Shown: positions 1-48,767 of the stretch, in pieces
Position numbering within the stretch: position 1 is the first letter of the stretch
Layout: each line of letters starts with the position of its first letter
Assembly (NCBI GenBank): GCA_964388035.1
Contig: CAYLZE010000002.1
Location: forward strand, 98,141-146,907
Origin: an uncultured archaeon
Lineage (GTDB): Archaea > Asgardarchaeota > Lokiarchaeia > Sigyniarchaeales > SOKP01
Reading direction: 5' to 3'
DNA: 48,767 nucleotides
Position numbers and translations under genes: made by a program
The notes under the pieces: generated by a model
Told to the model about the DNA's origin: nothing
Database searches by the model: none
Seen by the model: the letters and a program-made list of their open reading frames with translations, nothing else

Positions 1-8
1 TTGTTACA

Positions 9-857
9 GTGTTAGGTGAAGCGACCATTTTTTCATGGACGATGCAAGCTGTATTCTTTGCGGCATTTTTTCCCATCATGTTGTTAATAATGCGATCAGG
101 GCTTCGGGAAGGTCCTGAAATGCGCGAAAGGCGGGTACGAATTGATTCGGGAGAAAAAATGTCTTTTTTTACGGCATTAAAATACGTATTAAAGCAGAGA
201 AGTTTTGTTGCGTTCATTATCGCGTATGTAGTGTATCAAACCGCCGTAGCGGTAGCTTCCGCATCTTTGCCTTTTTTCGTGGTATATGTTTTAAACATGG
301 AATATGAAGCTATTATTATACCCCAATTATTAATGTTTTTAGCTGCTCCCATCTCTAGTATATTATGGTTAAAAATAGGAAATAAATGGGGTTCGAAAAA
401 GGTATATACTTTAAGTTTTTTTTGGATGGGGTTATCTCTTTTACCGATGCTTTGGATAGAAAGTTATCTTGGATTGATCCTCTCTTTAATCCTTTTTGGA
501 ATTGGCATTTCCGCTAACGGAGTGAATCAAACACCGATCGACGCGGATGTCATTGATCAAGCATGTGTTATTACCGGTACCAGGAATGAGGGAATCTATA
601 ATGGCATCCAAACGTTTTTCGACCGTTTATCTATCGCAGGTCAGGTGCTAATTATAGGTTCCATACAATTATTGACAGGATTTAATCCGGAAGCGGCGGT
701 TCAAACAGAACATTCCATTTTTGGTTTACATCTCATGACATCATTAATTCCAATGATCATATTGATAGCTGGAGTTATAGTATTTTGGCTTCTATATGAT
801 ATTACTACGGAAAAGAGAGCAGAAATACAACGAAAAATGAAGGAACTCGCTCTATAA
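9..857 (+). CDS. MFS transporter, GPH (MelB-like glycoside:cation symporter) family; 5'-truncated by the window edge
   Basis: Multiple TM helices and the GPH C-half motif ADVID...TGTRNEGIYNG. Only the C-terminal ~7 helices are present. Confidence 0.85.
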   Translation: MLGEATIFSWTMQAVFFAAFFPIMLLIMRSGLREGPEMRERRVRIDSGEKMSFFTALKYVLKQRSFVAFIIAYVVYQTAVAVASASLPFFVVYVLNMEYEAIIIPQLLMFLAAPISSILWLKIGNKWGSKKVYTLSFFWMGLSLLPMLWIESYLGLILSLILFGIGISANGVNQTPIDADVIDQACVITGTRNEGIYNGIQTFFDRLSIAGQVLIIGSIQLLTGFNPEAAVQTEHSIFGLHLMTSLIPMIILIAGVIVFWLLYDITTEKRAEIQRKMKELAL

Positions 858-873
858 TTATTTTGCTTTTAAC

Positions 874-883
874 TTTTTTTTTT
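874..883 (+). terminator. Oligo-T tract, putative archaeal terminator
   Basis: T10 run beginning 17 nt after the MFS stop codon. Confidence 0.4.
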
Positions 884-953
884 GTAATTTAAAAATGAAT
901 TTTAAATAAATAATGAAGGAATAAAAAGATCAATTAATAACGAGAGGTTAATT

Positions 954-2396
954 GTGATGAATTTAATTCCAGATGAGATGAGCCAAGAATTAGAAAAGCT
1001 CATTTCATCTTTAATGATTGAGATGAAAATCCCGGGTACAAGCTTAGGGATTCTCTTTCAAAACAAGGTGGTATATACAAAAGCATTTGGAGCCCGATGC
1101 TTGGAGAATAATCTGCCAGCAACGATAGACACCTTATGGAGCTTGGGATCTTGTTCTAAAAGTTATTGTGCGCTTGCGATCATGCAATTATCTGAACAAG
1201 GGAAGCTAAATGTCAATGATCCCATAAGCAAATACATTCCTTTTAAATTGAAGGGATTTGATGGCAGTCCCATAACGATTCACCATCTTTTGACCCATTC
1301 CTCGGGAATTCCAAATCTGGGAAGTGGAGAGATTTTGATAGATCGATGGTCTCTTCAAGATAAATCTCCTCATCCGCATAGTACGTGGGACGATGTGCTA
1401 AATCACGTGAATGGAGCTCAGAATGAGATTTTTATAGCGCCGGGAAAAAAGGTGATATATCTCAATGAAGGCTACGAACTGCTTCAACTGGTTATTGAAA
1501 AAGTGAGTAGCATGAGGTACCGGGAATATGTTACACAAAATATTTTGGAACCCTTACAAATGAAACGCTCTACTTTTGATCAAGATAAGTTTGAGAAGGA
1601 TGCTGATCATTTTACGGGATATACCCCAAGATTGGACGTAGCCCCGCATCCCTTTGATGAAAAGATTGATGCTGCGGGGGGTTTAATTAGTTCCATTCCC
1701 GAACAACTTAACTATTTACAAATGTATTTGAATGGCGGTATATTCGATGGAAAGAAAATTGCTAGTTCGGATTCTATCAAGAAGATGTTTGAGAGTGTAG
1801 TCCCATCCAATTTAGCGGCAAATTACATGCCGAGTCTTGGTAAAGAATATTATAGCTATGGATGGGTAATCATAGAGAATTTTCAAGGAGTCAGGATCAT
1901 CGCTCACCTAGGTTCCACGGGATTTTCATCAAGTGGTTTATTCATGATACCTGAAAAAAAGATTGGAACTGCAATGAGTTCCAATACGGGTTCTGGTCAA
2001 GGGTTGTGTTTTATCGTTTCCTTGATTATCATTGCAGGATTTTTGGGAAAGGAACCCACTAAAGCAATTCTAATCATGGAGAAAATGCAAATGATGGGAA
2101 AATTATCGGGATATTATGAAACCTACAAGGGGATAAACAAAATTAAAATTGAACCTCGGGGCAACATGCTTTTTGCAATTCCCATGGGAGAAAGAGTTAA
2201 AATTATGGAAGAAAATGAAATGCCATTGATTCCAGAAACGAAGATGATGGATACGATGAATTTTTATATATATTCGGCACCAGGAGCCACGATTCCAGTG
2301 GAGTTCATGATTAGTGATTCGGGAGATATAAGTTTCCTAATGGAACGGAATCTTTATCATAAAATTTGTGATTTCCCTCCTCAGTGGGGGGGATAA
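954..2396 (+). CDS. Serine hydrolase, beta-lactamase class C / Pab87-like peptidase family
   Basis: SxxK (GSCSK), LLTHSSG, YxN (YLN) and HxG (AHLG) motifs, plus a C-terminal accessory domain. Confidence 0.88.
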   Translation: MMNLIPDEMSQELEKLISSLMIEMKIPGTSLGILFQNKVVYTKAFGARCLENNLPATIDTLWSLGSCSKSYCALAIMQLSEQGKLNVNDPISKYIPFKLKGFDGSPITIHHLLTHSSGIPNLGSGEILIDRWSLQDKSPHPHSTWDDVLNHVNGAQNEIFIAPGKKVIYLNEGYELLQLVIEKVSSMRYREYVTQNILEPLQMKRSTFDQDKFEKDADHFTGYTPRLDVAPHPFDEKIDAAGGLISSIPEQLNYLQMYLNGGIFDGKKIASSDSIKKMFESVVPSNLAANYMPSLGKEYYSYGWVIIENFQGVRIIAHLGSTGFSSSGLFMIPEKKIGTAMSSNTGSGQGLCFIVSLIIIAGFLGKEPTKAILIMEKMQMMGKLSGYYETYKGINKIKIEPRGNMLFAIPMGERVKIMEENEMPLIPETKMMDTMNFYIYSAPGATIPVEFMISDSGDISFLMERNLYHKICDFPPQWGG

Positions 2397-2401
2397 TGGT
2401 C

Positions 2402-2411
2402 TTTTTTTTTT
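2402..2411 (+). terminator. Oligo-T tract, putative archaeal terminator
   Basis: T10 run beginning 6 nt after the stop codon. Confidence 0.45.
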
Positions 2412-2879
2412 ATTATAACCACGACTTAACAAGGATGATACCGCCTTTAAACTCAAAATAAACAATTTTCCATTCTATAGTAGTACCAGAAAGTTTAATA
2501 TGGAATTATTTTCTAACCATTGTTAAGAATTAACAGATTTTAAAAAATGCTAAAAAGTCATCAAATGGAATAAATCTATTAATTTTTATCATAATATAAA
2601 TACAACTTGAAATTTGAGAATTTCAACCATGCAAAATTACAAAATTACATAAGTATTCCATCTTTATACTATTAAATTATAGTAATTAGTTCAAGGAAAA
2701 TTTTATTTTTAATATTTTAATGAATTTGCCTTTCATTTTTTATTAATAAAATTATCGCTTACCACGCAAACGATTTTTCTGCGTTTCTTATCATGCATTT
2801 GATTCCTTACTATAATATTTCAGGCTTATTTAGTAATTGAAAATTATATTTATAAATTAACAGTTTTTGGAGGATAAAT

Positions 2880-3266
2880 ATGCCGAAAATGAAAAAACAA
2901 ACCAAAAGAGGTAAAAAAAGAACAGGACCATATATACCACCGGAAGTAACCCGTGTAAAATTGCCTTATAATCGAAATGGAGAGATGTTTGCTCGAGTTG
3001 TCGATGTTTTAGGTCAAGAAAGGTTTCGAGTATTTTGTGAAGATGGAAAACATCGAATAGGAAGAGTCAGAGGTAAAATTAAAAAACGTGTTTGGATAAG
3101 AAAAGGGGATTTAGTCATTATTAATCCATGGGAATTTGAAACCTTAGTAAAAGATCAACTTGAAAAGTGCGAGATTTCCTGGAGATACTTACGAAATGAA
3201 GTCTCGTATTTGGATCGAACTAATCGACTTCCTGAGGCATTAGATATAAATAATATCCCCATTTGA
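2880..3266 (+). CDS. eif1a: Translation initiation factor aIF-1A (eIF1A)
   Basis: OB-fold signature VFCEDGKHRIGRVRGKIKKRVWIRKGDLVIINPWEF...WRY, with a GGAGG SD upstream. Confidence 0.95.
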   Translation: MPKMKKQTKRGKKRTGPYIPPEVTRVKLPYNRNGEMFARVVDVLGQERFRVFCEDGKHRIGRVRGKIKKRVWIRKGDLVIINPWEFETLVKDQLEKCEISWRYLRNEVSYLDRTNRLPEALDINNIPI

Positions 3267-3721
3267 GTACTTTAATTTAAGAGCACGGAATGTTTCAATT
3301 TTATTTTTAACATGAAATGAAAATTCTCTTCACATTTAGGGAAACAAGGGAATTGATTATCATTAAAAAAGAACGGGAGATCGTCTTTAACAAAATTATT
3401 AATTTTAACACTTTTATTGAAGAAAGAATAAAATCTTTTTTTGATTGATCTAGTATTGGATTCACTCAAAATTGAACTATCTTGTTAGACGGGAATATTG
3501 GAAATCTATATAATAACAATAAATTAATCCTCTTATTCTAAACTTCAAAGTTATTTGGGAAGATGTCATCTAAACTCATATCCAATTTAAATGATATAAA
3601 AAATAGTATCGAAAAAAACTCTCGCGTTTGATTACATACTTTTTACAAATTATTTTTTCCTGTCATGCAATTGAAATCTCGATCAAGGAATTAGAAGAAA
3701 TGGAAAGAAATAAAATAGAAG

Positions 3722-4708
3722 GTGAATCAATCATTATTAAACCATGTTAATAAATGCAAGGTTATATCTTTGAGAACGAAAGAAGAGAAATTAATAATTA
3801 CCGTTGCTCCCTCGGGGGCGGACACCTTACCGACGCAAACCCCCCATCTGCCGATTACACCGGATGAAATTGCGGAAGAAATTTTTAAATGTTACCAAGC
3901 CGGGGCTTCCATCGCTCATGTTCACGCGAGAGAGTCCGAGACAGGAAAACCCACTCCAAATCTTAGCGTCTATCGCGAGATTTGCGAGAAAGTGAAAAAA
4001 AAGTGCGATATTGTTATTTGCGTGACTACGGGAGGAGCTGTGGGATTATCTCCACAAGAAAGATTGGCTGTCCTGCCAGAATTGCAGCCAGAAATGTGCT
4101 CCTTTACACCCGAAAGTGTGAATGTCGGGCTTTTTAAAATTGCGGATAGATATCAGTGGAAATTTGCCTGGGAAAAACCTTTTTTGGAAGATAGTAAAAA
4201 TCAAGTATTTAGTAATAGCTTCGCTGACCTCGAGACTTTTACCAAAACCATGAAAAAATATGGCACGAAACCAGAATGTGAGTTTTTCTCAACGAGCGGA
4301 ATATATAATCTAAATTTTCTCGTGCACCAGGGTTTAATAGACAAGCCCATTCATTGTCAATTTGTATTAGGTACCCTTGGAGGTACAGGCGCTTATCCCA
4401 TAGAATTAATGCACTTTTATAATGAACTCGTCCACATGTATGGAAAAGATAATTTTACTTGGTCCACGATTGGCGTGGGATATCCTGGCATGAACCGGAT
4501 GGCTGCCATGGCGATAATGATGGGTGGCCACGTGCGGGTGGGAATGGAAGATAATATTTATATTCGAGGTCGAAAACATGCGAAAAGTAATGTCGATTTT
4601 GTAAAAGATATCCGTGCGCTAGCAGACATTCTCGGGCGAGAAATTGCCACACCTCAAGATGCTCGCCTGATCTTAAGATTAAAAGGAGCGGACAAGACGA
4701 ATTTCTAA
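3722..4708 (+). CDS. Beta-keto acid cleavage enzyme (BKACE / 3-keto-5-aminohexanoate cleavage family, DUF849)
   Basis: IITVAPSG, LPITPDEIA, AHVHAR and GHVRVGMEDN motifs. The true start is probably the TTG at ~3770. Confidence 0.92.
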   Translation: MNQSLLNHVNKCKVISLRTKEEKLIITVAPSGADTLPTQTPHLPITPDEIAEEIFKCYQAGASIAHVHARESETGKPTPNLSVYREICEKVKKKCDIVICVTTGGAVGLSPQERLAVLPELQPEMCSFTPESVNVGLFKIADRYQWKFAWEKPFLEDSKNQVFSNSFADLETFTKTMKKYGTKPECEFFSTSGIYNLNFLVHQGLIDKPIHCQFVLGTLGGTGAYPIELMHFYNELVHMYGKDNFTWSTIGVGYPGMNRMAAMAIMMGGHVRVGMEDNIYIRGRKHAKSNVDFVKDIRALADILGREIATPQDARLILRLKGADKTNF

Positions 4709-4893
4709 TCTTATTAAAATTATATCAATTTCAAACATTTTTCTTATATTTGAAATGCAATTGATAAAGATTGAAATAGATGGATCTACTTAATTTTATA
4801 TTATTGAACTTCCATTTAAGTATGTTCCACGCAAAAACAAAATGTTAGAGATTCGTGCAATAACCGAGAATTCAAGAAGTAATCAAATTAAAT

Positions 4894-4914
4894 TTAATCT
4901 ATAGTATAGATTAA
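4894..4914. repeat. Perfect inverted repeat TTAATCTATA-G-TATAGATTAA between convergent genes
   Basis: 10-bp arms with a 1-nt centre, read directly from the sequence. Confidence 0.6.
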
Positions 4915-5051
4915 GAATTTTTATCGTTCTTTAAAAATTAATGTGTAATCATATAATTCTGAATTATATTCAAATGAGCCAAAAAGAATTACATCTAAAA
5001 GATAAGGGATTTCTTTAAAACTTGTGAAATTTTTTCTATAGAATATATGGG

Positions 5052-6452
5052 CTAAAATTTTTCCATTTTTTTCCAAAACCTTCTGCCCCATTTACTCGTT
5101 ATATCATTCCAATCGTCTCGAAAATACTTCATTTTAAGTCTCAATGATTCTATATCAGCTTTAAATTTAGGTTCTTGTGCAAGATTATTCATTTCATGAG
5201 GATCTTGTTGAAGATCAAATAATTGTGTATTTCTGTTTTTTTTCACGCAATATTCAATCAATTTAAAGTTGTTATATTTTATAGCTCTCTGAAATTCTCT
5301 ATAGACTAAATATAATGAGTCTCTGATTTGGTGTGTAGGATTTTTCATGGATTCAACCAAACTTTTTCCTTCAACTGTTGGAGGAATCTCAAGTTCTACC
5401 AATTCACAGATCGTTGGAAATATGTCAAATAGATAAACATAATGGTCTCTTTGAATATCATGAGGAATCCCCGGACCACTAAACACTAAAGGTACGCGAG
5501 TACTATGTTCATAACAATTTTGTTTACCAAGAAGACCGTGTTGCCCTAAAGCCAGACCATTATCTCCAGCTAGAATTATGATAGTATTATCGAGAATACC
5601 TTTTTCTTCTAAGGCATAATAGACTTTCCCGAGATTATAATCAAGATGCGTAATCATGGAATAGTATTCCGAGATATGACGTTTTATATTTTCCATGGTG
5701 CGAGGAAATGGTGCTAATAATTCATCTCTCGATTTAAGATCCCCATTATCGAAGGGGTGATTCTCTCTAAAATTTTCAGGTAATTTAATCAAATCAGGAG
5801 AATACATTTCTAAAAACTCTTTGGGCATTGTCCTTGGATCATGGGGCGCAAGAGTAGAAATGTACATGAAAAAAGGTCTAACCTTTTTATAATTTTTAAT
5901 AAATTTGATGGAAGCATTTGAAATAACCTCACTGGAATGCTTACCTGAATGAATGTGATCAGCTTTTCTTTCTATTGTTTGGTTAGAAAGGAGAGGATCA
6001 ACGCATTGTAATAACACGGAATCATATCTTCCTGTTGGATCATAATTGAAAGCGGGTACGTTCCAATGATCCGTCATTCCTCCAAAAAAGATCTCAGCAC
6101 CATTGCAGAAGCTTCGATTAAACGAATTAGTCCCATTATGCCACTTCCCCGTACCCCAGGTATAATAACCATTTTGCTGTAACCATTCTCCTAATGTCAC
6201 ATGTTCTTCAGGGATTTGCTCCCCTGCTCCTTGAAGATGAAATAAGGTTCTTCCCGTATGAAGCATTGCTCTACTTGGCATGCAAACAGCTGCATCCGTT
6301 CCACCAGGAATGTGTGCTTGCGTAAATGAAACCCCATTTTTGACCAAGGCATCCATGAATGGAGTTTTAATCTCAGCATTTCCAAGAGCATGGATGGTAT
6401 CAAAACGTTGATCATCCGTGAAAAAAAATACAATATTAGGCTTATCACTCAT
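5052..6452 (-). CDS. Formylglycine-dependent sulfatase (choline-sulfatase-like)
   Basis: PNIVFFFTDDQR, CxPxR (CMPSR), GKWH, PHDP and GDNG motifs. Confidence 0.93.
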   Translation of the reverse strand: MSDKPNIVFFFTDDQRFDTIHALGNAEIKTPFMDALVKNGVSFTQAHIPGGTDAAVCMPSRAMLHTGRTLFHLQGAGEQIPEEHVTLGEWLQQNGYYTWGTGKWHNGTNSFNRSFCNGAEIFFGGMTDHWNVPAFNYDPTGRYDSVLLQCVDPLLSNQTIERKADHIHSGKHSSEVISNASIKFIKNYKKVRPFFMYISTLAPHDPRTMPKEFLEMYSPDLIKLPENFRENHPFDNGDLKSRDELLAPFPRTMENIKRHISEYYSMITHLDYNLGKVYYALEEKGILDNTIIILAGDNGLALGQHGLLGKQNCYEHSTRVPLVFSGPGIPHDIQRDHYVYLFDIFPTICELVELEIPPTVEGKSLVESMKNPTHQIRDSLYLVYREFQRAIKYNNFKLIEYCVKKNRNTQLFDLQQDPHEMNNLAQEPKFKADIESLRLKMKYFRDDWNDITSKWGRRFWKKMEKF

Positions 6453-6561
6453 TTTTGCCTTTCCTAAAAAACTGTTTGATTACCATATACTTGATAATGA
6501 ATCTCTCAAAATATATTAATTGAATTGAAAAAATAAAAATACAAAATTACTAATTAGAATT

Positions 6562-8217
6562 TCATGGTACTTCCTTACTTTTTCTGTATTTCTCCACTAC
6601 TCTAATGATACGCTCTTGAATCCCTATATTTCCAAAATTATCAGTTACTTTTAATCGGACTTTGTAACTACCTGCTTTTCGAAAAGACCGAATCATTATT
6701 ATTCTATCACTGGTCATTCCATCTTCAAATTCCCATTTTATAGATAATAATATACCTTTAGGGCTTACAAATACGGAAGGAATGAATAATGCCAAACCAC
6801 CAGCAACCAGTACTTCTGGAATAACGTGAAACATTATTTGAGGAGAATTTAACCCTTCCTTTTGAGTTATGAACTGATCTAAATTAGTTAATTTTCCATC
6901 TGCAGTTTTAATTTTTTCCGAGGGAGTGGAAAGTATTTGATCTATTATTTCTATATGAGCTTTCAATGATCTTTCTAATTGATCTGGCTTTATAATATCG
7001 ATCGTGTCAAGCTTTGTATGATACAGAATTGGTTTTCCAATAATTAGAATCGAAGGCACCTCTTTTGCGATAAAAGGAGGCAAATCTGCTGCAGGTAAAG
7101 AGCGTGCTGATACATATGCAGCGGGCATTAATTGATATTTTAGTACTGCCTCTAAAACAAATGAAAGGAGCACTGCATTTTCACTGACAAATAATCCCCT
7201 ACGTTCATCAAGATTTGTAGGCACAATAGCACCATCCGCTTGGTTATAATATTCATTACAACCAAATCCATCCAATAAAACAAAGGTTGTTATCTTGGGT
7301 AAGATATCTTCATGCATTTGTACAAATAATTTTGATCCGATTGATCCACATTCGTGACCTGTCCATCCAACAAATAATAAAGTTTTTTCTCTCTTTTCAA
7401 GCGGTATTTTAACATAATGCCTTGCTAGAATGATTAACGCAGCATTTGCAGCGGCATTGTCCAAGGCTCCTGTGAAAGTTGAATCGGTATGAGTGCCAAT
7501 CAAAATTACATCCTCCGATTTTCCGGGTAGTCTCCCTATGATTGTATTGCTCGTTGCTGGTCCTTTTTTCGAATGTAGTGTAAATTTTACCACGAGTTTC
7601 TTATAAAACCTCGTACATAAATGTTTTAAATAAATCCCATCAGGAGTACTTATAGAGAGAAATGGGAGAAATCCATCAATACTGGGACTAGGTGACATGT
7701 ATGTAATACTGTCCAAGGGACTTCCATTGGTACAGATTACCGCTAAAGCCCCCATTTTTTTTGCAGTACCCACAGTATCAAACAATCGTTCATTATGAGT
7801 GGGGAAAAAATTTAATACCATCTTTCCGTCGATTAAGGCAATTTTACCATTAACATCTACTTCATTAAATTCACTTTTTGTTCCATATCCTACATAGATT
7901 ACTTCTGCTACGAATCCCTCTTTGGGGGTAGAATCACTGAACCATGCGGGGAAAGTTTCAATAACTTGGTCTTTTGAGACGCCGGGAGTATGTTCTGAAA
8001 GAATGGTGAGTTCATATTTTTCAGGCCACCAACGCGTATAATTTATTTCTTCAAGCTTAACATCTGGTAATCCTGTTTCTTTCAATTTGTCATATAAATA
8101 CAGTTCTGCTTTATCCGCAGGAGGAGTACCCGCTCGACGATATCCAAATTCACAAAGATTCCGTACAATATCGAGCATTTCTTGTCCATTAAAATCGAAA
8201 TTTAAATTTTCATCCAT
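6562..8217 (-). CDS. M28 family metallopeptidase with PA domain and C-terminal PKD domain
   Basis: PA domain (YVGYG...DVNGKIAL); HTD, ALDNAA, GHE and YHTKLDT motifs; PKD-like WEFEDG...GSYKVRLKVTDN. Confidence 0.85.
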   Translation of the reverse strand: MDENLNFDFNGQEMLDIVRNLCEFGYRRAGTPPADKAELYLYDKLKETGLPDVKLEEINYTRWWPEKYELTILSEHTPGVSKDQVIETFPAWFSDSTPKEGFVAEVIYVGYGTKSEFNEVDVNGKIALIDGKMVLNFFPTHNERLFDTVGTAKKMGALAVICTNGSPLDSITYMSPSPSIDGFLPFLSISTPDGIYLKHLCTRFYKKLVVKFTLHSKKGPATSNTIIGRLPGKSEDVILIGTHTDSTFTGALDNAAANAALIILARHYVKIPLEKREKTLLFVGWTGHECGSIGSKLFVQMHEDILPKITTFVLLDGFGCNEYYNQADGAIVPTNLDERRGLFVSENAVLLSFVLEAVLKYQLMPAAYVSARSLPAADLPPFIAKEVPSILIIGKPILYHTKLDTIDIIKPDQLERSLKAHIEIIDQILSTPSEKIKTADGKLTNLDQFITQKEGLNSPQIMFHVIPEVLVAGGLALFIPSVFVSPKGILLSIKWEFEDGMTSDRIIMIRSFRKAGSYKVRLKVTDNFGNIGIQERIIRVVEKYRKSKEVP

Positions 8218-8326
8218 TTTTCAAATTCTATTTTTACTTAATATATTTTAATTTTAAATTTGAACGTGTTGGTTTGTAATTTAACATCATTTTAAAAATA
8301 AAAAAATATATTTTAATAATTTAAAA

Positions 8327-9808
8327 CTACCGACCTATCTTCAGCAGATTTTCTTTCAGCACGTCTTCTTTATCTTTTGTAATATCAAAAAGTTTCCAAA
8401 ATGCTAATCCCGCTAACACGGCTATAAATCCCAGAAAAATGGAGATTGTAAATAGTAACCCGAATTTGGCTGTGTCTGTATTCGCTGTTCCTAAGAGGGG
8501 ATCATATCCAAAAATTGCCCATATAATAGCAAAAGCTAGGGCTTGTATTGCCAAGTTGGTCGATCTAAGCATTCCATTAATTGAAGTATATTGTCCTTCC
8601 TCACGCGTGCCATGTTTCAATACACTATCATCAATCGCTTGTTTTAAAACGACGGATCGCGCATTGACTTGTAAACCAATACCGGCGGCACCAATGAAAT
8701 AGAATAAAGTAAGAGATACGATATCGGTACTAAAAATAGATAAAAAGAATCCAAGGGCCGTGATAGCTAAACCCCATAGTGTGGTTTTCCTAGTACCCCA
8801 TTTTTTCATGCTAAAATAAGAGACCACACCGAATAATACTAATCCTAAGACCACGGCAACCTGGGGAATAATGGCAAATCCGATATCCACTCCTAAGGCA
8901 TCCACTACGTAGTAATCAAGCCCCACTATGAAAGTTCTATTGATTATTGCCCATTGTAAATCAATAATCATGAAAGCCAGCCAATTTTTATCCGTAAAAG
9001 CACGTTTTAAAACTTGTATAAAGGGAGGGCGCTTTACAATATCGTCAAATTGAGCCCTGAACTCTTTCATTTCTTTTGGTTCTCGCAATCCATAAATTGC
9101 AAATGGTAATCCTATCGCATAAATGAGAGCAACTGCAATTCCCATCATGAAAAAGGCGTCAGGATTATCCGCTCTTCCTGTAGCATCAAATGCATGAAAT
9201 GTGCTCAACAATAACGGAATTAATAGTAATCCAAGAACCATTCCAATTAGATTTATAGTAAAAGCGTCAAATAGCGTTATTCTCCGTCTACTCTCTTGAT
9301 CTCGCATCAGATCAATCAATGATGATTCCAAATTCATTTCCCTAAAAGTTTGAAAAAAATCAAAAACGCAAATCATGAGTGTCAACCAAATTACTGCAGG
9401 GATTATTAAAGATGGATCTGCTAATCCTCCGCCCGGATTTAATGGCCACGGCATGAATTGTAAAACCACAAAAATCATCATTCCTAAATTTCCAAGGATA
9501 ATTAAAGGTAGTCTTTTCCCAAATCTTCGGGTAAATCGCTTCGTTTTGTCGGATAATCGACCAATAAGTGGATCATTAAGAATGTCCCAAATAACAAATA
9601 TAGCGATGAATAATGAAATTAGGAAAGGATCCAATCCGAGTACTTTCGTTCCGTAGATTTGAAAACGAGCTTGAGCAGTAAAGATCACAATCCAAAAAAG
9701 ATTTGATACACTAATTGCGAGAATCTTTTTCAAAGCAGGAGGCTCATATTTTCTATCTAACCCAGTAGGCTTTATTTCATTCATTTCATTCATTTCTGTT
9801 TCATTCAT
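8327..9808 (-). CDS. MFS transporter, GPH family
   Basis: About 12 TM helices; WDILNDPLIGRLSD...FGKR and GTREEGQY motifs. Confidence 0.9.
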   Translation of the reverse strand: MNETEMNEMNEIKPTGLDRKYEPPALKKILAISVSNLFWIVIFTAQARFQIYGTKVLGLDPFLISLFIAIFVIWDILNDPLIGRLSDKTKRFTRRFGKRLPLIILGNLGMMIFVVLQFMPWPLNPGGGLADPSLIIPAVIWLTLMICVFDFFQTFREMNLESSLIDLMRDQESRRRITLFDAFTINLIGMVLGLLLIPLLLSTFHAFDATGRADNPDAFFMMGIAVALIYAIGLPFAIYGLREPKEMKEFRAQFDDIVKRPPFIQVLKRAFTDKNWLAFMIIDLQWAIINRTFIVGLDYYVVDALGVDIGFAIIPQVAVVLGLVLFGVVSYFSMKKWGTRKTTLWGLAITALGFFLSIFSTDIVSLTLFYFIGAAGIGLQVNARSVVLKQAIDDSVLKHGTREEGQYTSINGMLRSTNLAIQALAFAIIWAIFGYDPLLGTANTDTAKFGLLFTISIFLGFIAVLAGLAFWKLFDITKDKEDVLKENLLKIGR

Positions 9809-9863
9809 TTTATTATTTCTCGTAACTTTTTTTAAGTTTGAATTTTTTTGTAAAAATAATAAT

Positions 9864-9884
9864 GATGAAAACTATGTTTTCATC
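9864..9884. promoter_or_regulatory. Palindrome GATGAAAAC-TAT-GTTTTCATC, probable TetR operator
   Basis: Perfect 9-bp arms in the divergent MFS/TetR intergenic region, directly downstream (minus strand) of a TTTAAATA TATA-like box at ~9886-9893. Confidence 0.65.
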
Positions 9885-9978
9885 TTATTTAAATATTTTT
9901 AATTAGGCATTTGAACTTTCAGTAGATCATCTAATCTCTGAAAAAGGAGCTAAAATTAAATCCAAAAATATTAATTGA

Positions 9979-10001
9979 ACAAAATTTATTATAAATTTTG
10001 T
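9979..10001. promoter_or_regulatory. Palindrome ACAAAATTTAT-T-ATAAATTTTGT upstream of tetR
   Basis: Perfect 11-bp arms containing a TTATAAA TATA-like element. It is AT-rich, so less specific. Confidence 0.4.
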
Positions 10002-10053
10002 AAATTAAGTATAGATAATAAAAATTGGATATAAAAAGATTGATTAAAAGCGT

Positions 10054-10746
10054 ATGACACGAGAAAAAAAAGCTTCACAAATACAGACTAGAGCTATTAA
10101 TCCTATTAAGCAATACATGAGCAATAAAACATTCCTAAGAATTTTAGAGGTCGGTAAAAAGATCATCTTAGAAAAAGGTCAAACTGGGCTAAACATGCGA
10201 GCTCTTGGAAAGCTTATAAAGATGGAGCCGGGAAATATCTATCGCTATTTTGACAATAAAAGGGATCTCTGGATAGCCATTAAATATAGTTTTTATGATG
10301 ACTTTCTTGTTGAATTTAATAATATTATTAAAGACCATGATGGAACCTATCTTGAGCTTTTCATAAAATTTGGCCGCTTATATTTGGAATTTGCGAGTGA
10401 AAATTTTTATAGATTCGAAATGGTGTTTTTATCAAATCCACCAGAGGCAAGTAAGATTGGAAAAATTGAAGAGGAGATGGATCCTTATTCGATTACAAAA
10501 AATTTATTTGAATTAGTTAAACAAGCGGTCGAAGCAAACGAACTAAAAGAACAGGATGCTCTCAAAACATATTATACCATCCTCGGTCTATTAGTGGGCG
10601 CTGCAAGGAATGAGGATTCAATTAAGAAACACATAATCATAACAGAACCATTAGATGTTAAATCTGGAATCAAATCTATTGAAGAATTTAGAGAATTTGT
10701 TATTCAGAATGTATCTGATATCTATAAAAAATATGCTCCTGATTAA
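10054..10746 (+). CDS. TetR/AcrR family transcriptional regulator
   Basis: HTH motif LNMRALGKLIKMEPGNIYRYFDNKRDL. Confidence 0.92.
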   Translation: MTREKKASQIQTRAINPIKQYMSNKTFLRILEVGKKIILEKGQTGLNMRALGKLIKMEPGNIYRYFDNKRDLWIAIKYSFYDDFLVEFNNIIKDHDGTYLELFIKFGRLYLEFASENFYRFEMVFLSNPPEASKIGKIEEEMDPYSITKNLFELVKQAVEANELKEQDALKTYYTILGLLVGAARNEDSIKKHIIITEPLDVKSGIKSIEEFREFVIQNVSDIYKKYAPD

Positions 10747-10790
10747 TTTTTATATTAAAAAGGAAGGTTTGAAAAGAGGGTTAAAAAAGT

Positions 10791-13436
10791 TTGAAACCAA
10801 AGGGAATCTTGAGTTTAAAAGGAGAAAAGTTAAGATGTGTTGCCATGCCACTTGGAGGTATTGGAACGGGGTCGATCGCTCTGGGAGGAGATGGTCTTTT
10901 AAAACAATGGCAAATCACTAACACCATAAAACATAACGCATTCGTTCCAAATAGTTTTTTTATGATAAGTGGTCAAATGGTAGGCAAGGAGAAATTTAAT
11001 CGCTTTACCAAAGCTCTATTTTGTCCGCACGTCCATGAGAGCCCCAAATTTATACCCGCCAAATCTGTATCAGATCATAAAATTACTGCAGCAATGAAAG
11101 AGATGTTCAAAACTCTCGAAGGAGTAGATGAAATTCAATTCGATGGGGAATATCCTTTAGCTTTTTTGAAATATAAAGACAATAAAATTCCATTAGAAAT
11201 TAATCTTACTGCATTCAATCCATTTATTCCCTTGGACAGTAAAAATTCAGGATTGCCTATAATCTTGTTTCAATTTGACTTAAAGAATGTTTCTGAAGAA
11301 CTTGTAGAATTCACATTAATTGGGAATCTTATGAATTTTATTGGGTGGGATGGTCTAAAAACACTACAAGGCAATGAAAATCCTTTATTTGGAGGAAATA
11401 CCAACATTCTCCGTCAAATTGGAGAATGGAAGGTATTACAGATGAAATCAAAGACCATTTTAAAGGCAGATAAACGATATGGAGATGTGAGCTTGGCAAT
11501 ATACGACGCAAATGCATTGAGCGTGGAAGCATGGGATGATTTACATGATTTTTGGACTAATCTCACGGAAAAAGGAAAATTAGTCGATACTATTAAGGAA
11601 GAGATGAGTCCTTTGGGAAAAACTTGGATGGGCAGTTTAGCGCAAAAATCAGTTCTAAAACCGGGTGAAAGCAACAAAATCACATTTTTAATTGCTTGGA
11701 ATTTTCCAAATCGGGTAGTAGACTGGTCTGATAGCACTCTCATGAACTATGGGCAGCTTCCCGACCTAAAAACGGAATTTTGGATTGGAAATAATTATAA
11801 TAATTGGTTTGGAAGCTCTTTAGATGTTGTAAATTATGTTAATAAAAATTGGGCATATCTGACGAGCAATACTTTTGCTTTTCATCATATCTTTTTCTCA
11901 ACAAATCTTCCCAGAGAAATTTTAACGAGCATCTCAGCAACAACCTCAACCTTGAGGTCTCCCACGTGTTTATGGATCCATGATGGAAGTTTTCATTCTT
12001 TTGAAGGGTGTTGCGGTGCTTCTACATCAAAATCTTTTGGAGGGAGTTGTCCCATGGATTGCACGCATGTTTGGAATTATGCTTTTAGTTTAGCATATTT
12101 TTTCCCTTCCTTGGAAAGAACCATGCGATATACCGAATTTAAGATGCAGCACGAAATGGGTTATTTACCCCATCGCTCGATCCTTCCTTTATATTTACCC
12201 CAATTAGAAATGACCAATGAAATGCCTCCTGCGATCGATGGGATGTTTGGAATGATCTTAAAAATATATAGAGATTATCTCATTACCGGTGATTATGATT
12301 TTCTTAAATTCTCATGGCCAAAAATTGCAGGATTAATGACCTATATTTTTTCATTTATCGATACAAAACAGGATGGAGTAATTTATCATTCTCAGCCAAA
12401 TACTTATGATTGCGAATTGAAAGGGCTGAATACGTTTATTGGAACACTCTATTTAATAACTCTTTTAGTTTGCGAACGAATTGCTCAAAAATTGGATTTA
12501 CCAAATTGGGCTATAAAATGTAGGAAAGCCCATGATGCAGGACGCAAGCTATTGGATAAAGAGTGTTGGAATGGCGAATACTATATCCAGAAATATAACG
12601 AGCAGAAAGTCTCCGAATACCAGTATGGGAGCGGATGCCATTCAGATCAGCTCATGGGACAATGGTGGGCTTTTAATTTGGGATTTGATTATATTCTACC
12701 TCCCGAACATGTTAATAAAGCCATTGAATCAATAGTAAAATATAATTTTAGGGATTCGTTTGAGGGAATTGAACAATTTCGATGTTTCGCATCCCCAACA
12801 GATTCGGGGCTATTAAATTGTACATGGCCAAAGGGTAATATACCAGAAGTTCCCATCAGATACACTAACGAAATTTGGACAGGTATTGAATATGAAGTTT
12901 CCGCTTTATGCTTTTATTCAGGAAGGTTGGAAGAAGGGTTTAAAATCATCCATGCGATCCGAGAACGATACGATGGTTCTCATCGAAATCCTTGGAATGA
13001 AGTCGAATGTGGGGATCATTATGTGAGAGCTATGTCTTCGTGGACCATGTTACGAGCTTTAACCAAGATGGAATATAACGTGGTATTAAAACGATTTAAG
13101 ATTGCGGCAAAAATGACCAAAGAACCCTTTATTGCATTTTTCATTACGGGTACTGCTTGGGGACAAGCCCTTCAATCTTTTTTAAATAACACATTTACAT
13201 TAATCTTAACCATTTCTTTTGGAAAAATAGATATAAATTCCATTATTATAGATGAATTATACGGAATATCTCCTGATAAAGTTTGTCTTAAAATTAAAGA
13301 TTTATTGAAAGGGAAGCAAGAAATACTTGATACTACTCTCTCCACGAGAACTGCAGGGGTTGAAATTATTCCAAAAATGCCGATTAATGTGAAAGAAGGG
13401 TTTGAATTATTAATTGAATTAACCTCCAAAATCTAA
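10791..13436 (+). CDS. GH116 glycoside hydrolase (non-lysosomal glucosylceramidase/GBA2-like)
   Basis: AMPLGGIGTGSI, FNPFIP..SGLP, CTHVWNY, PNTYD, DQLMGQW, EIWTGIEY and NPWNEVECGDHYVRAMSSW motifs. Confidence 0.93.
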   Translation: MKPKGILSLKGEKLRCVAMPLGGIGTGSIALGGDGLLKQWQITNTIKHNAFVPNSFFMISGQMVGKEKFNRFTKALFCPHVHESPKFIPAKSVSDHKITAAMKEMFKTLEGVDEIQFDGEYPLAFLKYKDNKIPLEINLTAFNPFIPLDSKNSGLPIILFQFDLKNVSEELVEFTLIGNLMNFIGWDGLKTLQGNENPLFGGNTNILRQIGEWKVLQMKSKTILKADKRYGDVSLAIYDANALSVEAWDDLHDFWTNLTEKGKLVDTIKEEMSPLGKTWMGSLAQKSVLKPGESNKITFLIAWNFPNRVVDWSDSTLMNYGQLPDLKTEFWIGNNYNNWFGSSLDVVNYVNKNWAYLTSNTFAFHHIFFSTNLPREILTSISATTSTLRSPTCLWIHDGSFHSFEGCCGASTSKSFGGSCPMDCTHVWNYAFSLAYFFPSLERTMRYTEFKMQHEMGYLPHRSILPLYLPQLEMTNEMPPAIDGMFGMILKIYRDYLITGDYDFLKFSWPKIAGLMTYIFSFIDTKQDGVIYHSQPNTYDCELKGLNTFIGTLYLITLLVCERIAQKLDLPNWAIKCRKAHDAGRKLLDKECWNGEYYIQKYNEQKVSEYQYGSGCHSDQLMGQWWAFNLGFDYILPPEHVNKAIESIVKYNFRDSFEGIEQFRCFASPTDSGLLNCTWPKGNIPEVPIRYTNEIWTGIEYEVSALCFYSGRLEEGFKIIHAIRERYDGSHRNPWNEVECGDHYVRAMSSWTMLRALTKMEYNVVLKRFKIAAKMTKEPFIAFFITGTAWGQALQSFLNNTFTLILTISFGKIDINSIIIDELYGISPDKVCLKIKDLLKGKQEILDTTLSTRTAGVEIIPKMPINVKEGFELLIELTSKI

Positions 13437-13519
13437 ATACACCAAATTGAGTTCTAATCTATTAGAAATACAATGGAGCAATACGCTGTTTTTTATTTAA
13501 TTTCTTTTGAAAAGGAAAT
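13024..13519 (+). repeat. Direct repeat copy A (GH116 3' end plus downstream intergenic DNA)
   Basis: Aligns with 14333-14829: about 81% identity over the first ~127 bp and 97/99 over the last 99 bp (manual count). Confidence 0.92.
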
Positions 13520-13534
13520 AAGTGTCGAAGAACT

Positions 13535-13717
13535 GACGGGTTCTCGCACATTGTCTCATAGATAAAATGAAAGGCGCCTACATATCTCTTTTTTTATAAT
13601 TGGCTCGTAACTAATCGGATCTGAAAAAGAAGTTTGAAATTAATCAATTCCCTTTCCAATATTCACTTTTATTGCCACTTGATATCTCTTTTTGATAACT
13701 TCTTCCGCAATTATTTT
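13535..13717 (-). pseudogene. Degenerate internal fragment of the DUF362 gene (copy of ~15595-15781)
   Basis: Shared blocks such as CCAATATTCACTTTTAT and TTTGATAACTTCTTCCGCA, with small indels. Confidence 0.85.
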
Positions 13718-13815
13718 AGGGATTCATAAATAACCAAAAATTCAAGAATTAAACAAATTTAATTTCATCTGTGGTATGGATTAAATATTTATTGAATTGC
13801 TACTTAATAAAATCA

Positions 13816-14043
13816 ATGGATTTTAATTATGATAAGATGGCAGATGCGCTTTACATTCGGTTTTCGGGTGAAAAAGTCTTAAATTCAGATGAAATCGCAA
13901 GCGGAATTATTATCGATTATGGTAAGAAAAATAATATTATCGGTGTCGAAATATTGAATTTTAATAACCGAAACCTTAACCTTAATGACCTTGTACAAAT
14001 GAGTGTGGAAGAATTAATACCGAGACTAGCAAAATGTCAATAA
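13816..14043 (+). CDS. DUF2283 family protein (predicted antitoxin)
   Basis: YDKMADALYIRF...IIIDY...IIGVEIL signature; the ATG at 13816 is the likely start. Confidence 0.88.
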   Translation: MDFNYDKMADALYIRFSGEKVLNSDEIASGIIIDYGKKNNIIGVEILNFNNRNLNLNDLVQMSVEELIPRLAKCQ

Positions 14044-14270
14044 GGTTCACTAAACATTCTTTAGAACGAATGAGGATTAGAGATATTACAAAAGAAGAAA
14101 TTATCGATGTAATCGTTAATCCCGATAAAAAATTAAATGATTCTTCAGGAAATATCATTGTTCATAAATTAAAAAAGAATTATCTCTTACGAGTTTTTTA
14201 TTATAATGAAGAAGGATCTAATGTAGTCATTACTGCATACAAAACATCTAAAATTGATAAATATATATAA
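14034..14270 (+). CDS. DUF4258 family protein (predicted RelE-like toxin)
   Basis: FTKHSLERMRIRDI...LLRVFY...VVITAY; overlaps the DUF2283 gene by 10 nt. Confidence 0.85.
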   Translation: MSIRFTKHSLERMRIRDITKEEIIDVIVNPDKKLNDSSGNIIVHKLKKNYLLRVFYYNEEGSNVVITAYKTSKIDKYI

Positions 14271-14332
14271 CTTTAATTTATTTAAATTTAGGCTCTACTT
14301 CTAAAGAATATTGTGAAACGGTTAGACATTGC

Positions 14333-14829
14333 TGAGAGCAATGTCTTCATAGACCATTTTACAAGCTTTAACCAAAACGGACTATGACGTAGTATTAAAG
14401 TGATTTAAGATTGTAGCAATAACAACTAAAAAACCCTTTTCTGGGTTTTTCGTTACGGGTACTGCTTGGGGACAAGTTCTTCAATCCTTTTTAAATTACA
14501 CATTTATCTTTATCTTAACCGTTTCTTTTGGAGAAGTGGATATAAATTCCTTTATAATAGATGAATTATACGGAATATCTCCTGATAAGGTTTGTCTTAA
14601 AATTAAAAATTTATTGAGTGGGAAGCAAGAAATACTTGATATTACTCTCTTCACGAGAACAGCTGGGGTTGAAATTATCCCAAAAATGCTGATTAATGTG
14701 AAAGAAGGGTTTGAATTATTGGTTGAATTAAACCTCCAAAATCTAAATACACCAAATTGAGTTCTAATCTATTAGAAATACAATGGAGCAATACGCTGTT
14801 GTTTATTTAATTTCTTTTGAAAATGAAAT
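14333..14829 (+). pseudogene. Direct repeat copy B: truncated GH116 3'-end duplicate (includes ORF 14536-14760)
   Basis: Has TGG>TAG and CGA>TGA stops and a 1-nt insertion near the end relative to copy A. Confidence 0.92.
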
Positions 14830-14875
14830 CAATTCGATTTTATGACCAGTGCTCTTAAATAATATATATTGAAGA

Positions 14876-15943
14876 CTAGTTTTCAAAAAATTCTCGATTT
14901 ACCCATGTAAATAAAGATTCCATTCGGGGAAATAACCATATTTGAAAATGATGGGGAAGGAAATATTGCATGTACAGTGCAGATTTCCAAAAGTTTACTT
15001 TATTATAATCCATCGATTCATTTCTTATCTTTTTCAAGATTTCTTCACGCGGCCAACTCGAATCCGGATGCAGCTTATAATCCAGTTTTTTTTCCTTTAA
15101 ATTTATCTTGCAATATTTTATGTATTCAAATGGATATCCCAATAATTCGGATGCAACTTTATCTCCTCTTAGCATGTCTTTGGATACGATCATCCGATTG
15201 AATTCCACGGGATACATAAAATGGGGTCCCACCCCCGTACCCACATTAAAGGTAGCTAATATGTTCAAATCGGGTGTCATTATCCTGGCAGCGGCTGCTA
15301 CCACTTTATCAATCCTGGAATATTTCCGGTGATACTTCGACTTTTTAAATTCTGCAATGGCCCCATACATGTTTTTTTGATTAGCCGTCAAGCCACATTC
15401 CCAATGATGCTTGGGAGGAGCAAAACTGATTATTTTAACTTCGGGTTTAAGTAGAATCTCAGGTAGTTTTAGAGAGACATCAAGATCACGGCACTTCATA
15501 TCAACAGTTGAATATTCGGATAAATTTACGAATTTACAACCGGTCTTTCTACATAGTTCATTATACCCTCGAACATCGAGAAGTTTCTTAGACATGACAC
15601 GTGCCCGCATATTAGCCTCACAAATAAAGGGAGTAGCACTCATCTCTCTTACTTTCTTTATTATTGCTTCACAAATAATGGGATCAGAAAAAGAAGTTGA
15701 AATATAATCAATTCCTCCTCCAATATTCACTTTTATCGCCACTCGATCTCCTGGTTTGATAACTTCTTCCGCATTTATTTTTTCAAATGCTTCTGATACT
15801 TGCCCGTAAAGGCGGTCATTATCCTGAATTTCTTGGATTAACACCAATTTATCCTCTTTCAATACTTCATGAACTTTTTCAATACCCCTTAAATACCCAT
15901 CTTCTTGAAAGATAGAATATCTTTCGGTATCATATTTCATCAT
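14876..15943 (-). CDS. DUF362 family protein (putative Fe-S protein)
   Basis: IKPGDRVAIKVN, PKHH...LTANQKNMYG, GVGP and D.VASELLGY motifs. Confidence 0.8.
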   Translation of the reverse strand: MMKYDTERYSIFQEDGYLRGIEKVHEVLKEDKLVLIQEIQDNDRLYGQVSEAFEKINAEEVIKPGDRVAIKVNIGGGIDYISTSFSDPIICEAIIKKVREMSATPFICEANMRARVMSKKLLDVRGYNELCRKTGCKFVNLSEYSTVDMKCRDLDVSLKLPEILLKPEVKIISFAPPKHHWECGLTANQKNMYGAIAEFKKSKYHRKYSRIDKVVAAAARIMTPDLNILATFNVGTGVGPHFMYPVEFNRMIVSKDMLRGDKVASELLGYPFEYIKYCKINLKEKKLDYKLHPDSSWPREEILKKIRNESMDYNKVNFWKSALYMQYFLPHHFQIWLFPRMESLFTWVNREFFEN

Positions 15944-16112
15944 AATGGTGAATTCCTTCCTTTAAATGTATTCTTAAGGATATCCTAAAGAAGATCTTAC
16001 AAGTGAATTTTATTCTTTAGATAATGATCCTTCGTTCCATACTTCATTATATATATTTAGTCAGTCTATTTAATATTTTATAATAGCTTTGAGTTTAGCA
16101 TCGGGAAAAAAA

Positions 16113-16929
16113 ATGAACATAGCACAGACAGTGAATCTTATCAAGCAAATTATCGCTATCATAAAATTCCTCTTCAAGAGTGAGTAGTATCGTTATAGAA
16201 TTAATTTATATTGTAGTTGAAGTAGAAACGTTTGACCATGATCCTTTTTTAGGATTAGCTCACACCACTCCCGAAATCTTAAAGGATATAAAATCTAATC
16301 AATTGGAATTTGCGGTAAACCTCACGGATATCTCTCTAACCACGCTCATGGAATGGGGTCATGGAACGCCAGGCTTGAAAAAAGTAATTGGGATAGCAAC
16401 CTTGAATGCACTCTCCCAACATGTTTTAGAAATCAAAAATCCCCATGAATTTTTATAAATTTCCCTCTTAAGAGAATTGAATCTTAGCAAGAATTAAAAC
16501 ATGCTCTTTATTGGGTTTATCAAGCATTTAATCGATAAGATCTTGAAAATTACAAATAAAATAATAATTGTGGATCATGATGTTGGGAAATTCATCGAAT
16601 ATAAAAACCTTAATATCAAACGAGATCTTGCGGAATTATCGCCCTGAGATCTCAAGGTAGATGTCTTGATATGTACGGGAACCACCATTGTAAATGATAT
16701 TATTGAGCAGATTCCCCATACATTCAAGAATCATGCTCAAAAGATTGTAATCTTAGATCCCTCTTCTAGCATTATTCCTGATATATTATTTGATAGGGGT
16801 GTTGATATCGTAGGAGGAATGAAAATAGTAGATTCCAAAAAGGTCCTAACAGTGATCGAGCAAGGAGGGGGCAGGAAGTTTTTCAAACAGCATGGAAAGA
16901 AGTATTTTTTAAAGAAAACCCCATTTTAA
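16113..16929 (+). pseudogene. DUF364 (Rossmann-like, putative heavy-metal chelation) pseudogene
   Basis: ORFs 16180-16458 and 16666-16929 share a frame, separated by TAA, TAA and TGA; an N-terminal frameshift lies near 16150. Motifs: GIATLNALSQ, CTGTTIVN, GVDIVGG. Confidence 0.8.
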
Positions 16930-17017
16930 AGTACAATCTCTCGGTTTAATTTCATGCAATTTTATTCCGAATATTATAAATTTATAAAGAAGTTTTGAGG
17001 TAACATAATTAATTGAT

Positions 17018-17563
17018 ATGAATGGAATCGCAAATGTAAAGTGGAAGTTCAAAATCGTGATTATTGGTCCCGGTGCAGTCGGAAAGACGAGTATTATTCA
17101 AAGATTTGTTCATAATAATTTCTCAATTAGTTATAAGCTCACAATAGGCGTGGATTTTATGACTACGGATGTAGAATACAATAAAGGAGAGCTTGCAAGA
17201 TTGACAATTTGGGATATTGGAGGACAAGAAAGGTATCGCTTTCTCCGCGATAGCTTTTTTGATCAATCAAACGGAGCACTTTTAGTGTTTGACCTTACCA
17301 GAGAAAAAACTTTTGGAGAGATAAAAGAATGGCTCGAGGAACTGCGGAAGTATGCATTTCAGGAGATACCCTTTATTTTAGTTGGAAATAAGTCCGATTT
17401 ATTGCCAGATTTAGGAGAAGTCTTAGACCGAGAAGAGGCAAAAAAATTTGCAGAACAAGAAGGGGGAATATATATCGAAACTTCCGCAAAAACTGGCGAC
17501 AATATTGAAAATGCTTTTTTAGAATTAACAAGAGTTATTATAAAAACTAAACCGCATTTTTAA
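17018..17563 (+). CDS. Rab-like small GTPase (eukaryotic signature protein)
   Basis: G1 GPGAVGKT, TIGVDF, G3 WDIGGQE, G4 NKSD, G5 ETSAK; no C-terminal prenylation Cys. Confidence 0.95.
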   Translation: MNGIANVKWKFKIVIIGPGAVGKTSIIQRFVHNNFSISYKLTIGVDFMTTDVEYNKGELARLTIWDIGGQERYRFLRDSFFDQSNGALLVFDLTREKTFGEIKEWLEELRKYAFQEIPFILVGNKSDLLPDLGEVLDREEAKKFAEQEGGIYIETSAKTGDNIENAFLELTRVIIKTKPHF

Positions 17564-17671
17564 ATCAGTTAGAAAAAAGTTCAAGCTCAAAAATCATGGT
17601 TAAAAAAAAGGAAAAAATATTGTTTATTTACCTTTTACTGTTTTTTTTTAATTCTTTCTTGATGTTATCTA

Positions 17672-17779
17672 TTAGATAAAAAGTGTAAGAATAATTAGTA
17701 AGATAAAGGAAACGGATGCAATAAAGAGTCCAATCCAATAGATCTTTTTAATAATATCCCATTTTTTTTCGCTTTCCAA
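17672..17779 (-). CDS. Putative 35-aa single-TM microprotein (not in ORF track)
   Basis: TTG start; MESEKKWDIIKKIYWIGLFIASVSFILLIILTLFI*. Confidence 0.5.
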   Translation of the reverse strand: MESEKKWDIIKKIYWIGLFIASVSFILLIILTLFI

Positions 17780-17802
17780 TCTGATCAACTCTCATCATTA
17801 AA

Positions 17803-17943
17803 TTAAATGAAAAAATGATATCCGTATAATATTAGCGGCAAGAGAGTAAAGAATCCGATGATGATCATCACGATTAATTCCAAGAATCTCATGTTCTTAT
17901 TCCCCACTTCATTCTTCATCTCTGGTTTCAAGTCTTCAGACAT
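17803..17943 (-). CDS. Putative 46-aa single-TM microprotein (not in ORF track)
   Basis: MSEDLKPEMKNEVGNKNMRFLELIVMIIIGFFTLLPLILYGYHFFI*; its ATG overlaps the upstream stop (ATGTCTGA), suggesting translational coupling. Confidence 0.6.
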   Translation of the reverse strand: MSEDLKPEMKNEVGNKNMRFLELIVMIIIGFFTLLPLILYGYHFFI

Positions 17944-19441
17944 TTATACCTTCCACCTCATTTGCATATTCTATTAATCCAGAAGCACTAAATTTCGCCA
18001 TACATATTTCCGTTGCAGAATAAAATGCTAATCCCACGATCCATGGTAAGTCGTGATTGACGGGATTCGTATAATAGCTCACGTATACTTCTCCGTCTTT
18101 AACCACGACTCCAGTATAAGCGGTGTCTCCATCGCTGGGTAAATCAAAAAGATAGACAAGCCGATCTTCTTTTACCTCGTATATGGCAGTTCTTTTCTTA
18201 GCCACGTGATTTCCCATATCTATTCTGGGGCCCAAATGATCCCTTCCCGCAACAAATGTCCTTCCGTTAACAATGAACATGGTGCCACCATCCAATCGGG
18301 TTTGAAAATCAGGAGCATAAGACCAATCTTGCAAGTTATTATAAGATGTTGCGATAATAGTTCCCCCCGAAGGATTTCCAAATATATATCCCGACATGCT
18401 ACTCATTGCTCCAACCCGTAGTGTGGCTCTTATTTCTCCATTGGGTAAGAATTCGAAGGTGGGCTCCTCACCGGCATGTGCACTGTATATTAAGGAATGC
18501 TCTCTCCAATTCACTCCGTCTCTGCTACTAATGAGAATGGTCATTGGTGATTCTTCCTTAATGCTCCTGAATGCTATACAGTACCAAATTCTATTATCTT
18601 TTGTGAGGGGGCGCTGACGACCAAAAACCCAGTTTCCTTCCAGCTTTACACCGTCATCATAATTAACTGAAATATAAACTTGCTCAGGTGTCGTCCATGT
18701 TTTCCCATCTACTGAAGTGCAATAATATGTTTCGTTGGGTTCGGGATCAAAGAGATAATTCGGTAAGAAGTAGCAGAATAATCTTCCATTAATTTCTGTT
18801 AGGAGCGGATCTCTCACGTCATTTTGTCCAGGACCTTTAATCGAGGCCATTTTCTCCCAAGAACCTTCCGATGCATCTAAAGAACGAGCTATTACAATTT
18901 CTCCATTTTTATCCTGAAGATGCCATTTTGAATTTTGATAAGCTAAGTAAAAATAACCGTGAAAATAAAACAATTTGGTGTTTGATTTATGAATTTTATC
19001 CAATCCGTTCCCTGGTGGTAGACCACTGGAAGGCACGGCTGTCCACGTCTGTAAATTGAGTCTTTCATCTGTTTGAAAGGAAGGAGGTAATCGCACGTAA
19101 TAATAAAATAGTAATACCCCTAATAAGGAATTTAGGGTGATAAAAATGGCGAAAATGAATACAATTACCTTGCTTCCTATTCGGATGGAGGACACTTTCA
19201 TTCCACCTGTCGTTTCCTTAACATGGAACACTTTTTTCAGGAATTTATAGAGAAAGGATAAAATTCCCGCGCACATGATAAGAGCAAATATGATAGTACC
19301 GAAGAGAGGGATTTCATAACCGACATTTAACGTTCCTGCGATGCCCAGGATAATGAGAAGGATGATGCCAATAAACATTAGCTTCAAGGATTTATCATAT
19401 TCTGAATAAAACTTTTTTAACGTATCTTTAAAATTTTCCAC
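17936..19441 (-). CDS. Membrane-anchored Asp-box (BNR) beta-propeller, sialidase-like glycoside hydrolase
   Basis: Three N-terminal TM helices; Asp-box-like motifs SVDGKTW, SRDGVNW and SYNNLQDW; DVRDP and GDTAY motifs. Confidence 0.75.
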   Translation of the reverse strand: MENFKDTLKKFYSEYDKSLKLMFIGIILLIILGIAGTLNVGYEIPLFGTIIFALIMCAGILSFLYKFLKKVFHVKETTGGMKVSSIRIGSKVIVFIFAIFITLNSLLGVLLFYYYVRLPPSFQTDERLNLQTWTAVPSSGLPPGNGLDKIHKSNTKLFYFHGYFYLAYQNSKWHLQDKNGEIVIARSLDASEGSWEKMASIKGPGQNDVRDPLLTEINGRLFCYFLPNYLFDPEPNETYYCTSVDGKTWTTPEQVYISVNYDDGVKLEGNWVFGRQRPLTKDNRIWYCIAFRSIKEESPMTILISSRDGVNWREHSLIYSAHAGEEPTFEFLPNGEIRATLRVGAMSSMSGYIFGNPSGGTIIATSYNNLQDWSYAPDFQTRLDGGTMFIVNGRTFVAGRDHLGPRIDMGNHVAKKRTAIYEVKEDRLVYLFDLPSDGDTAYTGVVVKDGEVYVSYYTNPVNHDLPWIVGLAFYSATEICMAKFSASGLIEYANEVEGINV

Positions 19442-19711
19442 TATGATATTCTCCGTTAGGTTTTTTTTAATAAAGTATGTTGTAAATAGTTGGTTTCAAA
19501 ACTATATAAATCTTATTTTATTACAATTTATTTTAAGGATTTGCGATTATTGTGTAAAATTTTATTCTTCAAGGAAAGAAAAATTAAAATTTTTAAAATG
19601 TATTAAAATTGGGCAATAGATTTAATTCATTCATTAACTGACCGCAAAATTTGAGAAGATAATAACTAAAAAAGATAATAATTAAAAAGGAGAGAAAAAA
19701 AAAAGGAGGAT

Positions 19712-20797
19712 TTAATCCATGGGAACTTCGTTTGGTCCTTCTCTTGGAAGGCGTTCTTCTCTGGATAGTAGAACTGGAAATTTTGAATGAGGTTCTGATT
19801 GATACCAATAAGCCGTCGAAGAATAATCGTCAGATCGCATATTGGCATGACCATGCTCGATTTTAACTTTAATGTTTTTATGAAAATATACAGGATCTTC
19901 AATGTGATATCGGTAATATGAGATTCTACCCGTGTATTGCTTCCCACCTGGGAGAGTAATTCCAAAGTAGGGGGAACAATAATATTCTTTAGGGCTCCAT
20001 GACGTGCAAAAGTAGTCCTCGGTTCCAGTTCCATAGAGTATTCTCTCTCCGTCATCAATTTCAATGTAATCATCTCCTTCTCCGGGCCAGTTATGAAAGT
20101 TTGGATCTGTCGGTAAATAAAGATTATGGATGTTTAAATGGCATCCTACGTAATGCCCCTCCCCCTTAGCCTCGAGAATCACGTAATCTTCTTCATGGGT
20201 GGGATTTTTTTTCCAAAATTTATCAATAATGTTACCCTTGATTTTTTCATAATTCGTTCCCTTACACGGATTCTCACGGCGCCATTGCACGTGAAATCGT
20301 CCATAGGAAGAATCTAATGATTCGTATTCCTCATAATCGATGTAAAAATAGCAAATAAAATTGTTATTTGTCTCGTTATGAACCTCAATTCGCGCGCTGC
20401 TTGAAAAAGGCATGGGAAACCAGCAATTAAAGCCCTTACCTTCTTGTGGCCCCATGGAAAGAGGCAAGCTCCAATAATTTACTGTTTTTGAATGACCCAT
20501 TCCGAAGAAATCGCCAATGGGACATTCCACGGAAGGATTTTCCTCGCCATCCCACCACATGCGAATGACCGCTTCCCTTAAATAATAGGGTTCCTCGGAT
20601 GCTAGCGTCATCCAAATGTGTTTTATGCATCCTGCTCCTTTAATATTACATACTTCGTATTTATCACCGGGGCTCATCGTTACTAAATCAATATTAGCCC
20701 CTGTTTTATCATAGCTCGAAATTCTATTTCTTTTTACATTTTTTCTAATCTTGGCTAGATTAGATAAAGAATGATATCCCATTTCCATTTTATTCAA
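19712..20797 (-). CDS. GH172 / DUF2961 glycoside hydrolase
   Basis: SSYDKTGAN.D, PSVECPIGDFFG, PMPF, WPGEGD, GTGTEDYF, EHGHAN and SSTAYWYQ motifs. Confidence 0.93.
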   Translation of the reverse strand: MNKMEMGYHSLSNLAKIRKNVKRNRISSYDKTGANIDLVTMSPGDKYEVCNIKGAGCIKHIWMTLASEEPYYLREAVIRMWWDGEENPSVECPIGDFFGMGHSKTVNYWSLPLSMGPQEGKGFNCWFPMPFSSSARIEVHNETNNNFICYFYIDYEEYESLDSSYGRFHVQWRRENPCKGTNYEKIKGNIIDKFWKKNPTHEEDYVILEAKGEGHYVGCHLNIHNLYLPTDPNFHNWPGEGDDYIEIDDGERILYGTGTEDYFCTSWSPKEYYCSPYFGITLPGGKQYTGRISYYRYHIEDPVYFHKNIKVKIEHGHANMRSDDYSSTAYWYQSEPHSKFPVLLSREERLPREGPNEVPMD

Positions 20798-20949
20798 CTC
20801 AAAAAGATATGAAGAATATAATTAATTGAGAAATAAAAACTAGAAAGTTTATCTATTTTTTCAAATTAAATTCTACTATTTCTTTAGGGATGGTTTTTTG
20901 AAAGAAAAAGAAACTTGATTACTTATTACTCTTCCTAACTTTCTCTTAT

Positions 20950-21303
20950 TTAAAGGGGTCTTCTCTCATATATTTTTTTAATGGGGAATATGATATGCCA
21001 AATAAAATAAGGATATTCTTGATTTTTGCTACTCCTTACCGATTTGGAATGCGGGGTGTATTCCTTACGAAAATTATTGAGAAATTCTATATACTTTTCC
21101 TTAAAAATTTCAAATTCATCATTGGTAAGGCTCCACACGGAAAGCCTGCAAACATTTTGAAGGGAAAAAACACGTTCTAAAGTTTCATAATCTTGAGGAG
21201 GAAATTCTATAACTTTTTTTCCAAATTCATCATAATAGCGCGTTATATCACCCAAGATGTCTTTGAGGGTTTCCAACAACAATCTATCGTTTTCAAAATC
21301 CAT
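20950..21303 (-). CDS. Hypothetical protein, possibly the orphaned C-terminal part of a larger (regulator-like) protein
   Basis: 117-aa ORF with protein-like composition; its 5' end abuts or overlaps the CocE fragment, leaving no promoter space. Confidence 0.45.
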   Translation of the reverse strand: MDFENDRLLLETLKDILGDITRYYDEFGKKVIEFPPQDYETLERVFSLQNVCRLSVWSLTNDEFEIFKEKYIEFLNNFRKEYTPHSKSVRSSKNQEYPYFIWHIIFPIKKIYERRPL

Positions 21304-21892
21304 GCCTCAAGAAGAAGATCTCGATCAATATAAAGTCAACTTTAAAGCTACCACGGGAAAGCATAACCGATGGTATACCGAGATGGGGGGTGGTCCCGTA
21401 TGGTATAAGAATCGAGCAAAGCGAGATAAGCTCTTATTGGTGTATGATAGCGAGCTTCTTGTTAATGAAATTGAAATCACGGGATATCCCCTTATCACTT
21501 TATACATGAGCTCTACTCATGAAGATGGAGCTATTTTTGCATACATGGAAGATGTGGACAAAATAGGAAATGTCGTTCACGTTACAGAAGGTGAATTAAG
21601 ATTAATCCACAGGAAAATATCCAAGGAAACACCCATATATAAAAGTATCATGCCCTATCATTCATTCATGAGAAAGGACAGTTCTCCAATGATTCCGGGA
21701 GAAGTAGCAGAAGTGACGTTTGGGTTAATTCCTACCTCTATTGTTATTAAAAAAGGACATAAGATCCGAATAGCAATTGCAGGGGCGGATAAGGATACGT
21801 TTGGACGCTGTCCAATGGAGGAAAATCCCACGCTTTCAATATATCGTACTAAAAAATATCCCTCTTTCATTGAGATACCGATAATCCCCTAA
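21302..21892 (+). pseudogene. C-terminal non-catalytic domain of a CocE/NonD (PepX_C) hydrolase; catalytic domain missing
   Basis: DQYKV.F.ATTG..NRW, LLVYDS..L...EITGYP, DGAIFAY.EDV, VTEGELR and GHKIRIAIAGAD motifs; no GxSY hydrolase domain. Confidence 0.8.
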
Positions 21893-21975
21893 CTACTTTC
21901 TTTCTAATTATATTACTTTTTTCCTTATTTATTAATATTAGATTTTAAGAAAAAAAGAAATCAATATCGGATTGA

Positions 21976-24900
21976 TTAAACTACAAGTACCTTAGCAAAG
22001 AATTCAAGGTTGGTGTAATATTTCGAGATGTTGCGTTTCTTCATTTCATTTTTAACATCAGAAAACCAGAAGGAAAGGTCATCTAACTCCTTTTCAGTTC
22101 TCTGGATTTTTTTTTCTAAAAATGTGATTTGTTCATATAATTTTTCGATATTTTTTTTTCTTTCTTCTTTTTTCTTTACATCCTTTAATTCTCTAATATT
22201 CTGTAATTGGCGTTCCGTGGGTTTTTGATTGCTTTTTCGCTCAAATTTGCTTTTCAATGTTTCTATTCTATGTTGCAAGACACTCTTTTTATGATGATAT
22301 ATTTTTTCTTTTTTGATTTTCTCTTGATTAAAGATTTTGTTATTCAATTTTATAACATCTTTTTTCCAGGTATTAGTTTTCGATTTGATGTGTTCCTTAG
22401 CTTGTTTTTTCAAGGTTTGGATTGAAGTCCAATCGAAGGTAAAATCTTCTTTAGTAACCTGGGAGAATAAAAAGAGACGCTTATAATTTTCGATTAAAAG
22501 GAGATAATCGGTGATATCAGATAACTCCATTCCTCTCTCGTCCAAGACAATGGGGACAAGTTGTTTTTCTACGATATATCCTTGAAATTTCACGCTAAAA
22601 ACAAATAAATAGAACTCTCTTGACTGAGCGATTTGTTCTATGATCTTCGAAGGAAGAGCAGTTTTTATAATCTTAAGAATCGTGAATTTACCTTCAAATG
22701 CGTTGCTCATGCAAAAATCGAGCATATCATTTATTAATGGATGTCCCAAAGCGAAAAAGTCGATATCCTCCCGGTTTTTGGCTAGTTCCAATCCAAAAGT
22801 TCCTTTATATTGTTCCGATAACTTATAATTAGGGATCTGCAATAAGTAGGGATTCAACCCGATATAAATTATCGAATTAACGTGTGGCTCTTTTGCCTCC
22901 TTGTTGATTATCTCGCTTGTAAAATTGCCGAATTTTCCTTCATCCAATTCAAAAAAATAATTAATTAAAAGAAATAATTCATTGTGAGACAATTTAACTT
23001 CATCACAATACGCAATAGAAGTTATTAAATCATCCATTTTAAATGATTTTTTATCTATGAGCAAATCATCCAGCTGCATTTCAATTTCTCTGGCCTTTTG
23101 CAATTGCTCATCCAAGTCTTGGGTGAATCGCTTGAGCTTTTTTGGCTTTTCCATTGTTTCTGAAAAGACGAGATCTTTAAAATCCTTTTCAATCTTTCCT
23201 AGAATGGGCTCTAAAACTCCGATTGATTCTTCAAACAAATTAATGCGCTTATTTAATGCAAAAATGATGTCTGCTTCAATAGTACCCTCTAAGAAGAAAT
23301 TATAAATGTAAATTTCGCCTGCTTGTTGGCCAATTCGATCTAATCTGCCAATTCTTTGTTCTAATTTCATGGGATTCCATGGTAGGTCGAAATTGATTAA
23401 AATTCGACAAAATTGGAAATTTCTTCCTTCTCCTCCGATCTCCGTAGAAAGTAATATGGAGAATTTCTTGCTTTCTTTGAACTTCTCCACGGATTCACTT
23501 TTTTCTTGTTTATTTAATCCCCCATAGAAGACTTCTACGAAATAGTCCTCCTCTTGTTCTTCAATCAATTTTTTTAGATAAAATAAGGTATCAACGAATT
23601 GAGTGAACACCAGGACTTTTTCATGGGCATTATTTTTATATAATTGGCTCAATAGTTCTATAATTGTATCGGACTTGGAATCATAGGGAATTGAAGATAA
23701 TTTATCATGAAATTCCATGAGGATCTTTTCTTGATTAAAAAAATCTATGCCCTGTCCCGACTTCTTTGTAGTAGTTAATAAGGAGATCAGACCTCTTTCC
23801 GTATCGATATCCTCAGCTTCCAGTTCAACTTCATAATATTCAGGATCTTCCGTTTTAATAGTTTCTATTTCTTTCGCAAGATTTTTTAGGCCGTTAATAT
23901 GTTCTAACCGGCGTTCTAGGCTCTTCAAAAATGCATATTTGGAACTGGTTAATAATTTCTGGAGAGTACTGATAACAAATCCGAGACCAACATTTTGTTT
24001 ACTGATGGAGGCATTATAGATCTTAGCCAGATAAAGACGGATTTCGTTATAAATAGTTAATTCTTGTTCGGTCGGATATACCATAATGGTTTTAACAACC
24101 CTTTTATTGAGTATATCCTTGGTAAACACGTTTTTCTTTCTATTACGAATTAAAAACTTTGAAAGAGTATGGTCTTGTTCGATACTTTTGATGAGAGATT
24201 GCTTGAAATCGGGATTTTCTATTTCGCTTAATATCCGCTCTTTATTCTTGTTATTGGAGATATATTTTAAATCTTTTAACAATTTCAATGTATTTTTAAT
24301 TTCAAAAGTATTAAGTTGGTCAATGTTATTCAGATTCGATACTAAAAGATTAATGAACGGCATGTTTTTCCTAAAATGCTCGAAATCGCCAAAATTTTCA
24401 AATGCTTCGGGTTGAACCAATTCTATTAAGGAAAATAATTCAAAAGAATGCATTTGTAAGGGGGTTGCTGTTAGTAATAGTAAGCTTTCACAATTTTGGC
24501 TTACATTTTTCGCTAAACGGTAGTTTAAGGTTTCTCGAAAATTACCCGTACTGGCATTCGTAAGATAACGCCTTAAATGATGGGCTTCATCGAAAATGAC
24601 AATATCCCATGAAATCTGGGAAATAAAATCCGCATATTTTGGGTTTCTCGCGAATTGTAAGGAACAAATTATTAAATTATCATAATAAAAGGGATTCTGA
24701 AGTAATTCAGGATTTTTGATATTCCCTTTTTTATTGAGCTTTTTAATTTTCTTGCCATCATAAATTTTGAACTTGATGTTAAATTTATTGTCCAATTCAA
24801 ATTGCCATTGTTTTACAAGAGTGGCGGGAACAATTACTAGAATCCTCTCTGCAAGATTTCTCGCCATCATTTCTTTTAAATAAATTCCCGCTTCAATCGT

Positions 24901-25575
24901 TTTTCCTAAACCCACTTCATCCGCAAGAATCACTTTAGCGAAAAGCTCCTCCGAAAGGCGATGAGCAACATTGATCTGGTGAGACATTAATGTTAATCGT
25001 GAATTAGTAATGCATTTAATTTGATAGGACGTATAATATGATTGAAATAGACTTGCCCAGTACTTAATGAGAAACTGCTGGGGGGGAGCAATTCTTTTTT
25101 GATTTATTAGTTCCTTGAACGTGGGTTCGAATTCTGAATAGATTTCCGTCTCTTGTACTTGTTCGATATTCCCGTTGGGAAATAATATCTCGTATGATAA
25201 ATTGCCTTTCTGAATAAGAATCTCATTGGAATTTACTACACCCACGCCATTCTTTGTCACTACCTGCTCGTTCAATTCGTAGACTTGATGAATCAAATCA
25301 ACGGGATGAATAATCTTATTTAAGTTGTTAGGAAATAAAACTTTATAATTGGCGAGAAGTAGAGTATCCTCTCCATCTAATTTTTTAGAATAGGGAATCT
25401 CGAGCTTTTTGATGATCTTTCCAATTCCTAATTTAGGATTTAAACGATATATCACCTTATTTCCCACATTAAACTCTTGTCCGCCACAATATTGATTAAA
25501 ACATTTGGAAAACTTGGTGGAAAGCTTATTTTTACAAAAGGGACAAAGATAATAATTCTCGACTTGTTGTTCCAT
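21976..25575 (-). CDS. RapA/HepA-like SNF2 ATPase with N-terminal Zn ribbon and C-terminal coiled coil
   Basis: ILADEVGLGKTIEAG, DEAHH, LTATP, GEGRNFQF and EQRIGRLDRIGQ motifs; RapA-like GTF...AKNREDIDFFALGHPL; N-terminal CPFC...C....C. Confidence 0.88.
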   Translation of the reverse strand: MEQQVENYYLCPFCKNKLSTKFSKCFNQYCGGQEFNVGNKVIYRLNPKLGIGKIIKKLEIPYSKKLDGEDTLLLANYKVLFPNNLNKIIHPVDLIHQVYELNEQVVTKNGVGVVNSNEILIQKGNLSYEILFPNGNIEQVQETEIYSEFEPTFKELINQKRIAPPQQFLIKYWASLFQSYYTSYQIKCITNSRLTLMSHQINVAHRLSEELFAKVILADEVGLGKTIEAGIYLKEMMARNLAERILVIVPATLVKQWQFELDNKFNIKFKIYDGKKIKKLNKKGNIKNPELLQNPFYYDNLIICSLQFARNPKYADFISQISWDIVIFDEAHHLRRYLTNASTGNFRETLNYRLAKNVSQNCESLLLLTATPLQMHSFELFSLIELVQPEAFENFGDFEHFRKNMPFINLLVSNLNNIDQLNTFEIKNTLKLLKDLKYISNNKNKERILSEIENPDFKQSLIKSIEQDHTLSKFLIRNRKKNVFTKDILNKRVVKTIMVYPTEQELTIYNEIRLYLAKIYNASISKQNVGLGFVISTLQKLLTSSKYAFLKSLERRLEHINGLKNLAKEIETIKTEDPEYYEVELEAEDIDTERGLISLLTTTKKSGQGIDFFNQEKILMEFHDKLSSIPYDSKSDTIIELLSQLYKNNAHEKVLVFTQFVDTLFYLKKLIEEQEEDYFVEVFYGGLNKQEKSESVEKFKESKKFSILLSTEIGGEGRNFQFCRILINFDLPWNPMKLEQRIGRLDRIGQQAGEIYIYNFFLEGTIEADIIFALNKRINLFEESIGVLEPILGKIEKDFKDLVFSETMEKPKKLKRFTQDLDEQLQKAREIEMQLDDLLIDKKSFKMDDLITSIAYCDEVKLSHNELFLLINYFFELDEGKFGNFTSEIINKEAKEPHVNSIIYIGLNPYLLQIPNYKLSEQYKGTFGLELAKNREDIDFFALGHPLINDMLDFCMSNAFEGKFTILKIIKTALPSKIIEQIAQSREFYLFVFSVKFQGYIVEKQLVPIVLDERGMELSDITDYLLLIENYKRLFLFSQVTKEDFTFDWTSIQTLKKQAKEHIKSKTNTWKKDVIKLNNKIFNQEKIKKEKIYHHKKSVLQHRIETLKSKFERKSNQKPTERQLQNIRELKDVKKKEERKKNIEKLYEQITFLEKKIQRTEKELDDLSFWFSDVKNEMKKRNISKYYTNLEFFAKVLVV

Positions 25576-25906
25576 TCCTATTCTTAATTTTTAATATAAA
25601 TTCTGCTTTTATTTCACATTCTGATAAACTAAGCTTGCTTTTTAAGAGAAGTTTTATTTCAATTGAAAAGCAAAATGCTCATTGCATAAAAAAAATGCAA
25701 CCAAGAATAGAAATTTTATTAGAATAATGTATAATATAAAGCTCTAACATCCTATTGTCATGATGGTATTAATTTAGAAAGCTTTATAATTTAACTCATA
25801 TTTCTTTTTAAGCAGGTCATTATCAAAAGTTAATTATAACTTTTTTATTTATTCAAATATAATCTTTAGTTATTAGTTAACATGATATTTTATCGATTGA
25901 TGGAGA

Positions 25907-26779
25907 ATGACTGAAATAGATATCGAACCGACTTATATCGGTAAAAATGCGGGATTGGTTTTTAAAGTTCCCAAAGAATTATTTAGCATGAGTATGGGAC
26001 CAGCAGAAAAAGTAGATCGGAAAGTCGCCAAAGAATTTAGCAAGTATTTGAGAGGAACATTTAAGGGATTTCAAGATGCGCGCAAAACTAAATATGGCAA
26101 TGAAAATAATAGTAAAACGGAAACACTTCCCGAATTCTGGAATGAATTTGAAGAAAAAGCAAGAGAAATGGATATTGATTTGATTGGATATACTCCCGTT
26201 CTTGAGAATTTCATTTTCAAGGATTTAAAAGTATATGGGCGCAATGCAATTGTTTTAGGAATGGAAATGAAATGGGATAAAATTAAAATGGCTCCCAGTG
26301 CAATTTGTGAAATGGAGTGTTTTAGAGTCTATAAAATACTTGGAGATGCCACCATTGAGCTTACAAATTATCTAAAAGAACAAGGATATAAATCCGAAGC
26401 TCACCATCCATTTGGCGGAAAAATGCTCTTTCCACCTCATGCCGTGGCTGCAAATTTAGGAATTAAAGGTCAAAATGGATTAATTGTAACTCCAGAATTT
26501 GGACCCCGACAGCGGTGGAGCATGATCTCAACCGATGCTGAGATTCCCACGATAACTAAAAAGGATTTTAGCGACATAGAAAATTTCTGTAAGAATTGTG
26601 GAGTGTGTATTAGAAATTGTAAGGGAAAAGCAGCTTATGAAAATGCTATCGAAAAGGTTAGCGGTTCGGGAATCATAACCCATATTGAACGCTCGAAATG
26701 CATTCAGAGTCTTTTAACTAATAATTATTGTTCTGTTTGTTTAAAAATGTGCCCCAAATCAAAACCATCAAGCCAATAA
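25907..26779 (+). CDS. Short reductive-dehalogenase/QueG-like cobalamin + 4Fe-4S protein
   Basis: AIVLGMEM, A.LG..GQNGLIVTPEFGPRQR, FCKNCGVCIRNC and C...CSVCLKMCP motifs; no Tat signal. Confidence 0.8.
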   Translation: MTEIDIEPTYIGKNAGLVFKVPKELFSMSMGPAEKVDRKVAKEFSKYLRGTFKGFQDARKTKYGNENNSKTETLPEFWNEFEEKAREMDIDLIGYTPVLENFIFKDLKVYGRNAIVLGMEMKWDKIKMAPSAICEMECFRVYKILGDATIELTNYLKEQGYKSEAHHPFGGKMLFPPHAVAANLGIKGQNGLIVTPEFGPRQRWSMISTDAEIPTITKKDFSDIENFCKNCGVCIRNCKGKAAYENAIEKVSGSGIITHIERSKCIQSLLTNNYCSVCLKMCPKSKPSSQ

Positions 26780-26837
26780 AGTTAGTCTTCCTGTCATCTC
26801 TTAGTATCTCATAAATAATACAATTATAAAAACTAAA

Positions 26838-27599
26838 ATGTTAAAAGGGATTTTCTTTGATCTTTATGGCACTCTTTTAGTATATCAAAACATTGATTTA
26901 GCTTGGAAAGATTGGCTAACTACATTCTATAATTCAGCTTGTAGTTATGGTTTAAAAATAAATAAATCCTCATTTAAAAAAGAATGTAATGGATTTTTTA
27001 GTAAGCCAGCCCCATTGAGTATTGAGGAAGATTTTTCTACTTTTGAGCAGAGAGTGGCAAACCAGTGTGAGGATCTGGGATTAATTTTGGCTAATTCAGA
27101 AATAAAAAATATTGCCACTGCTTGCGTTACTTCCTGGCAAAAGTACGTGAAATTGGACCCTTTTGCTATTGAAATTTTAAAAATATTAAAAAAAAGGCAT
27201 GCTCTTGCTTTAATCACCAATTTTGATCATCCTCCACACATTTACTCACTTCTTTCACAAGAAAAAATTCTTCAGTATTTTGATTCAATTGTAATTTCTG
27301 CTGAAGTTGGAATCAGAAAACCCAATCCTCTGATTTTTGATTATGCCCTCGAGGATACTAGTTTAAATTTAAATGAAATAATCTTTATTGGAGATTCTTA
27401 TGATGATTTTTGGGCTGCGCGTAATGCTGGGATTCCTTTTATATTAATACAAAGAGACAACTCAGAAGATCAACTTATAACAGATTATTATGCAGACTCC
27501 TCTGGAAAAATAAATGAAGCAGTCAGAGAAAATGTAAGAAAAATTCCCAGCTTAAACCAATTGATTGCAAGTCTTAATGAATTCGAAAATAATATTTAA
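26838..27599 (+). CDS. HAD-superfamily hydrolase (subfamily IA)
   Basis: FDLYGTL, ITN, RKPNP.IF and IGDSYDD motifs. Confidence 0.92.
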   Translation: MLKGIFFDLYGTLLVYQNIDLAWKDWLTTFYNSACSYGLKINKSSFKKECNGFFSKPAPLSIEEDFSTFEQRVANQCEDLGLILANSEIKNIATACVTSWQKYVKLDPFAIEILKILKKRHALALITNFDHPPHIYSLLSQEKILQYFDSIVISAEVGIRKPNPLIFDYALEDTSLNLNEIIFIGDSYDDFWAARNAGIPFILIQRDNSEDQLITDYYADSSGKINEAVRENVRKIPSLNQLIASLNEFENNI

Positions 27600-27630
27600 T
27601 TAATTTAATTCTATTAATAGGAAAAGTAAT

Positions 27631-29160
27631 ATGAAAGAAAAGATGAATATTTTATTCATAATAACTGATCAACAGCGTGCTGATCACCTCGGATGTGCTG
27701 GTAATCCTGATATAAAAACTCCACACATCGATCAATTAGCGGCGGAAGGAGTGAGGTTTAATAATGCATATTGTGCAAATCCAATGTGCATGCCTAATCG
27801 CTCAACAATTTTCACGGGAAAATATCCCAGCCTCCATGGCGTGAGATGTAATGGAATTAATTTAAATCCCTCAATTCCAACTTTTCCTGATGCATTAAGA
27901 AAGGCAGGGTATCTGACAAGTTCTTTTGGGAAAATACATCTTAATTGGTATGGAACCCCTTGGAATCGGAAAAATTATTCCCATGAACAGATGATTCCTT
28001 TTATTTATACTCCTAAGGATAAACGAATACCCATTCCAAAACCTTATTATGGACTCGGCGAGGTAGAGCTAACAGTCGGACACGGGGATGCAGTGGCAGG
28101 ACATTATTTGGATTGGATTGAAGAAAACGCTCCAGAATATTTAGATCTCATAAAATCTCGGGCATTAAAATTATTTGATCGAATCTTGGACGAGTCTCCG
28201 ATCCCGAGTAATATTTACTCAACACAATACATTACGGAGAGAACAATTAACTTTTTGGAGAATCATGCCGAAGGAAAACATGGAGATCACCCCTTTTTTA
28301 TCCATTGTTCCTTCCCAGATCCACACCATCCTACTTGTCCACCAGAAGAGTATCGAAACTTGTATGATCCCGACAAGATTGAAATATCTCCAACATTAAA
28401 CGACATTCAATCCTTGCACGATCATGAGGTTTTAAAACATCATGTAAACGTGTATCGAAGAAGCAGATTACGGGAAACTACCGAAGAAGAATTACGCACC
28501 TTTCATGCGTATACCTATGGTACCATTTCTTTAATCGATAAAGGAGTGGGGGATATTCTTTCAGCTTTAAATACTTTAGGATTAAAAAAGAATACAATAG
28601 TTATTTTTACAAGTGATCATGCCGACTTAATGGGAGATCATGGGCTTGTCCTTAAAGGACCTGCACATTTTCAAGGGTTAATCAAGGTTCCAATGATATG
28701 GAAAGTTCCTGGAATGACCCCAAAAGGAAGCATTTGCGAATCTTTAATTAGTTCAATTGATATCCCCTCAACAATCTTAAATTTAGTGGATATAAAAGAA
28801 AAATATAAACCTTCTGGGATGCAAGGATATGATATTTCTCCGATTTTAGAAAATACGGATGTTCAATTAAGAGAAAATTGTATAATTGAAGAAGATGAGG
28901 ATGCGCACAAATCTGCAACTCAAATACTTCATAAAGATATCCGGGTTCGAACAATGATGACTAAAAAATATAGGGTTACTTTATACGAAGGGTTCCCTAA
29001 TACGGGAGATTTATATGACATTCAAAATGATCCTCTTGAAAAAGTTAATTTATGGAACGATTTAAATTATAAGCAAATCAGAAATGAATTGGTTAATAAA
29101 ATGTTCCACGAAATATTAAATCTTCAAGATCGATATCCCAAAAAACAAGCCCAAGCATAA
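27631..29160 (+). CDS. Formylglycine-dependent sulfatase
   Basis: NILFIITDQQR, CMPNR, GKIH, DPHHP and TSDHAD motifs. Confidence 0.93.
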   Translation: MKEKMNILFIITDQQRADHLGCAGNPDIKTPHIDQLAAEGVRFNNAYCANPMCMPNRSTIFTGKYPSLHGVRCNGINLNPSIPTFPDALRKAGYLTSSFGKIHLNWYGTPWNRKNYSHEQMIPFIYTPKDKRIPIPKPYYGLGEVELTVGHGDAVAGHYLDWIEENAPEYLDLIKSRALKLFDRILDESPIPSNIYSTQYITERTINFLENHAEGKHGDHPFFIHCSFPDPHHPTCPPEEYRNLYDPDKIEISPTLNDIQSLHDHEVLKHHVNVYRRSRLRETTEEELRTFHAYTYGTISLIDKGVGDILSALNTLGLKKNTIVIFTSDHADLMGDHGLVLKGPAHFQGLIKVPMIWKVPGMTPKGSICESLISSIDIPSTILNLVDIKEKYKPSGMQGYDISPILENTDVQLRENCIIEEDEDAHKSATQILHKDIRVRTMMTKKYRVTLYEGFPNTGDLYDIQNDPLEKVNLWNDLNYKQIRNELVNKMFHEILNLQDRYPKKQAQA

Positions 29161-29439
29161 ATCTGGATAAAATAATATAAAGCAATAAATCTATTTTCAG
29201 AACATGTTAAATTATATTCAAAATTTTCTTTTCATTTTTGATTCTTGAGATTTAAAATATTTTTACAAGAAAATTTGATTACTTAGGAAAAAAAAGCGTT
29301 ATAATGAATAAGAATATTTAATTTCTCAAGCATTTTTGAATTCAAACTTATTAATAATGGGCATGATAAGTATAAAGAATTAAATTACTTTATATATCTA
29401 AATATCTATTATATATTTGATTATTGGTGAGCCATATAA

Positions 29440-30288
29440 ATGCAAGATGAATCAGATTCTCAGGATAAAATTACAATAGAAAGGAAACCCTTTGTCAGTA
29501 CTCGACATCGGGATGCGGAACCCGATACTTTCGATCCAAACGTACCTAGATTAGGAAGGAGGGAAAGTGAACCGCACTCTGCAGAAATAACTTATTTACA
29601 CGATGTATTAACCACCAATTTTCCCGATGATCGAACCATGTGGGATTTGCATCATTACTTTGAAAAAGAAAGAATGAAAATTGATGTTCAATTTGACATA
29701 TCCTATTTTAAAGGGTTGAAAATACCTTATACTTTATCTTCATATCATGCTGATCAATTTAATAACAAGGTGCCTACCATGGTGATTAATATTCTCTCAA
29801 AAAGTACGTGGAGATCTGATATTGCAGAAAAGATTGACTTTTGCAGATTTTTGGCGATACCTTTATATGTTATTTTCCCTTCATTTCATGTATCGATTGA
29901 TATCTATAAACCTCCCTTTTTCCGTGCTTATATTTTACAATCAGATGGAGCTTACAAGATTCAGGAAGTTCGTAAAGTAGCCATTAACATAGAAGGAGTA
30001 TGGGATTTAGATGCGGCAATCGACGTGTCTGACATCGTTCCTTTTCGATTGGGGTTAAAGGAACGAGATGTCAAACACCAAAAAGAAGAACCTTTATATA
30101 GATTGGTATTAATCGCTCCCAAAAAAAACCAGATCTTATTAACTGAGATTGAGGAAAAGGAGCAATTAATTAGGGAACAATCCCAAAAAATCATGGAACA
30201 ATCCCAAAAAATCACGGAACAATCCCAAAAAATTGATAAACTTGAAGCTGAAAACTTAAAACTGAAAAATCGCCTTGAAGAAAAATAA
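29440..30288 (+). CDS. Uma2-like PD-(D/E)XK nuclease-fold protein with C-terminal coiled coil
   Basis: ESEPH, QFDISYF and P.MVINILSKST...D..EK pattern, followed by a heptad tail. Confidence 0.65.
   Translation: MQDESDSQDKITIERKPFVSTRHRDAEPDTFDPNVPRLGRRESEPHSAEITYLHDVLTTNFPDDRTMWDLHHYFEKERMKIDVQFDISYFKGLKIPYTLSSYHADQFNNKVPTMVINILSKSTWRSDIAEKIDFCRFLAIPLYVIFPSFHVSIDIYKPPFFRAYILQSDGAYKIQEVRKVAINIEGVWDLDAAIDVSDIVPFRLGLKERDVKHQKEEPLYRLVLIAPKKNQILLTEIEEKEQLIREQSQKIMEQSQKITEQSQKIDKLEAENLKLKNRLEEK
30174..30233 (+). repeat. About 3 x 21-bp intragenic tandem repeat GGAACAATCCCAAAAAATCA(T/C), encoding EQSQKI(M/T/D)
   Basis: Read directly from the sequence. Confidence 0.92.
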
Positions 30289-30542
30289 AAATTACTGAAA
30301 GAGAACAATCATTTTAAGGGAAAAACATTGATTACTATCAATCTCAAATCCTTTTCAAAAATATATTGAGAAGTCCCGTTTCCAATCAGACAATTAGGAG
30401 GATATTGAGAATCGAGTGCGGACTTTTAGAACTCTTTCAAGTTAATATTCCATCAAATGGTGAATAATTAGATGCTATTGACCTCAAGTATACAGATTAC
30501 GTAATCAATTCACGGTTCATAAAATTTTTATGATGGTTATAT

Positions 30543-31397
30543 ATGTTATTTCTTATGAATGACAGTTTTCTCAAAAAGCATGAACTTACATTATATTATG
30601 TTTTCGCCTTGATATTAACGAGTTTGGGTGGATTTGTTTCATATGCGTTCCAAATCCAGATTTTTAGTCCAAGTAATCTGAATTTTATTGCATTTTTATT
30701 ATGGGTACTAATGGCTTTTAGCCCCACCATTACTGCTACTCTCCTTACAGCCATTAATTCTGGCAAAACAGGATTAAAAGAATTATTTTCTGGATTCTTG
30801 AAGGCTAAAGTGTCTTGGAAATGGTGGCTTGCTGCCCTCATACTTTTATTTTTACCGTTGGCTGTTTGTTTCATCCTAGTATCATTCAGTGGAAGTTGGT
30901 CGATCCCTGCGGATTTCACTATATCGCTTTTGCTCACTTTTTTCCTGTACAATTTCTTTTCAGGACCTGCATCGGAAGAAGCAGGCTGGCGAGGGTTCGC
31001 TCTTCCACGAATGCTCAAGAGATGGAATGCAACCACAGCCACGCTCGTCCAAGCTGCTATATGGATTGTTTGGCACGTTCCCTATGCATTCGTTCCCGGC
31101 TCATCGCAATCAACCGCCTTCTGGCCAGTTTATGCAACTTTGATATTAGCGATCAATATAATCTTAAATTGGCTTTATGTTAACTCAAAAAGTAGCTTAT
31201 TGATTACTACGATAGCTCATTTTTGCTTCAATTTCAGTAGCGTGCTCATTTTGGGATTGCTCATGCTGATTTCTTCCATGCAATTTAACATCATTGGAGC
31301 GATTTTAGGAGGTGCATACATTTTATTGATCTTTATTTGTTTTAATGCGAAAACATTTACTCGGTGGGTTAAATCAAGTAAAGAACAACCAGAATAA
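30543..31397 (+). CDS. CPBP (Abi/CAAX type II) intramembrane glutamic protease
   Basis: EEAGWRGF, W..WH and HFCFN motifs; multiple TM helices. Confidence 0.92.
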   Translation: MLFLMNDSFLKKHELTLYYVFALILTSLGGFVSYAFQIQIFSPSNLNFIAFLLWVLMAFSPTITATLLTAINSGKTGLKELFSGFLKAKVSWKWWLAALILLFLPLAVCFILVSFSGSWSIPADFTISLLLTFFLYNFFSGPASEEAGWRGFALPRMLKRWNATTATLVQAAIWIVWHVPYAFVPGSSQSTAFWPVYATLILAINIILNWLYVNSKSSLLITTIAHFCFNFSSVLILGLLMLISSMQFNIIGAILGGAYILLIFICFNAKTFTRWVKSSKEQPE

Positions 31398-31566
31398 ATT
31401 TAATTTATCCTCTGAAGGATTACATCAATCCTTATTCAGAGTATTTCTTTTTTTTAAGTCATGTTAGTCTTTGTTATCCTTTTATAAGTCTTTTTTTATA
31501 AAAATGCTAATTGGTTTAATTTAGTTACCTTCTATTTTTAGTAGATAAAAAAAAATGGAATGAGAA

Positions 31567-32919
31567 CTAACTTTTCTTTTCCCATTCAAAGTCTAGTTGA
31601 ATAAATTTTCTAGCGAAAAAGTAAGCCACTATCAGAATGGCTGAACAAATTGGCCCCCATAAGATGTATCCAATAGAAAAAGCGGAGGATCTTAGTGTAA
31701 TTTGAGGTAATTCTAACACACCGCCCATGATAATTAGCCCTATTGCTTGAAAAATGTTTAAAGGAATACTAGGAAACCCTATATACGTCCCAGCTTTTAG
31801 TTCTCCGGTCACTTTTTCATCATCTTCGGAGATATCGGGTACCATTATGGATTGAAAGATGTACCATCCGGATAAGATCCCTGCTATTCCAAGTAGGAAA
31901 AGAATTCCATAAATTACCAACGGTAAATTCTCAATTAGTCCTAATAACGTTAAGGGGAGAAATATAGCTGCCACTAATAAATCATAGAGAAGGCTTTTCT
32001 TTTTACCGAATTTTCTTATCAATATTCTCCAAATATACAAGAAAAACAGAATGCCCAGAATGAATATGGCGGCGGCGACTATGTATATTGTTTCGCTTAA
32101 TTGTAATACGACTTCCGTGAATAACAAGATTAAAGAGCTTACTTGTGTCCAAGCTAAACTGGCAATGCCAATCATCAAGGTAACCAATAAAAAGTTTTTA
32201 TTTTTTATTACTGTTTTCAATGCTTCCACCATAGTTGAAGTAATTGGATAAGGTGGTTCCGTCGGCATGCAAAATGCAGATAAGTAGAAGAAAAAAACGG
32301 GAAGTATTCCAAATAATATGACCAAATAAAGAAATGTGGGAGGAATATTTGAAGGATTTACTTGAATTTGGTCAATGAAGCGGGTCAAAATTAGCAGGGA
32401 GAAAACAGCCATGGTGGCAGTTCCTGCAAATGAGAAGGTTTGCTCAAATTGGGCTGCCTTTGGCCTATCTACCGATCTAAATTGTTCGGCCATCCAAGCG
32501 CCTTTAACGCTAGTTAAACCATATGCAAAATTAAAGAATTGATATATTATTAATAACCAAGTAAAGATCGCAGTCTTATCGTTTAAGGGCAGAAATAGAG
32601 TGGGTAATAATAGCAGAATAAATGAAATGCCCAATAAAGGACTTAAAATTATCATGTAAGGTTTCCTTCGACCCCATCGGGTATATTTGGCATCACTTAG
32701 CCATCCTAAAAAGAATTGGGAGCCCGCAATCATGAGCTTGCCCATTCCCAGAGCAAACCCCACCATTAATGGTGGAATTTGATACGCAAGAATATATAAT
32801 GTAGCGAGAGCGACATCTGCAAATCCCATCATTACTGATGTGCCGTATTTTGGAATCGTGTAAAATAAAAAGTTCCTCTGCCTATTTGGTGGTCTTTCAA
32901 TCTGAGTTTGTTCGTTCAT
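31567..32919 (-). CDS. MFS transporter, GPH family
   Basis: GWLSDAKYTRWGRRKPY and PDISEDDEKVTGELKAGTY motifs; about 12 TM helices. Confidence 0.9.
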   Translation of the reverse strand: MNEQTQIERPPNRQRNFLFYTIPKYGTSVMMGFADVALATLYILAYQIPPLMVGFALGMGKLMIAGSQFFLGWLSDAKYTRWGRRKPYMIILSPLLGISFILLLLPTLFLPLNDKTAIFTWLLIIYQFFNFAYGLTSVKGAWMAEQFRSVDRPKAAQFEQTFSFAGTATMAVFSLLILTRFIDQIQVNPSNIPPTFLYLVILFGILPVFFFYLSAFCMPTEPPYPITSTMVEALKTVIKNKNFLLVTLMIGIASLAWTQVSSLILLFTEVVLQLSETIYIVAAAIFILGILFFLYIWRILIRKFGKKKSLLYDLLVAAIFLPLTLLGLIENLPLVIYGILFLLGIAGILSGWYIFQSIMVPDISEDDEKVTGELKAGTYIGFPSIPLNIFQAIGLIIMGGVLELPQITLRSSAFSIGYILWGPICSAILIVAYFFARKFIQLDFEWEKKS

Positions 32920-32959
32920 TTTAGATCTTCTTTATTATGTAGCATTTTAAAATAATTCT

Positions 32960-33016
32960 TTAATAAAATTATTGCCTTGATCATTATTTAAATCTTACAT
33001 TTCATAGAAAATTATA
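32960..33016. repeat. 57-bp direct repeat R1; contains a minus-strand TATA-like TTTAAATA, probable MFS promoter
   Basis: 53/57 identical to 33184-33240. Confidence 0.9.
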
Positions 33017-33017
33017 G

Positions 33018-33180
33018 ATAATCCCGGGTTTATCCCGTGGGAAGTTCGACTACAAATTTTCAATCGATCCTTTTCTACTAAAAATCCAAATAGGGGATTA
33101 GGCACGTATAGCATGAAATTTTTAAGCTTATTTTTGAAGGGAGCCGTGTCTTTTACGATTTCTGAAAAGGAAGGAACTAG
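33018..33180 (+). pseudogene. 163-bp copy of the histidine-kinase HATPase region (36381-36543)
   Basis: Ungapped 147/163 identity with a 56-nt perfect core; encodes NPGFIP..V.LQIFNRSFSTKNPNRGLGTYSMKFLS. Confidence 0.95.
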
Positions 33181-33183
33181 TTC

Positions 33184-33240
33184 TTAATAAAATAATTGCC
33201 TTGATCATTAATTAAATCTTACTTTTCATGGAAAATTATA
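33184..33240. repeat. 57-bp direct repeat R2
   Basis: 53/57 identical to 32960-33016. Confidence 0.9.
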
Positions 33241-33252
33241 AGTAAAATTGTA

Positions 33253-34617
33253 TTATTTCATTACAAGTAAAAATCCATCGTTCGTGGTAATGATAAGGGA
33301 TTGGTGTGGTCCTATTATCAATGAGGAGATAGGATGACCAACTTCAATTTCTCTTAATTTCACGCCCTTGGCATTGAAAACATGTACTTTTCCGTCAAGA
33401 GTTCCTAAATATGCAAAATCATTTCCATCTATTATGGGATTCGCGGTAACTGGGGCACTCAATTCAATAGCTTCATGATTCAATGTGTTTTTTGTACGGA
33501 TAGTATTCGTATCAAGTTTTAAAAGCCATTTTGAGGGCTCATGACCTCTATCTTCAAGTCTTATCCAAATGATATTATTTTTGCCTATTGCGGGATGACC
33601 AATGGGGTTCAAGCCAAAAAGCTTACCATATTTTCCTATAGAATCTTTATCGCTTAACCTATCCCAAGTCCAAATAGAGTGATCAAGCATTGAATCTGCT
33701 AATTTAAAGTGTTTTTTATACGTAAGATTCCTTCCACCATCTCTCATGCCAAGATCTTTGGGAAGATTCATGGCTAAAATATCTTCAAGCTTGAAGGCAA
33801 TTAATTGTCCAAATCTCCCGCCCATATAGTAAATGATATTCTCATGATCTACACATATAGAAGTCGGATGGAGGCATCCAGAAACATAATAATCCGGTAA
33901 AAAGAACCCTAATTTTTCGCCTAAATAATTAAAAAACACGCATTCGTAATAAAAATCTTCATTAATTTCGTCAGGAGGGTCCCAGGTGTATGCTTCGGGA
34001 TGAGTAATGTTAGCGCGATAAGATACGTAAAGATTTCCCTTCTCATCAATTGCCGCAGGAGATACTTGCACGTTTCGCCCGATTCTCCATTCTTTTGTTA
34101 AGCGAGGATCATCTTTTCCATAGGAATGACCATCGGGGGAGAGAACATATAATCCCGCCCAATCGATGCTCCAAGCAGGCACATAAATGATTCCGTGGAG
34201 CCCAATATTTGGCGGAGAGGGAAGCCCATCAATTAGTTTCTCCCATTTTAAATCTCCATTAGCTTCCCAACACTGTATTCTCGCAGTCGTTCCCAGGATT
34301 AAACTCCCATCTTGTCGTATGACTGGAGGGGTCATCCCATAAAAAGGTTCTCCACTTGTCATAAATATTCCCTTTTTCCATTTTTGCCGCCCGTTAAAAT
34401 TAAGAGCGAGTAATTCGTTTGAGTCAAGAGCTAAATATATCGAATCATCAATACCAATTATGGGTTCCCATGAATGAGATCCTACCTTCATTCTCCATTG
34501 AATTTCATTCCCTCTTGGACCATAAAGCATACTTTGTCCCGTTGATCCCCTATTACCACGGAATCTTGGCCATGATGTCGACGCAAGAATGAATTCTTTA
34601 TTATCTAATGCAGCCAT
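33253..34617 (-). CDS. PQQ-like/BamB-type beta-propeller repeat protein
   Basis: WPRFRGN..STG motif, repeated P.I..DG.IY...L.A....G..KW blades, YLGTLDGKVH. Confidence 0.75.
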   Translation of the reverse strand: MAALDNKEFILASTSWPRFRGNRGSTGQSMLYGPRGNEIQWRMKVGSHSWEPIIGIDDSIYLALDSNELLALNFNGRQKWKKGIFMTSGEPFYGMTPPVIRQDGSLILGTTARIQCWEANGDLKWEKLIDGLPSPPNIGLHGIIYVPAWSIDWAGLYVLSPDGHSYGKDDPRLTKEWRIGRNVQVSPAAIDEKGNLYVSYRANITHPEAYTWDPPDEINEDFYYECVFFNYLGEKLGFFLPDYYVSGCLHPTSICVDHENIIYYMGGRFGQLIAFKLEDILAMNLPKDLGMRDGGRNLTYKKHFKLADSMLDHSIWTWDRLSDKDSIGKYGKLFGLNPIGHPAIGKNNIIWIRLEDRGHEPSKWLLKLDTNTIRTKNTLNHEAIELSAPVTANPIIDGNDFAYLGTLDGKVHVFNAKGVKLREIEVGHPISSLIIGPHQSLIITTNDGFLLVMK

Positions 34618-34870
34618 GCTATTTTTTTTTATTTTCTTCCGTTAAAATAGCTTTTCTTATACATTTCATTATAACTAAATATAGAGGGATATTTAAGTAT
34701 TAAAAGGTGAGTTTTTCTGATACCATGCTCTTATTATTAGGATGTAATCTAACGTGATTTTTTACCTTTTCTTATACCTCTATTTGATTTAATTAATGGG
34801 AGATTTTATCCAAAAAAAATGGTATAAAATGACAAAATTCATTATTATTACATAATCAATTATTTCAATT

Positions 34871-35266
34871 GTGCCTTCAGTAAAAAAATAAAAACTAAAA
34901 GGAAAAAGCCAAGAATATAAAAAAGCAATATCGAATGGAATTCATGTTTCTTTGGTCAAAACGCTCAAAATTCCTGATGATGATAGAAAACAACATCTTT
35001 ATGAGCTGGATTAATCTAATTTTGAAATCCATCCCAAAAGATCAAATAATTACATGTTAATAGTGCTTACCATGTTTAAAGGGAGGACGGTTGAAACGAA
35101 AAAGAAATTATATACCGAAATCATCGCTATTTTGAAGAATTCACCCAGGATTGATGGAAATGATAATATTATTATGGTTATCCATGAACTAGAATTGGAA
35201 AATTGGGACATAAGAGGAGGAAAATTTCCCAATAAAGCAACCTTAGAATATAAAATTGACATATAA
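34871..35266 (+). pseudogene. Tautomerase (4-OT/MSAD-like) pseudogene
   Basis: One frame from a GTG with catalytic Pro1: MPSVKK*KLKGKSQEYKKAI..GIH..LV..LKIPDDDR.Q.LYELD*...MFKGRT.E.KKKLY...ENW.IRGG; two in-frame TAA. Confidence 0.85.
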
Positions 35267-35437
35267 CGCGAAAGGGACTTATTTACATTTTAATAGGTCA
35301 TCTAACATCAATATTATACTTCGTTTTAGAAGTATTAATAAATAATAACTATATGATCTAATTCGATTATCAAATATTATGTTTTAATTTTTTATAGAAA
35401 GTTTATTTTATATCATGATTAAATTAGGTTTTCCGTC

Positions 35438-36583
35438 ATGATAAATAAAATTCAAAAGGATCTAGATTTAAATCTGAAAGAGAGAGCGAGTGACGAAGAA
35501 ATACAACGACAAGTTCTACTGTTTCAAAATAATGAGGTTTTGAATGAATTTTTGGGAAAAATCCCCATGGTATTTCTCATCGTGAATAAATATAGACAAA
35601 TAGTGTATCTTAACGAAGGAGCATTAGAATTAACAAATATGGATGACGTGGCTTCTGCAGTTGGAAAAAGACCCGGAGAATTAATAGGCTGCATTCATTC
35701 TACGGAAAGAAGTACTGGATGTGGAACAGTTGAAGCGTGTACTTATTGTGGGGCATTGGATGCCGTATTAGAAAGTCAAAAAGGTAATCCTACAACAAGA
35801 GAATGTCAATTGATCCTCAATACAAATAGTGCTTTAAACCTGCGTATACATGCTGCTTCTCTTTCAATTAACGGAGAGAAATTCACTGCTATCACCCTCC
35901 AAGACATCCAACATGAAAAATGGAGATTGTTTTTAGAACAAATATTTTTTCATGATCTTCTTAATTCTGTATCCACTTTGAAAGGAATTTTTGATTTATT
36001 GGAAAATTACAAAGAAAAGTTAAACGAAAACGATCTGATAAAAATGGCTGGCGATGTTATCCAAGGTCTCATCGAAGAAATTCAATCTCAACATCTCCTA
36101 ATTAATGCAGAAAATAATCGCTTGAAAATTAGCATTGACACGTTCAATACCATGAATTTACTGGAAGAAATATATAAAACGTATAAAGAACATGATTTAG
36201 TTAAAGGAAAATCCTTTCAACTTGATTCAAATTCTGCGTCCATTACTATTACTTCGGATAGAACGCTGTTGAAGAGAATCTTAATCAACATGATCAAAAA
36301 TGCTCTGGAAGCCACTCCTGAAAACGGGAAAGTACTCTTTGGATGTAAACAAAAAAAGGCTCAAGTTCAATTTTGGGTGCATAATCCCGGCTTCATCCCA
36401 CGGGATGTTCAATTACAAATTTTCAACCGATCCTTTTCTACTAAAAATCCAAATAGGGGATTAGGCACGTATAGCATGAAATTCTTAAGCTCCTTTTTAA
36501 AGGGAGCCGTTTCTTTTACGACTTCTGAAGAGGAGGGAACTAGATTCACAGCTGAATTTCCAATTTCTCTTAATGAAGATTAA
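35438..36583 (+). CDS. Soluble sensor histidine kinase with Cys-rich PAS-like input domain
   Basis: H-box FFHDLLN, N-box NMIKNALEA, FSTK...RGLG; GCIHS...GCG...C..CG cluster. Confidence 0.9.
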   Translation: MINKIQKDLDLNLKERASDEEIQRQVLLFQNNEVLNEFLGKIPMVFLIVNKYRQIVYLNEGALELTNMDDVASAVGKRPGELIGCIHSTERSTGCGTVEACTYCGALDAVLESQKGNPTTRECQLILNTNSALNLRIHAASLSINGEKFTAITLQDIQHEKWRLFLEQIFFHDLLNSVSTLKGIFDLLENYKEKLNENDLIKMAGDVIQGLIEEIQSQHLLINAENNRLKISIDTFNTMNLLEEIYKTYKEHDLVKGKSFQLDSNSASITITSDRTLLKRILINMIKNALEATPENGKVLFGCKQKKAQVQFWVHNPGFIPRDVQLQIFNRSFSTKNPNRGLGTYSMKFLSSFLKGAVSFTTSEEEGTRFTAEFPISLNED

Positions 36584-36896
36584 TTACAAGGTAATATTTA
36601 TTCGAACAACACTAATTTTAGAATATTTTTAAAAAAAGAATTCTTCATTTTTGTCACATTTAGGTTTTTATTATAGCGTGGCAATTAGAGAAATTTTTAG
36701 ATGAATTGATTAATTGCGATAATTTGCTCAATTTTTTCTTCTCATAATAAGAGTTTATTTAATATTAAATTCGATATCTTGCCAGTTTAGTTGGAAATAA
36801 ATTGCAAAATTACTCATCATGATCAATAGCAAGCAGCAAAATGAATCAAAAAAGGAATCCAATCGAGTTTCAGAATCAAGGAAAGGTCAATCATAT

Positions 36897-36920
36897 CGAT
36901 AGGGATGGATAATCCTATCG
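36897..36920. promoter_or_regulatory. Inverted repeat CGATAGG-N10-CCTATCG upstream of aor
   Basis: 7-bp perfect arms about 30 nt upstream of an AT-rich TATA-like region. Confidence 0.4.
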
Positions 36921-37043
36921 CATGCAAGTGGAATATCGATTAAAACTTATTAATATAAGAATTAATCTAATAAATATCAAACAATTTTAATTAGTATAAA
37001 GATATTATTTAATCAAAAACAAATCAAAGTTGAACGTGATAAG

Positions 37044-38987
37044 ATGAGTAAATCTAAAGAAATTACAATTCCAGACCAGATAAAAGGTTATGCTCAAACC
37101 AGACTCGACGTGGATTTAACAGATGGGAAAATTTCAAAATCCGAATTATCGAAAGAATTCTGTAGGGATTGGATTGGGGGATATGGATTTGGTGCAAAGA
37201 TTTTATGGGATGAATTAGAACCGGGCGTGGATCCCTTAGGTCCCGATAACATTTTCGTTTATGCCCATGGTCCCTTTCCTACCACTATATTACCTACTAG
37301 CTCAAAATATGGTGTTTTTGCAAAATCTCCATTGACTGGTTTTTTTGGAATGGCTATATCATCTGGAAGCGTAGGGGCACAGGCACGGCGCGCGGGAGTA
37401 AACATGATCGTTTTCAAGGGGAAAGCACCCGATCCTGTATACTTGGTGGTAGATGATGATGATTATTATTTAGTTCCTTGTGAAAAAACCGTATGGGGAA
37501 AGGGTTGTTGGGAAACGGAAGAACAATTAAGGGAAGAATTTCAAGATCAGAGATTAGCCGTCATGTCAATTGGACCTGCGGGAGAGAGAATGAGCAGGAT
37601 GGCATGCATCACTAATGATAGGAATCGACAAGCAGGTCGCACGGGAATGGGCGCAGTCATGGGTTCTAAGAATTTAAAGGCCATTTGCTTTAGAGGAACA
37701 AAAGGAATCCAAGTAGCGTATCCTGCCGAATTTTATAAAATGGCTAAAAAATTAATTAAGGTGGCGAATGGTCCGGCAACCGCAAAATATCGCGATTTAG
37801 GAACCCCTTCGGGATTAACCAGTTACAATAAACTTGGAATGATGCCCACATTCAACTATAGAGAGGGAACGTGGGAAAAGATCACGGAAGGTCCCATTTC
37901 AGGGGAGATTCTCAATGAGGATTGGGTAGTAAAGAAAGTAGCTTGTTCCCAATGTAGTATTGGATGTGATCATCTTGCAAGAGTACCTAAAAGCCATCCT
38001 GATTATCCCAATTTAGTGGCAAGTGTTGATATAGAATTAGTTTATGGATTTGGAACGGCATGTGGTAATTGGGACTGGCCTACCATATTTAAATGTATTA
38101 CGCTATGCGATGATTTAGGTATTGATGCGATATCGGGAGGAGTTACTGCAGCAATGGCTTGCGAGTTATATGAAGAAGGAATCATCACTAAAGAGGATTT
38201 AGGATATGAATTGCCCTTCGGTTCTACTCATAATCTCGTAAAGTTCACGGAAGAAATGATTATGAACAAGGGTTTTGTGGGAAAGATTTTCGGAGATGGC
38301 ACTAAACAGGCGGGAATAAGGTTGGAGGAAATGGGGAGAAAAAATGCGGGTTATTATGGAATGCAAATAAAAGGATTGGAAATGCCCGCTTTCGATCTTC
38401 ATGGCATGACTTCCTTTTCCGTTGGAGAAAGCGTTTCCATTAGAGGTGCTTGTCACTTAAGAAATGGAGCTTATGGATTAGATGCTAAAGGCACCTTTGA
38501 TCGCTTTGGATACGATAAACCCGTTGAACGAGGAAAGGCTATAATTGAACTGGAAGATGTTTATGCTATCATTGATTCGTATATTATTTGTAAATTTACC
38601 CGAGGAATTTATGAAACGGATGCTGAAATGGCAAAGGTATATGAATTGGTTACTGGTATTCCAGCCACGGATGAATCAATCAAAAAGAGAGGAGCTGCAA
38701 TCCTGAACCTTTCCAAATGCTTTAATATTCGGGAAGGATGGACGCGAGCGGATGATCATCCTCCGGAACGTTTTTTCAAGCAAGCCCATACCAAGGGCCC
38801 TGCCAAGGGATTTACTTTAGATGAGAAAGGATTTCAAACCATATTAAGTGGTTATTATGAAGCCAGAGGATGGGATAAAGAAACCGGTATTCCTACAGAT
38901 GAAACTCTTAAGGATTTAGGATTGGATTTTGTTATCGGAAATCTCGAACCAAAAGCCCCAAAAACCAAGAAAGGAGGAAAAAAGTAA
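37044..38987 (+). CDS. aor: Aldehyde:ferredoxin oxidoreductase (tungstopterin AOR family)
   Basis: KSPLTG, IGPAGE, GRTGMGAVMGSKNLKA, CSQCSIGC, DDLGID, RGACH and YYEARGWD motifs. Confidence 0.95.
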   Translation: MSKSKEITIPDQIKGYAQTRLDVDLTDGKISKSELSKEFCRDWIGGYGFGAKILWDELEPGVDPLGPDNIFVYAHGPFPTTILPTSSKYGVFAKSPLTGFFGMAISSGSVGAQARRAGVNMIVFKGKAPDPVYLVVDDDDYYLVPCEKTVWGKGCWETEEQLREEFQDQRLAVMSIGPAGERMSRMACITNDRNRQAGRTGMGAVMGSKNLKAICFRGTKGIQVAYPAEFYKMAKKLIKVANGPATAKYRDLGTPSGLTSYNKLGMMPTFNYREGTWEKITEGPISGEILNEDWVVKKVACSQCSIGCDHLARVPKSHPDYPNLVASVDIELVYGFGTACGNWDWPTIFKCITLCDDLGIDAISGGVTAAMACELYEEGIITKEDLGYELPFGSTHNLVKFTEEMIMNKGFVGKIFGDGTKQAGIRLEEMGRKNAGYYGMQIKGLEMPAFDLHGMTSFSVGESVSIRGACHLRNGAYGLDAKGTFDRFGYDKPVERGKAIIELEDVYAIIDSYIICKFTRGIYETDAEMAKVYELVTGIPATDESIKKRGAAILNLSKCFNIREGWTRADDHPPERFFKQAHTKGPAKGFTLDEKGFQTILSGYYEARGWDKETGIPTDETLKDLGLDFVIGNLEPKAPKTKKGGKK

Positions 38988-39557
38988 ATGTCAGCTAAAG
39001 CTAAAGGATCTTCCACTAAAAAGAGAGGAGGCAAGATGCATCAATTCATCTGCGTCGACGCTAATCTCTGCACGGGATGCGAAACATGTGAAAGCGTTTG
39101 TAGTTTCGTGCACGATGCGGCATTCAACCCAATCAATACCAGGATCCACCGCGTTCGAATCGAACCTATTCTAAACACCGCACTTGCTTGCCAGAAATGT
39201 GAAGACGCCCCCTGTGTCCGATCTTGCCCCGAGAAGGCCTTGGAACGGAATGAAGAAACGGGTTCAATCATTGTCATTGAAGATAAATGTAATGGTTGTG
39301 CTTTTTGTGTTAGAGCTTGCGATTTTGGGGTTATTTCATTACATATTGATTCTCAAAAAGCCTTAGTTTGCGATCTTTGCGAAAGCATGAAAGAAGAATT
39401 TATTGATCCTGAAAAAGGCATTCCCGAACCCCAATGTATCGAAGTTTGTCCAAAGGAGGCTATTTCTCTAAAGAATGTGGAACAAATAGGAGAAGAGAGT
39501 CGAATAGATGCGGTAAAGCGATTATTTTCGGATTTATTAGCTGATTATGAAAGTTAA
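38988..39557 (+). CDS. Multi-4Fe-4S electron-transfer subunit partnering AOR
   Basis: Four CxxCxxCxxxC(P)-type motifs; alternative start at ATG 39037. Confidence 0.93.
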   Translation: MSAKAKGSSTKKRGGKMHQFICVDANLCTGCETCESVCSFVHDAAFNPINTRIHRVRIEPILNTALACQKCEDAPCVRSCPEKALERNEETGSIIVIEDKCNGCAFCVRACDFGVISLHIDSQKALVCDLCESMKEEFIDPEKGIPEPQCIEVCPKEAISLKNVEQIGEESRIDAVKRLFSDLLADYES

Positions 39558-39827
39558 CTACTAACATTCCTTTTTTACTTCCATATCTTTTTTTTCTTAT
39601 TTCATTATTTAAGCTTCATGAGAACAATCTCAATTTAGTTCATTTCAATTCCGAATTTTTCAATGTCCTCTTAATTTATCCATGACTTATTCGTGTAATT
39701 TTGAAAATAGTAATCAAAATGTAATAATGTAATAATTTTCATACTTAATAGATTTACCAAATTTTTTATTACAATATCAGTTTCTGTTTTTTAAAATACA
39801 ATTATTTTTCAAGAATAAGAATGAGGG

Positions 39828-41078
39828 ATGATTTTGTTTTCAAATCTTTATAAACTGATAAACAAGACTAATTATCGTGTTTCTAGTTGGGATCAAACCG
39901 GTAGGAATCTAGATTTTATCCAAATAAAAAGTAAAGAAACAAGGATTTTAGCAGATATCGACGGTCCGGGAATAATCCGGCATATTTATTTTACCTCCAT
40001 ACTCCTTGATCCCTTGGAATTTAGAAATGCAATCATAAAAATTTATTGGGATCATGAAAAGCATCCGAGTGTGGAAGTTCCGTTAGGAGATTTTTTTGGA
40101 GTAAGTAATTGTCGTCTGAGGTTATTAAATTCCTTGATGATGACTATAAATCGAGGGATTTTAGGAAGTTATGGATTCAACATGTATTTTCCTATGCCCT
40201 TTTCAGATCATGCTAAAATTGAAATAGAAAACCAAGGACCTTCTACGTTAGGGGGTTACTTTTCTGCTTTTTGGTATCATGTAGATTATGAAAAAAATGG
40301 CGAACCATTACGTCAAGACACGGGATATCTCCACGCTTTTTGGAATCGAGAAAAAATTACAAAAATCTCCGAAAATGTTCCTTTACGTAAAAAAAATATT
40401 GGGTTATGGAGCGGTAAAAATATAACAGGAAAAGATAATTATGTAATTTTGGATACAGAGGGAAATGGACAATTAGCAGGATTACTATTGAACATAGATA
40501 ATGTCGCAGGTGAGTGGTATGGAGAAGGAGATGACATGATCTTCATTGATGAGGATACTTGGCCGCCTTCGATTCACGGCACGGGCACGGAAGAGATTTT
40601 TGGAGCAGGGGCTAGCCCTAAAATTGAATTTTCGGGACCATATACAGGATTTCACCTTATTGAAAATTTTAATTATTCAGGAAATAATGGGATGTATCGA
40701 TGGTACATTAATGATCCCATTAGATTTAAGAAAAAAATTCGGTGGACCATAGAGCACGGACATGCGAATAATTATGAAAATGATTATTCAAGTGTTGCTT
40801 TCTGGTATCAAAAAGAACCCCATGCAACATATCCTCCTCTTCCAAAGTTAGAGGATAGAATACCCCGCTTACCTGAAAATTATAAAGAGATATGGAATCA
40901 GTATATAAGCTGCGCCAAAACCATGATGAGCCTTAAAAGAGATTTAAAAGAAACATTTCCAGAGTCTCTTGATCGTTTTTTTGAAGAAACGGCTCATTAT
41001 TTTGTAATGGGAAAATATGAACTAGCGATGAAGGGTTTTATAGAATTAACACAGAAAATTAATGAAATTTCCCAATGA
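39828..41078 (+). CDS. GH172 / DUF2961 glycoside hydrolase (second paralog, with C-terminal helical extension)
   Basis: SSWDQTGRN.D, PSVEVPLGDFFG, WYGEGD, HGTGTEE and EHGHAN motifs. Confidence 0.93.
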   Translation: MILFSNLYKLINKTNYRVSSWDQTGRNLDFIQIKSKETRILADIDGPGIIRHIYFTSILLDPLEFRNAIIKIYWDHEKHPSVEVPLGDFFGVSNCRLRLLNSLMMTINRGILGSYGFNMYFPMPFSDHAKIEIENQGPSTLGGYFSAFWYHVDYEKNGEPLRQDTGYLHAFWNREKITKISENVPLRKKNIGLWSGKNITGKDNYVILDTEGNGQLAGLLLNIDNVAGEWYGEGDDMIFIDEDTWPPSIHGTGTEEIFGAGASPKIEFSGPYTGFHLIENFNYSGNNGMYRWYINDPIRFKKKIRWTIEHGHANNYENDYSSVAFWYQKEPHATYPPLPKLEDRIPRLPENYKEIWNQYISCAKTMMSLKRDLKETFPESLDRFFEETAHYFVMGKYELAMKGFIELTQKINEISQ

Positions 41079-41447
41079 TTCTTGTTTCCGTTGGAGTTTA
41101 ATTCTTTTCCTTATTTCAACATTTAAATATTGAAAAAAATGATCTCAAATTAATTTCTGGGAATTCCTAAATTTTTGATGCTCTCTTAAACCTCTCAAAC
41201 TATTTTTTATGCTTATAGAATATCATTCTTGAAGCTATTATCTTATTATCTATTAGAAAAAGAAATAATTTATATGACCGATAAAAATTAAGAGATTCAC
41301 CGTTATTTATAATTACCATCATTATAAGATCATGAATTTCCCCCTTTTAGATTTTAGTAACAAAGATTAGGAAGAAAATGACAAAAGAAAGCTTTATATA
41401 GTAGATTGATAGAATCATAATTTGTAAAATAACGGGTGATATATAAA

Positions 41448-42089
41448 ATGAGTAAACCAAGTATAGTATCTCAAATAAGAGAAGCCGTGTTAAATGGAGA
41501 GGATGATACCGCAGATTCTTTGACTCGGGAAGCATTAAACCAAGGAATAGCAGCTCTAACGATATTAAATGAAGGAATCGTTCCGGGCATTACGGAAGCG
41601 GGAGAATTATGGAAAAAAAATGAATATTTTCAATCAGATGTGATTTTAAGCGCAGAAGCTTTTAGAGTGGCGATGGAAATAGTGGAACCAAAACTCTCTA
41701 GTCAAGATTTGGGGAAGAAAGGAAAAGTAGTAATCGGAACCGTTGCGGGGGACATGCATAATCTGGGGAAATTGATGGTGGTTGCTACTTTACGAAGCGC
41801 AGGATTTGAAGTAATTGACTTAGGTGAAGATGTTCCTACTGATAAGTTTATAAGCGAGGTTGAGAAAGTAAAACCTAAAATTTTAGGTTTGGGTTGTTAC
41901 ATGACAACCACCATGGCAGAAATGAAAGCTATCATAGAAAAATTGAAATCCAAAGGCTTGAGAAATCAGGTGAAGGTAATGCTAGGAGGCGTTCCCTTAA
42001 CGCAAGAAATAGTGGATGAATTTGGAGCGGATGCTTGGGGCAAAGACGCTTTTGATACGGTTGAAAAAGCACAAAAAATGGTGGGGTGA
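41448..42089 (+). CDS. Methyltransferase corrinoid protein (MtaC/MtoC-like)
   Basis: B12 cap domain plus GTVAGDMHNLGK (DxHxxG) and KVMLGG; GGTGA SD before ATG 41448. Confidence 0.95.
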   Translation: MSKPSIVSQIREAVLNGEDDTADSLTREALNQGIAALTILNEGIVPGITEAGELWKKNEYFQSDVILSAEAFRVAMEIVEPKLSSQDLGKKGKVVIGTVAGDMHNLGKLMVVATLRSAGFEVIDLGEDVPTDKFISEVEKVKPKILGLGCYMTTTMAEMKAIIEKLKSKGLRNQVKVMLGGVPLTQEIVDEFGADAWGKDAFDTVEKAQKMVG

Positions 42090-42095
42090 GATAAC

Positions 42096-43298
42096 TTGGC
42101 TAAAAAAGGTTCGGTAGAAGTTAAAGGTGGTTTAGGAGGGATGTTAGCAAGTTCCGACAGACCGTGGCTTCAAGTAACAGCACAAATGCATGATCATACC
42201 ATGTTATTAACTGGAACTCCCGCCAAGAAATTTTATTATGATGCAAAAGTAAACATTGATGCATCTGCTTGGGTTTCAGCTTACTATGACTTCGATACCA
42301 TGGTTTCTGCAGCGGACATTTACAATTATGAGGTTGAAGCATTAGGAGGAAAGATGATATATGGTGAAAATTCAATGCCCACCATAGACTTTCGGGATCC
42401 CCTCATAAAAAAGCCAGAAGATTTAGATCAATTAAGAAAAAAAGAGCTGGATTTTAAGAATGCCGGTCGTTTTCCTATGGTACTCGAAATGATGGAATTG
42501 AATTTAGAGTATGGTTTTTCAACGGGTCTATTCTGCTCACCTTTCAGCTTGGCGGTAGGAATGCGAACTTTTCCAAAATTGGTAAGAGATATGCGAAGGG
42601 ATCCTAAATTTGCCCATAAATTATTTACATTTTTAGTTGATGATATACTAACTCCGTGGATAAAAACTCAAAATCAATCCTCAGATGTGTTAATGGCGGT
42701 GGGAGCGGATGCGTGGGCTTGCATTCCCAACTTGTCTATTGAAGAGATGAACCAATGGGTGGTTCCGTACAATTTAAAGCTAATGAAAAACACCAAAAAG
42801 TTCGGTGTAATGTCCATGAACGTGAGTGGAGATTACTGCGAGGAACGCTTGGAAAAGTTTGATAAGAAAATTCTGCATGACAGTTTTAACATAGAAATTG
42901 CGAGTCAAGGTGCACCTGCCCTGTTTCTCGGAATGGGGCGTTGGCATGAGTATCCCTTAGATGCTGTTGTTGAATTCACAAATAGATACAAGGAGCAAGG
43001 AGTTAGAATGATGGTTGTGGGAGGCATTAATGCACGCTTATTACGCGATGGTCCTATAGAGAAAATTGTAGATATGGTTAAGAGATACGTTGATACATTT
43101 GCTCGTGACCATGATTTAACGATTATTCTAGCAAATATTCCAGCAGATGCACCTTCAGAGCATATCCATGCCGCGGTGCAAGCCACACATACTTATGGTC
43201 ATTTACCTATCGCTGATGATTTGGATGCAATTGACTTTAAGCTTAAAAAAATAAAACCATTTAAAGAATGGAAACAAGAGGCATTGAGTAAATCTTAA
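42096..43298 (+). CDS. UroD/MtaA-fold corrinoid methyltransferase (putative substrate-specific MT1)
   Basis: YNYEVEALG, GRFP, SPFSLA...R, P..AHKL, GGIN..LL..G and IP.D.P.EHI.A motifs; operon context. Confidence 0.8.
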   Translation: MAKKGSVEVKGGLGGMLASSDRPWLQVTAQMHDHTMLLTGTPAKKFYYDAKVNIDASAWVSAYYDFDTMVSAADIYNYEVEALGGKMIYGENSMPTIDFRDPLIKKPEDLDQLRKKELDFKNAGRFPMVLEMMELNLEYGFSTGLFCSPFSLAVGMRTFPKLVRDMRRDPKFAHKLFTFLVDDILTPWIKTQNQSSDVLMAVGADAWACIPNLSIEEMNQWVVPYNLKLMKNTKKFGVMSMNVSGDYCEERLEKFDKKILHDSFNIEIASQGAPALFLGMGRWHEYPLDAVVEFTNRYKEQGVRMMVVGGINARLLRDGPIEKIVDMVKRYVDTFARDHDLTIILANIPADAPSEHIHAAVQATHTYGHLPIADDLDAIDFKLKKIKPFKEWKQEALSKS

Positions 43299-43314
43299 CT
43301 AACTTAAAAAAAAG

Positions 43315-44226
43315 GTGGATAGGATGTTCCCGTTTACTACCGAGCAAAAGATTTTCAATATCAATGGAGTTGAAATTGGTGGTCTCCCATATGAGCGCCC
43401 TATAGTTTTAGTAAGTAGCATCTTTTATTCCAATCACGCGATCGTACAAGATTCCCAAGCAGGCATTTTTGACGAGCAAAAAGCTTTAGAACTTCTTAAA
43501 AAAGAAGAATCTCTTTCCACTCAAACGGGAGTCCCAAGATTTATTGATGTCATAGGAGATACTTCTGAGGCTTTAATTCGTTATATAGAATTCATAACGA
43601 GCCATACTGATGCTCCTATTCTCGTGGATTCTTCTTCTCAAAAAGTTCGTATTGAAGTAATTAAGCATTTCATGGGAAATAACCTTTCATCACGATTGAT
43701 TTATAATAGCATTACCGATGATTTCGCCGAGGAAGAACTGGATTGCCTTAAAAATGCCAAGATAAAGAATGCCATCGTGCTCGCATTTAACATGAAAGCG
43801 ATTAAACCTGAACGGAAACTCGAATTATTAAAGTCAAAATTATTACCAGCTGCAACGTCTGTCGGAATTGAAAATATCCTCATTGATATGGGCGTGGTGG
43901 ATGTTGCTAGTATTAGCTGGATTTCATTAGCAATAAGAGAAATAAAGCAAGCATTGGGATATCCCGTTGGATGTGCTCCAGCAAATGCGCTTTATGATTG
44001 GAAAAAAGTTAAAGAATTTGGAAAAAAAGCCTTTTATGCTTCGGCCGCCATAGTTTTAGGAACTATACGATGGTTTGGTGCAGATTTCTGTTTATATGGT
44101 CCTATTGAAAATGCATCGTGGGTATATCCCGCATTGGCGTCAGTTGATGGATTAATTGCCTATGGGGCACGCTTGCAAGGAAAGAGACCAATTAGTAAGG
44201 AACATCCCCTCTATAAAATTTTTTAA
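43315..44226 (+). CDS. mtrH: MtrH-like methylcorrinoid:tetrahydropterin methyltransferase
   Basis: EQKIFNINGVEIGG.P.E.P.VL..SIFY..H, PILVDS, IYNSI, GCAPAN, GADF.LYGPIE and HPLYKIF motifs. Confidence 0.88.
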   Translation: MDRMFPFTTEQKIFNINGVEIGGLPYERPIVLVSSIFYSNHAIVQDSQAGIFDEQKALELLKKEESLSTQTGVPRFIDVIGDTSEALIRYIEFITSHTDAPILVDSSSQKVRIEVIKHFMGNNLSSRLIYNSITDDFAEEELDCLKNAKIKNAIVLAFNMKAIKPERKLELLKSKLLPAATSVGIENILIDMGVVDVASISWISLAIREIKQALGYPVGCAPANALYDWKKVKEFGKKAFYASAAIVLGTIRWFGADFCLYGPIENASWVYPALASVDGLIAYGARLQGKRPISKEHPLYKIF

Positions 44227-44336
44227 CCCCAAATATTTACCTCCACAAAAAAAATTAAATAATTTAAAAAATGAAAGTAAAGAGAGTAAAAAATTAAAAG
44301 TTAAATCGAAGAAAATATAAAATAGGTGAAAATTTA

Positions 44337-44720
44337 ATGTCTTATCCCAAAACGCAAGTAAGAAGAGGATTAGCAAATCTTATGTGGAAACAAATGGAAG
44401 GTTTGAACTATTCCGAGAAGTTTAAAGAGAAGTTCAAGGATGCACATTATGAATTTTTATATAATCTCACGGATCAAAGATATGCCGCTTTAATTATAAT
44501 AGATAAAGGTACCGTCGATGTGAAATCTATTCGTAATGATAAGGAAACTTTAAGCAGTCTGAATTTGGATGGTTCTCTCGCAGCAAGGGCAGAATTATTT
44601 TTTAATTTTAGTTCGGGAAAAATGTCTAAATTAGCCATGTTAATAAGCATGCTAACAGGAAAAGTTAAGATAAAAGGTATGAAAAAAATGCAAGTCTTAC
44701 AAGAAGCTCTTGCACCATAA
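44337..44720 (+). CDS. SCP2 (sterol carrier protein 2)-like lipid-binding domain protein
   Basis: 127 aa; IIIDKG.V.V...D..L...E.F..F..G......MLTGKVKIKG pattern. Confidence 0.7.
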   Translation: MSYPKTQVRRGLANLMWKQMEGLNYSEKFKEKFKDAHYEFLYNLTDQRYAALIIIDKGTVDVKSIRNDKETLSSLNLDGSLAARAELFFNFSSGKMSKLAMLISMLTGKVKIKGMKKMQVLQEALAP

Positions 44721-45010
44721 ATCCATTTTTTTTATTTTTATCCATTTCTTTCTCTTTTTAATATCCTCTTAAGGTTCTAGAATTTTTCATATGATATAAT
44801 AAGATTTCGGAATAATAAGGTAAAAAAAAAAAGTTTTTAAAAATTCAATCAAGTTCAAATCCATCTTTATTTTTATTAACACGTGAAAAAATGATAAAAT
44901 GAAATGCCATTAATTATATTCTTTAAGTATAAAAAATATAGAGTAAACTTCATAATATTTTTCTTTAAATTCACCAAAATATTAGAAATTGGTTAACTAA
45001 TTTTCAACTA

Positions 45011-45037
45011 TTTTACATTTTTCCAGAAAATGTAAAA
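45011..45037. promoter_or_regulatory. Inverted repeat TTTTACATTTT-N5-AAAATGTAAAA upstream of ligA
   Basis: 11-bp perfect arms about 100 nt before the start; AT-rich. Confidence 0.35.
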
Positions 45038-45136
45038 ATTATCCGGATTAAAAAATCAGGATGGTCTCGACTTTTATATAGAGAAACATTCATTAAGATC
45101 ATAACCAAAATTTAATAAAATTTAGGAGTGTAATAA

Positions 45137-47128
45137 ATGCCAAAAAGGACAAGACAAGCAGGTCTATTCGATGCCATTTTAAAAAACGAAATTAAAGTTA
45201 GCCCCCAGCCCTCTTCAGGCAAGAGTCTTACCACCCCTTTTAATTCAAAAGAACAGAGGATTCAAGAACTTAAAAGAGAGATTGAATATTACCAATATCT
45301 ATATTATAACGAGCAGCCAGAGATTACCGATGAGGAGTTTGATAAATTATGGGATGAATTAAGGCAATTGGATCCTAATAATAGCATTTTTATCAAGGTT
45401 GGGTCCCCCGCCGCCCCTTCCAGAGATAAGAGAGAACATTTAATGTTCATGAATTCCCAGGATAAAGTATCTTCCCCTCAAGAATTCCGCAAATGGGCCA
45501 CGAAGACCAAGATTGCTCCCCTTATCGTGCAATACAAGCTGGACGGGATCAGCATCGAGCTTCAATTTCTGCAAGGTAAGTATATATATGGTATTACAAG
45601 AGGAGATGGAAATATTGGAGTGGATATCACGGATAACGTGAGAAAGATGAAAAAAGTTATTCCCGAAATCGATTCAGTATTTACAGGAGCAATTCGTGGA
45701 GAGATTATTTTGTCGAGAAAGATTTTTGAACAAAAATATTCCGATACTCAGAATCCTCGAAATACCGCTTCAGGTGTAAGCAAGCGAAAAGATGGGAAGG
45801 GAAGCGAGGATCTCACCGTGATATGTTATGATGCCACCAGCATCAATCCTGAGTTCGCATTCAGCGATGAATTACACAAAATTGAATGGTTGAAAGAGCA
45901 GGGATTTGAAGTAGTAGAGACGCAGATTTTTAATTCCGTTCAAGAAGTAATTGATTATCGCGAGTCTATTAATAACAAGCGTTCCTTGCTCAATTTTGAC
46001 ATTGACGGGTTAGTAGTGAAAGGAAAAGAGATGGATGTAGAAGACATGTCCCGACCAAGACCGCAAAAACAAATTGCTTTCAAGTTTGGGGCAGAAGAAG
46101 CTCGCTCCGTTGTTATTGATGTAGAATGGAGCGAAAGCGGGGTTAATTATACTCCCGTGGCGGTTATTAAGCCCGTGGAAATAGCAGGCACGCGGGTAGA
46201 ACGAGCCAGTCTATCCAATCCCGATATCGTCAAGGCATTAGATATCCGAATCGGTTCGGAAGTGATAGTATCCAAGCGCGGGGACATCATTCCCCACGTG
46301 GAACGGGTCGTGTTCAATCGCAACGGTTCTCAGCTTGTTGAAATCCCCCAACAATGTACTTGCGGAACATTCTTGGTAAATGAAGGCTCACGGCTTTATT
46401 GTCCGAACCCTAATTGTCCCAAGCTCGCCTATAAACGGTTGAAAAAATGGATTAAAAAATTGAACGTGAAGCATTTTGGCGATCTCATCTTGAAACCGTT
46501 ATATGACGGGGGTAAAGTAAGGACCATTCCCGATTTATATCGCTTGACCGTGAAAGTCCTCACCCAATTGGACAGAGTGGAAGAAAAGTCCGCCACTAAA
46601 GCTTTGGAAAACTTATGGGCAGTCAAGGAAATTCCTTTAGAGAAGTTCATTGCGGGATTTCACATCGAGGACATGGGAGAACGCCTTGTAAAACGCGTCG
46701 TGGATGCGGGATATGACACGTTAGAAAAAATCCAAGATGCCACGATTCCTGAATTATCCTCAGTAGATGGATTCGCGGAAGTCTCGGCAAGAGTGTTATT
46801 AGATGGTGTACACTCCCTTTACCCCCAAATGAGAGAGCTGTTAGAAGGGGGAAAAATCTCAATTAAAAAAAAGGAGGTAGCAAGCATCATGTCTGAAATG
46901 AACGGAAAGAGTTTTTGCTTCACGGGCAAGTTAGACGACAAGATGAAGCGCGCGGATGCCGAAAAAATAGTGACAGATAATGGCGGCATCGTAAAAAACA
47001 GCGTGGTCAAGGGATTAGACTATTTGGTTACCAATTCCACCGAGGAGACGACCAAGTTCAAGAAAGCAAGAGCGCAAGGAACCAAGATCATAAATCAGAA
47101 AGAATTTCTAAAAATAGCAGGAAAGTAA
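45137..47128 (+). CDS. ligA: NAD-dependent DNA ligase
   Basis: YY...P.ITDEEFD.L, KLDG, TRGDG..G.DIT, RGE, DGLVVK and AFKF motifs; OB, Zn, HhH and BRCT (FCFTGKL) domains. Confidence 0.96.
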   Translation: MPKRTRQAGLFDAILKNEIKVSPQPSSGKSLTTPFNSKEQRIQELKREIEYYQYLYYNEQPEITDEEFDKLWDELRQLDPNNSIFIKVGSPAAPSRDKREHLMFMNSQDKVSSPQEFRKWATKTKIAPLIVQYKLDGISIELQFLQGKYIYGITRGDGNIGVDITDNVRKMKKVIPEIDSVFTGAIRGEIILSRKIFEQKYSDTQNPRNTASGVSKRKDGKGSEDLTVICYDATSINPEFAFSDELHKIEWLKEQGFEVVETQIFNSVQEVIDYRESINNKRSLLNFDIDGLVVKGKEMDVEDMSRPRPQKQIAFKFGAEEARSVVIDVEWSESGVNYTPVAVIKPVEIAGTRVERASLSNPDIVKALDIRIGSEVIVSKRGDIIPHVERVVFNRNGSQLVEIPQQCTCGTFLVNEGSRLYCPNPNCPKLAYKRLKKWIKKLNVKHFGDLILKPLYDGGKVRTIPDLYRLTVKVLTQLDRVEEKSATKALENLWAVKEIPLEKFIAGFHIEDMGERLVKRVVDAGYDTLEKIQDATIPELSSVDGFAEVSARVLLDGVHSLYPQMRELLEGGKISIKKKEVASIMSEMNGKSFCFTGKLDDKMKRADAEKIVTDNGGIVKNSVVKGLDYLVTNSTEETTKFKKARAQGTKIINQKEFLKIAGK

Positions 47129-47223
47129 GGTCCGTAATCCATTTTTAGTCAAAAAAAATTTTTATTACAATTTATTTCTATCGTTCCTGTAAATATTTGC
47201 TCTTTTTATAACTCCATTACATT

Positions 47224-47481
47224 TTAATTGAAATTTAGAATTTTTTTAATTTCTTTAATGCGAGTTCTTAAAGTAACTTCGGTAATTCGCGCAATAGAAC
47301 TTATTTCAAACTGAGTTCTACGGATTTCGGATTCATTCGCAGCAATGTAAAGCGCGCTTGCGGCAAGCCCTTTAGGATCTCTTCCGCTTAGTTCTACCCC
47401 TCTTTCGATTGGGACTTCTAGGAAAGATAAAGCCCTCTTTTGAGTTTCTACAGGCAGTTTCAGCTGACTTCCAAATTGAAA
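47224..47481 (-). pseudogene. tfb: TFB/TFIIB C-terminal cyclin-repeat fragment (not in ORF track)
   Basis: QFGSQLKLP...LSGRDPKGLAASALYIAA......RTQFEISSIARITEVTLRTRIKEI; no in-frame ATG, and an apparent frameshift just after the ATG at ~47485. Confidence 0.88.
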
Positions 47482-47660
47482 TCATTAATGAAGTGGCTAA
47501 AATAGACAATTCTATATAAGAAGAAATAAAAAGAAAATGAAAATATCAACCTTTTTTCTTAATTAGAAAAAAGCAAATTAATATTATCTGATAAATCTTA
47601 TTAGAAATTATTCTCTAGCATTTATTAAAATTTCTTTAAGCATCGTAAAATAAATCTTCC

Positions 47661-48767
47661 TTGCTAAAAATAATCATTCATTGTCCTATCAATTGTGAAT
47701 CATTCTGTTATCAAGAAGTGAAGAAAAGCATTCCTGATTTGTTTAAAGTAGAATACGAGCTTCAGATTTCAGAATGCGGGATATTAATTCTAACACTTTA
47801 TGCTCCAAATAAAAAAGAATTCTCTCAATGCGTAGAGATTCTAAGTAAATGTGCAACTGTCGAAATTCTACGCTTAGAAGTCGTTTCTTACGAACTTCCT
47901 TATCATGTTCAAGATCCTAAAAGGGGAAAATATGAAAAAACTAAATTTCTTAATGAGAGCATTGAAAAAGCTTTATATAATTTATTCCAAATTACTTATC
48001 TCGACTCTTTAGAAGTAATAGCAAATAATTACTATTGGAAAGATTTTTCACAACAAGAAATTCAAGGTATTTTTAAACGAATAGCAAACGAGCGTTTTCC
48101 TTCCATTAAAATTGAATTTAAAAAAGCGAACAATGTTCTACATATCTCTATAAACAAGTACCATTTGAAAATAACCATGGAATTACCTGCTCAAAAATTA
48201 TTTCCTTTATTAAAAGTACACTCCACACCCGTATTCCCTAGCATTGGTCATGTAATGGTTCAATTAGCACTACAACAAGTTCCAACTGCCTCTCATTTCA
48301 TGGATGCAATGTGTGGTGCAGGAAATCTCGCTTTCATGGCAGAAAAAATCCTAAATAGCAGAAATAAAGCTTCCCTGAAAATAGATGGTTTTGATTTTGA
48401 TCCAAAGTGGATTCAGGAGGCAAGTGCTAATGCTCAAATCCTTGGCATGGTGAATATTCAATTTTTCAAGTGGGATCTCCTTCTTGATGACATGAGCTGT
48501 TTTCCCATGTCTGATATTGATATTATTCTCTCACATCCCCCTTACGGACATTTTGTTAAATACACCCCCGAGATTCTAAACCAACTATATAATGCCCTCC
48601 TTCAGCTCTTTATGATACATGGGAGTAAAAAAGGCTGTCTCGTTATTAATAGCCCTCGTGATGATATTTTAATACCAATAATTGAGAAGAGCCGAGTTCA
48701 ATTAGTTAAATTACTCGACATACCTCGCAAGGAAAGTACAATAAAGATCTGGGTTCTAAAAAAATAA
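47661..48767 (+). CDS. THUMP-type SAM-dependent RNA (guanine-N2) methyltransferase-like protein (Trm14/UPF0020)
   Basis: FMDAMCGAG motif I, GFDFD, A..NA and SHPPYG (NPPY-like) motifs. Confidence 0.7.
   Translation: MLKIIIHCPINCESFCYQEVKKSIPDLFKVEYELQISECGILILTLYAPNKKEFSQCVEILSKCATVEILRLEVVSYELPYHVQDPKRGKYEKTKFLNESIEKALYNLFQITYLDSLEVIANNYYWKDFSQQEIQGIFKRIANERFPSIKIEFKKANNVLHISINKYHLKITMELPAQKLFPLLKVHSTPVFPSIGHVMVQLALQQVPTASHFMDAMCGAGNLAFMAEKILNSRNKASLKIDGFDFDPKWIQEASANAQILGMVNIQFFKWDLLLDDMSCFPMSDIDIILSHPPYGHFVKYTPEILNQLYNALLQLFMIHGSKKGCLVINSPRDDILIPIIEKSRVQLVKLLDIPRKESTIKIWVLKK

Follow-up and report, generated by a model that had tools for sequence, protein, structure and literature searches.

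Repeat-flanked gene fragments in a Lokiarchaeia genome look like scars of local duplication and gene insertion

At two loci in the window analysed here, a 48,767-nt stretch of DNA from an uncultured archaeon of the Lokiarchaeia, a repeat is followed by an internal fragment of a gene lying to its right and then by a second copy of the repeat. The initial annotation took this as a candidate for an undescribed system that captures gene fragments, and the question is whether the two loci record such a system or a more familiar kind of mutation. Both have the appearance of common scars, of the sort that local duplication and gene insertion with long target duplication leave, rather than of products of a dedicated fragment-capture system. 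The arrangement first noticed is present in the sequence at both loci, but at locus 1 a 611-nt toxin–antitoxin (TA) cassette precedes the second repeat (Table 1).

Table 1. Features of the two loci (positions in the window).
Feature	Positions	Strand	Remarks
GH116 glycoside hydrolase gene, intact	10791..13436	+	Pfam Glyco_hydr_116N E 8.6e-54, DUF608 E 4.9e-47
Repeat A	13024..13519		Live 3′ end of GH116 (final 413 nt) plus 83 nt downstream
f1, decayed internal piece of DUF362 gene	13520..13721	-	Matches 15581-15781, native orientation
Cassette left end, upstream of antitoxin gene	13713..13790		~80% similarity to intergenic 4842-4920
DUF2283 antitoxin-like gene, cargo	13816..14043	+	Pfam PF10049 E 2.7e-17
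DUF4258 toxin-like gene, cargo	14034..14270	+	Pfam PF14076 E 4.9e-8
Repeat A′	14333..14829		Dead copy of GH116 3′ end (2 in-frame stops) plus copy of downstream region
DUF362 gene, intact	14876..15943	-	Pfam PF04015 E 2.6e-27; source segment 15581-15781
MFS transporter gene	31567..32919	-	Pfam MFS_2 E 8e-31; R lies 41-102 nt upstream of start codon
Repeat R	32960..33021		~90% to 33184-33245
f2, copy of HATPase_c G2-box region of histidine-kinase gene	33018..33180	+	90.2% to 36381-36543
Repeat R′	33184..33245		~90% to R; directly before 3′ end of beta-propeller gene
Beta-propeller protein gene	33253..34617	-	Weak Pfam match PF13570 E 2e-8; in block absent from G001 (synteny)
Histidine-kinase gene, intact	35438..36583	+	Pfam HATPase_c E 8.6e-12; source 36381-36543 ends 40 nt before stop codon

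Repeats A and A′ of locus 1 are 89.5% identical across 497 nt. Fragment f1 (~200 nt) begins directly after A and has the orientation of its DUF362 source, to which its right 130 nt are 83% identical. Its left 68 nt match more weakly yet significantly (local score 18, the 99th percentile being 11; 0 of 2,000 random windows). Differences from the source fall 7/7/10 over the three codon positions, and f1 contains one stop. The DUF2283/DUF4258 cassette (13722–14332), whose two genes overlap by 10 nt, separates f1 from A′. The insert at locus 1 is a single-copy TA pair with relatives in other genera; the DUF2283 gene occurs once in the genome and has 76% amino-acid identity to a pair in genome G011.

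At locus 2 the insert comes from a gene that lies 3.4 kb off, and there is no foreign cargo. The direct duplication measures 62–67 nt. Fragment f2 aligns to the histidine-kinase gene without gaps and in the same orientation (E 1e-58). It has no stop codon, its differences fall 3/3/10 over the codon positions (9 synonymous against 6 non-synonymous), and over a 56-nt core, at the kinase motif that is most conserved, it matches perfectly (P = 0.013 for a perfect run of at least 56).

Junction microhomology is 0–5 nt across the loci scored. It is 0–1 nt at A|f1, while at locus 2 TAA is common to R|f2 and TTC to f2|R′. These sequences are consistent with the recombination or replication error with microhomology junctions that had been proposed at the outset. 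No further copies of A, A′, R or R′ were found in the 5.47-Mb genome, each repeat being locus-specific and present twice. The ‘repeat – captured piece – repeat’ layout bears a superficial likeness to CRISPR arrays, integron cassettes and Pack-MULE or Helitron capture. Unlike those, there are two copies per locus and no CRISPR-like or integron-like array, the repeats are local host sequence differing by locus, the inserts are 60–200 nt of a neighbouring gene, and neither terminal inverted repeats nor cas genes (the latter sought among the ORFs at 10–39 kb) are present. Pfam scans of all ORFs in that interval likewise returned no transposase, integrase or other mobile-element genes.

The pattern recurs across the metagenome-assembled genome (MAG), as the initial annotation had anticipated. 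Its non-coding gene fragments number 48, and 21 of them have their source gene within 6 kb where 0.1 would be expected; 19 of these 21 are in direct orientation and 20 measure 49–271 nt. The same geometry is found at at least 12 loci. Counted over the whole set, repeat pairs on the same contig are direct in 204 cases and inverted in 30, and many are tandem paralogues that remain intact. At about eight loci, including locus 1 and others on contigs C4, C37, C96, C6, C54 and C1, cargo lies exactly between unbroken repeat copies; that at C96 is vapBC within a 611-nt duplication. The free ‘capture’ of fragments first envisaged gives way at the scorable loci (locus 1, locus 2, C4:75220-78619, C37:13083-15741, C41:188-5201, C30:6109-7649, C151:2477-5455 and C2:52301-55326). 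At all eight the relics agree in order and strand with the adjacent native segment, such that repeat and fragment together form a colinear, shrunken copy of the native neighbour. C41 and C151 each retain three colinear islands, pieces of the kind that stepwise trimming would leave.

A dedicated capture system producing antisense or pseudogene-derived regulatory RNAs is scarcely tenable on this evidence. Read-through from a neighbouring gene enters the fragment in antisense at both window loci and at three others, and R lies in the promoter region of the MFS gene, so R′ could be a second promoter. Across 20 fragments, however, orientation relative to neighbouring transcription or read-through is unbiased (5 antisense, 7 sense, 3 both and 5 neither). 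The claim that local transcription is systematically antisense to the source, for which orientation bias had been the annotation's own yardstick, fails on these counts. A T-rich terminator-like tract inside A (~13484–13510) separates GH116 from f1. Searches for associated enzyme genes, for a common motif at cargo ends and for Rfam families (within 12500–37500) returned nothing in support of a capture system or an antisense-RNA function. Moreover, the redundant copies appear to decay like pseudogenes, judging from the stops in A′ and f1.

We favour, at roughly even confidence, the reading that illegitimate recombination in rapidly evolving, lineage-specific regions left non-functional scars at both loci, through partial tandem duplication and insertion with long target duplication, followed by trimming. 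Unequal exchange at microhomology would first produce a tandem duplicate of a segment running from the repeat into a nearby gene. Internal deletion would then trim the redundant copy, whose surviving ends would be the repeat and the gene fragment. At locus 2 the unit from R′ to 36543 (~3.36 kb) would have been duplicated, and loss of ~3.1 kb from the first copy would give R–f2. At locus 1 the duplication junction would also bear the foreign TA cassette, which would make the locus an ‘insertion with long target duplication’, its target duplication being 497 nt long; as an addictive element, the cassette would favour cells in which the repeats have not collapsed. The sequences themselves show the anatomy, its recurrence, the colinearity, the microhomology, the decay of redundant copies and the lack of mobile-element genes, whereas we infer the order and number of events and the stabilising role of the TA pair. 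Locality, direct orientation, colinearity, microhomology, decay, the lack of recombinase genes, residence in lineage-specific blocks and recurrence in genome G024 all fit a trimmed duplication. Decay is seen in the stops of A′ and f1, and also in the informative amino-acid changes, of which 9 are derived in A′ and 4 in the live A.

Both parts of this reading have precedents. Achaz et al. reportedly found, in NAR in 2002, that close direct repeats are over-represented in the genomes of prokaryotes, and reviews by Reams and Roth are said to describe tandem segmental duplication followed by deletional remodelling. The loci here resemble the products of such remodelling in being direct, close and colinear, in their short junction homology and redundant-copy decay, and in the many intact tandem paralogues of the genome, but remodelling leaves unexplained the cargo genes placed exactly at unbroken-repeat junctions.

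Duplications flanking inserted DNA are already published as insertion with long target duplication, and the proposal of an undescribed system does not survive this precedent: foreign restriction–modification addiction modules are flanked by direct target duplications of 46 to ~420 bp (Furuta, Abe and Kobayashi 2010, PMC2853133). Their repeats often span the start or stop of a flanking gene, no transposase or integrase is involved, and no archaeal case is among those that passed the 2010 screen (PMC2853133). Nobusato et al. (2000, Gene 259:99), cited there, reportedly described this kind of insertion earlier. Both window loci share with it a direct duplication of more than 30 bp and the lack of a mobile-element gene, and locus 1 (a TA pair within a duplicated GH116 3′ end), C96 and an empty-site case in G024 are like it. 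The published cases speak for the favoured reading. The differences are that cargo here consists of TA pairs and ordinary or orphan genes rather than restriction–modification systems, that the host is an Asgard archaeon, that repeat copies are 76–96% identical rather than near-identical, that several loci add a neighbour-gene fragment at one junction, that locus 2 lacks foreign cargo and that the two window loci have no available empty-site counterpart.

A trimmed duplication also has points against it. Locus 1 requires up to three events, and the relic alignments contain few indels. Because cargo lies exactly between unbroken repeats, its arrival and the duplication seem coupled, as independent duplication followed by random insertion rarely gives this outcome; a single complex event would explain the placement better. 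Template switching of the FoSTeS/MMBIR type, said to have been described by Lee et al. in 2007 and Hastings et al. in 2009, is one such event. The nascent strand would quit its template at the repeat end, copy 60–200 nt from a same-strand site 0.7–3.4 kb away (at locus 1 the foreign cassette too), re-enter upstream and copy the repeat again, making the fragment a templated filler. This accords with the exact cargo placement, with the microhomology, with the uniformly short fragments and with the equal divergence of repeat and fragment at locus 2 (90% and 90%), which a single event predicts. Tandem duplications with templated insertions, in which a duplication flanks a short direct-orientation insert copied from nearby, are documented in other organisms (PMC8654963, PMC5120786). 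Those, however, are eukaryotic and seen as fresh mutations, whereas the copies here have aged and diverged to uneven degrees, and every fragment is colinear with the neighbouring copy. Random nearby templates would not yield colinearity at eight of eight loci, nor does one step sit well with the three islands kept at C41 and C151 or with single-copy cargos that have no source copy elsewhere in the genome. We regard template switching as unlikely.

The pattern of divergence bears on template switching and on the remaining alternatives. Locus 1 has diverged unevenly: mismatches between A and A′ drop from 8–11 per 50 nt at the left end to 0–2 at the right, corresponding to ~80% identity at the left end of A and 98% at its intergenic end, with f1 at 75–83% (P = 4e-4). 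This is at odds with template switching, and under a trimmed duplication it calls for mixed origins or for gene conversion at a later stage. Of 501 differences in the pooled fragment and repeat relics, 266 (53%) fall at third codon positions, where decay in place from birth would give ~44–46.5% (p 3e-5 to 2e-3). The excess in the fragments alone (88/159) is unexpected for DNA dead from birth, as template switching would have it. The pooled excess suggests that selection was acting while some of the divergence accumulated, as it would have on foreign alleles.

Import from a diverged relative would supply such alleles. A donor allele with a cargo-disrupted neighbour gene would enter either through a homologous anchor at one end and an illegitimate join at the other, or as a circle that integrates in a single crossover. 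The anchor would be duplicated, and the divergence of the repeats would be that of donor and recipient. De Vries and Wackernagel are said to have described in 2002 homology-facilitated illegitimate recombination in transformable bacteria, in which one homologous anchor and one microhomology join can likewise add foreign DNA and duplicate recipient sequence; no sign of a donor allele or of competence is seen here. Beyond the third-position excess, import is favoured by the synonymous and non-synonymous counts (9 against 6), absence of stops and perfect core of f2, by the symmetry of G/C-to-A/T differences between A and A′ (20:20), by the scarcity of indels and by MAG contamination of 7.26%, which suggests related populations in the sample. 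Recombination is inefficient across 10–20% sequence divergence, the range in question, and an earlier rearrangement in the donor would still be needed. The MAG offers no second allele of any gene involved. Codon patterns are near-neutral in A/A′ (12/14/23) and in f1, and stops occur. Bacterial long-target-duplication cases, on the other side, come mostly from naturally competent species (PMC2853133). We judge import, too, to be unlikely here.

An artefact of short-read metagenome assembly (k = 55) or of strain mixture is very improbable. The overlap between contig ends is indeed exactly 55 nt, and overlaps of that length border the 100-N scaffold gaps. In the assembly graph, the exact 56-nt core shared by f2 and its source and a ~70-nt exact run in A/A′ form repeat nodes; resolved the other way, locus 2 would give a 3.36-kb circle and a deleted chromosome. 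Against this, the copies differ at 10–20% of positions, so that junction k-mers must be present in the reads, ordinary reads span cores of 56–70 nt and there is no N in the window. Over 34435–36271 an independent JGI contig shows 99.9% identity, though it spans no junction. A gap-free 1.28-Mb contig of G024, from a related genus, carries these footprints too, which extends the pattern beyond short-read MAG assembly; in G024, C6 439920–441740 is missing in the sister species G017, giving an empty site.

The scars belong to a mutational kind already described in bacteria. What remains is that many gene insertions and partial duplicates lie between long, diverged direct repeats in a Loki-type Asgard genome and in a well-assembled relative, without recombinase genes and clustered in lineage-specific blocks of an otherwise syntenic backbone. 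Were the pattern general, its footprint could be used to measure gene gain and family expansion in Asgard archaea, such as that of small GTPases, and it would extend a poorly understood kind of insertion to archaea and to TA cargo. A bolder and rather unlikely reading is that insertion with a 30–600-nt target duplication would be a main, recombinase-independent route by which single genes (TA pairs, orphan, small GTPase and roadblock genes) enter or move in Lokiarchaeia, often bringing along filler templated on an adjacent gene. A single replication or repair process (template switching, or else one-sided recombination in a polyploid cell) might underlie it and contribute to the large, paralogue-rich genomes of Asgard archaea.

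The setting of the window loci can be compared with G001, of the same genus, which is the nearest genome and only ~70–79% identical. G001 lacks, within its syntenic backbone, the blocks that contain the two loci. There the MFS orthologue directly adjoins the AOR gene, the whole beta-propeller/histidine-kinase block is absent and GH116 is located elsewhere. The analogous C4 block is absent in five relatives from four genera.

Both repeat–fragment structures of the initial annotation were confirmed and extended to further loci. At the first (locus 1), the repeats and the fragment stood as described, but the description had left out a DUF2283/DUF4258 toxin–antitoxin cassette between the fragment and the second repeat. 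Repeat A comprises the live GH116 3′ end and 83 nt downstream, and the fragment f1 corresponds to 15581-15781 of the DUF362 gene (14876-15943, minus strand), in the same orientation; homology extends neither rightward past f1 nor leftward from A′. Mismatches between A and A′ thin out along A, from 8-11 per 50 nt on its left side to 0-2 on its right, an uneven density that would imply a mixed history or subsequent gene conversion. The gene pair is single copy in this MAG (G000), with homologues in other genera of the family at protein identities of up to 76%; in four relatives, such pairs are not flanked by direct repeats at distances up to 1.5 kb. At its left end (13713-13790, 79 nt) the cassette is ~80% identical to 4842-4920, which lies 9 kb away in the intergenic space of two convergent genes. 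This match may mark a site from which a cassette was lost, or may reflect a shared promoter/operator; there is no toxin–antitoxin coding remnant beside 4842-4920.

Locus 2, between MFS and beta-propeller genes, carries the fragment f2 in the orientation of its histidine-kinase source. Its junctions share TAA (R to fragment) and TTC (fragment to R′), and f2 contains a perfect core of 56 nt at the kinase G2 box (P = 0.013). A 70-codon ORF between the propeller and kinase genes (35054-35266, plus strand) resembles, by eye, a protein of the 4-oxalocrotonate tautomerase type; the DNA around it (34896-35267) has a 70% match to G024, a genome of another genus.

Positions of repeat–fragment structures, related loci and assembly artefacts in G000 (window positions unless a contig is named)
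Feature	Position	Description
Repeat A	13024-13519	89.5% identity to A′ over 497 nt
Fragment f1	13520-13721	Directly after A; decayed piece of DUF362 gene
DUF2283/DUF4258 gene pair	13722-14332	Pfam E 2.7e-17 and 4.9e-8
Repeat A′	14333-14829	Dead GH116 3′-end copy, two in-frame stops
Repeat R	32960-33021	41-102 nt upstream of MFS transporter gene
Fragment f2	33018-33180	Between R and R′; ungapped, 90.2% to 36381-36543 of histidine-kinase gene
Repeat R′	33184-33245	About 90% identical to R; adjoins 3′ end of beta-propeller gene
Same-geometry loci	C2:52301-55326; C4:75220-78619; C30:6109-7649; C37:13083-15741; C41:188-5201; C151:2477-5455	
Plain repeat – one gene – repeat loci	C96:3363-5464; C6; C54; C1; C19	
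100-N scaffold gaps with exact 55-nt overlap	C8; C41; C66; C76; C109; C169	False direct repeats in self-comparison

The window occupies positions 98141-146907 of contig C2 in G000. The claim that such structures recur is borne out genome-wide. Self-BLASTN of the whole 5.47-Mb MAG (211 contigs, 33% GC) with a simple ORF map yielded 48 non-coding gene fragments, 21 of which lie on the same contig less than 6 kb from their source gene (0.1 expected). Among these local fragments 19 are in direct orientation (P = 1e-4), and their median identity is about 85%, against about 72% for distant ones. One further locus (C10:19208-19952) has flanked fragment copies in a complex, tandemly repeated layout and was left out of the scored set. 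On contig C96, a vapBC (PIN) pair lies within 611-nt direct repeats, 82% identical and with dead gene ends in reciprocal arrangement; G000 thus has another toxin–antitoxin insertion with long target duplication besides locus 1. A 2.4-kb tandem duplication with 97.7% identity (C119:319-5233) would represent the process behind these loci at an early point, with the copy still at full length. G000 was assembled from short reads with k=55, as shown by overlaps of exactly 55 nt between contig ends and by scaffold gaps of 100 N. What look like 55-nt repeats at a spacing of 155 nt are such gaps with exactly overlapping sides and are unrelated to the repeat–fragment loci. The assembly contains Ras, Arf and roadblock genes, a gene content that marks a Loki-type Asgard archaeon. 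Exact look-ups of the propeller, DUF362, toxin and MFS proteins returned no identical protein on record, and a metagenome scan found one 1.8-kb contig with 99.9% identity to 34435-36271, which crosses no junction.

The pattern is real, enriched and not limited to short-read MAGs, since the footprint is also present on a gap-free 1.28-Mb contig (C6) of G024. The 761 kb sampled there contain 60 local repeat pairs, 57 of them direct, and about ten loci with this footprint. The segment 439920-441740, which holds an AlkZ-like gene and a 75-nt dead copy of the 3′ end of the upstream gene, is absent from the orthologous site of a relative (G017). At two other loci (189190-191728 and 703677-709815), one target sequence of 75-170 nt is present in three diverged copies, with two different gene sets between the copies (repeat – gene – repeat – gene – repeat); these arrays look like two insertions at the same site.

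The structures have several features in common. At all eight scorable loci, repeat plus fragment reproduces the adjacent native segment in shortened form, in the same order and on the same strand, with three colinear islands retained at C41 and C151. Junction microhomology is 0-5 nt, and the redundant copies show decay. There are no integrase or transposase genes in the span and no Rfam match. Over 12 inserts, the outermost 120 nt on the 5′ and 3′ sides have no motif in common, which argues against a family of site-specific elements. The inserted genes (cargo) are varied and single copy in G000 (toxin–antitoxin pairs, DM13, LCM methyltransferase, orphans); in G024 they encode a glycosylase, GTPases, roadblock and a methyltransferase. 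No close second copy of cargo genes was found in G000, which speaks against an origin by copy-paste inside this genome.

The simplest generic path, which we favour, would be that the segment reaching from the repeat to where the fragment ends was duplicated in tandem and that an internal deletion came later; these two steps yield locus 2 exactly. At about eight loci both repeat copies are unbroken and the cargo lies precisely between them, which suggests a single event for arrival and duplication and favours the rival mechanisms, template switching or one-sided recombination. Of 501 differences that separate live from dead copies, 53% fall at third codon positions. If the dead copies had decayed in place from birth, 44-46.5% would be expected, less than observed (p between 3e-5 and 2e-3); pure orthologue divergence would give 68%, far more than observed. 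The third-position excess, together with the perfect core of f2, hints at foreign alleles or formerly functional copies. The share is alike in fragment-type (0.55) and repeat-type (0.52) relics and so does not separate one-step from two-step formation. From the initial interpretation we retain a mutational mechanism as plausible; an undescribed capture system is unsupported.

Among known phenomena, insertion with long target duplication and remodelled tandem duplications come nearest. In the former, restriction-modification addiction modules lie between target duplications of 46 to about 420 bp, which often span gene ends; mobile-element genes are not involved and the mechanism is unknown (PMC2853133). 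Locus 1 fits this description. The present cases differ in their Asgard host, in their cargo of toxin–antitoxin and ordinary genes, and in having a piece of a neighbouring gene at the junction. Searches of the literature turned up no relevant account of such scars specific to Asgard archaea.

The antisense geometry at both window loci follows from the native orientation of the fragments and their opposite-strand neighbours. Orientation relative to local transcription is random among 20 fragments: 5 are exposed to antisense transcription from neighbours, 7 to sense, 3 to both and 5 to neither. A T-rich, terminator-like tract also lies between GH116 and f1. The initial annotation had itself named random orientation as grounds for refutation, and the proposal that antisense RNAs are routinely produced is therefore unsupported.

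Both window loci lie inside blocks missing from the backbone of G001, a same-genus genome and the closest compared; its coding DNA is only about 70-79% identical to G000, and at these loci gene order alone was compared, the intergenic DNA being too diverged for alignment. Since MFS directly adjoins the aldehyde:ferredoxin oxidoreductase gene in G001, the propeller–tautomerase–kinase block is an indel with R–f2–R′ at its left edge. Leftward synteny with G001 stops exactly between DUF362 and the next gene, and the analogous block on C4 is absent from five relatives in four genera. The interval 26838-37043, between the gene at 25907-26779 and the oxidoreductase gene, is a variable hotspot, with 8 genes in 10.3 kb here, the MFS gene only in 1.8 kb in G001 (C84 47456-52740 compared), and other content in about 5 kb in two further genera (G011:C90, G014:C58). 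Two short plus-strand ORFs elsewhere in the window, 21257-21892 with only a C-terminal PepX_C domain and 16180-16458 with a partial DUF4213, are possibly further gene relics.

What the first reader, a model, noticed from the sequence alone, without database searches (positions are those of the whole stretch)
32960..33240. Promoter-like direct repeats sandwiching a captured histidine-kinase gene fragment: candidate trans-antisense RNA cassette
Seen: repeat (57 bp), insert (163 bp), repeat (57 bp, 53/57 identical). The insert is an ungapped 147/163 copy of the ATP-lid/G-box region of the kinase gene 3.4 kb downstream (36381-36543), in the same orientation, with a 56-nt perfect core. On the minus strand each repeat carries an A-rich BRE-like stretch and a TATA-like box (TTTAAATA in R1, TTTAATTA in R2), and R1 sits where the promoter of the minus-strand MFS gene is expected. 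Inference: R2 would initiate near 33185, at the edge of the insert, giving an RNA antisense to the kinase mRNA, either as an sRNA or as a long MFS leader. That would couple transporter induction to kinase silencing. The alternative is a neutral duplication-deletion scar.
Basis: partly seen in the sequence, partly recalled or inferred. Interest (0 to 1): 0.85.

Follow-up and report, generated by a model that had tools for sequence, protein, structure and literature searches.

The report
Duplication scar holding kinase gene fragment
A salt-marsh Asgard archaeon really does carry a 163-base copy of a nearby kinase gene between two 57-base repeats, but it is most likely one of about 26 similar leftovers of local DNA duplication and deletion in this genome, not a selected silencing RNA.

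Summary
Contigs re-assembled from four salt-marsh runs bridge the junctions, so it is not a chimera. The genome is a Promethearchaeota (Asgard) MAG. Syntenic relatives have a single spacer upstream of the MFS gene, and no kinase or insert. The simplest history: a ~3.4-kb unit (spacer–propeller gene–kinase) was doubled, in place or from a related donor, and the left copy was deleted down to a stub; both joints show 3–4-nt microhomology. The genome holds 26 such gene-fragment copies: 11 sense, 5 antisense to local transcription, several with the same A-B…A…B layout. Long perfect runs are common among them (7/26 at p<0.05). All six amino-acid changes fall on the insert, only 3/16 mismatches keep G·U pairing, and R2's TATA-like box misses the consensus. 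By-product antisense RNA is possible and RNase III is encoded (26/31 genomes), but nothing shows selection; expression is untested. The scan noted such scars before in this and other Asgard genomes.

The parts
31567..32919 (-). MFS (GPH-type sugar:cation symporter-like) transporter gene, 450 aa
   Evidence: Pfam MFS_2 E 8e-31; 76-77% orthologues at syntenic AFOR loci L159, L166, L167
32946..32951 (-). TTTAAA box 32-27 nt upstream of the MFS start, outside the repeat: alternative (leaderless-type) MFS promoter candidate
   Evidence: TTTAAA peaks modestly at -30..-26 from start codons genome-wide (94 vs about 60 per bin); inference
32960..33016 (.). R1, left copy of the 57-bp MFS-upstream spacer; holds TTTAAATA on the minus strand
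33008..33021 (.). Junction J1 (deletion joint R|kinase stub), shared ATA(A) microhomology, one extra G at 33017
33018..33180 (+). Non-coding stub of the kinase gene (ATP-lid/G-box region, no start, no H-box), 147/163 identical; perfect core 33065-33120
33173..33190 (.). Junction J2 (duplication joint kinase|R), shared (A)TTC microhomology between the kinase continuation and the DNA left of R1
33184..33240 (.). R2, right copy of the spacer, 12 nt after the stop of the propeller gene; TTTAATTA on the minus strand
33253..34617 (-). PQQ-like beta-propeller gene, 454 aa; lineage-specific cargo, not found in 134 family genomes with this query; 60% homologue next to MFS in L159
34862..35266 (+). Tautomerase-family pseudogene (in-frame TAA at 35012-35014)
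   Evidence: Tautomerase_2 E 1.6e-12
35438..36583 (+). Orphan PAS-type sensor histidine kinase gene, 381 aa; source of the stub is 36381-36543
   Evidence: Pfam HATPase_c; homologues named sensor histidine kinase in Promethearchaeota
37044..38987 (+). Aldehyde ferredoxin oxidoreductase gene; directly divergent from MFS in relatives L166 and L167

Best explanation
The cassette is an unselected rearrangement scar. Shown: in relatives the MFS gene has one upstream spacer and faces away from AFOR; the propeller gene, a tautomerase and the kinase were added between them in this lineage. Inferred: a collinear unit of about 3.4 kb, from the spacer R through the propeller gene to near the kinase 3' end, came to lie twice in tandem. 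This was either an in-place duplication or the additive uptake of a related strain's allele (single crossover or homology-facilitated illegitimate recombination); it made joint J2. A deletion of about 3.1 kb then removed the redundant propeller, tautomerase and 5' kinase from the left copy (joint J1) and left R1-stub-R2. The stub has since drifted. The 56-nt core is a gene-conversion or crossover tract, or chance. Some minus-strand read-through or R2-driven RNA may cross the stub (my estimate about 1 in 3), but as a by-product.
For: Both joints carry 3-4-nt microhomology, and the pieces are collinear with the intact unit. Outgroups have one spacer and no kinase or stub: L159 has propeller-MFS 136 bp apart; L166 and L167 have AFOR|MFS directly divergent. 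26 non-coding copies of nearby gene pieces occur in this genome in direct orientation; only 3 local inverted repeats were found. The same A-B...A...B layout occurs at window 13024-15781, C4:75220-78619, C37:13083-15741 and C41:188-5201, with microhomology at the A|B joints of C4 and C37. Orientation to local transcription: 11 sense, 5 antisense, 6 convergent, 3 divergent, 1 at a contig end. The codon-position pattern 3:3:10 matches the pooled 140:120:321. All six amino-acid differences have the kinase residue as the commoner state in 38 homologues, and four insert residues (W, R, L, I) are absent from the commonest residues listed. Only 3 of 16 mismatches are G·U-compatible. Core p=0.013 alone, but 7/26 fragments have run p<0.05 and 4/26 have p<=0.013. 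Pooled dS/dN is about 3.2, above the ~1.8 expected for pure in-place decay (p about 1e-5 to 1e-8, with caveats), which favours copies that diverged while still coding, i.e. donor alleles or long-lived duplicates.
Against: No relative closer than about 77% (MFS) or 62% (kinase) protein identity was found, so decay versus conservation of the stub cannot be read directly. The stub has no indel or stop, and the core covers a third of it. R1 and R2 differ by only 7%, against 21% at the stub's synonymous sites, which could mean both copies are constrained. R2 keeps the outgroup-like base in the TATA-like box (TTTATTTA in L159). An in-place duplication cannot be told from donor uptake at this locus alone (dS/dN 4.7, p 0.07-0.10).
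Confidence: 0.72

Rival explanations
1. One-step templated insertion. A replication fork at the end of R switched to the kinase gene 3.4 kb ahead, copied 163 nt, and switched back to the start of R, adding 224 bp with a 57-bp target duplication. Also unselected.
For: It gives the same end product with the same two microhomology joints and needs only one event.
Against: The sister scars keep several collinear stubs or cargo genes between the copies (window 13024-15781, C41, C4, C37), which points to long duplications trimmed later. The synonymous excess suggests a coding phase for the copies.
Confidence: 0.13
2. The scar has been co-opted. R2 still fires, and the RNA (a separate sRNA or a ~265-nt MFS leader) pairs in trans with the kinase mRNA over 163 nt; RNase III cuts the duplex, so MFS induction lowers kinase output, and this is under selection.
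For: The geometry allows it: a TATA-like box at 33216-33209 would start RNA at about 33185. R resembles MFS-upstream DNA of orthologues, weakly. The predicted duplex is very stable (-234 kcal/mol), as any 90% complement would be. RNase III with the E-x-LGD and D-x-x-E motifs is encoded here and in 26/31 relatives. Core run p=0.013.
Against: There is no antisense bias among 26 fragments, and long runs are common among them. 13/16 mismatches break pairing, and only 3/12 transitions are wobble-compatible. R2 fails the strict box-A pattern, and such boxes are common by chance. The kinase has no MFS, propeller or stub neighbour in 23 homologous loci. No Piwi domain was found in this 96.7%-complete MAG. 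No Rfam family matches.
Confidence: 0.07
3. Assembly chimera of two strains.
For: The MAG has 7.3% contamination. One low-depth contig (X3) joins the insert to the kinase 3' end through the shared core.
Against: Independently built contigs bridge R1|insert (X1, X4) and insert|R2|propeller (X1, X2, X3) with no other letters. Insert-specific 31-mers cover both halves of the core. The X3 joint lies wholly in the 56 shared letters, where the neighbouring contigs break off at depth about 3.
Confidence: 0.02
4. A DGR template repeat, CRISPR-like repeat-spacer-repeat or mobile-element footprint.
For: Superficial repeat-insert-repeat shape; a non-coding copy of a gene's 3' part.
Against: The mismatches are not adenine-specific (insert bases G6, T6, A3, C1; 12/16 transitions). 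The repeat has only two copies in the genome and no exact 27-nt match in metagenome contigs. The 163-nt insert and 57-nt repeat are far from CRISPR sizes. None of the five flanking genes annotated (CAAX, MFS, propeller, kinase, AFOR) is a reverse transcriptase, cas or integrase gene.
Confidence: 0.01

Closest known systems
Tandem duplication join points trimmed by later deletions (prokaryotic gene duplication-amplification; review PMC13732712; remodelling by deletion recalled from Reams & Roth 2015, not readable here)
   Same: Direct, collinear copies a few kb apart; short-homology joints; the redundant copy reduced to a stub.
   Different: Here an old (7-10% diverged), fixed remnant in an uncultured Asgard archaeon rather than a transient laboratory amplification; a donor origin is not excluded.
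Homology-facilitated illegitimate recombination leaving orphaned gene ends (Vibrio T6SS and Rhs loci, PMC5361080)
   Same: Stranded 3' piece of a gene beside newer cargo genes; copies diverged with a synonymous excess; the site between AFOR and MFS has taken up different cargo in different lineages.
   Different: No donor was identified. The stub is internal (it lacks the last ~13 codons), and two novel joints need a deletion as well.
De novo sRNAs in rearrangement-born intergenic regions (PMC4350180) and archaeal antisense sRNAs (PMC5892119; sRNA162, PMC3510493)
   Same: A rearrangement created a new spacer in which a promoter could drive an RNA complementary to an mRNA.
   Different: Those RNAs were detected by RNA-seq or Northern blot; here there is no expression evidence and no conservation, and the complement is a long gene copy rather than a short seed or a cis-overlap.
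Pseudogene-derived trans-antisense RNA/siRNA of eukaryotes (PMC2708354) and Asgard rnc-Argonaute clusters (bioRxiv 10.1101/2023.12.14.571608)
   Same: A gene fragment read antisense would give long dsRNA; RNase III is present.
   Different: No Piwi domain was found in this MAG; rnc lies on another contig (C13); no small-RNA data.

Membership tests
Duplication/recombination scar (tandem duplication or donor integration, then deletion) | Direct, collinear copies of an intact nearby unit | tested here: met
   R then kinase piece, same order and strand as R2...kinase
Duplication/recombination scar (tandem duplication or donor integration, then deletion) | Novel joints with short homology | tested here: met
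   ATA(A) at J1, (A)TTC at J2; short, so weak in 67% AT DNA
Duplication/recombination scar (tandem duplication or donor integration, then deletion) | Single-copy ancestral state in outgroups | tested here: met
   L159, L166, L167
Duplication/recombination scar (tandem duplication or donor integration, then deletion) | Loss of coding constraint on the stub | tested here: met
   six amino-acid changes, all polarised to the insert; no start codon or H-box
HFIR / donor-allele integration | One copy is closer to another strain's allele than to the resident copy | not testable with these tools
   no close relative found; synonymous excess is indirect
Trans-acting antisense sRNA | Transcribed from the minus strand with a defined start | not testable with these tools
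   needs stranded RNA or TSS data
Trans-acting antisense sRNA | Promoter clearly above background | tested here: inconclusive
   TTTAWWWA in 23% of random 57-mers; R2 fails TTTAWAWA; weak likeness to MFS-upstream DNA
Trans-acting antisense sRNA | Pairing to the target preserved by selection | tested here: not met
   3/16 mismatches wobble-compatible; core run not exceptional among 26 scars
Trans-acting antisense sRNA | Conserved with its target in relatives | tested here: inconclusive
   not seen in 23 kinase loci or 40 relatives, but these are distant
Diversity-generating retroelement | Template-to-variable differences at adenines; reverse transcriptase nearby | tested here: not met
CRISPR-like array | 23-50-bp repeats with 26-50-bp spacers, further copies or cas genes | tested here: not met
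   57-bp repeat, 163-bp insert, two copies only, no Rfam hit

The most novel reading that the evidence does not exclude
In Promethearchaeota, which unusually for archaea nearly all encode RNase III, duplication scars that put a copied promoter in front of a reversed-sense gene fragment give long trans-antisense RNAs that RNase III acts on. This cassette would be a young, selected regulator linking MFS induction to kinase silencing, a prokaryotic counterpart of pseudogene-derived silencing RNA in the closest relatives of eukaryotes.
Probability: 0.07. Interest if true: 0.72.

Novelty: new member of a known kind. Interest (0 to 1): 0.17.

Why it matters
As a scar it is ordinary, but it adds a well-resolved case to a genome-wide habit of this Asgard MAG (about one gene-fragment scar per 200 kb, with a pooled synonymous excess) that hints at frequent integrase-free gene uptake from relatives. 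[quoted passage not shown]

Tried and rejected
No RNA holder was listed among public runs, so expression was not tested; this is no evidence either way. An 18-nt repeat pattern in genome contigs gave only scattered chance matches in unrelated taxa; a 27-nt pattern gave none in metagenome contigs. DNA search of 40 relatives found only MFS and kinase homologues, no cassette. The same-genus genome G001 has no match to the kinase or propeller gene and only a 62% MFS paralogue. A metagenome scan with the propeller alignment gave only 42-44% homologues. A positional promoter model from 2066 upstream regions was too flat (80% AT) to score R1 or R2. A BRE+TATA pattern fitting both repeats has 1.3% background but was fitted after the fact, so it was not used. 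Rfam gave nothing near a gathering score. The X3 contig that skips 3363 bp through the core was judged a low-depth misjoin, not a deletion allele. Reams & Roth 2015 was not held. DGR, CRISPR and chimera readings were rejected (see rivals).

Full report
Verdict. The structure is real and exactly as described, but the evidence points to a duplication-and-deletion scar, one of about 26 in this genome. A selected antisense cassette is not excluded but has no positive support.

Observation. R1 (32960-33016) and R2 (33184-33240) match at 53/57. The insert 33018-33180 matches kinase bases 36381-36543 at 147/163 without gaps, same strand, with a 56-nt perfect run at 33065-33120. Neither part has a third copy in the 5.47-Mb genome. 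The flanking genes are an MFS transporter (31567-32919, minus), a PQQ-like beta-propeller gene (33253-34617, minus), a tautomerase pseudogene, an orphan sensor kinase (35438-36583, plus) and AFOR. The closest kinase relatives are in Promethearchaeota and the DNA occurs in salt-marsh runs.

Is it an artefact? No. Logan contigs of X1 and X4 bridge R1|insert, and those of X1, X2 and X3 bridge insert|R2|propeller, with no other letters in the cassette. Insert-specific words cover both halves of the core, so the core identity is real. One X3 contig jumps from insert to kinase inside the 56 shared letters at depth about 3, best read as a misjoin. These runs may be the MAG's own campaign and no piece spans the whole 3.6 kb, so they validate the joints, not conservation.

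Ancestral state. Two relatives have AFOR and a 76% MFS orthologue directly divergent across one ~400-bp spacer (L166, L167). A third has the propeller gene inserted there, 136 bp from MFS, with no kinase and no stub (L159). So the AFOR|MFS gap takes up cargo, and the kinase is a newcomer. R2 aligns weakly with the single MFS-upstream region of L167 and L159 (top 0.8% and 2.4% of 2066 background regions; 12 comparisons; R1 not significant). R is thus probably ordinary MFS-upstream DNA that got doubled. None of 23 homologous kinase loci has a second kinase piece, or an MFS or propeller neighbour, although these are only 37-62% identical.

Joints. At the right joint the kinase continues ...AACTAG-ATTC and the DNA left of R1 ends ...AATA-ATTC; the observed joint reads AACTAG-TTC-TTAATA. 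At the left joint R continues TTATA-AG and the kinase piece begins ATAATC; observed TTATA-G-ATAATC. This is what a doubling of the ~3.4-kb unit from R to near the kinase end, followed by a ~3.1-kb deletion in the left copy, would leave (inference). The microhomologies are short and weak on their own.

The genome does this often. Self-comparison finds 26 non-coding copies of gene pieces within 15 kb of the gene in direct orientation, against 3 local inverted repeats. The same A-B...A...B layout occurs in this window (13024-15781, with a DUF2283/DUF4258 pair as cargo), at C4:75220-78619, C37:13083-15741 and C41:188-5201; C4 and C37 have A abutting B across microhomology just as here. Relative to flanking genes the fragments lie sense in 11 cases, antisense in 5, between convergent genes in 6, divergent in 3: no antisense bias.

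Is the stub under selection for pairing? All six amino-acid differences have the kinase residue as the commoner state in 38 homologues; W, R, L and I of the insert are absent from the commonest residues listed. So the stub drifts free of coding constraint. Only 3 of 16 mismatches (3 of 12 transitions) would give G·U pairs with the mRNA; the rest break pairing. The 56-nt run has p=0.013 alone, but 7 of 26 fragments have p<0.05 and 4 have p<=0.013 (binomial p about 2e-4 and 3e-4). Patchy identity is a general property of these scars, as gene conversion or crossover tracts would give, and needs no special function.

In place or from a donor? Pure in-place decay predicts dS/dN near 1.8. The pooled value is about 3.2 (p about 1e-5 to 1e-8), this locus 4.7 (p 0.07-0.10). 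Missed short ORFs and alignment bias can inflate this, but it suggests many copies diverged while still coding, as donor alleles would. That fits homology-facilitated illegitimate recombination as described for orphaned gene ends (PMC5361080), a lead I took from earlier notes of this scan. At this locus the two routes cannot be separated.

The promoter claim. TTTAWWWA occurs on a given strand in 23% of random intergenic 57-mers; R1 passes the stricter TTTAWAWA (13% background) and R2 does not. A second candidate, TTTAAA at 32951-32946, lies outside the repeat at the distance where this hexamer peaks upstream of start codons. On the other side, the L159 outgroup has TTTATTTA at the aligned place and a similar distance from the MFS start, so R2 may hold the ancestral box. 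If R2 fires, or if the propeller gene reads through its U-rich end, RNA antisense to the kinase mRNA would be made. RNase III is encoded here (C13:45365-45724) and in 26 of 31 genomes of the order; no Piwi domain was found. So an effector is conceivable, and Asgard rnc genes have been proposed to process dsRNA (bioRxiv 10.1101/2023.12.14.571608). Nothing here shows expression or benefit.

Comparison and scores. It works like a trimmed duplication join point or an HFIR-type orphan (PMC13732712, PMC5361080) and meets the testable features of such scars. It fails the pairing-preservation test for a trans-antisense sRNA, and is not a DGR or CRISPR unit. New sRNAs do arise in rearrangement-born spacers (PMC4350180), so co-option stays open at about 7%. 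Scar by duplication and deletion 0.72, one-step templated insertion 0.13, selected antisense 0.07, chimera 0.02. Novelty: new member of a known kind. Interest 0.17.

Noticed in passing
G000:C13:45365-45724 (L158:1201-1923, minus): Bacterial-type RNase III (241 aa, E-x-LGD and D-x-x-E motifs) is present here and in 26 of 31 genomes across the order, although most archaea lack it; no Piwi domain was found in this MAG.
   Followed up: partly
window 13024-15781: Second A-B...A...B scar: GH116 3' end duplicated (89.5% over 497 bp, with a 98% 99-bp stretch), a DUF362 fragment, and a DUF2283/DUF4258 toxin-antitoxin-like pair as cargo.
   Followed up: partly
window 34862-35266: Tautomerase-family pseudogene with an in-frame TAA, between the propeller gene and the kinase.
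   Followed up: partly
window 32920-37043 vs L159, L166, L167: The divergent AFOR|MFS spacer is a cargo hot spot: empty in two relatives, propeller gene in one, propeller plus tautomerase plus kinase here. The ~100 bp upstream of AFOR is 72-79% conserved in all three.
   Followed up: partly
genome-wide: 26 local gene-fragment copies, pooled dS/dN about 3.2, with more long perfect runs than chance; suggests frequent donor-allele integration or gene conversion.
   Followed up: partly
G000 C8, C41, C66, C76, C109, C117: Perfect 55-bp repeats 155-157 bp apart around runs of N: scaffolding artefacts (k=55 overlaps), not biology.
   Followed up: no
window 36587-36696: Runs X3 and X4 carry a slightly different haplotype behind the kinase (two substitutions and a 3-base insertion); otherwise the population is nearly clonal over 6 kb.
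   Followed up: no
window 30163-30233: Three 21-bp-period repeats inside the end of the ORF 29440-30288, which has no Pfam match.
   Followed up: no
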